A stretch of DNA of 45,891 nucleotides. Origin: an uncultured Candidatus Saccharibacteria bacterium. Lineage in GTDB: Bacteria; Patescibacteriota; Minisyncoccia; Phycocordibacterales; JABMNX01. Position 1 is the first letter of the stretch, and every line of letters begins with the position of its first letter. Location of the stretch: NCBI GenBank assembly GCA_964625905.1, contig CAZVBS010000001.1, positions 1-45,891 on the forward strand, written 5' to 3'. The position numbers and the translations under genes are program-made. Shown here piece after piece: positions 1-45,891 of this stretch. The notes beneath the pieces were generated by a model. It was not told the origin of the DNA. It saw only the letters and a program-made list of their open reading frames with translations, and did not search any database.

Positions 1-1
1 C

Positions 2-2347
2 GTTCTGTATGGTGATGGTACACAAACAGATATTTCTACTATCACGATTAGTGTTGAGGCGGATGTGTATTCGGTTTCATATGGAGAACTCCAAGCAGTT
101 ATTGATTTAGGTTCTGCAACCATAGCTGGAAAAACAGTAAAAGGTAGACCATCCGCAGATATTGGCGGTACGACAATAGGCTCCACAGTCAGCTTCCCAA
201 CAACCCTTGATTTCTCTTCAAGTGCTTTAACTATTACCTCAGAAGATTCTAATAATCAGAGTTTTGTGCGTCGATTATCAATTAAGCATATTGGCAGTGT
301 AGAGTTTTCAGACATAACAATACGCGACTATTTCATTAGTGGAACAGATTCAAATGATAACACTCGAATCATTAACTTTGGTAATAATGCTTCTGGTCGC
401 TCCGAACTCACACTAACGCGTGTTGAAGCGTATGCTGATGACGATGTGTCCACTCAAGATTTCTTAGGTGGAAATGTCGCAGTACTTAAAATTATGTCTG
501 CTGACGGTGGTATTACATACCCACAGAGTTTGACTGTTGTTGATAGTAATTTTCATGATTTTTCTCGCGCCATAACTGGTACATACTATGACCTTACAAT
601 CACAGGGTCTACATTTACCGATGCAACAGCTGATTTTATATCTGTTGCTCCTATTGATGCTATAGGTACATGGTTAATAGAAGACAACACAATACAACGA
701 GCATGGGGCTTGTCTACTGACCCACAAAACCCACATACAGATGCTTTTCAATTTAACATGGTAGGAGTTACGTCTAGTCACCCACTTATTACAATTCGTG
801 GTAATAGGATTATGTCAAAAGGTGGTAGGGAGTATTCTGTCCAAGGTATCTTTATTGAAAATCAAACTACAGGAGATGCCACTTTTGCTGTTGAGAATAA
901 CATCGTAATGACAAGGGCAGGGAATGCTATATACATTGAACGACCGAGTGCCGCTACTACAGTGTTTTACAATACTGTAGTATCTGATACAAGTAAGTCA
1001 GCTGATGGGAATGTTCCAAAGATTATTTTGATTGACGCACAAGGAAGTGCTGTGGCGGCTAATAACGTTGCTCCTCTTGTTACCCTTACTAATTCTCCTT
1101 TAGCAAGTGCATACGGTAATTATGAGTATGGCTCGCTCTCGACAGACAATGAGGACGCGGATTACGCAGCTTTATTTGACGGTACCTTATTTGGTTCTGC
1201 GATTATTGCAGATTTTGACGAACTTGTCTCAACGACTACTCCAACAACAGGTGGTAGCCTTGATCCTGACATTGGCGCAGATATAGGTACATGGTATTAC
1301 AATTGGGATACATCGACTTATGATCCACCTCCTTACCTATCTAGTATTGTTGATACGGGGACTGGTGCTACTACCGCAACCAGTACTGTTGTGACTGATG
1401 CAGGGAACGGAACTCTATACTGGTTTGTGTCTTCAAACTCAGTCCCGCCAACTACTTCTTCTGCTTTCAAGGCAGGTACGGGTGCTGAAAAATTTGGATC
1501 GCAAACAGTGTCTGCAACTGGTACTCAAAATATCAGCATCACAGGACTTACAACTGACACCAGATATTACGTACATATACTTCATGACGATAGCGCTGAC
1601 AATCAATCAGATGTGGTGAGCGGTGATGGCTTTGACGTTGGAACTCCACCATTTGCTGCGATAGCGGTAGATAACCAAGGAATTGTATATGGTACAAATA
1701 CTGGGTATAGTGGTGGCTCTGCATCGCAGACTGGAACCTTGAGTTTCTGGATGTATTCAGATGCGGCTAGTTGGCCAGATTCAAGTCAGACTTTGTTTGA
1801 TTTCCGTGAATCTACTAGTAACACTCGACTTTCTGTCGGGTCTGCTTCTTCAGGTAGAATTTCTATATCTGCTAAGGATTCTTCAGGTACAGCAATACTA
1901 ACCCGCGTCCTTAACACGAGCACATTATCAGTTAATACTTGGTATAATATTTTACTTAGTTATGAACTTTCTGTTCCATCTGCCTCTATATATATTGATA
2001 ACACCGAAATAAGTTCATTTGGTGTCTCAGTAACAGCCACTGGTACGATACCAGCACTTACTCAGGTGGGAGTATTTGCAACACGTACTGGAGCAGGCTT
2101 TTTCGATGGATTTTTGTCTGACGTGTGGTTTGACCACACTAACTTCCTTGATATATCTAGCTCGACAGTTAGAGCAAACTTTATAGATCAAAGCACACTA
2201 AAGCCAGTAGACATAAGTTCGTATGGCTCACCACACCTTCGATTAATTAATCCCGTAACTTCATGGTTCACTAACACTGGTAGTGGAGGAGACTTAACAG
2301 AAACCGGTGGTTCATTAATTACAGCTAGTTCGACTCCAAGTGATTAG
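2..2347 (+). CDS. Large secreted/surface protein, 5'-truncated by window edge: parallel beta-helix-like repeats, FN3-like segment, C-terminal LamG/concanavalin-like domain
   Basis: The frame of ORF 65..2347 stays open back to nt 2 (VLYGDGTQTDISTITISVEAD...), so the N-terminus lies outside the window. Beta-helix-like repeats (NFHDFS, IEDNTIQRAWG, IRGNRIM, VENNIVMTRAGNAIYI), a T/S-rich linker, and a LamG-like tail (LSFWMYSD..WYNILLSY..IYIDN..LSDVWFD). A strong terminator follows. Confidence 0.6.
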   Translation, partial: VLYGDGTQTDISTITISVEADVYSVSYGELQAVIDLGSATIAGKTVKGRPSADIGGTTIGSTVSFPTTLDFSSSALTITSEDSNNQSFVRRLSIKHIGSVEFSDITIRDYFISGTDSNDNTRIINFGNNASGRSELTLTRVEAYADDDVSTQDFLGGNVAVLKIMSADGGITYPQSLTVVDSNFHDFSRAITGTYYDLTITGSTFTDATADFISVAPIDAIGTWLIEDNTIQRAWGLSTDPQNPHTDAFQFNMVGVTSSHPLITIRGNRIMSKGGREYSVQGIFIENQTTGDATFAVENNIVMTRAGNAIYIERPSAATTVFYNTVVSDTSKSADGNVPKIILIDAQGSAVAANNVAPLVTLTNSPLASAYGNYEYGSLSTDNEDADYAALFDGTLFGSAIIADFDELVSTTTPTTGGSLDPDIGADIGTWYYNWDTSTYDPPPYLSSIVDTGTGATTATSTVVTDAGNGTLYWFVSSNSVPPTTSSAFKAGTGAEKFGSQTVSATGTQNISITGLTTDTRYYVHILHDDSADNQSDVVSGDGFDVGTPPFAAIAVDNQGIVYGTNTGYSGGSASQTGTLSFWMYSDAASWPDSSQTLFDFRESTSNTRLSVGSASSGRISISAKDSSGTAILTRVLNTSTLSVNTWYNILLSYELSVPSASIYIDNTEISSFGVSVTATGTIPALTQVGVFATRTGAGFFDGFLSDVWFDHTNFLDISSSTVRANFIDQSTLKPVDISSYGSPHLRLINPVTSWFTNTGSGGDLTETGGSLITASSTPSD

Positions 2348-2402
2348 TTGGTAGTTAGATAATTTATTCAAAATAGTATAAACACCTGTTCGTTAAACGT
2401 TC

Positions 2403-2440
2403 AACAACAAACCCCGCAATTGCGGGGTTTGTTGTTTTTT
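2403..2440 (+). terminator. Rho-independent terminator
   Basis: Perfect 34-nt palindrome AACAACAAACCCCGCAA/TTGCGGGGTTTGTTGTT followed by a T-run. Confidence 0.8.
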
Positions 2441-2477
2441 GATACGATTATCCTCGTTACGTGAGTAATCAACTTTT

Positions 2478-2548
2478 GCGGGTATAGTTTAGTGGTAGAA
2501 TGACTGCCTTCCAAGCAGTAGACGAGGTTTCGATTACCTCTACCCGCA
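2478..2548 (+). tRNA. tRNA-Gly (anticodon UCC)
   Basis: 71-nt cloverleaf: acceptor GCGGGTA/TACCCGC, anticodon stem ACTGC/GCAGT with loop CTTCCAA, T arm GAGGT-TTCGATT-ACCTC. CCA is not encoded. Confidence 0.9.
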
Positions 2549-2550
2549 CA

Positions 2551-2700
2551 AAAATGTAAGAAACCAGACCTGCGTCTGGTTTCTTACATTTTTGTGAGAC
2601 GGAGCGATGTTTTGTTTTCCGTTTTTACTAGAAAACAAAACCGCGAGTCTGGGGAGGAAGTTCTTAACAAGCATAGTGAGTTTAGAAACTTGACCCCAGA
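2551..2700 (+). repeat. U1 structured repeat unit (candidate ncRNA or mobile-element relic)
   Basis: 16-bp perfect hairpin (2554-2589) flanked by A5/T5. Then GTGAGACGGAGCGATG, a 10-bp hairpin TTTTGTTTTC/GAAAACAAAA, CCGCGAG, and helix TCTGGGG..CCCCAGA enclosing AAGTTCT/AGAACTT. Confidence 0.5.
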
Positions 2701-2846
2701 GATGTAAGAAAAACACCCCTGTGGGTGTTTTTCTAGTTTTGTGAGGCGGAGCCGTGTTTTGCGATTTTTCTTGAGTAAAACAGGTGAAGTGCCCCCGGCA
2801 GGAGGTCGTTATGAACGCAGTGAATTACGAACCTGCGCCCAGCAGA
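2701..2846 (+). repeat. U2, diverged tandem copy of U1
   Basis: Starts with the same ATGTAAGAAA, then hairpin AGAAAAACACCC-CTGT-GGGTGTTTTTCT, TTTTGTGAGGCGGAGCCGTG (compare U1 TTTTGTGAGACGGAGCGATG), then helix GCAGG..CCTGC. Confidence 0.45.
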
Positions 2847-2906
2847 GTATCAACAATCACTTAGTATATATACTCGTACGGTCTAGAGTACCCAGCAACT
2901 TGTGAC

Positions 2907-2921
2907 TCGATTACCTCTACC
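2907..2921 (+). repeat. Direct repeat of the tRNA-Gly 3' part (att-like scar)
   Basis: TCGATTACCTCTACC is identical to 2530-2544 (T-loop to acceptor 3' strand). The upstream half of the T stem is not duplicated, so this is not a second tRNA. Confidence 0.7.
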
Positions 2922-2970
2922 AAAATTAGAAATCGTTAGTATTTGGTTTTTTTAACAAACAAACAACACT

Positions 2971-3000
2971 ATAAAAGCCTCACGTTAGTGAGGCTTTTAT
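2971..3000. terminator. Bidirectional hairpin terminator downstream of hup
   Basis: ATAAAAGCCTCAC-GTTA-GTGAGGCTTTTAT, a 13-bp stem with A/T flanks. Confidence 0.7.
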
Positions 3001-3028
3001 AGATAGTGGTAAGTTTAAAAATTAAAAC

Positions 3029-3307
3029 TTAACCTTGCTTGACTGCGTCCTTAAGCGCTTTTGCTGCGCGGAACTTTGGTACACGCATTGCTGGAATCTG
3101 GATAGATTCACCAGTACGGGGGTTTCGTCCTGTTCGTGCGCTTCGCATCTTAGCTTCAAAGATACCAAGACCAGCGATTGAAACTTCTTGACCTCCTTTA
3201 AGGCCATCGAAAATACTTCCGATCATTGTATCAACTGCGCGCTCTGCATCAGCCTTAGTTCCACCAAGTGTCTCATGTACTTTATCAACGATTGCTGCTT
3301 TATTCAT
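3029..3307 (-). CDS. hup: HU family DNA-binding protein
   Basis: 92 aa, MNKAAIVDKV...GFGIFE-like GLGIFEAK..RNPRTGESIQIPA, typical HU/IHF arm. Confidence 0.93.
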   Translation of the reverse strand: MNKAAIVDKVHETLGGTKADAERAVDTMIGSIFDGLKGGQEVSIAGLGIFEAKMRSARTGRNPRTGESIQIPAMRVPKFRAAKALKDAVKQG

Positions 3308-3586
3308 AAGTTTGGTTTTCTAAAAGTCGGTTAATCTCGACCTTGTGCTTGTATAACCAGCACAAACGTTTATAACTTTGTACTGTTAAATTACTCAATC
3401 ATTATACATAGCGCCATTTTAAGTGCAACATGTCCCTATCGGATAAGTTTTCCAGCTTTTAGAATTCGATTTTCACTTTGTATAGAATGTTTAAAACTAA
3501 ATCTTACTCTTATTTATATTCTTATATAAAAAATCACCACTTTAGATATTTAAAGTGGTGATTTGTTAATTTTATGGTTTGACATC

Positions 3587-3847
3587 TTAGTCCAAAACAT
3601 CAGATAAATCGGGATATTCTGGATCCATTGGTCCTACTCCATTTCTTATAGCTTCTTCTCTCAACTTTACGAGTTTATGCCCAGCTTCAGAAATTTTAAA
3701 GCTTGAGTCAAGCTTTGAAAGTCTAGACTCGTGATATTCTATAGCTTTACTCTTACATTGGTGATAAAAAGCGATGTAACCCACCCCGAATAAGAAAGTT
3801 AAATGTTTTGGGTAAGGCATGAGATTAAAGAGTATCGTAAAAAACAT
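3587..3847 (-). CDS. Small hypothetical membrane protein (about 86 aa)
   Basis: The ORF-track start at 3976 overlaps the rny 3' end. The internal ATG at 3847 is preceded by AGGAGA with a 6-nt spacer. Hydrophobic N-terminus MFFTILFNL..FLFGVGYIAFY. Terminator hairpin downstream (about 3532-3568). Confidence 0.4.
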   Translation of the reverse strand: MFFTILFNLMPYPKHLTFLFGVGYIAFYHQCKSKAIEYHESRLSKLDSSFKISEAGHKLVKLREEAIRNGVGPMDPEYPDLSDVLD

Positions 3848-3965
3848 AGTAAATCTCCTCATATCAAGTATTCTAAATATAAATATGCAAGCGTACAACA
3901 AAAATGACTCTTCTATAGAGTCATTTTTGTTGTTTTTACGATTTTCATTTCCGTTAGAGTGATCT

Positions 3966-5495
3966 TTATCTAGCAAACTCTATGGACCTACTTTCTCTAA
4001 TAACATTTACTTTAATTTCTCCAGGATATTTAAGTTCACCTTCGATTTGTAGGGCTATATCACGAGCCATTTTCTTAGCTTCAATATCTGTAACTTTTTC
4101 TGGTGTTACAAACACTCGTATTTCACGCCCAGCTTGAATTGCATAACTCTTTTCAACTCCAGTGAAGTTTTTAGCAATAGCTTCAAGGTCTTCAAGTCGT
4201 TTTATATAGTTTTCAACACTATCTCGCCTTGCCCCAGGACGTCCTCCTGAAATAGCATCTGCTACTTGAACAAGTATAGATTCAGTAGTTTCATATGGGT
4301 ATTCTTCGTGGTGAGCTTGAAGTGCTTTAATTATTTTTTCATCAACTCCAAACTTTTGTAATATACGTCGCCCAATTTCAACGTGTGTTCCTTGCACTTC
4401 GTGATCAACAGCTTTACCAATGTCGTGTAGAAGTGCACCAGCGCGAGCTACATAAGGGTCTGCGCCGAGTTCTTCAGCAAGCATTCCCGAAATATGTGCC
4501 ATCTCTATAGAGTGGTATAGCACATTCTGACCATAACTTGTTCTGAAGTGTAGTCGTCCTAATATTGCAATAACTCTAGGATCTAAGTTATTTACACCAG
4601 ACTCATACGCTGCCTGTTCACCTTTTTCTTTTATTGTTTTATTTATTTCGTCCTTTGCTTTTTGCACAACACTTTCTATTTTTGCTGGCTGTATTCTGCC
4701 GTCAATAATAAGGTTTTCTAGAGCAACTCTAGCAACATGACGTCGAATAGGGTCGTATGATGACAAGATAATAGTGTTTGGAGTATCGTCTATTATTACA
4801 TCAACACCAGTAGCACGTTCGAACGCTTTAATATTTCTTCCCTCCTTACCGATTATTTTACCCTTAACTTCGTCAGACGGAATTTGTACAGATGTTGACA
4901 TAATGTCGTCTATTACTGAGTTTCCAAGTCGATGTATTGAAGTCGTAAGAATATCTTTAGCTTTTCTTTCAAGACGTTCTTTCCCATTAATTTCAAGTTT
5001 CTGCATGCGCACAAGCATGTCTTCTTCAAATTGTTTCTCAACAACCTCTAGAAGTTCTGCTTTAGCATCTTCTTTACTTAATTGAGCTATTTTACTGAGC
5101 TCTGATTGACGTTTTTCTATAAGTACCTCTGCTTTTTCTTTAAATATATGAACCTCTTCTATTTTTTTCTTTATACTCTCAACATCAGAATCAATAGTGA
5201 CTCGTCGTTTATCAAGAACATCCTCCTTTGTTACAAGGCGGTCCTCAGTCTTTTTTAATTGAGTTTCTTTTTCTTTTAATTCTACCTTTAGAATATTTGT
5301 TGTCTCTTCAGCTTTTGAATCAGCTTCTTGAGTAATGCGCTTTGCATCCTCTCGAGCCTCAAGCATCATTTGCTTTATCTCAAGCTCCATAGAGCCACGT
5401 CTTCCAATAGAATATAACCAACGAAGTAGGTATCCAATAACGATACCAATGAGTCCTACAACTAATAGTAGAACAAGTATTACTTTTAATGACAT
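3966..5495 (-). CDS. rny: Ribonuclease Y
   Basis: N-terminal TM helix, coiled-coil, KH motif GKEGRNIKAFE, HD motif LLHDIGKA. Confidence 0.95.
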   Translation of the reverse strand: MSLKVILVLLLVVGLIGIVIGYLLRWLYSIGRRGSMELEIKQMMLEAREDAKRITQEADSKAEETTNILKVELKEKETQLKKTEDRLVTKEDVLDKRRVTIDSDVESIKKKIEEVHIFKEKAEVLIEKRQSELSKIAQLSKEDAKAELLEVVEKQFEEDMLVRMQKLEINGKERLERKAKDILTTSIHRLGNSVIDDIMSTSVQIPSDEVKGKIIGKEGRNIKAFERATGVDVIIDDTPNTIILSSYDPIRRHVARVALENLIIDGRIQPAKIESVVQKAKDEINKTIKEKGEQAAYESGVNNLDPRVIAILGRLHFRTSYGQNVLYHSIEMAHISGMLAEELGADPYVARAGALLHDIGKAVDHEVQGTHVEIGRRILQKFGVDEKIIKALQAHHEEYPYETTESILVQVADAISGGRPGARRDSVENYIKRLEDLEAIAKNFTGVEKSYAIQAGREIRVFVTPEKVTDIEAKKMARDIALQIEGELKYPGEIKVNVIRESRSIEFAR

Positions 5496-5798
5496 ATAAG
5501 CGAGAAATCCCGCTTTTCAATTATTTTATAGATATTGTGGCGATTATTTTCAAAGTTTTGTAGTAGAAAATATCGTAAAACGTTGTTTTGTGATGTGTTT
5601 CGTTCAATAAGGATAGTCAGCTAAGCGAAAATATAATAGAAAAGCTTGATTTCAGAAATTAATTTAAAATAATGTACAATCTGAATATATCACAGGTTTA
5701 AAGTATTGTCGAACAGGGTAGTTTTTATAATAAAATATGAAAAACACTAAAGCACTGCGACCTGTATTCAATCGCTTCACTCTTGAACAGGTCGGTTG

Positions 5799-5898
5799 CA
5801 TATTAACTCCTCGGCTAGGAAATATTAAAAGTAAAACTTTTGTTATTTCCCTCGCTCTACGTCGTTAATAAACGGCTGGAGTACTCCAGCCGTTTATT
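5799..5898 (+). repeat. E5 structured intergenic element (homolog of E6)
   Basis: CATATTAACTCCTCGGCT, then 15-bp hairpin GGAAATATTAAAAGT/ACTTTTGTTATTTCC, CTCGCTCTACGTCGTTAAT, then hairpin AAACGGCTGGAGTACTCCAGCCGTTT. About 80% identical to 34014-34111. Confidence 0.6.
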
Positions 5899-6003
5899 TT
5901 TTGCTTTGAAACTATTATTTTTCAACTTATTTAAGTACCTTGTCAATGAGCGTCAGCTCACTAAGCTCATCATTCGCATTCAGCTCTGATTTACTAAGTG
6001 GTT

Positions 6004-6094
6004 CCTGCCAGGGCTCGCGGTTTCAGTGTCCTAGGAAAAGGACACTGAAACATCGCTCCGCCTCATCATCGACGACAAATAAGACATTGGTCTT
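6004..6094 (-). repeat. U3, third copy of the U motif (minus strand)
   Basis: Read on the minus strand: hairpin AAGAC-CAAT-GTCTT, GAGGCGGAGCGATG (6064-6051), 11-bp hairpin TTTCAGTGTCC/GGACACTGAAA, CCGCGAG, CCCTGGCAGGAA. Confidence 0.5.
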
Positions 6095-6123
6095 GTTTTA
6101 AGTTTTAAAGCAATTCTGCGGAA

Positions 6124-6720
6124 TTATTTTAAAACCTCATCGATAATGCCATATTTCTTAGCGTCATCAGAATCCATAAAATAATCTCGGTCAACATCTT
6201 TTTCTATTTGAGTTAATTTTTGACTGGTGTTTTTAGATAGAATCTTGTTGAGTCTCTCGCGCATGCCTAGGATATGCTTTGCGGTAATTTCAATATCAGA
6301 CGCTTGTCCTTGTGCTCCACCCCATGGTTGATGAATCATAACTTCAGCATTTGGAAGCGCAAATCGTTTTCCTTTTTTACCTCCAGACAAGAGTACCGCT
6401 CCCATTGAAGCGGCAAGACCAACACATACAGTAGAAACGTCTGGTTTAATGTGGTTCATTGTGTCTAAGATAGCAAGTCCGTCTGAGACGCTTCCCCCTG
6501 GCGAGTTAATATAGAAAGAGATATCTTTTTTAGGGTCTTCTGATTCTAGGAATAGAAGTTGGGCAATAATAAGATTCGCTGTATGGTCGTCAATAGGACC
6601 AGCTAAGAAAATAATCCTTTCTTTTAATAATCGTGAAAAGATATCATACGCTCGTTCACCACCTTGTGATTTTTCAACCACCATCGGGACGAGCTGATTA
6701 ATTATATTTGAATGTTTCAT
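6124..6720 (-). CDS. clpP: ATP-dependent Clp protease proteolytic subunit
   Basis: [14 protein letters not shown], catalytic-Ser context [18 protein letters not shown]. Start moved to the [12 protein letters not shown] Met at 6720. Confidence 0.93.
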
Positions 6721-6832
6721 ATGTCGCAATAATATCAGATTTTGATAAAGAGGCAATAATTATAGTTTTATGAATTTTTTATGTATGATGTATTTAGTAC
6801 TTGAACTTTAACTTAGATTTTAGGAGGTCATC

Positions 6833-7015
6833 ATGTCTGCGCACTCAATCCCGTCCCACAGAAGAAGGTTTTGGATTTCTATAATTTGGTGGTGCGATAT
6901 GTATCAAATGGAAGAAGAAGGTTTTGTGATAAAGGATGGTAAAAAAGTTCTTGCTACCTATAGACTTTGCGGTTTTTGTTTTATTCGTTGGTGGGAACTG
7001 GTTAAGGATAAGTAA
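6833..7015 (+). CDS. Hypothetical 60-aa Trp/Cys-rich protein
   Basis: Strong AGGAGG (6822-6827) 5 nt before the ATG. Followed by a hairpin terminator. No recognisable family. Confidence 0.4.
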   Translation: MSAHSIPSHRRRFWISIIWWCDMYQMEEEGFVIKDGKKVLATYRLCGFCFIRWWELVKDK

Positions 7016-7032
7016 TTAATATCTTTAAATAA

Positions 7033-7060
7033 AAGCGGTGCTACTGATAAAGCACCGCTT
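7033..7060. terminator. Bidirectional terminator shared by the small ORF and tig
   Basis: AAGCGGTGCT-ACTGATAA-AGCACCGCTT with flanking A/T runs. Confidence 0.7.
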
Positions 7061-8282
7061 ATTTTTTCTCAACAGTATCATCTTTTTTGTCTCCTTCAAG
7101 AAATCTAAACACATCTTCGTTTACTAGTTGTGTTTCTACGTATATACGAACGTTATCACTGTTGGCATCTTTATGATGCTCCAAGATATGTTCCATTTCA
7201 TGACGAACTTTATCTTCATCAGGGGTAATACTTTCTTTCTCAGCAATTTTATTTAGAAGTAGTTGTAGTGTTGCTCGCTTTCTCGCTTGATCTTTCCATT
7301 CATCTCGCAAATCTTCCACAGTCTTCTTTGTTTGTGTAAGATAATCTTCAAATTTCATATTCATACGAGCAACGTCGTCTTTCATTTGTGCTACCATCTT
7401 GTCTAATTCGCTAGAGACTAATATTATTGGTACTTTTATATCAGTTTTTTCAATTAATTCTTCAGAAAGCTTGATTCGTTTCCTCTCTTGTGCTTTATGT
7501 GTCTTTTCTTTTACTAAATCCTCTCGAACACGAGCTTCGAAGTCAGCAACAGTCTTAAAGTCACCAAGAGTTGCAATAAATACATCATCAAGTTCTGGTA
7601 AATCTTCTTCATTAGAGCCCTCGGTTTTTGCCTCAGGGTTTTCTGAGTCTGTGGTTTCTTGTTTAACGTCTTGGTCTTGGTCTCCGGACATGATTCCTTG
7701 CAAGGTATCAGATATGATGTCTTGTGATGATGATCCGTCTTTGGACGTGATATTTCGCAAAGAATCGTGTTCTTTTGCTTTATCAAACCTAGCCTTACCA
7801 CGACGTACTTCTGTAAGGACTTTATCAACGTCAGCGCCTGTTACTTCTATGTCTGCATCCTTGTCGTCTGAAATACCGTTTGCAATTTTCTTGTAGTCTG
7901 GAAGATCAAACTCTGGAAACACAGCACTTTTAATCTTAAAACCAATTGGATTACCTGGTGTTAGTTTTGTAAGAGTTACTTGCGGAGTTCCTATGACTTT
8001 AAGATTCTCGTCAGTAACTAAAGTGGGGTACATATCTGCAAGAGCGAGCTCAGCTACCTCTCCTAAAAGTCCATCTTCTCCTATCTTCTCCACTAGAACT
8101 TTTTCAGGTATATGTCCCTTACGAAATCCGTCTATTTTTATATTTTTACTCAGTTTTTTAATAGCTTTTGTTCTGTATGTAGGTATTACAGATACAGGTA
8201 TTTCACCCTCGATCTCTATTTCAGAGTTCTCCAGTTTGGTTATATTTATATTTTCGTAAAGTTTTGCTGTTTCAGTTGTCAT
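7059..8282 (-). CDS. tig: Trigger factor with an internal acidic low-complexity insertion
   Basis: IDGFRKGHIPEKVL motif, PPIase-like middle and C-terminal arm domain. Start set at MTTETAKLYE (8282). Confidence 0.9.
   Translation of the reverse strand: MTTETAKLYENINITKLENSEIEIEGEIPVSVIPTYRTKAIKKLSKNIKIDGFRKGHIPEKVLVEKIGEDGLLGEVAELALADMYPTLVTDENLKVIGTPQVTLTKLTPGNPIGFKIKSAVFPEFDLPDYKKIANGISDDKDADIEVTGADVDKVLTEVRRGKARFDKAKEHDSLRNITSKDGSSSQDIISDTLQGIMSGDQDQDVKQETTDSENPEAKTEGSNEEDLPELDDVFIATLGDFKTVADFEARVREDLVKEKTHKAQERKRIKLSEELIEKTDIKVPIILVSSELDKMVAQMKDDVARMNMKFEDYLTQTKKTVEDLRDEWKDQARKRATLQLLLNKIAEKESITPDEDKVRHEMEHILEHHKDANSDNVRIYVETQLVNEDVFRFLEGDKKDDTVEKK
7632..7733 (-). repeat. In-frame acidic module SSSQDIISDTLQGIMSGDQDQDVKQETTDSENPE within tig
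   Basis: Shares QETTDSENPE, SQDI(I/V)S and QGIMS-DQ with NusA at both the peptide and nucleotide level. Confidence 0.7.
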
Positions 8283-8327
8283 TTTAGATTTTGTTAACCA
8301 ATAATAATAAGTTTTAGAAAATCTTAG

Positions 8328-8377
8328 ACCAAACGTCACTTTTTACTGGTGTACACCAGTAAAAAGTGACGTTTGGT
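8328..8377. repeat. Perfect 50-bp palindrome upstream of tig
   Basis: ACCAAACGTCACTTTTTACTGGTGT/ACACCAGTAAAAAGTGACGTTTGGT, 46 nt upstream of the tig ATG. Confidence 0.8.
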
Positions 8378-8562
8378 TAATTCAGTATTGTCGTATACCT
8401 CAGGGTAGACTACGTACTTCATTAAATTGTTTGCCTAGTCTACCGTCTGTACATAGTAATGTCAAAAGGTTTGTTTGTAGGATATTTAAAAAAAGAAAAA
8501 AACCACAAATATAGTTAGTGGTGGATTTCATATATAAAAAGAGGTCTATCGTAGACGATAGT

Positions 8563-8682
8563 TTACTTACGTTTCTTACTTGCTCGTTTTGCTAGCATTT
8601 TATGTTTTATAGCAAGTCTTTTCGCTGTCTTTTTAGAACGTGATGCTTTACCTTTTTCTATTCCTGTTACTCGTTTTGCCAT
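8563..8682 (-). CDS. 39-aa highly basic peptide (possibly ribosome- or nucleic-acid-associated)
   Basis: MAKRVTGIEKGKASRSKKTAKRLAIKHKMLAKRASKKRK. TATAAT ends 7 nt before the ATG. Small hairpin after the stop. Below the ORF-track size cutoff. Confidence 0.4.
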   Translation of the reverse strand: MAKRVTGIEKGKASRSKKTAKRLAIKHKMLAKRASKKRK

Positions 8683-8726
8683 GGGCATGATTATACACTA
8701 TTACTTCAAAATAGGATATAAGTCAT

Positions 8727-8760
8727 AAAAAAATACCCCAAGTATACAGGGTATTTTTTT
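8727..8760. terminator. Hairpin terminator after ORF 8818..9219
   Basis: A7-TACCC-loop-GGGTA-T7. Confidence 0.65.
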
Positions 8761-8817
8761 ATATAGTTTTTTCAAGTCTAACTTATCAACTTTCTAACTT
8801 TTAAACTTACAACTAAT

Positions 8818-9219
8818 CTAGAACTCGTTTAGTAGTGCGTCGAGTTCTGAGTCTAAGTTTTCAAAATCTGTAAGTCCTAGATCCTCTTCAATAGATGAGA
8901 TTTCGTCTGAAGTAGCCTGTGTTTCTAGCTGGTTTACTATAGTATCAGCTTCTTCATTAGACTGAATAACCTGAAGTTGTTCTGTGCTATTTTTTGTTGT
9001 TGTATTCCAAAAGTATATTCCTCCTGCAATAAGTAATATAACAATGATTGCTACACCCACTATAGGTCCTGTTGATCCTTGTTCTGGAGAATTATCTTGT
9101 AGAGTGTTTGGCACTTCTTCTGAAGTTGGAGTTACTACGTTATCTTGCTGCGTTTCAGTTGCGGTGCCGTTTTGTTCTATGTTCTCTCCATTTGGTGTGT
9201 TTGTATTTCCTTCGTTCAT
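8818..9219 (-). CDS. Hypothetical single-pass membrane protein, acidic
   Basis: 133 aa with a central TM helix IVGVAIIVILLIAGGIYFW and low-complexity N- and C-terminal parts. Confidence 0.55.
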   Translation of the reverse strand: MNEGNTNTPNGENIEQNGTATETQQDNVVTPTSEEVPNTLQDNSPEQGSTGPIVGVAIIVILLIAGGIYFWNTTTKNSTEQLQVIQSNEEADTIVNQLETQATSDEISSIEEDLGLTDFENLDSELDALLNEF

Positions 9220-9246
9220 ATTTTTACTTTATTAGGATATAAATTA

Positions 9247-10179
9247 TTAATTTTCCTCGACAGTTGTTCCATCGTCAGTGGTCGCTTCATTGTTTTGATC
9301 ATCATCTGAATTATCTTTGACTAAGCTTGCTCTCATAATTTTGATTACTTCGACCAGTGATCTGTGTGCAGTTTTGAGCACTTCTTTTGTTTTTGATAGT
9401 TCAGAAACGATTCCACCAAATGTGTCTCGTGATATATTGGTTTCAAATGCATTCCTTGCTCGTTCGACTGTTGTATTTATACTTTCTCCTGCAATCTTCA
9501 CATCATTTTTAGCAGTATCTAGGAGTTGTTTTGCATCAGTCATATCAAGTCCACGCTCCTCAAACTTATTGATTCTTGACTCGATTCTTTCTGATAGTTT
9601 TTCAAGTCTTGATACAGCAGAGTTCATTTTTCTATTTATATTAGCTAAGAACCTTGAAACACGCTCCAGTCTTCGCTCTTTTGATTTTTCATCACGGCCA
9701 ACTTTTCCATCTGCACGCTCTTTTCTCCTATTTTCTCGTATTGTATCATCTCCATCAATATCACTACGTTGACTGTTTAAGCTTTTGACACGTCGCTTTT
9801 TAAAATTATTATCATTGTCTTCGGCATCAATATCTCGACGCTCTAAGATTCTACTTTTTACGTTACCAAATATAGAGCCATCTCTGTCTTTAGATTTTAA
9901 ATCAGATTTTCTATCTTCCTCGTGTTTATCTATCAGTCGAGCTCTAACCCCAGGTCTTTTATCGTCATTTTTTTCATCTTTTGTTTCATCTCGAAAAGCA
10001 CGTGTACGTGTTGTACTTCTAGCTCCCTCTAATTTTTCAGCTTTAATTCTATCAATGTCAGTAGTTGCTGGACGAAGTTGTGTTGCTGTCTGAGCAAACA
10101 CAGTAGAAATTGTTATAAAAAAAACAACTGTCGCGATTACTATACTTATTATACTAAATTGTAGTGTCGGGTGTTTCAT
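9247..10179 (-). CDS. Hypothetical secreted, highly charged coiled-coil protein
   Basis: Start set at MKHPTLQFSIISIVIATVVFFITISTVFAQ (signal peptide). The rest is R/D/E/K-rich. Confidence 0.55.
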   Translation of the reverse strand: MKHPTLQFSIISIVIATVVFFITISTVFAQTATQLRPATTDIDRIKAEKLEGARSTTRTRAFRDETKDEKNDDKRPGVRARLIDKHEEDRKSDLKSKDRDGSIFGNVKSRILERRDIDAEDNDNNFKKRRVKSLNSQRSDIDGDDTIRENRRKERADGKVGRDEKSKERRLERVSRFLANINRKMNSAVSRLEKLSERIESRINKFEERGLDMTDAKQLLDTAKNDVKIAGESINTTVERARNAFETNISRDTFGGIVSELSKTKEVLKTAHRSLVEVIKIMRASLVKDNSDDDQNNEATTDDGTTVEEN

Positions 10180-10423
10180 ATTTTTAGTGTTGTTAATTCT
10201 TAATACATTATTAAGTATACTACCTGTTTGCTCAAGAGGCGATAGCCGATTGGTTTGCAAACAGCAGTGCAAAGTCTCCTTAGTCAGCATCTTCGTCACT
10301 GTTTCGCAACAAATAAAACCACCACTGTAATGTGAAATACAAATAATGTTTGTATTTAAGTTAAACTCACTATATAATTTCGAAATATAAGTAATATTTC
10401 GTGCCTATTAAGGCTTATAATAT

Positions 10424-10954
10424 ATGACAGATTACAATAAACTATATACACCAGGCGATTTGGATGATTTTAAAATAAACACTGTTGTTGAGATCTCTGA
10501 GAAATCTATATTAAAGATTGAATACAATAGAGAAAAATGTACTTTTGAACTTGATAGAGTAGAGCCTGCAATATTTGCGAAGCCTTCAAATTATGGCTTT
10601 ATACCTGCAACACTAGACGAGGATAATGATGAACTTGATACTCTTATAGTTACCACAGAACCTATTCCAACAGGTGTTGTAGTAGAAGCAAAGATATTAG
10701 GAGTATTAAACTTCGAAGATGATGGTGAAAAAGACCACAAGATAATATGTGTGCCAGCAACCGATTATGATACTGGTAACAGGATTCAAACATTGGATGA
10801 TTTAGGTGAGATGTGGAAGAATAAGATGGAATATCACTTTAATACCTATAAGGATCTTAGAAAACGTGGAACGACAAAAGTTTTTGGCTACGGTAACGCA
10901 GATCAAGCTGTTGATGTTATTAAAGAATGTATAGAGCGATATAAAAATAAGTAG
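10424..10954 (+). CDS. ppa: Inorganic pyrophosphatase (family I)
   Basis: YGFIPATLDEDNDELDTLIV and KIICVP segments match the family I PPase core. Confidence 0.85.
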   Translation: MTDYNKLYTPGDLDDFKINTVVEISEKSILKIEYNREKCTFELDRVEPAIFAKPSNYGFIPATLDEDNDELDTLIVTTEPIPTGVVVEAKILGVLNFEDDGEKDHKIICVPATDYDTGNRIQTLDDLGEMWKNKMEYHFNTYKDLRKRGTTKVFGYGNADQAVDVIKECIERYKNK

Positions 10955-10970
10955 TTATCACTACTTATTT

Positions 10971-11028
10971 TTAAGTACAAAAACAAAAAACACTGAGTAA
11001 ACTCAGTGTTTTTTGTTTTTGTACTTAA
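10971..11028. terminator. Bidirectional terminator between ppa and nusA
   Basis: Perfect 28-bp arms TTAAGTACAAAAACAAAAAACACTGAGT / ACTCAGTGTTTTTTGTTTTTGTACTTAA. Confidence 0.75.
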
Positions 11029-11033
11029 GAGAA

Positions 11034-12503
11034 TTATTTATCTTTCTTTTCTTCTTTTTCAGTAGATTCTTCTTTGGTTTCTTTAGTTTTGTTTGATGAA
11101 GTATCGCCTTCTTTTTCTTTAGTATCTTCGTTGGTATTTGTTGAAGGTGAGTCGTTTTCGAGTTCAGTATCTTGAGGTGAGTCCACAGCTTCTTTTGATT
11201 CGTTTGTTGTGTCTGTTTCGGGAGTTTCAGTATCAGTTGTTGCAACTTCGTCGGTGTTAGTTTCTGGATTCTCCGAGTCTGTAGTTTCTTGCACAACGTC
11301 TCCAGACACAATATCTTGCGAATCGTCGCTTTCTTGTGGAGTTGACCCGGCAGCTGAGCGAATATCTATCCTCCACCCTGTAAGCTTTGCAGCAAGTCGA
11401 ACATTTTGTCCTCCTTTACCAATTGCTAAGGATTGTTGGTCCTCTGCAACTTCAACTGTTGCATGTTTTTCTTCTTCATTTATTTCTACATCTAATATTT
11501 TTGCTGGTGAAAGAGCTCCTTCTATAAATTCTCTTGGATCATCTGACCATTCGATTATGTCGATTTTTTCACCACCAAGCTCACCCATAACTACTGATAC
11601 TCTAATACCACGTTGTCCTACAAGTGATCCAACAGGATCAATGTGCTCGTCGTGGGAAACAACAGCAATTTTTGAGCGAGACCCAGCCTCCCGTGCAACT
11701 TCTTTTATTTCAACTGCTCCAGATACAAGTTCTGGCACCTCCATTTCAAAAAGTTTCTTAAGAAAGTCTGGGTGAGAGCGAGATAGTCGGAGGAACGTAC
11801 CTCTATGAGTTTCTTCTACAGAATATAGGTATGCACGCAGACGTTCTCCTTGTCGGTATCTTTCTCCTGGAATTTGTTCATCGTAAGGAATAATACCAGT
11901 AGCACGTCCAAGATCGATAAACATATTACCTCGTTCTATACGTTGCACTGTTCCAGTAATAATATCACCCTCGCGCTCCCCGTATTCTTTCATAATAGAC
12001 ACTTTTTCTGCTTCTCGAATCTTTTGAACAATAACTTGCTTAGCTGTTTGAGCTGATATACGTCCAAAATCGTCTTTTGTTTCAAGAGGGAATGTGATTT
12101 CACTATCAAGCTCCGCATCTTTTTTAATGCGCTTTGCATCTTCCATCATGATGTGATGTTCAGAATTAAACCGTGAACGCAGATCTTCTTCTGTATTTTC
12201 TGATGCGTCTCCAGACGCGGTTTTTGCTTGGTCTTTGGACATGATTCCTTGTGAGGAATCAGAATCGTCCTCGTCCTCACTACGTACAAGTGTTTCATCA
12301 ACAACTATTTTTATTTGAAAGAATTCAACATCTCCAGTTGTTAAATCAAACTTAGAACGGATTATTTGTCCACGTTTCCCGTATTCTTTTTTATATGCAG
12401 TAGCGAGAGCCGTTTCAATTGCATCAATAATTTTTTCTCTTGGAATACCACGCTCTTCTTCAAGCTGGTCTAGTACTGAATTTATAACTTTTAGGTCAAA
12501 CAT
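11034..12503 (-). CDS. nusA: Transcription termination/antitermination factor NusA with an acidic insertion and a long acidic C-terminal tail
   Basis: N-terminal domain, S1 domain (GDIITGTVQRIERGNMFIDLG), KH repeats (GQRGIRV, GKGGQNVRLAAKLTGWRIDI). Confidence 0.95.
   Translation of the reverse strand: MFDLKVINSVLDQLEEERGIPREKIIDAIETALATAYKKEYGKRGQIIRSKFDLTTGDVEFFQIKIVVDETLVRSEDEDDSDSSQGIMSKDQAKTASGDASENTEEDLRSRFNSEHHIMMEDAKRIKKDAELDSEITFPLETKDDFGRISAQTAKQVIVQKIREAEKVSIMKEYGEREGDIITGTVQRIERGNMFIDLGRATGIIPYDEQIPGERYRQGERLRAYLYSVEETHRGTFLRLSRSHPDFLKKLFEMEVPELVSGAVEIKEVAREAGSRSKIAVVSHDEHIDPVGSLVGQRGIRVSVVMGELGGEKIDIIEWSDDPREFIEGALSPAKILDVEINEEEKHATVEVAEDQQSLAIGKGGQNVRLAAKLTGWRIDIRSAAGSTPQESDDSQDIVSGDVVQETTDSENPETNTDEVATTDTETPETDTTNESKEAVDSPQDTELENDSPSTNTNEDTKEKEGDTSSNKTKETKEESTEKEEKKDK
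11262..11333 (-). repeat. NusA C-terminal copy of the acidic module (ESDDSQDIVSGDVVQETTDSENPE)
   Basis: QETTDSENPE is identical to tig 7632-7661 and the nucleotides are about 80% identical. Confidence 0.7.
12228..12266 (-). repeat. NusA internal copy of the module fragment (DSDSSQGIMSKDQ)
   Basis: TTGGTCTTTGGACATGATTCCTTGTGA versus tig TTGGTCTCCGGACATGATTCCTTGCAA, 23 of 27 nt identical. Confidence 0.65.
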
Positions 12504-12714
12504 AATGGTGTATTTAGTTGTTCTCTTATAATATTTTTAAAAAAAATTGCCCGTTAATAACGGACATCAATACAAAAAGTGTATCACAAAGAGTTGATTT
12601 CGTCAATAAATATCAAAATCAAGCAGGTAAGAATGTTTTAAAGATAAGTTTTCAACTGCATAAGGGTAAATCTTCACTGAATATACTGATATACTTAATA
12701 ACAATAAAGCAGTT

Positions 12715-14463
12715 ATGTATATAAACGAAAAACAATTAAAAGAATTTATTCTTGATTCTGGTTTGGTATCTAAAAAAGCTTTCGCAGAAGCCGAAAAAGA
12801 AGCAAAGAAAAAAGAGCAATCTGTCGGCGATATTCTTGTGAGTAATGGGGATTTTACAGAAGATGATTTACGTAGGATACAAGCATATATTCTTGGAATA
12901 CCTTTTGTGAATCTTCAAAATAAACGAGTTGATACTGATGTACTTTCTCTTATTCCTGAACCAATAGCTCGTAATCATAATATAGTTGCGTATAAAAAGA
13001 CCGACGAGAGTCTTGAGGTTGCTATGCTAAATACAGACAACCTAACTGCAATCGATTTTATTAAAAAGAAAGTAAATTTAAAGATACTTCCACGACTTAC
13101 TGACACTGATTCTATTAAGTTTGTACTCAAGCAGTATCAAAAAAGTCTTAAAGATGAGTTTGGTGACATTATTATGCGTGAGTCAGCATCTCTTAAAGGG
13201 TTTTCTGGTGAGGAAGAAAATATGTCTGGTGAGGATCTTAAAAAACTTGCTGAAGACTTACCTGTGGTTCGTATTGTAGATTCACTTCTTCGTCATGCTG
13301 CTAACCAGAATGCTTCTGATATTCATATTGAGCCAATGGATAATCAAGTACTAATTAGGTATCGTATCGACGGTATTTTACATGACACGATGACTCTTCC
13401 TAAAAGGGCAGCGTCACCTATTACTGCTCGAATAAAAGTCCTTTCAAATTTAAAGCTTGATGAAAAAAGACTCCCACAAGATGGTCGCTTTAAAATGGAG
13501 ACTGGAAGTGAGCGTGTATCATTTCGTGTTTCAGTACTTCCAACTTACTATGGAGAAAAGACAGTAATGCGACTGTTACGTGAAGATATTTCAGGATTTA
13601 CTCTTGAAGGTTTAGGTTTTCATGGAGAAGGGCTTGAAAGGATTCACAAAGCAACGCGTAGTAAGACAGGAATGATACTCACAACAGGACCAACAGGTTC
13701 TGGTAAAACCACAACACTATATACAATTTTAGATATTTTAAATACTGCAGATGTAAATATCTCTACAATAGAGGATCCCATTGAATATCAAATGCCAAGG
13801 ATAAATCAAACGCAGGTAAAACCAGATATTGGCTTTACATTTGCGACAGGATTACGAGCTCTGGTACGGCAAGACCCTGATGTAATTATGGTTGGAGAGA
13901 TACGAGATAATGAAACTGCATCTCTAGCTATTAACGCTGCGCTTACTGGTCACTTAGTGCTCTCCACTCTGCATACAAACTCTGCAGCTGGTGCTATGCC
14001 ACGTCTTATTGATATGGATTCAGAACCATTTTTACTCGTTTCAACTATTGAAGTAATTATTGGTCAACGCCTTGTTAGACAACTATGTGACTCAAAGGAA
14101 GAATATACTCTTTCCGATTCAGAAATAAAGAAGCTCGGAAAAGTTGTTGATTTAGATGCTGTGTTAAAGGCGCTTAAGGAAGAAAAAATAGTAGACGGTA
14201 AAGCAACATGGAAGAATATTCCTTTTTATAAAGAGAAACCTTCGACAGAATGTGAAGATGGATTTAGTGGAAGGCTTGGTATACACGAGATTTTATATAT
14301 GTCAGACACAATTAAAAATCTGATAATGAAAGGATCTACTTCAGAAGAAATAGAAGCTCAAGCAAAGAGCGAAGGTATGATGACTATGATAGAAGACGGG
14401 GTCTTTAAGGCAGTGAAAGGTATTACTACTATTGAAGAGGTACTACGCGTTATATCTGAATAA
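12715..14463 (+). CDS. pilB: Type IV pilus assembly ATPase (GspE/PilB family)
   Basis: Walker A GPTGSGKTTT, Asp box, Walker B VIMVGEIRD, His box LVLSTLHTN, N-terminal GSPII_E_N-like region. Confidence 0.95.
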   Translation: MYINEKQLKEFILDSGLVSKKAFAEAEKEAKKKEQSVGDILVSNGDFTEDDLRRIQAYILGIPFVNLQNKRVDTDVLSLIPEPIARNHNIVAYKKTDESLEVAMLNTDNLTAIDFIKKKVNLKILPRLTDTDSIKFVLKQYQKSLKDEFGDIIMRESASLKGFSGEEENMSGEDLKKLAEDLPVVRIVDSLLRHAANQNASDIHIEPMDNQVLIRYRIDGILHDTMTLPKRAASPITARIKVLSNLKLDEKRLPQDGRFKMETGSERVSFRVSVLPTYYGEKTVMRLLREDISGFTLEGLGFHGEGLERIHKATRSKTGMILTTGPTGSGKTTTLYTILDILNTADVNISTIEDPIEYQMPRINQTQVKPDIGFTFATGLRALVRQDPDVIMVGEIRDNETASLAINAALTGHLVLSTLHTNSAAGAMPRLIDMDSEPFLLVSTIEVIIGQRLVRQLCDSKEEYTLSDSEIKKLGKVVDLDAVLKALKEEKIVDGKATWKNIPFYKEKPSTECEDGFSGRLGIHEILYMSDTIKNLIMKGSTSEEIEAQAKSEGMMTMIEDGVFKAVKGITTIEEVLRVISE

Positions 14464-14468
14464 AAAGC

Positions 14469-14592
14469 TAGAACGTACGTCGCCAACACATTTCTTCGTC
14501 GCTACGTCATTAAATATAATTCACAGTATTGAAATACAGCTCATTTTATTTAATTTGTGCTCCTCGAACTATATTTGGCGACGCACGTTCTA
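14469..14592 (+). repeat. E1 nested-hairpin element
   Basis: 18-bp outer stem TAGAACGTACGTCGCCAA/TTGGCGACGCACGTTCTA (1 mismatch), inner 8-bp stem ATTAAATA/TATTTAAT, loop strands ..TTCTTCGTCGCTACGTC.. and ..GCTCCTCGAAC... Starts 5 nt after the pilB stop. Confidence 0.6.
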
Positions 14593-14698
14593 AACTACAC
14601 TGGAAATATTTTGCGAGTTTTTATACATTAGTAAGTGAGCTGTAAGAAATGTTAAGTAATGTTATAATTTTTATACAGTATATAATTGAAGCTTACTC

Positions 14699-15910
14699 AT
14701 GCAATTTACATATAAAATAAAAAATAAAGACGGGGAAGTAATCGAAAGTACAATAACCGCTAAAGATAAGTTTGAGTTGTATGATCAGATTAGGAAAGAC
14801 GGCTCAGAAATTATAGAAATACACGAACGCGGAAAAAATAAATTCTCCATTGATAGATTTAACGAGATATTCGGTGCTATTAAAGAACATGAAAAAGTTA
14901 TCCTTACTCGCAACCTCGGCGCAATGATTGGAGCAGGGTTGTCACTAACGCGTGCGATTACAGTACTTGAACGACAAACCAAAAACCAAAAATTAAAAAC
15001 TGTTCTGGCTGGCGTTAATAATGATATAAAAAAAGGTAACAATTTCCACACCGCATTAAAAAAGTTTCCTAAAGTATTTTCACCACTTTTTGTATCCATG
15101 GTTCGTGCAGGTGAAGAGAGTGGGAAGCTTTCTGGCGCACTTGATCTTATTGGTGCACAGTTAGAGCGTTCATATACTTTAAAGAAAAAGATAAAGGGGG
15201 CCATGATGTACCCAAGTATTATAATGGTCGCAATGGTAATAATTGCTGTTTTGATGCTTATTTTTGTAGTACCAACGTTAACTCAAACATTTGATGAATT
15301 AGGAGCTGATTTGCCAAAAAGCACAAAAGCAATAATCACAGCAAGTAACTTCTTTACACAGCACACAATACTTGCGATATTAATACCGATAACATTCTTT
15401 ACATTGATATTTTATGCATTAAGAACAGCTAGAGGTCGTAAGGTATTTAATTTTATATTAATACACACACCAATTATAGGAGATTTAGTAAAAGAGATTC
15501 AATCAGCGCGTACTACTCGTACACTTGCGTCGTTGCTTTCTTCTGGTGTAGAGATAGTAACAGCTATTTCTATTACCTCTGAAGTAATGCAAAATTCATA
15601 TTATAAAAAAGTGCTCTTACGAGCACAAAATGATGTGCAGAAAGGTTCACCTTTGTCTAGAGCTTTTACAGATAACGAACATCTTTACCCATTACTTGTA
15701 GGTGAGATGATTTCGGTTGGAGAAGAGACAGGTAAACTTCCGGACATGCTACTTCGTGTTGCTGAGTTTTACGAATCAGAAGTTGAACAAAAAACAAAAA
15801 ACATGTCCACTATTGTTGAACCATTTCTAATGATTATTATTGGAGCGTTTGTAGGATTTTTCGCATTATCTATGATTTCTCCAATATATTCTCTTTCAGA
15901 GTCAATTTAA
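14699..15910 (+). CDS. pilC: Type IV pilus platform protein (GspF/PilC family)
   Basis: Two T2SSF-type repeats, three TM segments, motifs MVRAGEESGKL and VGEETGKLPDML. Confidence 0.93.
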   Translation: MQFTYKIKNKDGEVIESTITAKDKFELYDQIRKDGSEIIEIHERGKNKFSIDRFNEIFGAIKEHEKVILTRNLGAMIGAGLSLTRAITVLERQTKNQKLKTVLAGVNNDIKKGNNFHTALKKFPKVFSPLFVSMVRAGEESGKLSGALDLIGAQLERSYTLKKKIKGAMMYPSIIMVAMVIIAVLMLIFVVPTLTQTFDELGADLPKSTKAIITASNFFTQHTILAILIPITFFTLIFYALRTARGRKVFNFILIHTPIIGDLVKEIQSARTTRTLASLLSSGVEIVTAISITSEVMQNSYYKKVLLRAQNDVQKGSPLSRAFTDNEHLYPLLVGEMISVGEETGKLPDMLLRVAEFYESEVEQKTKNMSTIVEPFLMIIIGAFVGFFALSMISPIYSLSESI

Positions 15911-15916
15911 TACATT

Positions 15917-16375
15917 ATGAAAAAAAGTCACGGATTCACTATAGTAGAAATAATGATAGTTATAGCGATGTTAGTGTTAACAGTAAGTGTAGCAGTTTTT
16001 ATATTTTCAAGCTTTAGGAAAAATAATGCATTAAATATAGGTCAAGAAAAAATAGTAAATTTACTTAAAATAGCACGCTCAAACACTATCGCATCAAAAG
16101 AAGGAGATGTTTATGGTGTCCATTTAACACAAACCACAGCAACTTTATTTAAAGGCAGAGTTTATGCAGATCTTGATCCTAATAATTCCACATATACCCT
16201 ATCAGGTTTTATTGAAATTTCTAATATAGATTTAGTTGGAGGTGGTAATGATATTATTTTTGATAAATTAACTGGAGAAACAAGTCAATCCGGAACAACA
16301 ACAATTCGTTTAATATCTGATACTACAGAAACTAAAGATATTTTTATTAGAAAAACAGGATTGTCTGAATTTTAA
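15917..16375 (+). CDS. Prepilin-type N-terminal cleavage/methylation domain pilin
   Basis: MKKSHG/FTIVEIMIVIAMLVL matches the class III signal peptide. Confidence 0.85.
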   Translation: MKKSHGFTIVEIMIVIAMLVLTVSVAVFIFSSFRKNNALNIGQEKIVNLLKIARSNTIASKEGDVYGVHLTQTTATLFKGRVYADLDPNNSTYTLSGFIEISNIDLVGGGNDIIFDKLTGETSQSGTTTIRLISDTTETKDIFIRKTGLSEF

Positions 16376-16378
16376 TTT

Positions 16379-16873
16379 ATGGTTAACAAATTAAATAACA
16401 AATTTAATACAGGATTAGGATTAATTGAGGCTGTTGTTAGTATTGGTCTAGTTGTAACGGCTATGCTTATAATAATTTCTGCATATCAATATTTTCTTAA
16501 GTATGGATTAGCTAATACTGAAAAAATACAATCAGTATTTCTATTAGAAGAAGGGATAGAAGCTATGAGATATTTTAGGGATGATAGCTGGTCTAATATA
16601 AGTAATCTATCAACAACAACAGATTATTACATTGTTTTTTCTGGAACTGATTGGAGTATAGCAACAACAGCAACCCCAATATTTATATTTACAAGAAAAG
16701 TCAATTTATATGACGTATATCGTAAAAACAGTGATGACACTATTGTTTCTTTTGATTCTCCAGATGAAAAAACATTTGATCCGAACATAAGACTAATAAC
16801 AGTAAAAATTAATTACCCACTTTCAGGAGAGATGAGGCTGTCTACCTATTTAGCAGATATATTCAATAATTGA
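16379..16873 (+). CDS. Pilin-like (minor pilin) protein
   Basis: N-terminus NTGLGLIEAVVSIGLVV resembles a degenerate prepilin motif. Tightly packed in the pilus operon. Confidence 0.6.
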   Translation: MVNKLNNKFNTGLGLIEAVVSIGLVVTAMLIIISAYQYFLKYGLANTEKIQSVFLLEEGIEAMRYFRDDSWSNISNLSTTTDYYIVFSGTDWSIATTATPIFIFTRKVNLYDVYRKNSDDTIVSFDSPDEKTFDPNIRLITVKINYPLSGEMRLSTYLADIFNN

Positions 16874-17394
16874 TAATGAATTCGCATTACCCACAATTTA
16901 AAAACGGATATACATTATTGGAAACAATAATAGTTATAACCATAGCCTCATTAGTAATAGGCGTTACTGTTAGTATTTTTTCTTCTTTTATTGATTCATA
17001 TAGACATGTTAAAGCGTTAGGTAGAATAAATTCATCAGCAGTTGTTGTGCTTGATCGTATAACAAGAGAGCTTAAACTAGCTAGTAGTATAGATTATGTT
17101 AACAGTGAATTTAATACACATCCTGGTAGATTAGTATTAAATTCATTTTATAAAGGCAGTTCTGCGGTAGTTGATTTTTATTTTGATAATGGAGTTTTGA
17201 AAATGAAAAGAGACGGAGTTGAAGTTGGTGCATTGACTCGTGATGATGTCACAGTTGGTAATTTAATTTTTTATTCATCAAATAATTTAAAGTCTAGTAT
17301 AGTACGTACAGATATCGATCTAATTACAAACGTAAGTTCAATAGTTAAATCAGCGACATTTTATTCTAGTGCTGTAATAAGAGGAGGTTATTAA
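16870..17394 (+). CDS. Prepilin-type minor pilin
   Basis: FKNG/YTLLETIIVITIASLVIG. TTG at 16870, or ATG at 16876, overlaps the previous stop. Confidence 0.7.
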   Translation: MIMNSHYPQFKNGYTLLETIIVITIASLVIGVTVSIFSSFIDSYRHVKALGRINSSAVVVLDRITRELKLASSIDYVNSEFNTHPGRLVLNSFYKGSSAVVDFYFDNGVLKMKRDGVEVGALTRDDVTVGNLIFYSSNNLKSSIVRTDIDLITNVSSIVKSATFYSSAVIRGGY

Positions 17395-17397
17395 TTT

Positions 17398-19212
17398 ATG
17401 AAATACAAAACTTTAAATAATAAAGGACAGACTCTTATTGTTACAGTATTATTTATCTCTGCTAGTATAATGTTTGTTGGTATGGTCACATCAACTATTT
17501 TGACTGAAACTAAAGAAATTTTAAATTTAAAAATCTCTAATGAAACCTATTATCTTACAGAAGGAGCTGGTGAAGATGTTATCTATAGAATAATTTCAGG
17601 GAAACAAACATCTTCTCCTGAGACAGTAAATTTACTTGATGGGACAGTCACTATATCTATACTAGATGTTGGCAATAATTCGAAAGAAATAATAATTGAC
17701 GGGAATGTTTCATCTAGAATCAGAAAAATAAAGACAGAATTAACTACAACAGCGACAGGAGTATCATTTTTTTATGGTGCACAGGTTGGAGTTGGAGGAC
17801 TAGAGATGGATTCCAATTCTAGAATAGAAGGAATAAATGGTTCCGTTGGTAACGTATATTCAAATGGTCCGATTAAAGGGAATAACGGGGCTACAATAAC
17901 TGGAGATGTAATAATAGCAACTGGTATAGCAGAAAATAATCAAACACAATCAATAGTGTGTAATGAAGATCAGTTAGTTGGAAAAGATAATCCAAAAATT
18001 GACTTTGCACAAAGTTTTGTAGCTAGTTCTACTGGATCTATTGCAAAGATAAGTATATATATAAGAAAGGTTGGCAACCCATCAAGTAGAAAAATTAAGA
18101 TTACCAAAGATGATGACGGCTCCCCAAAAAATAAAGATATAGGAGAGGGTACTGTAAATAAAAATTTAGTAGGAATATCTTACGGTTGGATTGATGTAAC
18201 TTTTAATGATCCACCAATGTTAACTGAAGGACAAACATATTGGATAGTATTCGATGCAGATAAAGACGACAATAAATATTGGGAGTGGTGTTCTGGTGTT
18301 AATAATGGATATACTTCTGGTGAAGCAAAGTACAGCAAGAAGTGGAATAAAAGTAGCAATCCGTGGACACAGATATTAGGAGACCTTACTTTTAAGACAT
18401 ATTCAGGTGGCGGTATAAGTAGCATAAAAAATGTAACTGTTGATGGTACTGTCTATGCTAATTCTATAATAGATAGCACTATTGGTGGTGATGCATACTA
18501 TCAAACTATATCTGGATCTACAGTAGCTGGTACAGAATATCCTGGAAGTGGAGATTTTCCTGTTATAAATATGCCAGTGTCAAACTCAAACATTGAAGAT
18601 TGGAAAAATGAGGCAACAAGTGGAGGTGTAATTACTGGTGACTGTGGTGATTCAGGAGATACTGCTTGTCAGATAGAAAGCGGAAACACTCTGCTATTAG
18701 GACCTAAAAGGATCGAAGGAGATTTAAATCTATCAAGTAATCAGACTCTTATAGTAACAGGTGTTATTTATATAACAGGAAACATTGATATTGACGGTAG
18801 TGGTGCTGAGGTAAAATGTGATTCTTTGTATGGAAGTGAGAGTTGTGTAATTATTTCTGATGGTTGGATACATGTTAAAAACAACGTTACATTTTCTGGT
18901 TCTGGGCAAGATGATAGTTATCTAATGCTCTTATCTACTCTAGAGGGGTGTACTGGCTCAGAAGGTTCTTCTTCGTGCACACATCATGATGGAGTTATGG
19001 ATATACACAATAATTCTGGCGGAGCTATATTTTACGCAAATAATGGAATGATAAACCTGCATAACAATGTAAATGTTTCTGCGGCTGTAGCTTATAAACT
19101 GCGTCTTGATAATAACTCCACAGTATCTTATGAGTCGGGTATAACTAACACCACTTTCTCTTCAGGACCATCTGGAGGATGGAGTATAGATTCGTGGAGT
19201 GAAATAGAATAA
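17398..19212 (+). CDS. Large PilX-N-like pilus-associated protein (604 aa), putative tip or adhesin component
   Basis: N-terminus KGQTLIVTVLFISASIMFVGMV is PilX-like. The remainder is Gly/Asn/Ser-rich with beta-solenoid-like repeats (GNVYSNGPIKGNNGATITGDVII). Confidence 0.5.
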   Translation: MKYKTLNNKGQTLIVTVLFISASIMFVGMVTSTILTETKEILNLKISNETYYLTEGAGEDVIYRIISGKQTSSPETVNLLDGTVTISILDVGNNSKEIIIDGNVSSRIRKIKTELTTTATGVSFFYGAQVGVGGLEMDSNSRIEGINGSVGNVYSNGPIKGNNGATITGDVIIATGIAENNQTQSIVCNEDQLVGKDNPKIDFAQSFVASSTGSIAKISIYIRKVGNPSSRKIKITKDDDGSPKNKDIGEGTVNKNLVGISYGWIDVTFNDPPMLTEGQTYWIVFDADKDDNKYWEWCSGVNNGYTSGEAKYSKKWNKSSNPWTQILGDLTFKTYSGGGISSIKNVTVDGTVYANSIIDSTIGGDAYYQTISGSTVAGTEYPGSGDFPVINMPVSNSNIEDWKNEATSGGVITGDCGDSGDTACQIESGNTLLLGPKRIEGDLNLSSNQTLIVTGVIYITGNIDIDGSGAEVKCDSLYGSESCVIISDGWIHVKNNVTFSGSGQDDSYLMLLSTLEGCTGSEGSSSCTHHDGVMDIHNNSGGAIFYANNGMINLHNNVNVSAAVAYKLRLDNNSTVSYESGITNTTFSSGPSGGWSIDSWSEIE

Positions 19213-19312
19213 TATTTATATATCTAACTTTGTGTTAATTAGATCACAAGGTAATTTGTGCTGAGATACTTGATTTTATGTGTAAGTATTAACTATGATA
19301 CAATTCTCTATT

Positions 19313-20086
19313 ATGTCTAAAGATAAAAAGATCATCATAGCTAACTGGAAGATGAATCCGGAGAGCGCGATAAAAGCAAAAGAGCTTTTTGTTGGAGTTA
19401 AGAAAGTTGCAAGTAAACTAACAAACGTACAAACAGTCATAGCTACTCCGTTTGTATATTTATCAGAAATCAGTAAATTATATCGTGGTCACAGGATTGA
19501 GTTTGCAGCGCAAGATGTATTTTGGGAGAAAAAAGGCTCATTTACAGGAGAGATAAGTAGCGCAATGCTTAAAGACAGTGGAGCAACATATGTTATTGTG
19601 GGTCATTCAGAACGTCGCGCACTTGGTGAAGGAGACGAAGAAATAAACCAAAAAGTACTTACTTCTGTTAAAACAGATTTAACTACAATACTTTGTATTG
19701 GAGAGTCTGATCGTGACCATAAAAATGGTACACACCTATCTTTTTTAACTTCACAATTAGAATCAGCACTTAAAGGTGTATCAAAAAACAAACTTTTAAA
19801 AATTATAATTGCATATGAACCAATTTGGGCTATAGGAAAGAGTGAGGAAGATGCCATGAAAGGAGATGAGCTTCATGAGACAGTTATATTTATTAGGAAA
19901 ATATTAACTAGTATTTTTGGCAAGAATCTTGCATTTAGTGTACCAATTTTATATGGAGGATCAGCTGGTAGAGGTAATACAAAAACATTACTAACTGAAG
20001 GCATGGTTGATGGATTGTTAGTAGGCCATGCAAGTTTAAAAATAGCCGAGTTTAATGACATGCTGAAAATAGCACAAAATATATAA
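19313..20086 (+). CDS. tpiA: Triosephosphate isomerase
   Basis: IIANWKMN, VIVGHSERR, IAYEPIWAIG, YGGS. The start is set at MSKDKK because the ORF-track ATG at 19295 lies inside the -10 box TATGAT. Confidence 0.9.
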   Translation: MSKDKKIIIANWKMNPESAIKAKELFVGVKKVASKLTNVQTVIATPFVYLSEISKLYRGHRIEFAAQDVFWEKKGSFTGEISSAMLKDSGATYVIVGHSERRALGEGDEEINQKVLTSVKTDLTTILCIGESDRDHKNGTHLSFLTSQLESALKGVSKNKLLKIIIAYEPIWAIGKSEEDAMKGDELHETVIFIRKILTSIFGKNLAFSVPILYGGSAGRGNTKTLLTEGMVDGLLVGHASLKIAEFNDMLKIAQNI

Positions 20087-21186
20087 TGAAAAGTATTAAA
20101 GAAGCTGGAGATTTAAAAGGAAAGAGTGTTCTTGTACGAATTGATATTGATGATCATGGCGTAAATACACTTCCAGTTGAAGCACTTAAGCCAACACTTT
20201 CCTATTTAAAGATGTCAGGAGCACGCACAATTCTCTTGGGGCATATAGGAAGAGACGGACATATATCTTCTAGTAAGATTTTTGATATTTTAAAAAAAGA
20301 GATAGAACTCAGTTTCGTACCAGATATTACTGGAGATATAGCAAAAACTAGTATAGATAAGATGCAAGATGGAGAAGTAGTGTTGTTAGAAAATGTGCGA
20401 GGAGATAAAAGAGAGATGGAAAATGACGAAGCTTTTTCAAAAGAGCTCGCAAGTCTGGCTGACATATACGTAAACGATGCTTTCTCTGTTTCGCACAGAG
20501 AACACGCATCTATTGCTGGTGTTACTAAATATTTACCAAGTTACGCAGGGCTCCGTCTACTTAAAGAAATAGATGAACTCTCTAAGATACTTTCTCCTGA
20601 ATCTCCATCTATGTTCATTTTAAGTGGTGCGAAGATAGAAACTAAATTACCTTTAGTAGAGAAGTTTTTAACTATTTACGACCATGTATTTATTGGTGGT
20701 GTTCTTGCAAACGATATATTTAAAGCTAAGGGGTTTGAAACAGGGGTGTCTGTTACTTCAAATGGAAGTGTTGATATGTCATCATTACTCAATAATGAAA
20801 AGATTTTAATACCAAGCGACGTTATTGTAAGAGAGGGTAGTAAATCAACGATAAAAAAAGCAAATGAAGTCCTAAAAAGAGAGAAGATAGTAGATGCTGG
20901 ACCAGAAACAGTAGCAACACTTAGTGCAAAGATAAAAGATATGAACTGTGTTGTGTGGAATGGTCCTCTTGGAGAATATGAGATAGGTTTCGATAAATCA
21001 ACTAAGGATCTGGCTGTGAGTATTGCTGAAAGTAGAGCTTATTCTGTTATAGGAGGTGGTGATACACTAAATGCGATAGAAAGCCTTAATATAGAAGAAA
21101 AGTATTCATTTGTTTCAACTGGAGGAGGTGCAATGTTAGAGTTTTTATTACACGGAACTCTTCCTGGAATTGAAGCCCTAAAATAG
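20086..21186 (+). CDS. pgk: Phosphoglycerate kinase
   Basis: VLVRIDID, NDAFSVSHREHAS, WNGPLGEYE, GGGDT, STGGGA. Its ATG overlaps the tpiA stop (TAATG). Confidence 0.9.
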   Translation: MKSIKEAGDLKGKSVLVRIDIDDHGVNTLPVEALKPTLSYLKMSGARTILLGHIGRDGHISSSKIFDILKKEIELSFVPDITGDIAKTSIDKMQDGEVVLLENVRGDKREMENDEAFSKELASLADIYVNDAFSVSHREHASIAGVTKYLPSYAGLRLLKEIDELSKILSPESPSMFILSGAKIETKLPLVEKFLTIYDHVFIGGVLANDIFKAKGFETGVSVTSNGSVDMSSLLNNEKILIPSDVIVREGSKSTIKKANEVLKREKIVDAGPETVATLSAKIKDMNCVVWNGPLGEYEIGFDKSTKDLAVSIAESRAYSVIGGGDTLNAIESLNIEEKYSFVSTGGGAMLEFLLHGTLPGIEALK

Positions 21187-21257
21187 TAGAATATTTGTAC
21201 TTTAGTTTATACTTGTGTATTCTAAAAAGTAGACAATGTTTTTAGGAGGATTTTTCA

Positions 21258-21416
21258 ATGGATGATAATAATAGAGGTAGTATAGGTTGTGCATATGTAC
21301 AAAAAAAGAAAATATCAATAAGTGGATTCACAGGCACATTGATTCTTATTTTTTATATAATTTCCATTATGTGTTCAATCTGGCCAAGCTGTTACGATAT
21401 TTTAGTCTATTTTTAG
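21258..21416 (+). CDS. Hypothetical 52-aa membrane peptide
   Basis: AGGAGG (21244-21249) upstream, C-terminal hydrophobic segment GTLILIFYIISIMCSIW, terminator downstream. Preferred over the overlapping track ORF 21287..21469, which lacks an RBS. Confidence 0.35.
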   Translation: MDDNNRGSIGCAYVQKKKISISGFTGTLILIFYIISIMCSIWPSCYDILVYF

Positions 21417-21426
21417 AGATCTTAAC

Positions 21427-21453
21427 AAAGATGACTTTTGAACGGTCATCTTT
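21427..21453. terminator. Bidirectional hairpin
   Basis: AAAGATGAC-loop-GTCATCTTT between the small ORF and the HIT gene. Confidence 0.55.
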
Positions 21454-21461
21454 TCTCGTTA

Positions 21462-21866
21462 TTAAATAAGCTTACGAATACTATATCCAATTTTTTCTAT
21501 CTCATTGTCTTTATATGGAGTACCTTTCCATGGACGATATCCATCTTCATCATAGCGTGGAATAATATGTACATGAGTATGGAACACTTCTTGAAATGCT
21601 GACGCTTCATTATTCATATATACATTTATGCCAGTTGCATTCACAGCTTCTCTTATAATTGGAGTAAGTTTACGTACAGTTTTCATAAGAGCTTTAAAGT
21701 CTTCTTCTTTGATATCAAGAATGTTTCGTGAGTGTACTTTAGGTATTACCAAGGTGTGTCCAATGTTATTAGGATTTATATCAAGAAAAGCATAGGTTTT
21801 ATCGTCCTCATATATCTTTTCAGAAGGAATCTCTCCTTTGATGATTTTTAAAAATAAATCATTCAT
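21462..21866 (-). CDS. HIT (histidine triad) family nucleotide hydrolase
   Basis: HTLVIPK and the histidine triad HTHVHIIPR. Confidence 0.9.
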   Translation of the reverse strand: MNDLFLKIIKGEIPSEKIYEDDKTYAFLDINPNNIGHTLVIPKVHSRNILDIKEEDFKALMKTVRKLTPIIREAVNATGINVYMNNEASAFQEVFHTHVHIIPRYDEDGYRPWKGTPYKDNEIEKIGYSIRKLI

Positions 21867-21923
21867 ATATATGATTGTATGCTAGAATTCGTGAAAACCC
21901 AAAATTTAAAACAGATAGATATA

Positions 21924-23645
21924 ATGAACTCTTATATAATAAAAGATACCTATAAAGACAAGGACAAAAAAGAGCTGGAAATGTATCCAGAATTACTCCA
22001 AGAACTATTAATAAATAGAGGAATTAAGACAAAAAAAGAGGCGGACATTTTTCTAAATCCAGATTACGTTAAACACCTTCACGATCCATTTTTTATAAAA
22101 AATATGGACAAAGTTGTTGGACGTATATTAAAAGCAATCTCACAAAAAGAAAAAATAGTGATTTATAGCGACTACGATTGTGACGGTATTCCAGGTGGAG
22201 TACTGCTCCATGATTTCTTTAAGAAGATAAAATATAAAAACTTTATAAACTATATTCCGCATAGACACGATGAAGGTTATGGTCTCAATATCCATGCAAT
22301 GGAAGAGTTTGGAAAAGAAAAAGTTGATGTTCTTATAAGTGTCGATTGTGGAATTACAGATATATTACCAGTTGAAAAAGCAAACGAGTTTGGAATAGAC
22401 GTAATTATTACAGACCATCATGTTACTGGTGAAAAACTACCTAAGGCGTTTGCAATATTAAACTCAAAACAAAAAGACGATACGTATCCATACGGCATGC
22501 TTTGTGGTACAGGAGTTGCGTTTAAGTTAGTACAAGCACTTATTGAAAAAGGTAATAGTACAAATAGTGGTGTAAGTTTCAATATAAAAGAAGGTTGGGA
22601 AAAGTGGCTACTCGATATGGTTGGACTTGCAACAATTGCAGACATGGTTCCACTTACGGGGGAGAACAGAGTTCTCGCACATTATGGGTTACTCGTCTTG
22701 CGTAAATCAAGACGTCTAGGGCTTATACAGTTATGTAGAAAAATGTATATAAAACAGAGGAATATAACAGAGGATGATGTTGGATTTATGATTGCACCAA
22801 GAATAAATGCAGCATCTCGTATGGGCATACCAATGGATGCATTTAAATTACTTTCTACAGATGACGAAGTAGAAGCAGGAACCCTTTCAGTTCATCTAGA
22901 TAAAATTAATAACAAACGAAAAGGCTTAGTTGGAGCTACAACACGAGAGGTAAAGAAACGCATAGACAAGGATAATCTTAAAGAAGTGATAGTTATGGGT
23001 AATCCAGACTGGAAGCCACCGCTACTTGGTATAGTGGCAAATAATATTTCTGAGTTATACAAAAGACCTGTATTTTTATGGGGTAGAGACGGAGGTGAAC
23101 ACCTTAAAGGATCATGTAGATCAGGAAACATAACAGATGTGATGGAATTAATGTCGAACGTAAAGAACAGTTTACTTTTGGAGTTTGGAGGACATGCGTT
23201 TTCAGGAGGGTTCTCAGTATCACACGAAAAGATCCATGAGCTAGAAGGAGGACTTCTAAAAGCTTATGGTAAGATAGATAAAAACAAAGAAGTAGAGCTA
23301 ATGTTTATAGATAAAAAGTTGTCACTTGATGATGTGAATTGGGATACATACAGTGTGTTAGAAAAATTATCTCCATTTGGACAAGGAAACAAAAAACCTC
23401 TATTTCTTTTTGAAAACATAATGATAGAAGACGTTAGAGATTTCGGAAAAGAGAAAAACCACCTACAGATTGATTTTAAGAAAGAGTCAGGTGGTAAAGT
23501 GTCAGTAATTGGATTTTTTAAAACAATTAGTGATTTTAACGGGAAATTAAAACAAGGGAATAAGATAGACTTAATAGCAACAATAGAAAAATCAACATTC
23601 AGAAACATAATAGAGCTCCGTCTTCGCCTAGTCGAAATCCTGTAA
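21924..23645 (+). CDS. recJ: Single-stranded-DNA-specific exonuclease RecJ
   Basis: DHH motifs DYDCDGI, SVDCG, ITDHH, plus a DHHA1 region GGHAFSGG. Start moved to MNSYIIKD, leaving room for a TAGAAT -10 box; 21879 remains possible. Confidence 0.88.
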   Translation: MNSYIIKDTYKDKDKKELEMYPELLQELLINRGIKTKKEADIFLNPDYVKHLHDPFFIKNMDKVVGRILKAISQKEKIVIYSDYDCDGIPGGVLLHDFFKKIKYKNFINYIPHRHDEGYGLNIHAMEEFGKEKVDVLISVDCGITDILPVEKANEFGIDVIITDHHVTGEKLPKAFAILNSKQKDDTYPYGMLCGTGVAFKLVQALIEKGNSTNSGVSFNIKEGWEKWLLDMVGLATIADMVPLTGENRVLAHYGLLVLRKSRRLGLIQLCRKMYIKQRNITEDDVGFMIAPRINAASRMGIPMDAFKLLSTDDEVEAGTLSVHLDKINNKRKGLVGATTREVKKRIDKDNLKEVIVMGNPDWKPPLLGIVANNISELYKRPVFLWGRDGGEHLKGSCRSGNITDVMELMSNVKNSLLLEFGGHAFSGGFSVSHEKIHELEGGLLKAYGKIDKNKEVELMFIDKKLSLDDVNWDTYSVLEKLSPFGQGNKKPLFLFENIMIEDVRDFGKEKNHLQIDFKKESGGKVSVIGFFKTISDFNGKLKQGNKIDLIATIEKSTFRNIIELRLRLVEIL

Positions 23646-23709
23646 GTAATGATTTATATCTAACAAGCCAATCCATTTACCCTCCATCCACCTATTATAT
23701 AACATCCAG

Positions 23710-23749
23710 TAGCACTATTTAGTGCGATGCATCGCACTAAATAGTGCTA
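23710..23749. promoter_or_regulatory. Perfect 40-bp palindromic operator overlapping the promoter of the TrpR-like gene
   Basis: TAGCACTATTTAGTGCGATG/CATCGCACTAAATAGTGCTA. Extended -10 TGcTATACT (23745-23753) lies 6 nt before the ATG at 23760. Confidence 0.65.
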
Positions 23750-23759
23750 TACTGTATAC

Positions 23760-24170
23760 ATGGCTTTTGTATCTAAGAAACCTTTAAAGAAAGAAGTTCA
23801 AACTCAATTAAGTCAACAATTAGTACACACTATTGTTAAATTACGATCTGTAAAAGGAGGTAAGTTTTTTGTTTCCGAATTACTTACTGATACAGAACAA
23901 ATCATGCTTGCGAAACGTCTCATGATTATTTTTATGTTAGCTAAAGAAGTATCACAGTATCGTATCAGACAAGCATTAAATGTCAGTTCCTCTACTGTCG
24001 CGCGCACAGCCAAGACGATGGATAGTGGTGGTTTCGACCATCTTGTTAATGTGTGTAATAAGAAAAAGAACAGAGATATTCTCTGGGATAATTTAGAAGT
24101 TATTATTAGGTTTGGTATGCCATCAATGGGTAAAAATAGGTGGGACTGGTTTAATAAACATTATAAATAA
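23760..24170 (+). CDS. TrpR/YerC-YecD-like helix-turn-helix DNA-binding protein
   Basis: LTDTEQIMLAKRL....YRIRQALNVSSSTVARTAK resembles the Trp repressor family HTH. Confidence 0.6.
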   Translation: MAFVSKKPLKKEVQTQLSQQLVHTIVKLRSVKGGKFFVSELLTDTEQIMLAKRLMIIFMLAKEVSQYRIRQALNVSSSTVARTAKTMDSGGFDHLVNVCNKKKNRDILWDNLEVIIRFGMPSMGKNRWDWFNKHYK

Positions 24171-24187
24171 TCTTCAAAATAAGATTA

Positions 24188-24213
24188 TTTTAGTGCGATG
24201 TATCGCACTAAAA
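24188..24213. promoter_or_regulatory. Second copy of the operator core, upstream of rnhA
   Basis: TTTTAGTGCGATGTATCGCACTAAAA. The 24-nt core differs from the first site by one central base. Confidence 0.55.
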
Positions 24214-24265
24214 TTGATATAAAATACAGTGATTTTATTATTGATATGATATAGTATGGAATATT

Positions 24266-24679
24266 ATGCAGAAGATAATTATTTATACAGACGGTGGAGC
24301 TCGCAATAATCCTGGGCCGGCAGGGGCAGGGGCTATTATTTTCAATGAAAGCGGTGAAGTACTTAAAGAATCATCGAAATATTTAGGGGAACGTACCAAT
24401 AATTGGGCAGAATATGAGGCTGTGATTCTTGGTTTTGAAGAAGCAAAAAAGCTTGGATTAAATGAAAGAGAAATAGAGTTCAGAGTTGATAGTCAACTAA
24501 TACAACAACAGATTTTAGGAAATTATAGAGTTAAAGAACCTGCTTTACGTGAACAATTTGCTAGAATAAAAGATTTTCAAGAAAAATATTTTAAAAATGT
24601 AACTTTTACTCATATTCCAAGAGAAGAAAACAAAGAAGCTGATCGCCTAGCAAACGAAGCGATGGATAGGGGTAAATAA
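24266..24679 (+). CDS. rnhA: Ribonuclease HI
   Basis: IYTDGGARNNPGPAG, NNWAEYEAVI, VDSQL, ENKEADRLAN: the DEDD catalytic pattern. Confidence 0.88.
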   Translation: MQKIIIYTDGGARNNPGPAGAGAIIFNESGEVLKESSKYLGERTNNWAEYEAVILGFEEAKKLGLNEREIEFRVDSQLIQQQILGNYRVKEPALREQFARIKDFQEKYFKNVTFTHIPREENKEADRLANEAMDRGK

Positions 24680-24703
24680 AAAATAGGAACAAGTGAGCAA
24701 TAT

Positions 24704-26185
24704 ATGAAAAACATTATCTACCTAATTGTCGGTGGGTTTGTTATAGGGGTGTTTCTACACTCTTTTTTTGATTTTGGGATATGGTTCTCCGTATTTGTTT
24801 TTGGGCTTGGTATGTTTCTACTTTTGACTTCATTTATTCTTGAAAATAAACGGGTGGTACTATTTGTTAGCATACTCGTTATTTCTGTGGCGCTTGGATT
24901 ACTGCGATATGATATAGCGTTGATACATCAAGGTAGCGCAGTGGTAGATAGTTTTATTAATAAAACTATTTTAGCAGAGGGAATTGTTGTTGATGAACCA
25001 GATGTGCGAGAGCGAAGTACAAACTACACAATTAAGTTGCAGAAGATTTCTGGAGCAGATGTTTCAGAGAAAGTACGCATAGTAGCAAGTTCGTATCCTC
25101 AACTTACATATGGCGACAAGGTTGTAATTAGAGGAGAATTACAAAAACCAGAAGGATTTACAACAGACACTGGAAAATATTTTGACTATGCATCATTTCT
25201 ATCTAAAGACGATATTTTTTATCAGATGTTGTTTCCAGAATTAGAGTTTGTGTCTGGAGGTCATGGTAATGTTACAAAACAATACTTATTTACTTTTAAG
25301 AATGCGTTTTTATACAAAATCCAGAAGTTAATACCTGATCCCCAAGTAGCGCTACTCGGCGGACTTGTGGTTGGAGCAAAGCAGTCACTGGGTGAAGAAC
25401 TTCAAGATGACTTTCGTAAAACAGGGATCATTCACATTGTTGTTTTGTCTGGGTACAATGTGACGATTGTTGCGGAAGCTATCATGCGGACTTTTTCTTT
25501 TCTTCCTAGGTTAGCAGGTATGTCACTTGGTGTAGTATCGATAATTTTATTCGCTCTTATTACAGGAGCGTCAGCAACTATAGTGCGCGCAAGCATTATG
25601 GCGTTGTTTGTGATTTTAGCGCGAGCTACTGGGCAAACATATGGTATGACACAAGCATTATTAATTGCTGGTTTTTTGATGGTCTTACATAATCCAAAGA
25701 TATTGGTTTATGATGCATCATTTCAACTTTCTTTTCTTGCGACAATTGGTTTGATTCATTTTTCTCCACTTCTAGATAAGTATATATCGTTTATTCCTTC
25801 AAAATTACAGTTTAGAGAGTTCGCAACAGCCACAATAGCGACACAGATTTTTGTATTACCTCTTTTATTATATAAAATGGGCGAACTTTCCTTGGTCGCT
25901 CTACCTGTAAACTTACTTGTGCTTATAACTGTGCCAGTGACGATGCTTTTCGGGTTCCTTGCTGGCATTGTTTCATTTGTAAGCTATTTTCTTGCGACAC
26001 CTTTTGCATTTATTGCTCACGTTCTTCTCACATACCAACTCAAGGTGGTCGAATTGTTTGCAGATGTTCCTTTTGCTTCAGTTAAAATTAATACATTTCC
26101 ACTGTGGCTTATGCTCTTGTTTTACGCTGTATATGGAATTATCTTATGGAAGATTTACAGGAAAACTATTAACTCAATTACGTAA
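24704..26185 (+). CDS. comEC: ComEC/Rec2 competence channel protein, membrane portion only (DUF4131 plus Competence domain)
   Basis: Polytopic membrane protein with an OB-like insert after the first TMs and the motif FRKTGIIHIVVLSGYNV. It lacks the C-terminal MBL domain. Confidence 0.8.
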   Translation: MKNIIYLIVGGFVIGVFLHSFFDFGIWFSVFVFGLGMFLLLTSFILENKRVVLFVSILVISVALGLLRYDIALIHQGSAVVDSFINKTILAEGIVVDEPDVRERSTNYTIKLQKISGADVSEKVRIVASSYPQLTYGDKVVIRGELQKPEGFTTDTGKYFDYASFLSKDDIFYQMLFPELEFVSGGHGNVTKQYLFTFKNAFLYKIQKLIPDPQVALLGGLVVGAKQSLGEELQDDFRKTGIIHIVVLSGYNVTIVAEAIMRTFSFLPRLAGMSLGVVSIILFALITGASATIVRASIMALFVILARATGQTYGMTQALLIAGFLMVLHNPKILVYDASFQLSFLATIGLIHFSPLLDKYISFIPSKLQFREFATATIATQIFVLPLLLYKMGELSLVALPVNLLVLITVPVTMLFGFLAGIVSFVSYFLATPFAFIAHVLLTYQLKVVELFADVPFASVKINTFPLWLMLLFYAVYGIILWKIYRKTINSIT

Positions 26186-26271
26186 CATATAAATTGTTTT
26201 CCACGTCTCTGGCAGGTGTTTCTTTAAGAGCGCGGGTATACTATGTATATAGGTCGTAATTGATATTTTTT

Positions 26272-26541
26272 ATGTTAAACAATATGTCAACACAAACGAT
26301 AGCAATCGGAGGAGTTGTTGTGATTGCACTTGCAGGTACTGGAATGTACATGGCATAAAATAGGATTGAAATTTGTCATGTTACAAATGATTCTAACAAG
26401 CCTTGGAATATAATTACTGTAAGTGAGCGTGCATGGGGATCAAAACATGAAGCTCATGGCGACAAATATCCTGTTCCAGCAGGAGGCTGTGACGAAGATA
26501 CAGGAGGTGGTCCGCCACCACCACCAGTAGGAGAGATTTAA
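26272..26541 (+). pseudogene. Small secreted-type gene interrupted by one in-frame TAA: 28-aa signal anchor plus 60-codon Cys/His domain
   Basis: MLNNMSTQTIAIGGVVVIALAGTGMYMA-TAA(26356-26358)-NRIEICHVTNDSNKPWNIITVSERAWGSKHEAHGDKYPVPAGGCDEDTGGGPPPPPVGEI. The second part has no ATG/GTG/TTG start in frame. TATACT -10 at 26237, terminator after 26541. Confidence 0.4.
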
Positions 26542-26596
26542 TTCTCTTAAACAAAAAACACCGCGGTAACCTGTGGCGTTTTTTGTTTTACGTAAT

Positions 26597-27181
26597 TTAT
26601 CCGATTTCACTAAACCTCTTTTCAACAACGCTCCAATTTAAGTTTGAAAGAAAGGCGTCGATGTATTTTCCTTTATCTGCTGGTACGTAGTCCACCATAA
26701 ATGCGTGTTCCCACATATCCTTAGCAATAAGTATAGAAAGTCCTGAAAGTGTGCCAACTTCATGGTCTCCAATCCATGCTACATGGGGAGTCTTTACTTT
26801 GTTGTCCCAATACAAAACAGTCCACCCTATACCGCGACTCATTCCAACAGCTTTGAAGTGTGAAATAAAATCCTCTAAACTTCCATATTTTACACTGAGA
26901 GCATTTTTCAAATCTTCGTCTTGGATTTCCTTGGCACCGTCTTCTAGTCCTTCAAAGTAGTATTCATGCATACGCATGCCGTCAAACTCGAAACTAAATC
27001 GTCGACGTAGCTCTGCAATGATGTACGCGTTTTTTTCTTTGTCAGCTTCGAGTTCATGAATCTTCTCACGTACAAGATTTACATGTTTTACATACCCAGA
27101 GTAGAGTCCAAGATGTACCTCGATTTGTTTTTCCGAAATGCCATGTAATTTTGGAAGGTTGAAAGTTTGTTCTTTATACAT
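26597..27181 (-). CDS. Fe/Mn-family superoxide dismutase
   Basis: HLGLYSGYV, WTVLYWD, DMWEHAF: the characteristic C-terminal D-x-W-E-H motif. Confidence 0.88.
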   Translation of the reverse strand: MYKEQTFNLPKLHGISEKQIEVHLGLYSGYVKHVNLVREKIHELEADKEKNAYIIAELRRRFSFEFDGMRMHEYYFEGLEDGAKEIQDEDLKNALSVKYGSLEDFISHFKAVGMSRGIGWTVLYWDNKVKTPHVAWIGDHEVGTLSGLSILIAKDMWEHAFMVDYVPADKGKYIDAFLSNLNWSVVEKRFSEIG

Positions 27182-27206
27182 AACGTGTTTTATTAATTGT
27201 TTCTTT

Positions 27207-27259
27207 AAGTATACCTCTCACTAACTTCCTGTAAAAGAAAGTTAGTGAGAGGTATACTT
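27207..27259. promoter_or_regulatory. Perfect 21-bp inverted repeat in the divergent sod/MBL control region
   Basis: AAGTATACCTCTCACTAACTT-(11 nt)-AAGTTAGTGAGAGGTATACTT, ending 5 nt before the ATG at 27265. Confidence 0.5.
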
Positions 27260-27264
27260 CTAAC

Positions 27265-28122
27265 ATGAAATTTTTTCGTGCATTCACTGGACCGATTATT
27301 GTCGGTCTTTTTGTTTTTATAAATATCTTTATTTGGTCTACTGTCTTTGCTCGTGAGCAAGGGGGAATGCTTACGGTTGCGTTCCTTGATGTTGGACAAG
27401 GTGATGCGATTTTCATTGAAGCTCCAAATGGCAATCAGATACTTATAGACGGAGGCTCTAACTCCGCTGTAATAAGAGAGCTTGGAAAGGTTATGTCATT
27501 TTTTGATCGTTCTATAGATGTAGTTGTTGCAACTCATCCTGATAAAGACCACATAGCAGGACTTATTGATGTATTTAAGCGCTTTGATATTGATATATAT
27601 TTTGACCCACAAGTTAATCACAACACAGGAGAATATAAAACTTTACTCGACATGGTTGAAAAAGAAGGAATAGCCACAACGATCGCGCGTCGTGGCACGA
27701 AGATTGTGTTGGGTGATGGAGTGTACGCAGAGATATTATTCCCTGACAGAGATGTGAGCAATGTAGAGAGTAACCTTACTTCGATCGTTCTAAGAGTGGT
27801 GTACGGAGAAACAGAAGTGATGCTTACAGGAGACTCACCAAAGAGTATTGAGAAGTATTTGGTATCTATTGATGGAAGTAATCTTGAGAGCGATTTATTA
27901 AAAGCAGGTCACCATGGTTCAAAGACATCAAGTGCGGAGAGTTTTGTTGGTTTTGTAAATCCAAAGTTCGTGATTATTTCAGCGGGTAAAGACAATCGGT
28001 ACGGTCACCCACACAAAGAAGTGATGGATATTTTTAAACGTCTTAGGATTAAAACAATAAGCACAGCTGAGATAGGGACTATTATTTTTACATCAGATGG
28101 AGAAAAAATTATTCTAGAATAG
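27265..28122 (+). CDS. Metallo-beta-lactamase domain protein corresponding to the ComEC C-terminal nuclease domain
   Basis: N-terminal TM, FLDVGQGDAIFIE, ATHPDKDHIAGL, AGHHGSKTSS, RYGHPH: the ComEC-type MBL pattern. Confidence 0.8.
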   Translation: MKFFRAFTGPIIVGLFVFINIFIWSTVFAREQGGMLTVAFLDVGQGDAIFIEAPNGNQILIDGGSNSAVIRELGKVMSFFDRSIDVVVATHPDKDHIAGLIDVFKRFDIDIYFDPQVNHNTGEYKTLLDMVEKEGIATTIARRGTKIVLGDGVYAEILFPDRDVSNVESNLTSIVLRVVYGETEVMLTGDSPKSIEKYLVSIDGSNLESDLLKAGHHGSKTSSAESFVGFVNPKFVIISAGKDNRYGHPHKEVMDIFKRLRIKTISTAEIGTIIFTSDGEKIILE

Positions 28123-28173
28123 GTTTCCTAAAACTTTTTAATTTAGATGAGTTACGAAGTAAACAAAGAAAAA

Positions 28174-28207
28174 ATCCCGAGATGTACTTAGTGGTACATC
28201 TCGGGAT
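28174..28207. terminator. Bidirectional terminator (MBL gene / rpmB)
   Basis: ATCCCGAGATGTAC-TTAGTG-GTACATCTCGGGAT flanked by A5 and T8. Confidence 0.8.
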
Positions 28208-28250
28208 TTTTTTTGAAGTTTAGTAAAGTGAATCGCTAAATTTAGAAGTT

Positions 28251-28493
28251 TTAAATGAGGCCTGCTTTTTTTAGGGTTTTATACGCCCCATTCTTATTGA
28301 TTGTTCGAATTGCTTTTGTTGAAAGAGTTAGAATCATTTTCTTGCCAAGTTCTGGGATGAAGATTGTCTTTTTCTGTAGGTTTGCATAACGTCGTTTCTT
28401 ACCTGTTGGGTTAAATTGGGTAGCACGAGTACGGTTGCTATATCCGCCAGCAACCTTCGAGCTTTTATTCGTGATAGGACATACTTTTGCCAT
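28251..28493 (-). CDS. rpmB: 50S ribosomal protein L28
   Basis: MAKVCPITNKSSKVAGGYSNRTRATQFNP... Start set at the internal Met. Confidence 0.9.
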   Translation of the reverse strand: MAKVCPITNKSSKVAGGYSNRTRATQFNPTGKKRRYANLQKKTIFIPELGKKMILTLSTKAIRTINKNGAYKTLKKAGLI

Positions 28494-28604
28494 ATTTATT
28501 TGAGTCGTTGCTATGGTATCATTACTGAACTGTCTATGCAAACGCATTTTAGATCCTTCTTTTTAACTTATTACTTTTATACTTTCAACTTATAACATAA
28601 TCTT

Positions 28605-29252
28605 ATGTCAGTGGAAATCCTTTTTGTTATTTTAATACTTATAATGTCTGTAGTTATTCATGAGGTAGCTCATGGATATGCTGCTAACATACTTGGGGAC
28701 CCAACTGCACGTTTAGCAGGACGTCTGACACTTAATCCACTAAAACATATTGATCTTATGGGTTCAGTTATAATTCCAAGTCTACTTGTTATAACAAGCT
28801 CGCCATTTCTTTTTGGGTACGCTAAACCCGTTCCATACAATCCATACAATTTACGAAAATACGCCATAGGTCAGAAGTGGGGAGAGGCTATTGTCTCTGT
28901 GGCTGGTCCAGGAATTAATATTTTTATTGCTCTTATTTTCGGATTGTTTATTCGATTTGGCTCATCTCTTAGTTTTGTAAACTCTGCATTTATTGAAATA
29001 AGTTCAATAGTTGTATTTATCAATATCCTTTTGGCTGTTATTAACATGATTCCAATTCCACCACTTGATGGCTCAAAGGTTTTAGGTGCAGTACTTCCAT
29101 TTCCATTATCACAGTCATACGATCGTATTCGTACAATACTCGAACATAATATTTTCTTAGCGTTTGGACTCATTATCTTCTTTATATATATCTTTGGTGG
29201 AGTATTTGCCAAGTTTATATACTTCCTATCCTCATTAATTATCGGGTTTTAA
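28605..29252 (+). CDS. Site-2 protease family (peptidase M50) membrane metalloprotease
   Basis: HEVAHG zinc motif inside a TM helix and a downstream NMIPIPPLDG motif. Confidence 0.85.
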   Translation: MSVEILFVILILIMSVVIHEVAHGYAANILGDPTARLAGRLTLNPLKHIDLMGSVIIPSLLVITSSPFLFGYAKPVPYNPYNLRKYAIGQKWGEAIVSVAGPGINIFIALIFGLFIRFGSSLSFVNSAFIEISSIVVFINILLAVINMIPIPPLDGSKVLGAVLPFPLSQSYDRIRTILEHNIFLAFGLIIFFIYIFGGVFAKFIYFLSSLIIGF

Positions 29253-29344
29253 ATATAAGTTTTAATCAACAACACTCGAGTTAATTAATTGAGTGTGCTT
29301 AATTTACCAGCAGGAGTTATTTAATTGATTATGGGAGAGACTTA

Positions 29345-29527
29345 ATGTATAAACAATTTGAGAACGAAACGCAAAAAAATACTTATAAACCCCCAGTAAA
29401 TTTGGATGAATATGATGAAAAAGAAAGTGGAAAGGAAGGATATATTAGTTTCATGAAAGTCGTAGGTTTTACTGCTTTATGTATAGTGGTTCTGCTTGCT
29501 GTTGCTGTGTATTCATTTGTTCGTTAA
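29345..29527 (+). CDS. Hypothetical 60-aa tail-anchored membrane protein
   Basis: GGGAGAG 5 nt upstream of the ATG, C-terminal TM VVGFTALCIVVLLAVAVYSFV, terminator downstream. Confidence 0.4.
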   Translation: MYKQFENETQKNTYKPPVNLDEYDEKESGKEGYISFMKVVGFTALCIVVLLAVAVYSFVR

Positions 29528-29569
29528 GTTTGCTATATAAGACTCACGTATATAATTTTTTTCTGCAGA

Positions 29570-29607
29570 AAAGCCCATCTCATATGAGATGGGCTTTAGT
29601 TTTTTTG
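29570..29607 (+). terminator. Rho-independent terminator
   Basis: AAAGCCCATCTCAT/ATGAGATGGGCTTT palindrome followed by a T-run. Confidence 0.75.
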
Positions 29608-29761
29608 GTGTAACATGTGCTGGCAGTATGTAATTATTATTTTTTTATGTAAAGCCTTATAAGGTATTACGACGGAGGGTATCATAAGATTTCTCCACGT
29701 TTTGTGCCACATTATTATATTTTATATAGATTAAATATATTTTGTGATATAAAAGCAAGTC

Positions 29762-29815
29762 TTGCATTTTCATGTACATATAGTAGAGTAATGGCACTGC
29801 ATGGGCAGTTTTTTT
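29762..29815 (+). promoter_or_regulatory. Sigma70-like promoter of rpsL plus 5'-proximal hairpin and U-tract
   Basis: TTGCAT-16-TAGAGT, then ACTGC-ATGG-GCAGT plus T6 (29796-29815). Confidence 0.45.
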
Positions 29816-29834
29816 AATAAAGTATAGAAAATAG

Positions 29835-30242
29835 ATGTCAACAATTAATCAATTAGTTAGAAAAGCAAGGAAACGACCAACTACCAAATCAAAAGCGGTG
29901 GCTCTTACTCGTGGTTTTAATACATTAAAGAACAGGCCTACTAAGTACCCTTCACCATTCAAGAGAGGAGTATGTACTAAAGTAACAACAAAAACACCTA
30001 GAAAGCCAAACTCAGCTATTCGAAAGATTGCAAGAGTTCGACTTACAAACGGTATTGAAGTAACAGCATACATTCCAGGAATAGGACATAATCTTCAAGA
30101 GCATGCAGTTGTACTACTACGTGGAGGACGAGTAAAAGATATTAACGTACGTTACACTATTGTTCGAGGTAAGCTTGATGCTGAAGGAGTACAAGGGCGA
30201 AAGAGAAGCCGAAGCCGTTACGGTACTAAACTAGAAAAATAA
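29835..30242 (+). CDS. rpsL: 30S ribosomal protein S12
   Basis: STINQLVRK..., PNSAIRK, GGRVKD. Confidence 0.97.
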
Positions 30243-30245
30243 AAT

Positions 30246-30707
30246 ATGCGAAGACCACTTAAAAAGAAAAGAGAATTACAACCAGATCGTGTATACGATT
30301 CTGTTAATGTGTCTAAATTTATAAACTACGTTATGGAACGTGGTAAGAAAAATACAGCACGAAAGGTTGTATATAATACATTTTTAGAGTTAAAGAAAAG
30401 TGGAGACCCTGTTGAAATATTTGAAACAGCACTGCGTAATGTAGAACCTTCAATGGAGGTACGATCAAGGAGAGTTGGTGGAGCAAATTATCAAGTTCCT
30501 CGAGAAGTGCGAGCAGAAAGACGCCTATCACTTTCAATGCGTTGGATACTTGCAGCAGCTAAAGCTAAAAAAGGTACACCTATGCACAAACGTCTTGCAG
30601 AAGAGCTATTACTTGCGAGTAATAAAGAAGGAGATGCAGTGAAGCGTAGGATGAATACTCATAAGATGGCTGAGGCCAACAAGGCTTTTGCTCACTTTGC
30701 TTGGTAA
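30246..30707 (+). CDS. rpsG: 30S ribosomal protein S7
   Basis: Conserved S7 sequence ([37 protein letters not shown]). Confidence 0.97.
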
Positions 30708-30715
30708 AAAATTCC

Positions 30716-30819
30716 CAGAATTAAAGCACTACTTCGTTACTGCGAAAAAATGTCACTCGTCGTATGTTCATACGCCTCGTGACATTTTTTTCTTGTGCCT
30801 CGCACTGCAGTTAATTCTG
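30716..30819 (+). repeat. E2 nested-hairpin element
   Basis: Outer stem CAGAATTAA/TTAATTCTG, inner 12-bp stem AAAAAATGTCAC/GTGACATTTTTT, apex CGTATG/CATACG, loop strands AGCACTACTTCGTTACTGCG and TCTTGTGCCTCGCACTGCAG. Starts 8 nt after the rpsG stop. Confidence 0.6.
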
Positions 30820-31033
30820 AAAATTTTTATTTTTTCTATACGTCTCGCATTACATCTGAAATCTTTTAAAAATATTCGCAATACTAAAATGTATATCTCA
30901 CGACTTTTTTGTTTCTAGTCTGGTACTCCATTTCAGAATAAGAGTTCTTGGGAAGCTTTCTTTTTGTATAAAAAAGTGATATTAAGAGTGGTAGATAGAG
31001 TGTCCTTATTTCAATATGTAAGGGAGACTGCGT

Positions 31034-31702
31034 ATGAATAGCTTTCAAAAGTTATTGGTGTCGGTAATTGTTGCCGTAATCTTGAGTTCCTGTGCCCAGC
31101 GAGGCAGTGGATCAACATCTGGAGGACCGTCTGCTCTTATTAATGATGAAGTTGTTGTTTATGAAAGTTGTATGGGTGAAATACTTAACGCACGCGATAA
31201 AGAGCTTGAAGTTCCACACACGATAGCTTTCGTCAAAGATCTTGTAGGCGAAATGTTCTCGTGTGAAAATTTTCGCGGAGCTCCAGTTAAGTTTTTCGGA
31301 AAGAAAGTGCGTATTCAAGGTCGTTCAATTCATGCTGGTTACGGATATGCTCTAGCAGATCGAAAACAAGTCATTAGTGAGCTCCTTTCAAAAGAAAATT
31401 TTAAGGGGTATTACTACGATCCGCGTGGACGATTTAAGGTATCGATCAATCGAAGGCTTGATTATGTTCGCGCATATGATCGCACCGTGCCCACGTACAT
31501 AATTGTTGCGAATGTGAAATACATTGGAAAGCGTACAATTGGCGCACTTTCTGTGATTGATTTTTCACAGGAAGGTCGGGATTACACCGCGTTTCTGTGG
31601 ATCCATGGACTTGGGCTTACTCAAGAGAAAATTGTGTCGCGTTTTGAAAAGCTGCTCCGCTTTATTGCATCACCTTCTCAATTTAAGGTGGTACTGAAAT
31701 AA
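31034..31702 (+). CDS. Hypothetical lipoprotein (222 aa) inserted between rpsG and fusA
   Basis: Lipobox VILSSC after a hydrophobic h-region, GGGAG RBS 7 nt upstream, own terminator. No family recognised. Confidence 0.6.
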   Translation: MNSFQKLLVSVIVAVILSSCAQRGSGSTSGGPSALINDEVVVYESCMGEILNARDKELEVPHTIAFVKDLVGEMFSCENFRGAPVKFFGKKVRIQGRSIHAGYGYALADRKQVISELLSKENFKGYYYDPRGRFKVSINRRLDYVRAYDRTVPTYIIVANVKYIGKRTIGALSVIDFSQEGRDYTAFLWIHGLGLTQEKIVSRFEKLLRFIASPSQFKVVLK

Positions 31703-31707
31703 TAGGG

Positions 31708-31733
31708 CTCCTCCGTGTACGTACACGGAGGAG
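31708..31733 (+). terminator. Hairpin terminator of the lipoprotein gene
   Basis: Perfect palindrome CTCCTCCGTGTAC/GTACACGGAGGAG followed by TTTGTT. Confidence 0.65.
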
Positions 31734-31737
31734 TTTG

Positions 31738-31797
31738 TTGCATTTAAGGTGTTTGTACGGTATTCTACTTGCAACTGTGGCGCTTCCGCCATTTTTT
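31738..31797 (+). promoter_or_regulatory. Promoter of fusA plus 5'-proximal hairpin and U-tract
   Basis: TTGCAT-17-TATTCT, then TGGCG-CTTC-CGCCA plus T6 (31778-31797). Confidence 0.5.
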
Positions 31798-31832
31798 AGT
31801 TTAAATAAAAATAATCACACATATAAAATAGT

Positions 31833-33977
31833 ATGGAACGAGAATATCCCCTAGAAAGAGTACGTAACTTTGGAATTATAGCCCACATTGATGCAGGTAA
31901 GACCACTGTGTCTGAGCGTATTCTTTTTTATACAGGAGAAAGTCATAAGATAGGTGAGGTGCACGATGGAGAGACAGTAACCGACTGGATGGAGCAAGAG
32001 CGAGAGCGAGGTATCACTATTACCGCTGCCGCTATTTCTTGCTTGTGGAACAAGACAGACGAAGACACTGATGATAATTCTAAAAAATACAGTTTTAACA
32101 TTATAGATACTCCAGGACACATCGACTTTACTGTAGAAGTAAAACGCTCAATGAGCGTACTCGACGGAGCTATTGTTGTATTCGACGGTGTTTCAGGAGT
32201 AGAACCTCAGTCAGAAACTAACTGGCGATATGCAGACGAAGCCGGAGTGCCACGAATATGTTTCATTAACAAGCTTGACCGAACAGGAGCGAGTTTTGAG
32301 CGTTCATACGCAAGTATTCTCGATAGACTTTCACCAAATGCAGTACGACTTCAGATTCCAATAGGCGAGGAGACAGACCATAAAGGAGTAATAGACCTGC
32401 TTGCCATGAAAGGATATACATTTGACGGAGTAATGGGAAAGGATGTCATAAAAGGAGAGGTTCCAGAAAACCTTAAAGCAGATGCAGAGAAATATCGAGC
32501 AGAGCTTATAGAAAAAATAGTTGAACATGATGATGATCTTATGAATCTATACCTTGAAGGTAAAGAGATACCATATGAAGATTTAAAAAGAGTTCTGAGA
32601 GTAGCAATTCTTAAGAACGCTATCTTTCCAGTATATGCTGGTTCAGCACTAAAGAACAAAGGAGTTCAGTTGGTGCTCGACGGCGTTGTTGATTACTTAC
32701 CGTCACCAATGGACCTTCCGCCAGTAAAAGGAACAGACCCAAAAACAGGAGAAGAAATATTACGAAAGCCTTCAGATGATGAACCGTTTGCAGCGCTAGC
32801 ATTCAAGCTACAAACAGATCCATTTGTTGGTCAGCTTACATTCTTCCGTGTGTATTCAGGTACAGCAGAAGCTGGTTCATACATTTACAATGCATCAACG
32901 AAGAGTAAAGAACGACTCGGGCGAATTGTTCGCTTACAGGCTGATAAACGAGAAGAAATAAAGAAAGTATTTGCAGGAGAGATTGCAGCTGCAGTTGGAC
33001 TTAAAGATACAAAGACATCACACACACTTTGTGACGTAGATAATCCAATTATTCTTGAAGAAATTACATTCCCAGAGCCAGTTATATCTCTGCGTATTGA
33101 ACCTAAGACAAAAGCAGACCAAGAGAAGATGGGAATCGCACTCAATAAACTTTCTGACGAGGATCCAACATTTAAAGTGAGTTCAGATTCTGAAACCATG
33201 GAGACAGTAATATCAGGAATGGGAGAGCTTCACCTTGAGATTCTTGTTGACCGTATGAAGAGAGAGTTTAATGTAGAGGCAGATGTAGGAACACCACAAG
33301 TGTCTTACAAAGAAACTATTCAAGGTACATCAGAGGCTGAAATAAAATATATCAAACAGTCAGGTGGACGTGGTCAATATGGTCATGTGAAGATTAGGAT
33401 AAAGCCATTAGAAGAAATTGAAGAAGGTGCAAAGATTGCAAAGAACATTAAAAGAGATGATCATTTCGAATTTGTAAACTCAATTAAAGGAGGTGTTATT
33501 CCACAAGAGTATATTCCTGCTGTTGAAAAAGGAATTAAGGAAGCTATGGACAGAGGTATTCTTGCTGGATACAAAGCAGTTGATATTTCAGTAGAGCTTT
33601 ATGATGGTTCATATCACGATGTTGACTCATCAGAAATCGCATTCAAGATTGCTGGTTCTCAAGCATTTAAAGATGCAGCAAACAGAGCAAAGCCAGTGCT
33701 TCTAGAGCCAATTATGAAAGTAGAAGTAGTAACTCCTGAGAAATTCATGGGAGACATCAACGGAAACTTAAGCTCAAAGCGTGGGCAAGTTGAAAGTATG
33801 GAGGACAGAGGTGGCAACAAAGTGATTAACGCTAAAGTACCTCTTTCAGAAATGTTTGGATATACCACTACACTTCGATCAATGACAGAAGGACGAGCAA
33901 GCTCAACTATGGAGTTTGATCACTATGCAGTTGTTCCTCAAAATGTTGCAAAAGACATTATCGACGCTAGAAACTAG
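31833..33977 (+). CDS. fusA: Elongation factor G
   Basis: [18 protein letters not shown], full five-domain length. Confidence 0.97.
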
Positions 33978-34013
33978 AGTTTGTATCAATAAAATACACA
34001 CAAATATGAGAAT

Positions 34014-34111
34014 CATATTAACTCCTCGGCTCTGATATATAAAAGTAAAACTTTTATATATCACTCGCCCTACGTCACTAATAAACGCCAAGAGTACTCT
34101 TGGCGTTTATT
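34014..34111 (+). repeat. E6 structured element (homolog of E5)
   Basis: CATATTAACTCCTCGGCT, 13-bp hairpin GATATATAAAAGT/ACTTTTATATATC, CTCGCCCTACGTCACTAAT, hairpin AAACGCCAAGAGTACTCTTGGCGTTT. Confidence 0.6.
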
Positions 34112-34134
34112 AGTGTGTATTTGTGTCAAAATAC

Positions 34135-34190
34135 TTGACTTACGTATTCGTTTCTTGCTATTATAGCGTAATCGCATTGGGCGCTTTTTT
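34135..34190 (+). promoter_or_regulatory. Promoter of tuf with a weak hairpin/U-tract and a roughly 235-nt leader
   Basis: TTGACT-18-TATTAT, then AGCG..CGCT plus T6. Confidence 0.4.
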
Positions 34191-34401
34191 GTATGTGGGA
34201 TTCTTTTCTCTCGTATATTTAGATGTCTATGCTTAATTATCAATAAGTATTTTTAAGAAGTAAGTCACTTGTTCTCGTGCGTTTACTTTTCAAAGATACA
34301 CCCTTTATTAATCATTTTAGGACTTACTGAGTCGGATGCAGTTCTACGCAGTAGCAAAGAAATGTATCGATTAAGCAAGTTTTAATTAAATTAAAATTAT
34401 T

Positions 34402-35601
34402 ATGGCAGAAGAATTTGATCGTTCAAGACCACATATAAACGTAGGAACAATTGGTCACGTTGACCACGGAAAGACTACGCTTACAGCTGGTATCCTTCAC
34501 GTCCTTAACTTGATGGGAGGAGAATATGGTTCAAACGTTAAAGACGTTGACCAAATCGATAGCGCACCAGAAGAAAAAGAGCGAGGTATTACTATCGCAC
34601 TTTCTCACAATGAGTATTGGACACCAACACGTCACTACGCTCACATTGATGCTCCTGGTCACGCAGATTACATTAAAAACATGATTACTGGTGCCGCTCA
34701 AATGGATGGCGCAGTATTAGTTGTAGCAGCTTCAGATGGAGTTATGCCACAAACACAAGAGCATATATTGCTTGCAAAGCAGGTTGGAGTACCTAATATT
34801 ATCGTTTTCCTAAACAAAGTAGACCAAGTTGACGATAACGACTTGATCGACCTTGTTGAAGAAGAAGTTCGAGAACTTCTTACAAAATACGATTTTGATG
34901 GTGAAAATGCACCAATTATACGAGGTTCAGGGCTTAAAGCAATTGAGGCAACATCAGCTGATGATGAATGGGCACAGAAAATAACTGAGCTTATCAAAGC
35001 TATGGATGAATACTTCCCAATTCCAAAGCGTGAAACTGACAAGCCATTCCTTATGCCAATTGAAGACGTCTTCTCAATTGAAGGTCGTGGAACAGTAGTT
35101 ACAGGACGAATTGAAAGAGGTGTAGTTAAAGTTGGTGAAGAAATCGAAGTCGTTGGTATTAAAGATACAGTCAAGACAACAGTTACTGGTGTTGAGATGT
35201 TCAACAAACAACTTCAAGAAGGACAAGCTGGAGACAACGCAGGAATCCTTATTCGAGGAATCAAGAAAGAAGATATTCATCGAGGGCAAGTACTTGCTAA
35301 AGTAGGTTCAGTTACTCCTCATACAGAGTTTGAGGCTGAAGTATTTATTCTTAAGAAAGAAGAGGGTGGACGTCATACTCCATTCTTCACTGGATACAAG
35401 CCACAGTTCTACCTTGGAACAACAGATGTTACAGGAGATGTAACACTTGCAGAAGGAACAGAAATGGTTATGCCAGGAGATACAGTTACATTTAAAGTAA
35501 AGCTTGTAGGTCCTATCGCACTTGAAGAACAGCAACACTTTGCTATTCGAGAGGGAGGTAAGACTGTTGGAGCTGGAGTAGTTACAAAGATAGTCGCATA
35601 A
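34402..35601 (+). CDS. tuf: Elongation factor Tu
   Basis: [21 protein letters not shown]. Confidence 0.98.
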
Positions 35602-35677
35602 TATTTGTACGATTGTATAAAGTACTCATATAAAGTAAACGTGTGTGGTACAGTGTACTCACAAGAAAAACAGAACC

Positions 35678-36118
35678 ATGACAACTAAAGACACAAAGAA
35701 AGAATTAATAAAGGAAACTGAAGAAGTATCTTCTTCAGATAAGAAACCTGCAAAGAAAGTAGCGAAAAAGGCTGCGCCTAAAAAGGCAACCAAGAAAGCT
35801 ACTGGAGACGGAATCTCAAGATTACGTATTCGTGTGCGAGCATATGAACACAAACTTCTTGATGTATCTGTAAAGCAGATTATTGACACCGCACTTCGGT
35901 ATGATGCTGAAGTAGTAGGACCAACACCTCTTCCAATTGAAAGAAAGTTATATACTGTTAACCGTTCAAGTTTTGTACACAAAGATGCGCGAGAACAATT
36001 CGAGATGCGTGTACATAAGAGAATGATTGATATAATTAACCCAAATCAGAAAGTTGTTGAGTCCTTGACTAATCTTTCTTTGCCGTCGGGAGTGAACATC
36101 GACGTAAAAATGATGTAA
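35678..36118 (+). CDS. rpsJ: 30S ribosomal protein S10 with a Lys/Ala-rich N-terminal extension of about 45 aa
   Basis: The S10 core RLRIRVRAYEHKLLD...GVNIDVKMM is preceded by KKPAKKVAKKAAPKKATKKA. The ATG at 35678 is preferred over the track GTG at 35645. Confidence 0.93.
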   Translation: MTTKDTKKELIKETEEVSSSDKKPAKKVAKKAAPKKATKKATGDGISRLRIRVRAYEHKLLDVSVKQIIDTALRYDAEVVGPTPLPIERKLYTVNRSSFVHKDAREQFEMRVHKRMIDIINPNQKVVESLTNLSLPSGVNIDVKMM

Positions 36119-36120
36119 TC

Positions 36121-36241
36121 GCATTTCTAAAATTACTTCATCTACTTCGTCGTTAGCTCATAATATTTTCTTTGCCGTACTAATGTACGCCTCTGAAAAT
36201 ATTCTTCGCACTCCTTGTATCTAAAGCAATTTTAAAAATGC
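36121..36241 (+). repeat. E3 nested-hairpin element
   Basis: Outer 14-bp stem GCATTTCTAAAATT/AATTTTAAAAATGC (1 mismatch), inner stem AATATTTTC/GAAAATATT, apex CGTAC/GTACG, strands ..ATCTACTTCGTCGTTAG.. and ..CGCACTCCTTGTA... Starts 2 nt after the rpsJ stop. Confidence 0.6.
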
Positions 36242-36248
36242 TTGAAAC

Positions 36249-36272
36249 AAAAACCGCCTTACGGCGGTTTTT
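36249..36272 (+). terminator. Rho-independent terminator
   Basis: AAAAACCGCC-TTAC-GGCGGTTTTT. Confidence 0.8.
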
Positions 36273-36291
36273 GTAATTTTATGCGAAAAAG

Positions 36292-36435
36292 AGTATACTC
36301 TCACACCTATTTTACTACTGTGATTTTGTTGGGTTATTGATATTTTATTGAACTTCATTATTACACTTTTTTACTTTCACATTAAATCTTTTTATAAACC
36401 ACACAGTAGCAGTAAAACAGGTGTAGGGGTATACT
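36292..36435. repeat. Long imperfect inverted repeat upstream of the Zn-ribbon ORF
   Basis: Arms AGTATACTCTCACACCTATTTTACTACTGTG (36292-36322) and CACAGTAGCAGTAAAACAGGTGTAGGGGTATACT (36402-36435), spacer about 79 nt. Each arm carries a TATACT. Confidence 0.5.
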
Positions 36436-36475
36436 TTAATTAGATATTTAACTATATGATTTATAGGAGGCTGGC

Positions 36476-36733
36476 GTGGTTGAAAAATTATCACTTTATG
36501 AAGCTATTATTTTTTCAATGAAAAAGCACAAGCCAAATGAAGATGGAAGTTGCAAAACTGAAAGTTGCGACGGCATGGTCGTTGCCGAGGTTAATGGATT
36601 GTTTAGAGGAAATTATACCCACGGCACTCCTTTCTGTAGTAGATGTAAGAGATCATATATTTCTGCTGTTAATGTGTCTGTTATAGGCATAGAAGAATTT
36701 GAAAGATTAATGCGTACACCCATGACGATTTAA
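36476..36733 (+). CDS. Hypothetical 85-aa zinc-ribbon-like protein inserted between rpsJ and rplC
   Basis: GTG start 5 nt after AGGAGG (36465-36470). Cys pairs C-KTES-C and C-SR-C. Own terminator. Confidence 0.5.
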   Translation: MVEKLSLYEAIIFSMKKHKPNEDGSCKTESCDGMVVAEVNGLFRGNYTHGTPFCSRCKRSYISAVNVSVIGIEEFERLMRTPMTI

Positions 36734-36753
36734 CCGTACGTTTCCCTAACTAG

Positions 36754-36780
36754 CTCCGCACAATTTGGCGCGGAGTTTTT
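36754..36780 (+). terminator. Hairpin terminator
   Basis: CTCCGC..GCGGAG plus T5. Confidence 0.6.
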
Positions 36781-36786
36781 CTTTTC

Positions 36787-36814
36787 TTGCATTATTTAAT
36801 GACTCCTGTATACT
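36787..36814 (+). promoter_or_regulatory. Promoter of the rplC-rplB unit
   Basis: TTGCAT-16-TATACT. Confidence 0.5.
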
Positions 36815-36914
36815 CTCTTTTGTACTCGTTTTGTTTTGCTAGCTTTATTGGTTAGTTAAGGGGTAGCTACGTTCTCAGCAGAGAAGAACCTATGGCACGG
36901 AGATTTAATGAATC

Positions 36915-36938
36915 CGCGCTATTGAGCGCGATTTTTTT
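36915..36938 (+). promoter_or_regulatory. Attenuator-like hairpin and U-tract 12 nt before the rplC start
   Basis: CGCGCT-ATTG-AGCGCG, then A and T7. Confidence 0.5.
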
Positions 36939-36949
36939 ATACACACATT

Positions 36950-37579
36950 GTGAAATTCATTCTAGGAACAAAACAATACATGACTCAGGTCTTTGATGAA
37001 AAAGGTATGGCTTACCCTGCTACTGTTTTAGCTGCTGGACCTATTACCGTTATTCAAGTGAAAAGTACTGAAAAAGACGGATATGAATCTGTGCAAGTTG
37101 GATATAGTGAAAGGCACGAAAAAAATATAAACAAAGCACAGAAAGGTCATTTTAAAGATTTAGGACTATTTAGATACTTAAGAGAGTTTCGAGCAAAGAG
37201 CATCGGCAACGATGAATACAAAAGGGGAGACATTATTGATGTTTCAAAGTTTGAAGTCGGAGATATTGTAGAGATTTCAGCAATTTCAAAAGGTAAAGGA
37301 TTCCAAGGTGTTGTTAAGCGACACGGGTTTGCTGGGGGTCCTAGAACACACGGTAACAAACACCACGAGCGTACTCCGGGTTCTATTGGAGCTCAGGGTC
37401 CACAGCGTGTACTTAAGGGAGTGAGAATGGCAGGACGAATGGGAGCAGACCGTGTTACTGTGAAGAACCTTAAAGTTCTTCAGGTAGATAAAGAAAACAA
37501 TCAACTTGTGATCAAAGGAGCTGTACCAGGTCATCGTGGCACTTTTGTTGAGGTTAGAGTAATGCAAAAGGCAAAATAA
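36950..37579 (+). CDS. rplC: 50S ribosomal protein L3
   Basis: GTG start; ILGTKQYMTQVFDE, FQGVVKRHGF. Confidence 0.95.
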   Translation: MKFILGTKQYMTQVFDEKGMAYPATVLAAGPITVIQVKSTEKDGYESVQVGYSERHEKNINKAQKGHFKDLGLFRYLREFRAKSIGNDEYKRGDIIDVSKFEVGDIVEISAISKGKGFQGVVKRHGFAGGPRTHGNKHHERTPGSIGAQGPQRVLKGVRMAGRMGADRVTVKNLKVLQVDKENNQLVIKGAVPGHRGTFVEVRVMQKAK

Positions 37580-37589
37580 TTAAACAATT

Positions 37590-38372
37590 ATGGAAACTAA
37601 CGTATACAACCAAGAAGGAAAAGCTGTAAGTAAGGTAAATCTACCCGAAGGCATTTTCGGACTTAAATGGAATGCTGATTTAGTACATCAGGTTGTTGTT
37701 GGTTTTGAAGCTAATAAACGAACTCCAGTAGCTCACACAAAAGACAGAGGTGATGTTCGTGGTGGTGGTAAAAAACCATGGCAACAGAAAGGAACTGGAC
37801 GCGCACGAGTTGGTTCTTCACGTTCTCCTATCTGGAGAGGTGGAGGAATTACATTTGGTCCACGAAAAGACAAAGATTATTCAAAGAAGGTCAACAAAAA
37901 GATGAAGATTAAAGCCCTATACGTAGCGCTCTCACAGAAGATGCGTGACGGAGAGATACTTTTTGTTGAATCTCTTTCATTCTCTGATCCAAAGACCGCA
38001 AAAGCTAAGAGTGTTCTTTCTGCACTTGCGTCAGTTAAAGGTTTTGATACACTCTCAACAAAGAAGAAAAACTGCGCACTTATAGCTACATTTAAGAAAG
38101 ACGCTGTTACAGAAAAAAGTTTTAATAATATGGGTAATGTTGAGGTGGACGAAGTAAGGAACCTTAATGCAAGAGACCTTCTTCTACATAAATACATAAT
38201 TATTACTAATCCAGAAGAAACTATTACATTTTTTGGAAGTAAGCTAAAGTCTGTTTCAAGGACTATGAAAGACTCTAAAGATGAAAATGAGGTAAAGAAA
38301 GCGCCAACTAAAAAAACAACAGTAAAGAAAGCGCTTGCAAAAAAAGCGGCAACTAAGGTAGCAAAAAAATAA
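37590..38372 (+). CDS. rplD: 50S ribosomal protein L4 with a Lys-rich C-terminal extension
   Basis: GGGKKPWQQKGTGRARVGSSRSPIWRGGG. Tail KKAPTKKTTVKKALAKKAATKVAKK. Confidence 0.95.
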   Translation: METNVYNQEGKAVSKVNLPEGIFGLKWNADLVHQVVVGFEANKRTPVAHTKDRGDVRGGGKKPWQQKGTGRARVGSSRSPIWRGGGITFGPRKDKDYSKKVNKKMKIKALYVALSQKMRDGEILFVESLSFSDPKTAKAKSVLSALASVKGFDTLSTKKKNCALIATFKKDAVTEKSFNNMGNVEVDEVRNLNARDLLLHKYIIITNPEETITFFGSKLKSVSRTMKDSKDENEVKKAPTKKTTVKKALAKKAATKVAKK

Positions 38373-38373
38373 C

Positions 38374-38859
38374 ATGGCATTATTTCGATTAAAAAAAGAA
38401 GGAGAAGATAAAGGAAAAAACTCTTCCGAGGCGGTAGTTTCGATTCCGTCCGCAGACGGAATCGCGCCCGGAGGCGACGTTAAGAAACCAGAGAAGGTTA
38501 AAAACATTGATAAAAGTGCTGAAAAGAAAACAGACAAGAAAACTTCTTCAGATGTTCTTTCTCTTAATTACAGAAAAGATACAGCGTCAATTCTTAAAAA
38601 CCCTCGAGTGACTGAGAAAGCAACTATTATGTCTGAGAAAGGAGTGTATGTGTTTGATGTATCTGCACGAGCAACAAAAGCAGATGTTAGGGATGCAGTC
38701 AAAGAGCTCTATAAAGTGACTCCACGAAAGATAAATATGGTAAAAGTTCCCTCAAAACGAACAAGGGTACGTGGACAACAAAATAGGTTTGGAGTAAAGT
38801 CAGGTGGAAAGAAAGCGTATGTGTACGTAAAGAAGGGTGACACTATTGATATTGTATAG
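38374..38859 (+). CDS. rplW: 50S ribosomal protein L23 with an N-terminal extension of about 65 aa
   Basis: Core ILKNPRVTEKAT...KINMVKVPSKR begins near residue 70. Confidence 0.93.
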   Translation: MALFRLKKEGEDKGKNSSEAVVSIPSADGIAPGGDVKKPEKVKNIDKSAEKKTDKKTSSDVLSLNYRKDTASILKNPRVTEKATIMSEKGVYVFDVSARATKADVRDAVKELYKVTPRKINMVKVPSKRTRVRGQQNRFGVKSGGKKAYVYVKKGDTIDIV

Positions 38860-38876
38860 TTATTTTATTTTGAAGT

Positions 38877-39716
38877 ATGAAAAAATATAAACCAACAACA
38901 CCAGGACAAAGAGGAATGACAAGAGTAAGTTTTAAAAAACTTACGGCTTCTAGCCCATTCAAAAAACTAACCAAAGGAAGAAAGCGTCATGTTGGGCGAA
39001 ACAGTCAGGGGCGTATTACCACAAGGCATAAAGGTGGAGGACACAAGAGACTTTATCGTGATATTGATTTTCTTTTTAATAAGAAAGATATTCCTGCAAA
39101 GATTGAAACAATCGAGTATGACCCTAACCGAACAGCATTTATTGCACTTGTGCTATACGCTGACGGAGAACGTCGTTATATGCTTTTACCACAATCACTT
39201 GAGGTTGGAGATAAGGTGATTGTCTCAGAAAAGGCTCCACTTAAGCATGGAAACAGGTTAAGAATGAAGAATATACCCGTTGGTACGTTTGTATACAACA
39301 TTGAATTAAAGCCAGAAGGTGGATCAAAACTAGCTCGTTCTGCTGGAAACTACGCTGAGGTCATTGGACAAGATGCTGGTTACACACTTCTAAAGATGCC
39401 TTCAAGTGAAGTTCGAAAAGTTCTTGAAAATTCCTGGGCATCTATTGGTGAAGTTTCAAATGAAGAACATAAGCTTGTAAACATCGGAAAGGCTGGGCGA
39501 AACAGGTGGCTCGGTAAACGACCTACTGTACGTGGAGCAGCCATGAACGCTGTTGATCACCCTCATGGAGGTGGAGAAGGTAAAGCAGGACGTGGACACC
39601 GAAGGCAACGTACTAAGTGGGGTAAGCCTTCTGGAAAGGGTCAAAAGACAAGAAAAACAAAGAAATACTCAAACACACTTATCGTAAGGCGTAGGAAAGT
39701 AGGTAAACGAAAGTAA
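38877..39716 (+). CDS. rplB: 50S ribosomal protein L2
   Basis: GRNSQGRITTRHKGGGHKRLYR, HPHGGGEG. Confidence 0.97.
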   Translation: MKKYKPTTPGQRGMTRVSFKKLTASSPFKKLTKGRKRHVGRNSQGRITTRHKGGGHKRLYRDIDFLFNKKDIPAKIETIEYDPNRTAFIALVLYADGERRYMLLPQSLEVGDKVIVSEKAPLKHGNRLRMKNIPVGTFVYNIELKPEGGSKLARSAGNYAEVIGQDAGYTLLKMPSSEVRKVLENSWASIGEVSNEEHKLVNIGKAGRNRWLGKRPTVRGAAMNAVDHPHGGGEGKAGRGHRRQRTKWGKPSGKGQKTRKTKKYSNTLIVRRRKVGKRK

Positions 39717-39743
39717 AAATTTAGAATTGTTTCACTATAAGTA

Positions 39744-39782
39744 ACAAGAAAGGTCACTACACAGTGACCTTTCTTGTTTTTG
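39744..39782 (+). terminator. Rho-independent terminator after rplB
   Basis: 15-bp stem ACAAGAAAGGTCACT/AGTGACCTTTCTTGT followed by a T-run. Confidence 0.8.
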
Positions 39783-39844
39783 TATTACAATTATATTTAT
39801 CTAATATATAGTAACTCTGTTAATTATTATATGGAGTAAAGTAC

Positions 39845-40126
39845 ATGACTCAACAAACTCAGTTAAGTCAGTATATGTGGCGGGTTGAATTTGTGCACAG
39901 AAACGGCTTAAATAATACCTATAAGTTATTCAGTAAGAGTGCTGGAGATGTGTTTTTAACTATTTCAACGAATCAACGCTTTAACGTTGGTGATAAAATA
40001 AGACTCTTTGCTGTAAATACTAACGAACATGGCAGGCTTGCGCGCAAGGGTATCGAGATAGTTTGGAATACAAAAAAAGTATCAAAAGGACCTGTTCCAG
40101 CTGAGATACGTAAAGGGTACATATAA
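39845..40126 (+). CDS. Hypothetical 93-aa protein inserted between rplB and rpsS
   Basis: GGAG 8 nt upstream. Bracketed by two terminators. No recognisable motif. Confidence 0.5.
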   Translation: MTQQTQLSQYMWRVEFVHRNGLNNTYKLFSKSAGDVFLTISTNQRFNVGDKIRLFAVNTNEHGRLARKGIEIVWNTKKVSKGPVPAEIRKGYI

Positions 40127-40157
40127 GGCAGGATTCGTTTGTTACGAACCCTGCCTT
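40125..40157 (+). terminator. Hairpin terminator
   Basis: AAGGCAGG-ATTCGT..ACGAAC-CCTGCCTT. Confidence 0.65.
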
Positions 40158-40162
40158 ATAAT

Positions 40163-40217
40163 TTGACATAAGCCTTCGTTTTAGCTATTATGTACGCCAA
40201 GCTCGAGAGAGCTTTTT
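40163..40217 (+). promoter_or_regulatory. Consensus promoter of the rpsS-rplE unit plus 5'-proximal hairpin and U-tract
   Basis: TTGACA-17-TATTAT, then AAGCTC-GAGA-GAGCTT plus TTT (40199-40217). Confidence 0.55.
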
Positions 40218-40313
40218 ATTTACGACATAGAACAAGAGGCGTAAGAAAGTATATTTTTTTAAGCATTCGAGTCGAGGAGTAAATATCGAAGATATTTTGA
40301 TTTAATATTATAT

Positions 40314-40649
40314 ATGGCACGATCCATCAAAAAAGGACCATACGTAGACCCAAGACTTCAAAGGAAGATTGAGGGCAAAAAACCAAATGATACAGGTGTT
40401 GTTAAGACGTGGGCTAGACGAAGTCAAATTTCTCCTGATATGGTAGGTTTTACTTTTGGAGTCCATAACGGTAAAGATCATATTGAGGTTTTTGTTACAG
40501 ATGAAATGGTTGGACACCGCTTAGGAGAGTTTTCACCTACTAAGAAGTTCCACCGACACGGAGGTAAAATGCAGAAAGAATTAGAACAACGACAGAAAGA
40601 AGCTGAGATTACAGCAGCAAAGGCAGCTAAAGTAGCAGCCGATAAATAA
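40314..40649 (+). CDS. rpsS: 30S ribosomal protein S19 with a C-terminal extension
   Basis: [23 protein letters not shown]. Extra tail [25 protein letters not shown]. Confidence 0.95.
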
Positions 40650-40660
40650 TATATATACTT

Positions 40661-40987
40661 ATGAAAGCACGACTTAAAAATTATAGACAATCTCCTCGCA
40701 AAGTTAGACTAGTTGCTAATCTTGTGCGCGGTAAAAGCGTTGTGCGTGCGTTAACAGCGCTTTCATTTTTAGATAAAAAGTCAGCAGCTCCAATTAAGAA
40801 ATTAATAGAGTCAGCAGTCTCAAACGCAGAAAACCAAGGTTCAAACAAAGAAGACTTAGCAGTTTCAGATATTCAAGTAGACGAAGGAATGTCATTTATA
40901 CGCTTTCGTGCAAGAGCTAGAGGACGAGCTGCTCCCATCAGACGACGCTCAAGTCATATCAATATAAACCTAAAAGCTAAAAGCTAG
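40661..40987 (+). CDS. rplV: 50S ribosomal protein L22
   Basis: SPRKVRLVANLVRGKSV, RARGRAAPIRRRSSHI. Confidence 0.95.
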   Translation: MKARLKNYRQSPRKVRLVANLVRGKSVVRALTALSFLDKKSAAPIKKLIESAVSNAENQGSNKEDLAVSDIQVDEGMSFIRFRARARGRAAPIRRRSSHININLKAKS

Positions 40988-40998
40988 AACACACTTAC

Positions 40999-41664
40999 AT
41001 GACACATAATGTACACCCATATTCACATAGACTTGGAATACTTCGCGACTGGAAGTCACGATGGTTCTCTTCAAACCCACGAGTATATCGTGAGGGAATT
41101 AAGCTTGATGTAAACATTCGAGAGTATTTAACAAGAGAATTACGTGGCAAATACGTAAGCTCTATTGAAATGGAACGAAATCAAAACATGCTCCGTGTCA
41201 TTATTAAGACCACTCGACCAGGAATTATAATTGGACGAAGCGGTGAAGGTAGTATAAAACTCAAGGCTGGAGTAGAGAAGATGGCAAAGAAGTTAAGAAT
41301 AGAAGAGCTACCAGAAATCAAGATAGATATTGAGGAGGTTCGTTCTCCAGAATCAAATGCAGCAATTGTTTCTCAAATGATTGCAGAAGGTCTTGAAAAA
41401 CGTATGCCATTTCGTAGAGTACTAAAACAGACAGCGGATAAAGTAATGGCAAATCGAGACGTAGAGGGTGTACGGATCTCTGTTGCAGGACGACTTGGTG
41501 GAACAGAAATGGCTAGACAAGAACAGATAAAGAAGGGACGTGTTCCACTTCAGACATTTAGAGCAGATATTGATTTTGCACGAGAAAAAGCGTATCTTCC
41601 ATATGGAGTTATTGGTATCAAAGTATGGATATATAAAGGAGACGTATTTGAAACTAATGATTAG
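40999..41664 (+). CDS. rpsC: 30S ribosomal protein S3
   Basis: HPYSHRLGILRDWKSRWF, KH domain, GRLGGTEMAR. Confidence 0.96.
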   Translation: MTHNVHPYSHRLGILRDWKSRWFSSNPRVYREGIKLDVNIREYLTRELRGKYVSSIEMERNQNMLRVIIKTTRPGIIIGRSGEGSIKLKAGVEKMAKKLRIEELPEIKIDIEEVRSPESNAAIVSQMIAEGLEKRMPFRRVLKQTADKVMANRDVEGVRISVAGRLGGTEMARQEQIKKGRVPLQTFRADIDFAREKAYLPYGVIGIKVWIYKGDVFETND

Positions 41665-41669
41665 GGCTT

Positions 41670-42092
41670 ATGTTATTTCCAAAGAAAGTAAAATACAGAA
41701 AATGGCAAACACGCCGTTCAAATAAAAACAAAGTTCACAACGCTACAAGAGGTGTGACAGTATCATTTGGTTCTCATGGACTTAAGGCTATGACAATGGA
41801 GAGAATCACATCAAATCAAATTGAGGCAGCAAGGCGTGTTATCAGTCGTACTCTAGGAAAGACAGGTAAGACATGGATACGCGTTTTCCCAGATAGGCCA
41901 ATTACAGCTAAGGCAGCAGAAGTTGGTATGGGTAAGGGAAAAGGTGATTTAAAGCACTATGTTGCAGAAATCCTTCCCGGTCGTATTATATTTGAGATCG
42001 ATGGAGTTACAGATGATGTAGCTAAAGAAGCCCTTAGAAAAGCTGGAGCAAAGCTACCGCTTAAGACAAAGATAGTAAGTAGGCATACATAA
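41670..42092 (+). CDS. rplP: 50S ribosomal protein L16
   Basis: PKKVKYRKWQ, MGKGKGD. Confidence 0.96.
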   Translation: MLFPKKVKYRKWQTRRSNKNKVHNATRGVTVSFGSHGLKAMTMERITSNQIEAARRVISRTLGKTGKTWIRVFPDRPITAKAAEVGMGKGKGDLKHYVAEILPGRIIFEIDGVTDDVAKEALRKAGAKLPLKTKIVSRHT

Positions 42093-42113
42093 TACAGATA
42101 AAATAAAAGGATT

Positions 42114-42302
42114 ATGAAAAAAATATCAGCAATCAAAGGAAAAAGTAGTAAAGATTTAATAAAGACACTCAACGAGAAGCGTGAAGAGTTAAGGAAGTTT
42201 CGTTTTGGTATTTCAGGTAGTAAGACCCGTAATGTAAAAGAAGGAAGAAATACACGTAAGGAAGTAGCTAAGGTTCTTACAGAACTTAATTCTAGAATAT
42301 AA
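42114..42302 (+). CDS. rpmC: 50S ribosomal protein L29
   Basis: Size, operon position and the L..L.E.R.ELRKFRF pattern. Confidence 0.9.
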   Translation: MKKISAIKGKSSKDLIKTLNEKREELRKFRFGISGSKTRNVKEGRNTRKEVAKVLTELNSRI

Positions 42303-42310
42303 ACAAAAAT

Positions 42311-42595
42311 ATGACTGACAAACAAACAAAAGAAAATACAAAACTTGAAAGCTCTACTCCTAAGACTAAAAAAGTATTTAGTGGTACTGTGGTATCAAAT
42401 AAAATGAAAGATACTATTGTTGTTATGGTATCTCGGTATACAAAGCACCCAAAATACAAGAAATTTTTAAAGCGTTCAAAGAAATTTATGACGCATGATG
42501 AAGGAAACACGAAAGAGATTGGAGATAAGGTGAATATAGAAGAGACACTTCCAATGTCAAAAAACAAGAGATTTAAAGTAGTCGACAGTAAGTAA
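42311..42595 (+). CDS. rpsQ: 30S ribosomal protein S17
   Basis: GTVVSNKMKDTIVVMV..HPKYKK..KKFMTHDE. Confidence 0.93.
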   Translation: MTDKQTKENTKLESSTPKTKKVFSGTVVSNKMKDTIVVMVSRYTKHPKYKKFLKRSKKFMTHDEGNTKEIGDKVNIEETLPMSKNKRFKVVDSK

Positions 42596-42633
42596 ATATT
42601 AGTTTATAGTAACCACTCATTATCTAAAGCTAT

Positions 42634-43005
42634 ATGATTCAGCCACAAACAACAGTTAAAATAACCGACAACTCAGGCGCAAAAATAGGCGTTGTCTTCA
42701 AGGTACTTGGTGGTTCTAAGCGTAGATATGCTCGTATCGGAGATATAGTAGTACTTTCAGTAAAGTCAGTTGAGCCACGAAAGATGGTGAAAAAGAAAGA
42801 AGTAGTTCGTGGTATTGTTGTTCGTCAAAAACAACCATTTAGACGAAAAGACGGTTCATATATTCGCTTTGATGAAAACGCAGTTGTGCTTGTTGAAAAA
42901 GAAAAGAAAGAGCCACGTGCAGGACGAATCTTTGGCCCAATCCCTCGAGAAATTGCAGAAGCAGGATACCAGAAGATTGTTTCACTAGCGCCAGAGGTGG
43001 TATAG
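42634..43005 (+). CDS. rplN: 50S ribosomal protein L14
   Basis: MIQPQT...DNSGAK...RFDENA. Confidence 0.97.
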
Positions 43006-43018
43006 AAAAATTTATAAT

Positions 43019-43327
43019 ATGAAGATTAAAAAAGGCGACAAAGTAATAGTAATTTCAGGAAAAGACCGAGGTAAGAAAGGTAAGGTTCTTCGAGCGCTTC
43101 CAAAAGAAGACCGTGTGATAGTCGAAGGTGTTAATGTTGTTAAACGACACCAGAAAGCTACATCACAACGTCAAAGCGGACAGATTATAGATAAGACTCT
43201 TCCAATACATGTCTCAAATGTAATGATTGTTGACCCAAAAACAGGAAAACGAACACGAATTGGTATAAAAAGAGTAAATGGTAAGTATACTCGTATAGCA
43301 AAAAAGAGTAATACAAAAATTTCATAA
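43019..43327 (+). CDS. rplX: 50S ribosomal protein L24
   Basis: [25 protein letters not shown] motif. Confidence 0.95.
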
Positions 43328-43332
43328 TAAGT

Positions 43333-43872
43333 ATGTCATTAACAAAAGAAAAACAGAATAATATTTTTGACTCTATAAAAGAGAAGTTAAACTACACAAA
43401 TGTATCGCAGTCACCTAAGATTAATAAGGTTACTGTGTCTGTTGGAGTTGGATCAATAAAAGATAAAAAGAAAATAGAAACAATTATTGATAGACTTACA
43501 AAAATAACGGGACAAAAGCCTTCTGCTCGTCCTGCAAAGAAATCTATCGCTACATTTAAGCTTAGAGAAGGAGATATAATTGGATATCAGGTAACACTGC
43601 GTGGTCCACGTATGTATGATTTTCTTGATAAGCTTATTCATGTTGCACTTCCACGAACTCGTGACTTCAGAGGTATCAAACTTTCATCAATCGACGAAAT
43701 GGGTAATATATCTATTGGCATCAAAGAACACACTATATTCCCAGAGACTTCAGGCGAAGAGTTAAGAGATGTGTTTGGAATGAGTGTTACTATTACCACT
43801 TCAGCAGTGACTCGAGAAGAGACTGAAGCTTTGCTTCGCGGCGTACAATTCCCCCTACAAAAAGCAGAGTAG
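43333..43872 (+). CDS. rplE: 50S ribosomal protein L5
   Basis: KSIATFKLREG, LPRTRDFRG, FPE. Confidence 0.96.
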   Translation: MSLTKEKQNNIFDSIKEKLNYTNVSQSPKINKVTVSVGVGSIKDKKKIETIIDRLTKITGQKPSARPAKKSIATFKLREGDIIGYQVTLRGPRMYDFLDKLIHVALPRTRDFRGIKLSSIDEMGNISIGIKEHTIFPETSGEELRDVFGMSVTITTSAVTREETEALLRGVQFPLQKAE

Positions 43873-43873
43873 T

Positions 43874-43994
43874 CAAACACTTAAAAACAATGCGCTACTT
43901 CGTTGTACATCGAAACATTTTAACGCCGTACCTTGAGTACGGCTTTTAAAATGTTTCTTGCACACCTCGTACCACATTTGTTTTTTAGTGTTTG
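43874..43994 (+). repeat. E4 nested-hairpin element
   Basis: Outer 17-bp stem CAAACACTTAAAAACAA/TTGTTTTTTAGTGTTTG (1 mismatch), inner perfect 12-bp stem GAAACATTTTAA/TTAAAATGTTTC, apex GCCGTAC/GTACGGC, strands TGCGCTACTTCGTTGTACATC and TTGCACACCTCGTACCACAT. Starts 1 nt after the rplE stop. Confidence 0.65.
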
Positions 43995-44025
43995 AATGAT
44001 ATTAAAAACAACCTTTTGGTTTTTT

Positions 44026-44034
44026 TGATATACT
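44026..44034 (+). promoter_or_regulatory. Extended -10 promoter (TGaTATACT) 7 nt before the CDPS ATG, implying a leaderless or near-leaderless mRNA
   Basis: TGATATACT at 44026-44034. ATG at 44042. No SD sequence. Confidence 0.4.
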
Positions 44035-44041
44035 TTTAAAT

Positions 44042-44755
44042 ATGAAATATTTTAACGTAACACAGGCGGAAATTGAAAAGAAACTCTTCAATATCTTTAT
44101 TGGTATTAGTCTGGGGAATAAATTGTTAACACCTGAATTAGTAAAGAAATATGTTAAATGGGCTCATAAAAATACTAAAGATAACGCAATTATCCTTATT
44201 GCAAATGACATAGATACTGTTAATTGGGAGATCTTTAATGGGTTAAGTCACGAAGAAGCTTTAAAGAAAGTTGAACAGAAAGGATACGGGATTTCAGGCA
44301 TGTTTGATAAAGCTGTTCGTACACTAGCAAAAGAAGAAAGTGACCCAAGTTATATATCAGATGTGCATATTGTATTTTGGAATGATATCAAAAATGAAGG
44401 GTACGATCATTTAAGAGAAATACTTGATGAAGAATATAAAACAAATAATAAATTTAGAGAAAAGGTGTTGTGTTTTGTAGATAAATACATCGAGTTCAGA
44501 GATGTTGATGTCTCTGAAGAAGATAAAGATAAGCTCGCTGGTTATATTATAAGCGAATTACCAACTCTCTTAGGTGGAGTTTTATGGAATAACACTTTAT
44601 ATAATCTTATTCTTTATCCAACATATGTAGATAGTGGAATGAGTCAATTCGTTTTAGATATACGAGGAGGTAAATATTTCGATTCTTCAAAACTTCTCTT
44701 GAGACAGCTCAATACTCTTGTGGAAGATTATCTGGAAAAGCCCAAGTTATCCTGA
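44042..44755 (+). CDS. Putative tRNA-dependent cyclodipeptide synthase (CDPS, XYP-type)
   Basis: 237 aa. FIGIS23LGN26 (compare AlbC LIGIS37AGN40), Y168IISE172LP (compare Y178VLAE182AP) and LY192P193 (Y202/P203) occur in the right order and spacing. Confidence 0.65.
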   Translation: MKYFNVTQAEIEKKLFNIFIGISLGNKLLTPELVKKYVKWAHKNTKDNAIILIANDIDTVNWEIFNGLSHEEALKKVEQKGYGISGMFDKAVRTLAKEESDPSYISDVHIVFWNDIKNEGYDHLREILDEEYKTNNKFREKVLCFVDKYIEFRDVDVSEEDKDKLAGYIISELPTLLGGVLWNNTLYNLILYPTYVDSGMSQFVLDIRGGKYFDSSKLLLRQLNTLVEDYLEKPKLS

Positions 44756-44790
44756 AAAATAAGTCTATATAGACTAGTAAACAACCATTT

Positions 44791-44838
44791 CAAGCCATTT
44801 TAAATGCCCCAGGTGGTTGGGGCATTTAAAATGGCTTG
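44791..44838 (+). terminator. Long hairpin terminator after the CDPS gene
   Basis: 21-bp perfect stem CAAGCCATTTTAAATGCCCCA/TGGGGCATTTAAAATGGCTTG followed by TTTTG. Confidence 0.75.
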
Positions 44839-44885
44839 TTTTGTGGCAAAAGTTGCTTAAAACCCTTTTAGAACAAGAGTTTTAT

Positions 44886-44941
44886 TTGACTTTAGGCGCT
44901 TCAACTGATAATATGTGCCAAGCGTTTCAAAGCGCTTTTTT
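44886..44941 (+). promoter_or_regulatory. Promoter of the rpsN-rpsH-rplF unit plus 5'-proximal hairpin and U-tract
   Basis: TTGACT-17-TAATAT, then AAGCG-TTTCAAAG-CGCTT plus T4 (44920-44941). Confidence 0.5.
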
Positions 44942-44960
44942 AATTAGCTATATATAATTC

Positions 44961-45146
44961 ATGGCAAAGAAATCAGTAATAGCTCGGTCACAAAAGACCC
45001 CAAAGTTTAAGTCACGTGTTGTGCGACGATGTTTTCGTTGTGGACGCGTTCGTGGCTATATGAGGGACTTTGATCTTTGTCGAATATGTTTTAGAGAACA
45101 AGCAAACGACGGAAATTTACCAGGAATCAAAAAAGCATCATGGTAA
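44961..45146 (+). CDS. rpsN: 30S ribosomal protein S14, zinc-binding type Z
   Basis: 61 aa with CFRCGR...CRICFRE. Confidence 0.96.
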
Positions 45147-45535
45147 CAGATACAATAGGAGATTTAATAATAAGACTTAAAAATGCATCCGCAGTCAAAA
45201 AGGATGTAGTTAGTGCACCTTACTCAAAATTACGATTTGCAGTTGCACAATCACTTCAGAAGATTGGATATATTAAATCAGTAAACAAGAAAGGTAAAAA
45301 AGTTCAAAAGACTATTGAGATTGAATTATCTTACGATAAAGATAACAAATCAGTTATTACTGATGTTAAGCGTGTGTCTACTCCCGGACGACGAATTTAC
45401 TATAGTTCAAAAGATATTCAGCCAGTAAAATATGGAAAAGGTTCATTAATTCTTTCAACACCAAAAGGTATTTTGACAGACAAGGAAGCTAAAAAAGAAA
45501 ACGTTGGAGGAGAGGTATTATTTAAAATTTGGTAA
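45140..45535 (+). CDS. rpsH: 30S ribosomal protein S8
   Basis: [29 protein letters not shown]. Overlaps rpsN by 7 nt. Confidence 0.96.
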
Positions 45536-45541
45536 ACATAT

Positions 45542-45891
45542 ATGTCACGTATAGGTAAACAAAAAATTAGCGTTCCAAAAAAAACAGAAGTGACTGTTTC
45601 TGATAATTCTGTTTCTGTAAAAGGTCCTCTTGGAGAACTTACAAAAGATCTTCACGAGGCTATTTCAATAAATGTTGAAAACAATGAAGTGGTAGTTTCT
45701 CCTATTGGTAATACTATTCAAGCAAGATCTTTGTGGGGAACATATGCTTCTCATATAAAGAATATGGTAGAGGGTGTAAATAAAGCATTTGAAAAAAAGT
45801 TAATAGTAGAAGGTATTGGGTATCGAGTAAATCTTTCAGGTAAGAATCTTGAACTCATTGTAGGTTTTTCTCACCCAGTAGTACTTACTGT
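45542..45891 (+). CDS. rplF: 50S ribosomal protein L6 (3'-truncated by window end)
   Basis: MSRIGKQKISVPKKTEVTV..VKGPLGEL..GIGYRV. The frame is open to the last base. Confidence 0.93.
   Translation, partial: MSRIGKQKISVPKKTEVTVSDNSVSVKGPLGELTKDLHEAISINVENNEVVVSPIGNTIQARSLWGTYASHIKNMVEGVNKAFEKKLIVEGIGYRVNLSGKNLELIVGFSHPVVLT

Follow-up and report, generated by a model that had tools for sequence, protein, structure and literature searches.

REP/BIME sequences (E. coli REP) and the Rickettsia palindromic elements are intergenic palindromic elements. In E. coli, the S10 leader is the site of L4-mediated attenuation, and ribosomal-protein leaders were reportedly covered by Fu et al. in 2013. Insertions at the borders of ribosomal operons have been described mostly between the classical operons (rpoBC/str and str/S10) of Gammaproteobacteria and Bacilli (Brandis 2021).

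Here we analysed a 45,891-nt stretch of DNA (the window) from a tiny uncultured Patescibacteria bacterium. The collinear str–S10–spc order and the coordinates given by a first-pass annotation were borne out by ORF calls and a tblastn map, and the four non-ribosomal ORFs that it had placed at rpsG/fusA, rpsJ/rplC, rplB/rpsS and rplE/rpsN are real (Table 1). A fifth seam, fusA/tuf, holds a predicted terminator and promoter without an ORF. The locus resembles the operon-border insertions (Brandis 2021) in that a few unrelated genes lie between concatenated ribosomal operons, recur in a branch-specific manner and are exchanged singly with their neighbours undisturbed; they sit between otherwise collinear cluster genes and are absent from the outgroup arrangement. 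It differs in that two seams, rplB/rpsS and rplE/rpsN, are internal to the classical S10 and spc operons, and in that the seams are fixed across the order, with conserved internal promoters and leaders and slot-specific resident families. Integron cassettes offer another likeness, being single-gene units of unrelated functions in a fixed-position array, but here there is no adjacent integrase and no attC-like repeat, the cassettes have their own terminators and essential genes separate the slots. The seams are best seen as old, lineage-wide slots in which unrelated small genes settle, diverge and are exchanged, rather than as four copies of a single mobile cassette.

Table 1. Gene blocks, cargo genes, E elements and predicted signals in the window
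Feature	Position	Strand	Evidence or remark
Unit 1: rpsL (29835-30242), rpsG (30246-30707)	29835..30707	+	ORFs, tblastn map
E2, abuts rpsG stop	30704..30835	+	CM R1 117.5 bits; fold z -6.05
C1, 222-aa lipoprotein, resident family of rpsG/fusA seam	31034..31702	+	
Predicted C1 terminator hairpin	31705..31736	+	-23.3 kcal/mol, z -5.5
Predicted fusA promoter TTGCAT-17-TATTCT (31738-31766) and 5′ hairpin with T-run (31777-31792)	31738..31792	+	Sequence; hairpin scan
Unit 2: fusA	31833..33977	+	ORFs, tblastn map
Predicted fusA/tuf terminator (34076-34115) and promoter TTGACT-18-TATTAT (34135-34164)	34076..34164	+	Terminator -30.4 kcal/mol, z -8.3
Unit 3: tuf (34402-35601), rpsJ (35678-36118)	34402..36118	+	ORFs, tblastn map
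E3, after rpsJ	36116-36250	+	CM 125.3 bits; then terminator 36247-36274
Predicted extra terminator upstream of C2, after E3	36247..36274	+	-18.8 kcal/mol, z -5.6
C2, 85-aa four-Cys (Zn-ribbon-like) protein, rpsJ/rplC seam	36476..36733	+	
Predicted C2 terminator	about 36752-36779	+	-13.1 kcal/mol, z -2.4
Predicted rplC promoter TTGCAT-16-TATACT	36787-36814	+	In segment 36752..36949
Predicted rplC leader, ~135 nt, structured; terminal hairpin with T-run (36915-36930)	ends before rplC start codon	+	
Unit 4: rplC, rplD, rplW, rplB	36950..39716	+	ORFs, tblastn map
Predicted extra terminator directly 3′ of rplB, upstream of C3	39743..39778	+	-23.6 kcal/mol, z -7.1
C3, basic all-beta protein of 93 aa; family resident at rplB/rpsS seam	39845..40126	+	
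Predicted C3 terminator	40124-40158	+	-20.5 kcal/mol, z -6.7
Predicted rpsS promoter TTGACA-17-TATTAT (40163-40191) and 5′ hairpin AAGCTCgagaGAGCTT with T-run (40199-40214)	within 40124..40214	+	
Unit 5: rpsS (40314-40649), rplV, rpsC, rplP, rpmC, rpsQ, rplN, rplX, rplE	40314..43872	+	ORFs, tblastn map
E4, abuts rplE stop	43870..44002	+	CM 122.2 bits; fold z -8.65
C4, predicted cyclodipeptide synthase (CDPS), rplE/rpsN seam	44042..44755	+	
Predicted CDPS terminator	44791-44838	+	-37.6 kcal/mol, z -6.6
Predicted rpsN promoter TTGACT-17-TAATAT (44886-44914) and 5′ hairpin with T-run (44920-44937)	within 44791..44937	+	
Unit 6: rpsN (44961-45146), rpsH, rplF	44961..45889	+	Exits window end; ORFs, tblastn map

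The row appears to be divided, with its order kept, into at least six separately promoted blocks: rpsL–rpsG, fusA, tuf–rpsJ, rplC–rplB, rpsS–rplE and rpsN onward. The promoters, the terminators and this six-unit model are predictions from sequence and conservation. (The rpsJ start lies at about 35678; reading the ORF from GTG 35645, as listed, adds a Lys-rich extension at the N terminus.) The region contains 27 terminator-like sites, compared with 10.1 ± 3.5 in shuffles. The hairpins proposed 3′ of each cargo gene all proved real, those of C3 and C1 having mediocre U-tracts, and the sigma-70-like promoters proposed downstream of all four cargos were found in place. A plain consensus scan of the region showed no promoter enrichment (44 found, 48 expected), so the significance of these restart promoters comes from their conservation across relatives.

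We compared 20 relatives of the same order with 20 genomes of other classes, using the motif TTGAC[AT]-N16-18-TAnnnT at most 200 nt upstream of a gene. The promoter with its 5′ hairpin precedes rpsS in 13 of 17 order relatives and rpsN in 12 of 16, as against none of the 20 genomes of other classes for either gene; the fusA promoter motif is conserved in the genus and family. Before block-internal genes the motif was absent, save for one stray rpmC match in a single relative, and conserved promoter motifs define the block borders at the sequence level. The motif persists where the gap is merely 55–120 nt and holds no ORF, and where it reaches 2738 nt. Across the order, conservation of the predicted promoters and their 5′ hairpin leaders follows the ribosomal genes downstream, whatever the gap holds; promoters and leaders therefore appear to belong to those genes and to be older than the cargo. 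The rplC leader is conserved in the family and beyond, and some of its pairs covary. As in E. coli S10 and other ribosomal-protein leaders, blocks here start with a promoter-proximal hairpin and U-tract, and the rplC leader ends in a terminator-like hairpin immediately 5′ of the start codon; the leaders differ in preceding rplC, rpsS and rpsN, not rpsJ and rplN. The block leaders match no Rfam family, and we know of no protein partner for them.

In the order relatives, the five seams range from 10 to 6310 nt. The median rplB/rpsS gap is 505 nt, compared with 9 nt in other classes, and the median rplE/rpsN gap is 214 nt, compared with 12 nt; these two junctions are tight in 17–20 of the 20 genomes of other classes and open in the order. 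The rpsJ/rplC, rpsG/fusA and fusA/tuf seams also vary among the order relatives, fusA/tuf the most (265–6310 nt). At the remaining junctions medians are at most 42 nt and 150 nt is almost never reached; tuf/rpsJ is tight across all relatives. Seam cargo in the relatives is heterogeneous, including Sigma70_r4, YbjN, NUDIX, acyltransferase, CYTH, GGDEF, amidase, type IV pilin and GIY-YIG genes. Throughout the order, these junctions have repeatedly gained, lost and regained occupants that are unrelated to one another.

Two cargo families are old, fast-evolving residents of one slot each. C1 has the signal peptide and lipobox of the lipoprotein it had been called, with conserved Cys46 and Cys77; it has no match in Pfam, NCBIfam or PHROG and no significant PDB fold match, and the homologues recovered all sit in the rpsG/fusA seam. 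All three true representatives of C3 among 1.84 billion sequences lie between rplB and rpsS. The C3 protein has a pI of 10.4, and its AF2 model (pLDDT 80, seven strands) has no PDB match. Nearly every genome of the family carries an 86–121-aa plus-strand ORF at this seam; homology between C3 and the small basic beta proteins of the 'RTYLY' family (pI 7.8–10.7) was not demonstrable (hmmsearch E 0.06; hhalign probability 0.9%). The confinement of C1 and C3 to single seams fits a functional tie to their neighbours as well as it fits a permissive slot.

The other two cargos are recent arrivals. The sole homologue of C2 among 5.8 billion proteins is in the same seam of the sister genome L001 (37% identity), with all four Cys and the C-x4-C...C-x2-C motif retained. 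The CDPS call held above curated cut-offs over the full length: Pfam PF16715 (6e-10, 39.6 bits; cut-off 27), TIGR04539 (1.4e-14, 54.2 bits; cut-off 45) and PDB 7qau (E 5.7e-16, residues 9–217). The predicted catalytic residues are in place: GISLGN aligns with AISLGN of 7qau at the Ser motif G-x-S-x-G-N, YIISELP with YILEELP at the downstream Y/E residues, and both share a YP motif. Homologues in L021 and L022 (70–72% identity, limited to the coding sequence) lie outside ribosomal context, and the 5′-truncated copy in L001 is already decaying. A compositional comparison of cargo with flanking genes had been proposed; all four cargo genes proved native, within about 2 s.d. of the genome for GC, GC3 and codon usage.

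Comparison with L001 bears on how slots change. C1 is 26% identical between the two genomes, whereas the flanking rpsG and fusA are 95% and 99% identical; C1 alleles in more distant relatives are 61–63% identical, with flanks at 91–94%. Homology breaks at 30821 (end of E2), 36280 (beyond E3 with its terminator) and 39719 (rplB stop), and resumes at the downstream promoters (31752, 36761 and 40161). An E-linked insertion mechanism would likewise leave breaks at the 3′ edge of E. Two tracts of perfect identity, flanked by sequence of 78–93% identity, span 1025 nt in fusA (ending at 33316) and 416 nt from the CDPS 3′ end to the rpsN 5′ end (44610–45025), in metagenome-assembled genomes for which assembly mosaicism is formally possible. 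Fourfold-site divergence forms a mosaic along the cluster (0.14–0.47), to which the codon bias of fusA and tuf may contribute. Divergent C1 alleles between near-identical flanks, together with the perfect-identity tracts, point to homologous recombination through conserved flanks as the probable route of slot turnover.

The nested-hairpin elements (E) reported after rpsG, rpsJ and rplE were confirmed by a covariance model (117–125 bits). E2 is conserved after rpsG in L001, L007, L010, L045 and L046, and E4 has a counterpart at the matching position in L001; E is absent from the C3 seam. The 687-kb genome holds 12 copies at 58 bits or more, 11 of which lie against the stop codon of an ORF in the same orientation or overlap it, within 6 nt. 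Copies without cargo occur here at pilB/pilC, secY/adk and murJ/lepA, and in relatives after rpsG in L010 and after rplC, rplW and rpsC in L036; E also extends to other families and to a different class. Its copies have their architecture and internal-loop sequence in common but not their stem sequence, and 26 of 37 pairs covary. E is thus an independent, covarying post-stop element, probably the neighbour of cargo and not its vehicle. Like REP/BIME, and with the multi-copy, intergenic, imperfectly palindromic form and family-wide architecture of REP-like or MITE-like elements, it follows stop codons, co-oriented with the upstream gene and often within operons; it differs in that its stems are not common to copies, it has no Rfam match and no RAYT gene is flanked by it (the two Y1_Tnp matches are on contigs C15 and C23, which lack E). 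E is REP-like; it probably affects the mRNA 3′ end, stability or partial termination.

We consider it likely that separately promoted blocks, permissive slots, recombinational turnover and an independent E together account for the locus. Each block would open with a conserved promoter of sigma-70 type and, behind it, a short 5′ hairpin with a U-tract; for rplC, a longer structured leader would take the hairpin's place. The stretch from a stop codon to the next promoter would be the sole spot where DNA could be added without uncoupling translation or severing a gene from its promoter, so that the seams would act as permissive slots. Settled genes would need their own terminator to insulate them from the promoter of the block that follows; C2 and C3, behind an upstream terminator, would have to have their own promoter too, and the CDPS gene would probably be transcribed by read-through from rplE across E4. 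Homologous recombination, with the conserved ribosomal genes on either side as homology arms, would swap slot contents, leaving old residents (the C1 and C3 families) beside recent imports (CDPS and C2).

The first-pass annotation had proposed a recurrent mechanism in place of four accidents. Reuse of the same junctions supports that much, but a mobile unit that repeats element, cargo, terminator and promoter is not supported: promoters and leaders are conserved with the downstream genes, E is missing from the C3 seam and occurs without cargo, borders share no repeat, the window has no recombinase, and the C1 and C3 families are old single-junction residents and not arrivals. More broadly, E or another border element might be a recombinase or transposase site at which cargo and terminator are delivered beside ribosomal stop codons. 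Such a site-specific system would explain why three of the four cargos lie just downstream of E, why the 3′ edges of E2 and of E3 plus terminator mark the loss of L001 homology, and why the CDPS deletion in L001 stops at the 3′ edge of E4; the common stems of the L036 E copies, like those of young mobile copies, would also suit it, and so would the two Y1 (HUH) transposase-like ORFs and the three tyrosine recombinases that other contigs encode. It is nevertheless improbable, given that at least nine E copies lack cargo, that order families without an E match still hold large rplB/rpsS cargo (for example, L014 and L019), and that E is one-sided, at three of four seams, with no attC-like site at each border. 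Right-hand borders lack a common repeat, and none emerged from blastn of eight cargo-flanking segments and the fusA/tuf spacer against the genome. The region and its vicinity hold no recombinase gene, the three PF00589 matches falling on contigs C24 and C52, and the Y1 genes are not flanked by E.

The inserts could instead belong, as lineage-specific components, to the translation apparatus or its regulation and be retained at the locus for co-expression, with C3 and 'RTYLY', for example, as ribosome-associated proteins. The restriction of the C1 and C3 families to their own seams, the small ORF at rplB/rpsS in nearly all family genomes, the basic pI values and the native composition agree with this. 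We regard it as a minor contender and rather doubtful, because C1 is a secreted lipoprotein whose sister alleles differ by up to 74%, unlike a ribosome component, C3 and 'RTYLY' are not demonstrably homologous, the inserts appear terminator-insulated and not co-transcribed, CDPS and C2 are recent, with CDPS decaying in the sister genome, and unrelated enzymes fill the same seams in other order families. Mis-assembly that put foreign fragments into the ribosomal cluster deserves almost no weight: the genome is a 73-contig metagenome bin and the identity tracts shared with the sister bin could be assembly mosaics, but cargo composition is native, and the same seams, promoters and resident families occur in more than 20 independent genomes and again in JGI, ENA and Logan metagenome contigs that are likewise independent.

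The str-S10-spc row is a textbook case of frozen gene order among bacteria. We compared this cluster in 20 relatives from the window's own order (6 of the same genus and 3 of the same family) and in 20 genomes from other classes of the phylum. In the 20 order relatives, length variation was limited to five gaps, or seams (rpsG/fusA, fusA/tuf, rpsJ/rplC, rplB/rpsS and rplE/rpsN; 10–6310 nt), and the remaining junctions were tight throughout. Two seams are order-specific: the median rplB/rpsS gap was 505 nt inside the order versus 9 nt outside it, and the median rplE/rpsN gap was 214 nt versus 12 nt. The same seams vary from relative to relative and their occupants differ, with Sigma70_r4, YbjN, NUDIX, acyltransferase, CYTH, GGDEF, amidase, type IV pilin and GIY-YIG proteins found in them. 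One relative (L019, genome G022) has a 2738-nt rplB/rpsS gap containing two genes that resemble type IV pilins, together with small membrane proteins and the gene for a stand-alone GIY-YIG nuclease; the nuclease gene hints that selfish endonucleases use this seam as well.

The window comes from a Patescibacteria (CPR) genome of 687 kb (73 contigs, 36% GC). Listing its ORFs, searching Pfam and mapping by tblastn bore out the gene order and four insert positions proposed in the first-pass annotation. The rplE/rpsN insert encodes a bona fide member of the cyclodipeptide synthase (CDPS) family (PF16715, 6e-10; TIGR04539, 1.4e-14; PDB 7qau, 6e-16), in which the GxSxGN, YxxxE and YP motifs line up with 7qau. 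The others encode a lipoprotein that has a lipobox and a pair of conserved cysteines (rpsG/fusA), a protein whose four cysteines are retained in its sole homologue (rpsJ/rplC) and a basic, all-beta protein of 93 aa (rplB/rpsS). PHROGs and NCBIfam gave no match for these three. Neither the lipoprotein (AlphaFold pLDDT 64.5; best E 0.054, TM < 0.45) nor the 93-aa protein (pLDDT 80; best E 0.74, TM < 0.45) had a significant match by fold in the PDB, and no paralogue of any of the four genes was found elsewhere in the genome.

Homologues of the lipoprotein occupy the rpsG/fusA seam in five relatives and four independent metagenome contigs, and none of those found lies outside it. Their pairwise identity is low (24–39%) and does not track species relatedness: the allele of the sister genome, L001, is 26% identical, although its rpsG and fusA are 95% and 99% identical, and contigs more distant than L001 (flanks 91–94%) carry alleles at 61–63% in collinear DNA. 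The L001 seam also contains an extra gene for a 165-aa membrane protein. When 1.84 billion representatives were scanned in full with HMMER, only three true members of the 93-aa family emerged, all at rplB/rpsS. Five further matches were to giant repeat proteins (MucBP, Ig I-set, tectonin, PPC/Rib and one without a domain above the Pfam cut-off); because their families are mutually unrelated, we judged these to be spurious sums of weak matches. In most other genomes of the window's taxonomic family this seam holds a different protein family of 86–121 aa ending in ...RTYLY, with no detectable relatedness to the 93-aa protein (E 0.06); it occurs in six genomes of three genera (L001–L009) and has the pattern W-x-G...GG-x-[YF]D-x-E...FVF..., closing with RTY[LV]Y at the C-terminus. 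The four-cysteine protein was found only in the window and L001, and word-index protein searches with it and with the 93-aa protein returned the query alone. CDPS homologues that are 70–72% identical occur in two other Patescibacteria, in which the coding sequence alone is shared and ribosomal genes are not nearby; the best relatives are in MAGs labelled 'Candidatus Saccharibacteria' and 'Candidatus Paceibacteria'. The L001 copy lacks its 5' third.

Every insert closes, as previously annotated, with a hairpin (−13 to −38 kcal/mol), and the region has more terminator-like sites than expected (27 observed versus 10.1 ± 3.5). Additional strong putative terminators lie upstream of two inserts. The fifth seam, fusA/tuf, has a putative terminator and promoter and lacks an ORF. 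Its spacer element and terminator have partial copies elsewhere in the genome, and these terminator-like palindromes form another small family of repeats. All four putative restart promoters were located where the first pass had placed them, downstream of the inserts; a bare consensus scan showed no enrichment (44 observed versus 48 expected), and their weight therefore comes from conservation. Across the order, a promoter-like sequence ahead of rpsS (TTTGACA-N17-TAnTAT, then CCAAGCTC-loop-GAGCTTTTT) and another ahead of rpsN (TTGACTTTA...GATAnTAT, then GCGTTTCAAAGCGCTTTTT) are kept whatever the gap contains, even in ORF-free gaps of 55–120 nt. A strict promoter pattern precedes rpsS in 13 of 17 order relatives and rpsN in 12 of 16, as against none of the 20 genomes outside the order, and it stands ahead of no block-internal gene save for one stray rpmC match in one relative. 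Family-wide, fusA has a putative TTGCAT promoter and a GTGGC...GCCAC hairpin.

At every putative block promoter, a short GC hairpin and T-run follow within some 5–10 nt of the −10 box, with their sequence kept order-wide at rpsS and rpsN; these could be 5'-end stabilisers or promoter-proximal attenuators. Downstream of a TTGCAT/TATACT promoter, rplC has a conserved leader of about 135 nt, laid out as GTAGCTAYGT, a hairpin, G(N)ACCAATGGCA and a terminator-like hairpin with a T-run around 20 nt ahead of the start codon. Its core helix covaries, and covariation is seen in 6 of 13 consensus pairs of the leader. In several relatives the ATGGC segment could base-pair with the terminator's 5' arm and would then be an anti-terminator. 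We consider this leader a candidate ribosomal-protein attenuator for the L3/L4 block. Searches of Rfam, at gathering and E-value thresholds, gave no family for the leaders, the hairpins or the E element described below.

E, the nested hairpin reported after rpsG, rpsJ and rplE, was recovered there by a covariance model built from four copies, the alignment of which has compensatory changes in 26 of 37 base pairs (fold z-scores −5.6 to −8.7). It spans about 134 nt; its internal-loop strands are conserved (CTTCGT... / ...CCTCGAAC), and its stems are free and covary. The genome contains 12 good copies, 11 of which touch or overlap, to within 6 nt, the stop codon of a gene in the same orientation. 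Copies without cargo lie at pilB/pilC, secY/adk and murJ/lepA; E was also found after rpsG in genomes from three families of the order (in one of these, L010, it is all that the gap contains) and, in another class, after rplC, rplW and rpsC of one genome. These occurrences make E a post-stop element in its own right, spread across the phylum. It appears to be REP-like, with a probable role at the 3' end of the mRNA, in its stability or in partial termination. Two Y1_Tnp (HUH, IS200/RAYT-like) ORFs of 217–223 aa are present in this 0.69-Mb genome, neither of them flanked by E copies, and are possible mobilisers of palindromic elements.

Positions of features (window nucleotides, unless another contig of the same genome, G000, is named)
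Feature	Position	Remark
E	14466-14599	
E	28122-28256 (-)	
E (E2)	30704-30835	after rpsG
E (E3)	36116-36250	after rpsJ
E (E4)	43870-44002	after rplE
Other E copies	C7, C11, C14, C22, C26, C36, C38	contigs
Lipoprotein gene	31034-31702	rpsG/fusA
Four-cysteine protein gene	36476-36733	rpsJ/rplC
93-aa protein gene	39845-40126	rplB/rpsS
CDPS gene	44042-44755	rplE/rpsN
Additional terminator	36247-36274	upstream of four-cysteine gene
Additional terminator	39743-39778	upstream of 93-aa gene
Spacer element and terminator	34014-34115	fusA/tuf
Partial spacer-element copies	C1:5799-5874; C3:26648-26698; C10:15692-15723	contigs; C1 is the window
Promoter-proximal hairpin/T-run	29796-29809; 31777-31792; 40199-40214; 44920-44937	
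rplC leader	36815-36949	
L001 homology ends	30821	E2 end
L001 homology ends	36280	past E3 and its terminator
L001 homology ends	39719	rplB stop
L001 homology restarts	31752; 36761; 40161	at promoters
Perfect-identity tract	32292-33316	1025 nt, in fusA
Perfect-identity tract	44610-45025	416 nt, CDPS 3' end to rpsN 5' end
Lys/Ala-rich extensions	35678-35812; 38374-38570	also in other ribosomal genes
Y1_Tnp ORFs	C15:5670-5921; C23:10134-10370	contigs

The repeated succession of element, cargo, terminator and promoter had been interpreted as a recurrent cassette mechanism. The seams are indeed recurrent hot spots, but a mobile cassette of that make-up did not hold up. Retention of the promoter sequences whatever the gap holds argues that the putative restart promoters are long-standing features of the ribosomal blocks, not imports that came with the cargo, and E, which occurs without cargo and in other families and another class, is independent of it. 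We found no sequence repeats common to the cargo borders and no recombinase gene in the window. Composition gave no case for foreign origin either: all four inserts are within about 2 s.d. of the genome, with an unremarkable GC content (lipoprotein 0.422 and CDPS 0.315 versus 0.368 ± 0.038), and in codon usage the lipoprotein gene alone is around 2 s.d. off.

DNA homology between the window and L001 breaks off in three seams (at the end of E2, past E3 and its terminator, and at the rplB stop) and restarts at the putative promoters. Two tracts of perfect identity with the sister genome (L001/L023, G003) lie in surroundings that are 78–93% identical, in genomes that otherwise differ by 7–22% in the cluster; they suggest recent inter-lineage recombination, with assembly mosaicism the less likely explanation. 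Fourfold-site divergence along the cluster is mosaic (0.14–0.47), and the fusA tree disagrees with those of neighbouring genes, suggesting that whole fusA alleles may have been exchanged. The fusA genes of the window, L001 and L006 group together at 83–99% identity; those of L002 and L005 share 91% identity and are 74–75% identical to that group, a split that tuf and rpsG do not have. The breakpoints, identity tracts, mosaic divergence and fusA incongruence bear the signature of homologous recombination through conserved ribosomal genes.

A joint reading, which we advance tentatively and regard as rather unlikely to hold as a whole, is that a whole Patescibacteria order rebuilt the universal str-S10-spc cluster into a fixed series of sub-operons, each starting with a promoter followed either by a 5' hairpin/U-tract or by a structured leader. 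Between them, the seams would form a standing array of exchangeable accessory-gene slots, their content traded between diverged species by homologous recombination via ribosomal genes, and each would have a private, fast-evolving resident family (a surface lipoprotein, or a small, basic and possibly ribosome-associated beta protein); E may have first opened some seams. The nearest published description (Brandis 2021, PMC8046335) concerns this cluster in Gammaproteobacteria and Bacilli, where small insertions occur at the operon borders. Unlike in that case, the seams here are located inside the classical S10 and spc operons, are fixed order-wide, seem to have conserved promoters and leaders, and have slot-specific resident families.

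The frozen order is broken here within two classical operons, and each fixed break, with its own putative promoter and leader, is a site at which accessory genes may be gained and swapped. This offers a testable model of a flexible gene pool in streamlined, host-dependent bacteria with genomes of about 0.7 Mb, in which surface lipoproteins, pilins, signalling enzymes and the CDPS would be anchored in the DNA that is most conserved and hence most competent for recombination. It also adds three uncatalogued RNA/DNA elements (the E post-stop element, the promoter-proximal hairpin/U-tract leaders and the rplC leader), and cautions those who annotate genomes or run phylogenomic pipelines that these lineages have a mosaic ribosomal marker block. 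Within this block, S10, L23, L4 and S19 have Lys/Ala-rich extensions: the S10 N-terminus has around 45 additional residues, and the Pfam domain of L23 (161 aa) starts only at residue 73.

Follow-up and report, generated by a model that had tools for sequence, protein, structure and literature searches.

ERIC/IRU, Correia (NEMIS), and RUP are MITE-like intergenic repeats of bacteria (PMC2229807). The effect of ERIC on mRNA is orientation-dependent, and no cognate transposase is known for Correia (PMC2229807). The elements that we describe here have much in common with these repeats: a size in the 100-160 bp class, the absence of coding capacity, ends that pair into one long stem-loop, 5'-TA-3' termini, and many genomic copies that lie beside coding regions and are co-transcribed with them (PMC2229807). 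However, ERIC, Correia, and RUP are conserved in sequence over their full length and have clear TIRs and TA duplications, whereas in the present elements the stems are free in sequence and covary, conservation (across phyla) is confined to the apex and the strands of the internal loops, and the selected fold is mostly antisense to the adjoining gene.

A REP is an imperfect palindrome of 20-40 nt with a GTAG or CGTC tag at one end (PMC3733652), and in a REPIN two inverted REPs form a symmetric doublet, the ends of which are highly conserved and the spacer variable (PMC3116915). As in REP, BIME, and REPIN elements, the copies described here are extragenic and numerous, sit for the most part no more than 20 bp from 3' ends in the gaps between codirectional or convergent genes, can form hairpins as either RNA or ssDNA, with G·T pairs and with stem changes that compensate each other, and are vertically persistent yet duplicative (PMC3116915, PMC3733652). 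They differ in size (∼122 nt) and in the tag, since GTAG is found only within AACGAAGTAG, which is not terminal; the GUA of this string pairs with UAC and covaries with GCA/UGC, GAA/UUC, and GUC/GAC as a 3-bp helix. The symmetry of a REPIN is also missing, as the conserved strands (C-GA-GG and AAC-RAA-G, plus the apex) are asymmetric and it is the outer stem that varies.

Integron attC sites have a structure-conserved, strand-specific fold with unpaired features, lie behind a stop codon, and fold on the strand antisense to the ORF; the attC repeats of Vibrio cholerae are 123-126 bp long. The present elements share with them the similar length, the conservation of structure over sequence, the abutment on a stop codon, and the antisense fold, but have no R and L boxes, arrays, or integron integrase, are scattered over genomes behind housekeeping genes, and have strongly conserved loops. 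An intrinsic terminator is a short GC-rich hairpin followed directly by a U tract, a description that fits only the inner hairpin of one divergent copy (E5, below), and copies in high-GC hosts are without a U tract. TIGR loci are tandem arrays of two-spacer units with box C/D flanks beside a tas gene (PMC12045711); our copies are dispersed, no Nop-domain match was found, and the ORF adjacent to E2 is lipoprotein-like. Structured noncoding RNAs of the kind held in Rfam also have covarying helices, conserved purine-rich internal loops, and G·U pairs, but here the copy number is very high and no known promoter transcribes the folding strand in most copies. Taken together, three differences separate the elements from REP, REPIN, attC, terminators, TIGR, and MITEs: the loops are conserved while the stems are free, selection acts on one strand, and that strand is mostly antisense.

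Elements in the window and the family to which they belong

The window is the whole stretch of DNA that was analyzed (45,891 nt, 36% GC), and element coordinates are counted from its first letter. It belongs to a Patescibacteria genome of Parcubacteria/Paceibacteria-like type. Its L5 shares 93% identity with the L5 of MAG contig CAZNRH010000003 (L001) and 57-68% with those of many Parcubacteria MAGs; exact matches to this protein were confined to contigs of 1-2 kb. The genes present include HU, RNase Y, ClpP, trigger factor, NusA, a type IV pilus cluster, TIM, PGK, RecJ, RNase H, ComEC, SOD, and L28, and the str/S10/spc ribosomal protein cluster comes after them. The window yielded no transposase, integrase, or reverse transcriptase. 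A sequence-only reading had reported nested-hairpin elements E1-E4 at 14469-14592, 30716-30819, 36121-36241, and 43874-43994, starting 5, 8, 2, and 1 nt after a stop codon. We confirmed these positions and gaps, and the loop strings that it quoted are present in the copies. All four copies are real, but the count of four overlooked a diverged fifth copy and a truncated one. The features are listed below with scores from two covariance models, R1, built from the minus strands of E1-E4, and R2, built from 23 copies.

14470-14591, minus strand: E1, full copy (R1 123.3 bits), 6 nt past the TAA of pilB (12715-14463, plus strand), with pilC downstream
28130-28252, plus strand: E5, diverged fifth copy (R1 61.3 bits, E 1.7e-11; R2 90.3 bits)
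30708-30827, minus strand: E2, full copy (R1 108.5 bits, R2 108.5 bits), behind rpsG (30246-30707, plus strand)
34319-34383, plus strand: truncated copy (R2 31.6 bits, E 5.7e-4; P1/P2 columns only)
36120-36242, minus strand: E3, full copy (R1 113.2 bits), 1 nt past the TAA of rpsJ (35645-36118, plus strand)
36247-36274, plus strand: intrinsic terminator (A-tract, GC stem, T-tract) from a terminator scan, just past E3
43874-43994, minus strand: E4, full copy (R1 108.6 bits), its 3' end 1 nt from the TAG of rplE (43333-43872, plus strand)

In the window, R1 scores E1-E4 at 108-123 bits and E5 at 61 bits, and the remaining matches, at 27 bits or less, are plain hairpins. The genes beside E1 are T2SSE and T2SSF by Pfam. 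The outer stem of E2 (AAAATTTTC.../...GGAATTTT, near the common terminus of the family) reaches the base that adjoins the TAA stop of rpsG, which gives the covariance-model span of 30708-30827. Because the terminator at 36247-36274 lies beyond E3, this element is within the rpsJ transcript. E5 scores 90.3 bits (R2) on the plus strand vs 28.9 bits on the other strand; at its 3' end it shares 2 nt with the stop of the convergent, minus-strand L28 gene (28251-28547; gap -2), and its 5' end is 7 nt past the stop (28122) of a plus-strand MBL-fold gene (27265-28122). The inner hairpin of E5 (28169-28212; A tract, GC stem, T tract) scores as a bidirectional intrinsic terminator and would serve the convergent MBL-fold and L28 genes. 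The truncated copy retains the outer stem P1 and the 3-bp P2, with the inner helices deleted, and is sense-oriented in the 5' leader of tuf, 18 nt ahead of the ATG; a promoter-like site for tuf is at 34135-34164.

E1-E4, E5, and the truncated copy are members of a high-copy, non-coding, dispersed repeat family of ∼122 nt. Applied to 80 loci that surround rplE in other Parcubacteria MAGs, R1 detects 19 additional copies in 11 of them; as this model derives from the window alone and matches independent genomes at E values of 1e-8 to 1e-17, the matches are not due to chance. With R2, 28 copies are found in 12 of 81 Patescibacteria loci, so that the covariance model proposed in the sequence-only reading does recover further copies. 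The presence of the family is patchy (not detected in 69 of the 81 related loci), and the density within carrier loci is ∼1 copy per 5-9 kb. Metagenomes were scanned with an exact pattern that covers part of the consensus, and the first 80 matching loci were listed; R2 confirms 70 of these 80, with at least 83 model-strand matches (top 107 bits). Since the scan pattern fixes part of the consensus, conservation at those positions in the metagenome set is partly by construction; the 5' core, which is outside the pattern, is nonetheless conserved. The carrier contigs among the matches listed span 35-74% GC. ThiD encoded on one of them (68% GC) is 81-82% identical to proteins that NCBI names as Candidatus Rokubacteria / Methylomirabilota, which places the family in at least two distant phyla. 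In viral contigs, 10 pattern matches were obtained and 0 were confirmed by the covariance model. As an aside, one 67% GC carrier contig (L158, 1-2079) has two adjacent ORFs whose N-termini give the impression, and only that, of topoisomerase VI subunits B and A.

The earlier reading had also called for a comparison with Rfam. A search of the window elements and 20 carrier loci against Rfam 15, with its ribozymes and group II domains, yielded zero family matches at the gathering score, and permissive settings (E up to 5-10) returned generic hairpin matches only, far under threshold. We found no account of this repeat family in the literature. Our best reading is that it represents a new ERIC/Correia/REP-like dispersed structured repeat, one that would act as a single strand.

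Anatomy, covariation, and the folding strand

On the folding strand, the element begins with an outer stem, P1, of 17-20 bp, which is free in sequence and frequently ends in YTA...TAR. P1 is often AAAACUUUC.../...GAAAGUUUU in AT-rich hosts, where it finishes in GUUUU, and GGCUGCUCA.../...UCAGCAGCC in GC-rich hosts. Inside it are a short UGCA/UGCG helix with a semi-conserved U·G pair; the covarying 3-bp P2 (NNC/GNN); a GA/RAA internal loop (5'-C GA GG / 5'-AAC RAA G); P3, of 3-5 bp; in many copies, a second loop of the GA/GAA type; P4, of 10-13 bp and again free in sequence; a tandem GA loop (GAG / YGA); and an apex stem, NCGUAY/RUACGN, capped by a loop that is free in both sequence and length. 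What is conserved across phyla, in hosts of 28-74% GC, is the set of three purine-rich GA internal loops together with the apex stem. A subfamily represented by two copies from one genome (L030, 15683-15807 and 5976-6100) has a continuous helix (GUUGUGCC.../...GGUGCAAA) instead of the core GA/RAA loop.

The sequence-only reading had described stems that differ completely between copies. This holds inside the window; across genomes, the outermost stem is frequently AAAACTTTC...GAAAGTTTT-like with YTA...TAR termini, TA being present at 48/76 and 37/76 ends vs 16-22/76 in control triplets. Many AT-rich copies end in AAAACTTTC...GAAAGTTTT and the high-GC subfamilies in GGCTGCTCA...TCAGCAGCC, while E1, E3, and E4 have neither.

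Pairing is nonetheless well maintained, and the earlier proposal of a selected structure with free stems and conserved loop strands is borne out by the larger alignments. Within E1-E4 alone, 26 of 41 consensus pairs stay paired through two-sided changes. In the training set, 94.3% of the cells are standard pairs, double-sided changes are present in 40/40 pairs, and the covariation score is 0.82 (0.22 when shuffled and at most 0.15 with the partners slid). The independent metagenome set (listed matches) gives corresponding values of 90.5%, 36/40, and 0.76, against 0.19 for shuffled and at most 0.165 for slid partners. Several known motifs were compared with this architecture and set aside. The apex (GAGCCGUAU...AUACGG) has some likeness to group II domain V, but its 3' side is YGA rather than UUC, so we treat the likeness as a coincidence; no model of this domain or of known ribozymes matches. 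Reading the core loop as a K-turn places the register in conflict with the covarying C-G and P2 pairs. GNRA or UNCG tetraloops cap 0 of 34 apices, where chance would give ∼1.

The stems also indicate which strand is kept paired, as a stem transition that leaves G·T on one strand leaves A·C on the other. Among non-Watson-Crick cells of the model strand, G·T exceeds A·C by 65 to 7 in the genome set and by 188 to 51 in the metagenome set (listed matches). Copies that lie antisense to a gene show the strongest bias (94:22 and 61:6); in the few that are sense-placed it is weaker but keeps its sign (16:11 and 4:1). Folding energies agree with this: each of E1-E4 folds far better than its shuffled versions (z -5.4 to -11.6; 0/200 shuffles as good). 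It was the plus (mRNA) strand that the sequence-only reading described, but the four minus strands fold at -57.6 (E4, z -11.6), -49.5, -36.5, and -43.4 kcal/mol vs -42.7 (E4), -34.8, -31.0, and -23.6 kcal/mol for the plus strands, an advantage of 5.5-20 kcal/mol in every case. G·U pairs in E1-E4 number 11 on minus vs 2 on plus, and the conserved loops are purine-rich on the folding strand and pyrimidine-rich on its complement. The pattern shows selection for the foldability of the strand that, in most copies, is opposite to the gene.

Two proposals of the sequence-only reading are not supported once this asymmetry is considered. In cruciform DNA, each transition yields one G·T and one A·C hairpin and hence no excess of either, and a structure at the 3' end of the mRNA, whether a stabilizer or a processing site, is at odds with an opposite strand that is kept foldable. 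A mutational origin of the G·T excess was also considered and rejected: the coding-strand C-to-T mutation bias is known, but it predicts the opposite sign, and the sense-placed copies still have G·T equal to or above A·C.

Comparison with L001, which is syntenic with the window from fusA to rpsH, extra genes beside E3 and E4 included, reveals how resident copies change. Between E3 and its L001 ortholog, 12 of 39 pairs differ (27 same, 9 changed on two sides, 3 on one side, 0 broken), and the rpsJ coding DNA that flanks E3 is ∼90% identical. E4 and its ortholog have identical loop strands, and 15 of 39 pairs have changed on both sides with pairing intact. These are thus resident copies whose stems evolve fast yet stay paired. 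Duplication is evident as well. Tandem copies occur in L166 (633-755 and 766-888) and L006 (15952 and 16108), and the two L030 copies, at separate loci, have a near-identical inner module (34/40 pairs, 39/42 unpaired positions) and different P1 stems. High-GC subfamilies are near-identical from contig to contig, and copies inside one genome are highly diverged. The family is shown to duplicate within genomes while resident copies keep pairing through compensatory change.

These observations bear on the earlier argument that the elements are not a MITE. The argument is weakened by the within-genome duplication in L030, the tandems in L166 and L006, the termini shared within subfamilies, and the patchy presence (12/81), all of which are repeat-like behavior. 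No target-site duplication was obvious by eye in the flanks of 23 copies, where a TA duplication at the termini is indistinguishable from two extra stem pairs, and no longer element or flanked ORF of the kind expected from an autonomous IS with the same ends was found in ∼1.9 Mb of loci.

Position and orientation relative to genes

About 70% of the classifiable copies (62/85) have their 3' end -17 to +6 nt from the stop codon of a convergent gene. For 22 of the 28 copies from the genome loci, the 3' end is about -12 to +6 nt from the stop of an opposite-strand gene (21 assigned by ORF and one, L013:10531, by its location after rplE), in a sample that is biased because all loci are centered on rplE. 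The genes concerned are rpsJ (five genomes), rplE, rplN, and secY (three each), tuf (two), rpsG, pilB, rplT, and rpmB. The metagenome sample was drawn by the element's own motif, unlike the rplE-centered genome sample. Its 78 copies, among the matches listed, divide into 41 antisense, 9 sense, and 28 unclear, the last often at contig ends, where antisense means a distance of -17 to +6 nt from the stop of an opposite-strand ORF of at least 100 codons and simple ORF calls are taken as genes. The antisense share of copies with an assignable orientation is therefore 41/50. The neighbors in this set are unrelated to one another (tuf, gyrB in three cases, pilC in two, rpsG, rplB, secY, nusG, lepA, and many more) and include ATP synthase subunit c-like and UDG-like genes named from their C-terminal sequences alone. 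Clustering of the 744 neighboring ORFs gave housekeeping families only, none of which recurs within 4 kb of the 78 copies, and no RAYT / Y1 (HUH) transposase was found in the window.

The spacing is tight at the 3' end, toward the gene, and loose on the 5' side (0-170 nt); the stop codon is frequently within the base of P1. Past the element, in the direction of the gene, a canonical intrinsic terminator lies within 90 nt in 21 of the 64 copies placed antisense. Wherever a terminator is detectable, the element is between it and the stop codon, and the element is thus part of the gene's transcript, as the complement of the folding strand. The sense minority is found either 5-16 nt past the stop of a codirectional gene or upstream of a start codon or tRNA, at a distance of 3-24 nt.

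Orientation tracks the adjacent gene even where that gene has the local minority orientation. We rejected a replication-linked orientation, as the local majority gene strand is not predictive, although this is a weak proxy in loci of at most 15 kb. The 5' flanks of AT-rich and GC-rich copies contain no conserved motif that could serve as a folding-strand promoter, and no minus-strand promoter is predicted ahead of E2, E3, or E4.

Stop-codon usage in the carrier contigs L091-L170 gave a separate observation. TGA is nearly missing from long ORFs of the low-GC contigs (3/71), and in contigs above 46% GC it is rarer at the genes that abut an element (4/22) than in the background (68/129). The TAA preference of highly expressed genes could account for this shortage.

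What the elements may do

The explanation that we favor is that the element is a non-autonomous repeat with genomic habits like those of ERIC, Correia, and REP/REPIN of proteobacteria. A factor encoded elsewhere would use the GA loops to recognize the single-stranded fold of the element, either ssDNA or a transcript of the folding strand. The copies that persist would be those in the least harmful place, right behind a stop codon, and the favored orientation would be the one in which the mRNA receives only the weaker-folding, pyrimidine-looped complement, which could still serve as a 3' hairpin in the mRNA. We advance this account of an external factor and of retention in the least harmful place and orientation tentatively, as one that falls a little short of being probable. 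The covarying family structure, the strand-specific wobble, the placement and orientation at stop codons, the unrelated neighbors, the patchiness, the tandems, the duplication, the TA termini, and the density of ∼1 per 5-9 kb all speak for this account. Against it, there is no mobility gene in the window and no recurrent neighbor, and it is the unpaired loops that are conserved rather than the ends. The purely compensatory, in-place change of E3 (9 double, 3 single, 0 broken) argues for a host-level function over a passive selfish repeat, and an orientation set by the adjacent gene, not the local majority strand, is not predicted by a replication-linked ssDNA mechanism. For the folding strand as RNA we found no route, with no conserved promoter upstream and with terminators upstream on that strand; some copies are 0-30 nt from the next start codon.

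In one alternative, the element would be an antisense, cis-acting RNA that insulates the gene end. Polymerases that start at spurious or divergent promoters, or that run in from a convergent neighbor, would produce backward transcripts that fold, and a factor or RNase that reads the GA loops would stop or cleave them at the gene end. The architecture is RNA-like (G·U tolerated and A·C not, GA loops rich in purines, one semi-conserved U·G), the element adjoins the convergent stop closely with its 3' end and is loosely placed on its 5' side, and evolution in place is compensatory. In AT-rich hosts P1 ends in GUUUU, the E5 inner hairpin is terminator-like, and the sense copies in 5' leaders (34319-34383, L007:2262, L056, L116) have a folding strand that is surely transcribed. 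However, 21 of the 64 copies are shielded from an incoming antisense polymerase by an intrinsic terminator that is often bidirectional, several are 0-30 nt from the next start codon with no promoter, U tracts are absent from high-GC copies, close relatives differ in whether the element is present, and stable tetraloops are missing (0/34 GNRA/UNCG, although chance would give only ∼1). We regard both this insulator and the proposed sources of its transcripts as unlikely. A 3'-UTR role in the mRNA, which the sequence-only reading listed among possible ones (a stabilizer or processing site) and which could take the form of a barrier to 3'-exonucleases, an RNase III/E/Y site, or a switch opened by the ribosome, strikes us as somewhat less likely still. 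The element is between stop codon and terminator and so is certainly in the mRNA, the sense RNA folds at -23 to -43 kcal/mol, ERIC and REP offer precedents (PMC2229807, PMC3733652), and, with the stop codon often inside P1, a terminating ribosome must open this stem. Yet the mRNA strand tolerates A·C and loses G·U (155:28, antisense-placed copies), the reverse of what such a role predicts; in the mRNA the conserved loops would read as pyrimidine-rich strands, for which no fold is known; and the 3:1 orientation bias is left unexplained, as a hairpin would result from either orientation.

A recombination site that resembles attC, whose bottom strand would fold for a structure-specific recombinase and mark insertions of accessory genes, seems highly improbable to us. 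Its geometry does match that of integron attC, and three of the window copies precede non-canonical genes in the ribosomal cluster (the lipoprotein ORF after E2, a small ORF after E3, and a CDPS gene after E4). Each of these accessory ORFs is flanked by an element on just one side, though, and most copies are between canonical genes with no inserted ORF (L007, L006, L004). The RYYYAAC...GTTRRRY core sites are not present: AAC...GTT occurs near the ends of some copies (E1, E4) and is absent from E3, L052, L023, and L073. Nor are there cassette arrays beside intI/attI or an integrase, the copies being single or paired behind housekeeping genes.

A further reading takes the element not as a passive repeat but as a new gene-end device on the antisense strand, working as antisense RNA or template-strand ssDNA, with three GA loops bound by a conserved factor and common to Patescibacteria and Methylomirabilota. 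From the comparisons made here we judge such a device possible but doubtful. If real, it might shield the 3' ends of genes against transcription that runs into them, or label these ends for a DNA transaction specific to one strand. In-place compensatory evolution and gene-relative orientation keep a host function of the antisense strand open as a broader prospect, one that we place between doubtful and unlikely. The same loops at 28% and 74% GC, in two distant phyla, imply a common binding partner. Should the density of one copy per 5-9 kb hold genome-wide, the elements would occupy more than 1% of a streamlined genome of ∼1 Mb, a large investment for organisms that discard genes. That an element lies inside the transcript of a gene, yet has its other strand kept foldable, poses a testable puzzle over which nucleic acid is active. 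The covariance model is ready for use in annotating the elements and in seeking a protein that co-varies with them. The elements also break up ribosomal protein operons and may confound predictions of operons, terminators, and sRNAs.

The ribosomal protein region of the window has features of its own. The S10/spc operon is normally continuous, and here it is interrupted by strong hairpin-plus-T terminators at 29570-29597, 31705-31736, 34076-34115, 36247-36274, 39743-39778, and 44791-44838, one of which has a perfect 20-bp stem; promoter-like sites occur in the same region, for example at 34135-34164 and 40163-40191. A tRNA-dependent cyclodipeptide synthase-like gene (44042-44755, plus strand) lies between rplE and rpsN, within the ribosomal protein cluster (Pfam CDPS 39.6 bits; NCBIfam TIGR04539 54.2 bits, above the cutoff of 45), and is present at the same place in L001 with 85% identity. 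Directly downstream of E2 is an ORF for a lipoprotein-like protein of 222 aa with a signal peptide and a Cys lipobox (31034-31702, plus strand), and directly downstream of E3 is one of 85 aa (36476-36733, plus strand) that is 37% identical in L001; both are non-canonical within the str/S10 cluster and neither has a family match. At ∼12.5 kb, in the interval from minus-strand nusA to plus-strand pilB, negative GC skew and minus-strand genes give way to positive skew and plus-strand genes, a switch that could reflect a replication origin or strand composition alone. Finally, the rpsJ ORF (35645-36118, plus strand) encodes 157 aa, with the S10 domain starting only at residue 61; the preceding segment is 85% identical with that of L001 and may be a genuine N-terminal extension or the product of an over-called GTG start.

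Follow-up and report, generated by a model that had tools for sequence, protein, structure and literature searches.

The window, by which we mean the whole 45,891-nucleotide stretch of DNA analysed here, carries a gene for a cyclodipeptide synthase (CDPS) between the ribosomal protein genes rplE (L5) and rpsN (S14). The reading that we favour, with a probability of roughly 0.72, is that this gene encodes a genuine XYP-type tRNA-dependent CDPS, that it sits as accessory cargo in a hotspot at the L5-S14 junction, and that its placement is no sign of a role in translation. CDPSs in CPR bacteria were already known and one has been crystallised, and the window gene adds a member to a widespread and strongly conserved clade that appears to have no characterised member. 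The by-products of the analysis were the L5-S14 hotspot itself, a family of structured repeats (the E elements) and a natural Asp-to-Asn variant of the synthase. The features discussed are collected in Table 1.

Table 1. Positions of the features discussed, in window numbering unless L013 is named
Feature	Position	Strand	Description
L24 gene	43019-43327		Pfam
rplE (L5), upstream neighbour	43333..43872	+	Pfam Ribosomal_L5 and Ribosomal_L5_C, E 6e-32
E4	43874..44000	+	One copy of a ~127-nt structured repeat; begins 1 nt past the rplE stop; covariance model R1, 119.6 bits
Spacer	44001..44041	+	AU-rich small hairpin ending in a T7 run; extended -10-like box; from sequence and fold
CDPS gene	44042..44755	+	ATG start, 237 aa, XYP subfamily
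Ser23 codon	44108-44110		Within the CDPS gene
Asn55 codon	44204-44206		Within the CDPS gene
Mosaic tract	44610..45025 (L013 6323-6738)	.	416 bp, 100% identical to L013; background 84-89%
Intrinsic-terminator-like site	44791..44838	+	Perfect 21-bp hairpin, then TTTTGT; 36 nt past the CDPS stop
Promoter-like site	44886..44914	+	TTGACT-17-TAATAT with upstream TG; consensus match only; placed to restart rpsN and downstream genes
Small hairpin, then T run	44920..44937	+	Just 5' of rpsN; sequence-based
rpsN (short, 61-aa S14), downstream neighbour	44961..45146	+	Pfam Ribosomal_S14, E 1e-22
S8 gene	45140-45535		Pfam
E element	14470-14598	+	
E element	28124-28252	-	
E element	30708-30833	+	
E element	36122-36250	+	
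E element, L013	5888-6016		
E element, L013	10540-10665		

Identity and active site of the synthase

The preliminary description of this DNA had claimed an ORF with the three diagnostic motifs of CDPSs, and both the ORF and the motifs were found exactly as claimed. The motifs are G21-I-S23-L-G-N26, Y168-I-I-S-E172-L-P174 and L-Y192-P193 in the translation, and they occupy invariant columns of the alignment. The protein scored 39.6 bits against the Pfam model PF16715 (curated cut-off, 27) and 54.2 bits against TIGR04539, "tRNA-dependent cyclodipeptide synthase" (curated cut-off, 45). A sequence search of the PDB returned 16 matches, all 16 of them CDPSs, and the best was ParcuCDPS of Parcubacteria bacterium RAAC4_OD1_1 (7QAU, E value of 6e-16; its structure is also deposited as 7QB8). 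An AlphaFold2 model of the 237-aa protein, built from a 47-sequence alignment, had a pLDDT of 94.5 and a pTM of 0.90. The best 50 Foldseek matches of this model in the PDB were all CDPSs, with TM-scores up to 0.81; ParcuCDPS came first (TM-score of 0.70 to 0.81), followed by YvmC, BtCDPS, Rv2275 and AlbC. The predicted structure has the Rossmann-type fold of CDPSs and class-Ic aaRSs. The identity claimed for the gene is borne out by the HMMs, the fold and the alignment of catalytic residues, none of which spoke against it. The 237-aa ORF is a genuine CDPS of the XYP subfamily, and cyclodipeptide synthesis is the activity that its family would predict.

The catalytic residues known from AlbC are S37, Y178, E182 and Y202, with the Ser in a G-x-S-x-G-N loop, and their counterparts in the window protein are S23, Y168, E172 and Y192. 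In a gap-free alignment with ParcuCDPS, S23, Y168, E172 and Y192-P193 were paired with S26, Y167, E171 and Y191-P192, of which S26 is the acyl-enzyme nucleophile (PMC7613923). The five window residues were invariant or nearly so across 117 relatives. The XYP subfamily is characterised by Tyr-Pro at AlbC positions 202-203, where the NYH subfamily has His (PMC7613923). The window protein has Tyr-Pro there (Y192-P193), and Pro was found at the AlbC-203 position in 115 of the 117 relatives. AlbC, YvmC and Rv2275, in contrast, belong to the NYH subfamily and have His after the Tyr; they have the same fold as the window CDPS and presumably the same ping-pong aminoacyl-tRNA mechanism based on Ser, Tyr, Glu and Tyr. 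By analogy with the family, a first aminoacyl-tRNA would acylate Ser23, so that an acyl-enzyme is formed in pocket P1, and a second aminoacyl-tRNA at pocket P2 would then produce a dipeptidyl-enzyme, which Tyr192 and Glu172 would help to cyclise to a 2,5-diketopiperazine.

At residue 55, the window protein has Asn (in I-A-N-D) where the clade has Asp (I-A-D), the latter being present in 115 of 117 relatives. Asn55 was confined to the window protein, with its near-identical haplotype P0121, and to the closest full-length relative, P0002. The aligned counterpart in ParcuCDPS is D58, which lies after strand beta-3 and hydrogen-bonds the catalytic Ser, and a D58N mutant had <1% activity (PMC7613923). 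The Ser/Asp dyad is thus incomplete in the window protein; by comparison with ParcuCDPS, Asn55 could mean reduced activity, and full activity is not assured. This raises the alternative that the gene is a catalytically crippled or decaying passenger, in which D55N disabled the dyad and which is heading for loss, as in the related genome L013, where the gene has been cut to residues 87-237. We consider this unlikely, since the ORF is uninterrupted and retains the four canonical catalytic residues together with the pocket residues, and since most solved CDPSs do not rely on a Ser-supporting Asp (PMC7613923). Moreover, Asn55 is common to the window protein and P0002, and the two genes have saturated synonymous divergence (pS of 0.88) yet a pN of only 0.11, which argues that Asn55 proteins have long been kept by selection. 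By these values the CDPS gene is under purifying selection. For enzymologists, the natural replacement of the Ser-activating Asp by Asn provides a ready test of the proposed Ser/Asp dyad.

A bolder proposal is that the Asn55 variant has lost efficient cyclodipeptide turnover and keeps aminoacyl-tRNA binding or acyl-enzyme formation, in which case its role in this lineage would be that of a sensor or sink of aminoacyl-tRNA, or of an aminoacyl-transferase, with expression alongside that of the ribosomal proteins. More broadly, the stand-alone CPR/DPANN clade with its invariant pocket would make one specific diketopiperazine central to an episymbiotic lifestyle. We regard this proposal as improbable.

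ParcuCDPS is the best match of the window protein in both sequence and structure, and the two share the XYP subfamily, the ISLGNK loop, the Y/E/Y-P residues and a CPR origin; with an identity of only ~22-26% in the structural alignment, however, ParcuCDPS is a distant relative. It makes cyclo(His-Pro) and cyclo(His-Glu) (PMC5816076). Its P1 residues that bind His, namely Y55, E174 and Y189, are replaced by L52, T175 and I190 in the window protein, and ParcuCDPS itself shifted to Leu or Phe when these three residues were replaced by hydrophobic ones (PMC7613923). On the basis of these P1 residues, the window CDPS probably takes a hydrophobic amino acid, and not His, as its first substrate, although our confidence in this is low, and with D58 also replaced by Asn55 a different product is to be expected. 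The P1 and P2 positions of AlbC (PMC5816076) could be mapped only roughly, with P1 corresponding approximately to F19, G21, L52, A54, W113, T175, L176 and I190, a hydrophobic set. Prediction of the product from these positions was abandoned owing to the roughness of the mapping, and no product is claimed.

The L5-S14 junction and the placement of the gene

The gene had been described as lying between rplE and rpsN in the spc cluster, and this placement was confirmed by Pfam matches of the flanking genes to L24, L5, S14 and S8. To place the junction in a wider context, 80 metagenome loci with relatives of rplE (L036-L115; 56-71% identity) were collected and all junctions from rpsC to rpsH were measured. 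The gap from rplE to rpsN had a median of 308 nt, exceeding 300 nt in 22 of 44 loci and 600 nt in 17 of 44. In 18 further loci there were at least 700 nt after rplE without an rpsN, and in 10 of these at least 2.5 kb. At the seven other junctions between rpsC and rpsH, the median ran from -7 to 42 nt and no gap was longer than 179 nt. The L5-S14 junction is thus the only permissive break point in an S10-spc cluster that is otherwise tight in these Patescibacteria. The rplE-rpsN interval was occupied by 0.6 to 2.4 kb of unrelated accessory genes, or broken outright, in ~35 of 62 informative loci. The ORFs in the gaps were mostly unrelated to one another (66 of 84 were singletons), and among them were a recurrent PaaX/Cas2-like regulator, ORF6N, a SocA/Panacea antitoxin, Fic, a PolB-like exonuclease, SPFH and PspC.

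Because about half of the related genomes carry unrelated accessory genes at this junction, we interpret the CDPS as one more cargo gene. In having diverse lineage-specific cargo at one junction, including toxin-antitoxin and mobile-element-type genes, L5-S14 resembles the accessory-gene islands found at fixed chromosomal hotspots; it differs from them in lying inside the ribosomal S10-spc cluster, and neither an integrase nor a tRNA attachment site was observed. In the spc operon, rpsN (S14) has been reported to undergo horizontal replacement. For genome biologists, the occurrence of this hotspot across many Patescibacteria is the more useful result, and guilt-by-association inference should not be used at the L5-S14 junction. 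Two other junctions in the window were also interrupted, S7-EF-G by a 222-aa ORF with a lipoprotein-like signal (31034-31702) and S10-L3 by an 85-aa Cys-rich ORF (36476-36733). Neither guest ORF had a Pfam match, and both sit downstream of an E element.

The placement of the CDPS was then compared across 35 CDPS loci retrieved by homology. Conserved synteny was not found: the order L5-CDPS-S14 recurred only in L013, and the other 34 loci differed. Similarly, none of the 80 related rplE loci had a CDPS at the rplE-rpsN junction. In a Kaiserbacteria relative (72% identity) the CDPS follows polA, in P0002 (84% identity) it lies between an MGMT-like gene and UDG, and in P0008 (78% identity) it follows a malic-enzyme gene.

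The ribosomal proteins of L013, a MAG, share 86-98% identity with their counterparts in the window. At 5888-6468 of L013, the CDPS is an intact 151-aa ORF starting from Met87 and corresponding to residues 87-237, with residues 1-86, and with them the catalytic loop, lost. This loss shows that the gene is dispensable in L013. The remnant had a dN/dS of 0.16. A different copy of the E element abuts it, and the outer stem of this copy reaches with its 3' arm into sequence homologous to CDPS codons ~83-85, an arrangement that suggests that the 5' part of the gene was lost by an E-element-associated deletion. Between the window and L013, dS was 0.685 for the CDPS remnant and 0.687 for rplE, and since the two values are equal, the insertion of the CDPS is taken to predate the split of the two lineages. 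The CDPS would accordingly be an accessory gene that entered the L5-S14 junction before the window and L013 lineages separated.

The preliminary description had further pointed to the absence of adjoining tailoring or exporter genes. The absence is real, in that the neighbours in the window are ribosomal protein genes and no oxidase, P450, methyltransferase or exporter adjoins the CDPS in the window or L013; it is no oddity, however. All-against-all clustering of the ORFs within 4 kb on either side of 33 CDPS loci revealed no recurrent partner family, and therefore the stand-alone state is the rule for the Patescibacteria CDPS clade. The genes of AlbC, YvmC and Rv2275 lie in clusters that also encode cyclodipeptide oxidases, P450s or methyltransferases (PMC5816076), whereas the window CDPS has no such partner gene. 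The window gene matches the other members of the Patescibacteria/DPANN XYP-CDPS clade (P0002-P0120, several of them annotated as "tRNA-dependent cyclodipeptide synthase") in length, in catalytic and pocket residues and in standing alone. It differs from them in the rplE-rpsN placement, which is found only in the window (with L119, a near-identical haplotype) and L013, and in N55, which is found only in the window and P0002.

At the 90% identity level, the window protein had more than 100 clusters of relatives with 59-84% identity to it, and the named members of this set were Patescibacteria, Kaiserbacteria or Paceibacteria. Library-wide, 252 clusters at the 50% identity level matched with an E value of 1e-3 or less, and the entire clade of the window protein is one of these. 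Members of the same clade with 33-45% identity were observed in DPANN MAGs of Woesearchaeota, Pacearchaeota and Nanoarchaeota (31-43% for L015-L021, L023, L025, L026, L031, L033 and L035), and judging by these sequences the CDPS may have been shared between CPR bacteria and DPANN archaea. P0008 was 78% identical to the window protein, compared with 51-81% for the ribosomal proteins on L042, which is only suggestive of the CDPS being more conserved than ribosomal proteins, as the pairing of the two on the same contig is presumed. A tblastn search of 50,697 phage records gave no match to the CDPS. A foreign origin was also considered on the basis of composition and rejected. The gene had been called visibly more AT-rich than its neighbours, and its GC content is indeed lower (31.5%, against 36.8 ± 3.5% across 45 window genes), but only marginally so (z = -1.5). 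At third codon positions the gene has 25.2% GC (GC3), the same as the mean for the window (25.1%), so the AT-richness reflects amino acid composition and not foreign DNA.

The preliminary description had raised the possibility that the physical coupling of the CDPS to ribosomal protein genes has a functional meaning. Under this reading, the CDPS would provide growth-rate-linked signalling or be an aminoacyl-tRNA-sensing or non-canonical factor. Consistent with such coupling, the gene shares its strand with the spc genes, the interval between rplE and the CDPS is without a strong canonical terminator, the arrangement has been kept since the window and L013 lineages split, and the clade, which is highly conserved, stands alone throughout in reduced genomes. 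However, the one other genome with this placement has truncated the gene, the relatives of 72-84% identity and the rest of the 34 other loci carry it elsewhere, and the junction itself receives unrelated cargo in about half of the related genomes. In addition, a terminator and a promoter-like site suited to restarting transcription lie 3' of the CDPS. Coupling is thus unsupported, and we give it little chance of being correct. No literature tying CDPSs to ribosomal operons, or on CDPS biology in CPR, was found apart from the ParcuCDPS papers.

E elements and the mosaic tract

The E4 element noted upstream of the CDPS proved to be real and to be one of five copies in the window. Its fold had a z-score of -7.6. 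The E elements have an outer stem and an inner hairpin, both variable, together with conserved CUACUUCGU...CCUCGUA motifs. The window copies follow pilB, rpmB/L28, rpsG/S7, rpsJ/S10 and rplE/L5, and the L013 copies follow rplE and a 424-aa ORF in the secY position; all seven are in sense orientation and start a few nucleotides from a stop codon. In the seven-copy alignment, 92% of cells were paired, compared with 39-48% when the partners were slid, and 22 of 30 pairs had compensatory changes. At the gathering score, Rfam contained no family matching the E element or the hairpins, and only a tRNA matched in the whole window; the Rfam matches within 43800-45000 were sub-threshold, miRNA-like hairpin noise. 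The E elements are a lineage-restricted family: just two weak matches (L071 and L066) turned up in 98 other loci.

Like REP, Correia or MITE-like repeats, the E elements are short, multi-copy and hairpin-forming and are located at the 3' ends of genes. They differ from these repeats in that all seven copies are in sense and directly after a stop codon. A MITE has conserved terminal repeats, and in the E elements the situation is reversed, with stems that vary through compensatory changes and internal loops that are conserved. They may serve at 3' ends, in termination or in processing, or they may be mobile repeats of an unusual kind.

We also considered that a chimeric metagenome assembly had joined the CDPS to the ribosomal cluster. 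The window is indeed mosaic at 44610-44667, resembling L119 to the left and L013 to the right. L119, a contig of 1133 bp from a different assembly, matches the window at 100% identity up to ~44667 and then diverges, and it breaks at the mosaic point. The divergence includes a 1-nt indel that alters the C terminus of the CDPS (EKPKLS versus KKPKVIPENKSI), and the last six codons of the CDPS lie in this mosaic, possibly chimeric, tract. The tract arose either through recombination between strains that occur together or through chimeric assembly. The rplE-E4-CDPS arrangement, by contrast, is no accident of assembly because L119 reproduces it at 100% identity, and L013 has both the junction of the CDPS with rpsN and the rplE side, with a dS matching that of the flanks. 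An artefactual origin of the placement is therefore very improbable.

Putative expression signals around the gene

Downstream of the rplE stop codon, the order of elements is the E element, the AU-rich hairpin with its T7 run, the -10-like box and the ATG of the CDPS. The extended -10 box that had been proposed as a promoter of the gene's own, TGATATACT, is present at 44026-44034, 7 nt before the ATG, but the claim of a private promoter is unproven. Promoter-like matches in the region occurred at chance frequency (8 found, compared with 7.5 expected from shuffled sequence), and a private CDPS promoter was therefore rejected as a finding. There was no Shine-Dalgarno motif in the spacer upstream of the ATG; this is uninformative because only 9 of 46 window genes have such a motif.

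The hairpin terminator claimed for the CDPS was found as a perfect 21-bp stem followed by TTTTGT. Terminator-like sites were enriched in the region (6 found, 0.8 expected), and in the L119 haplotype the stem at this site is kept with a different sequence. The terminator-like hairpin is followed in turn by TTGACT-17-TAATAT with its TG, the small hairpin and rpsN. From these signals, the CDPS gene probably forms a transcription unit by itself. The layout is that expected if the spc cluster splits into two units at this point, which would explain why insertions are tolerated there. Very long perfect hairpins (21-28 bp) were also observed in other intergenic regions of the window, for example at 2547-2596, 8328-8377, 10971-11028 and 27207-27259.
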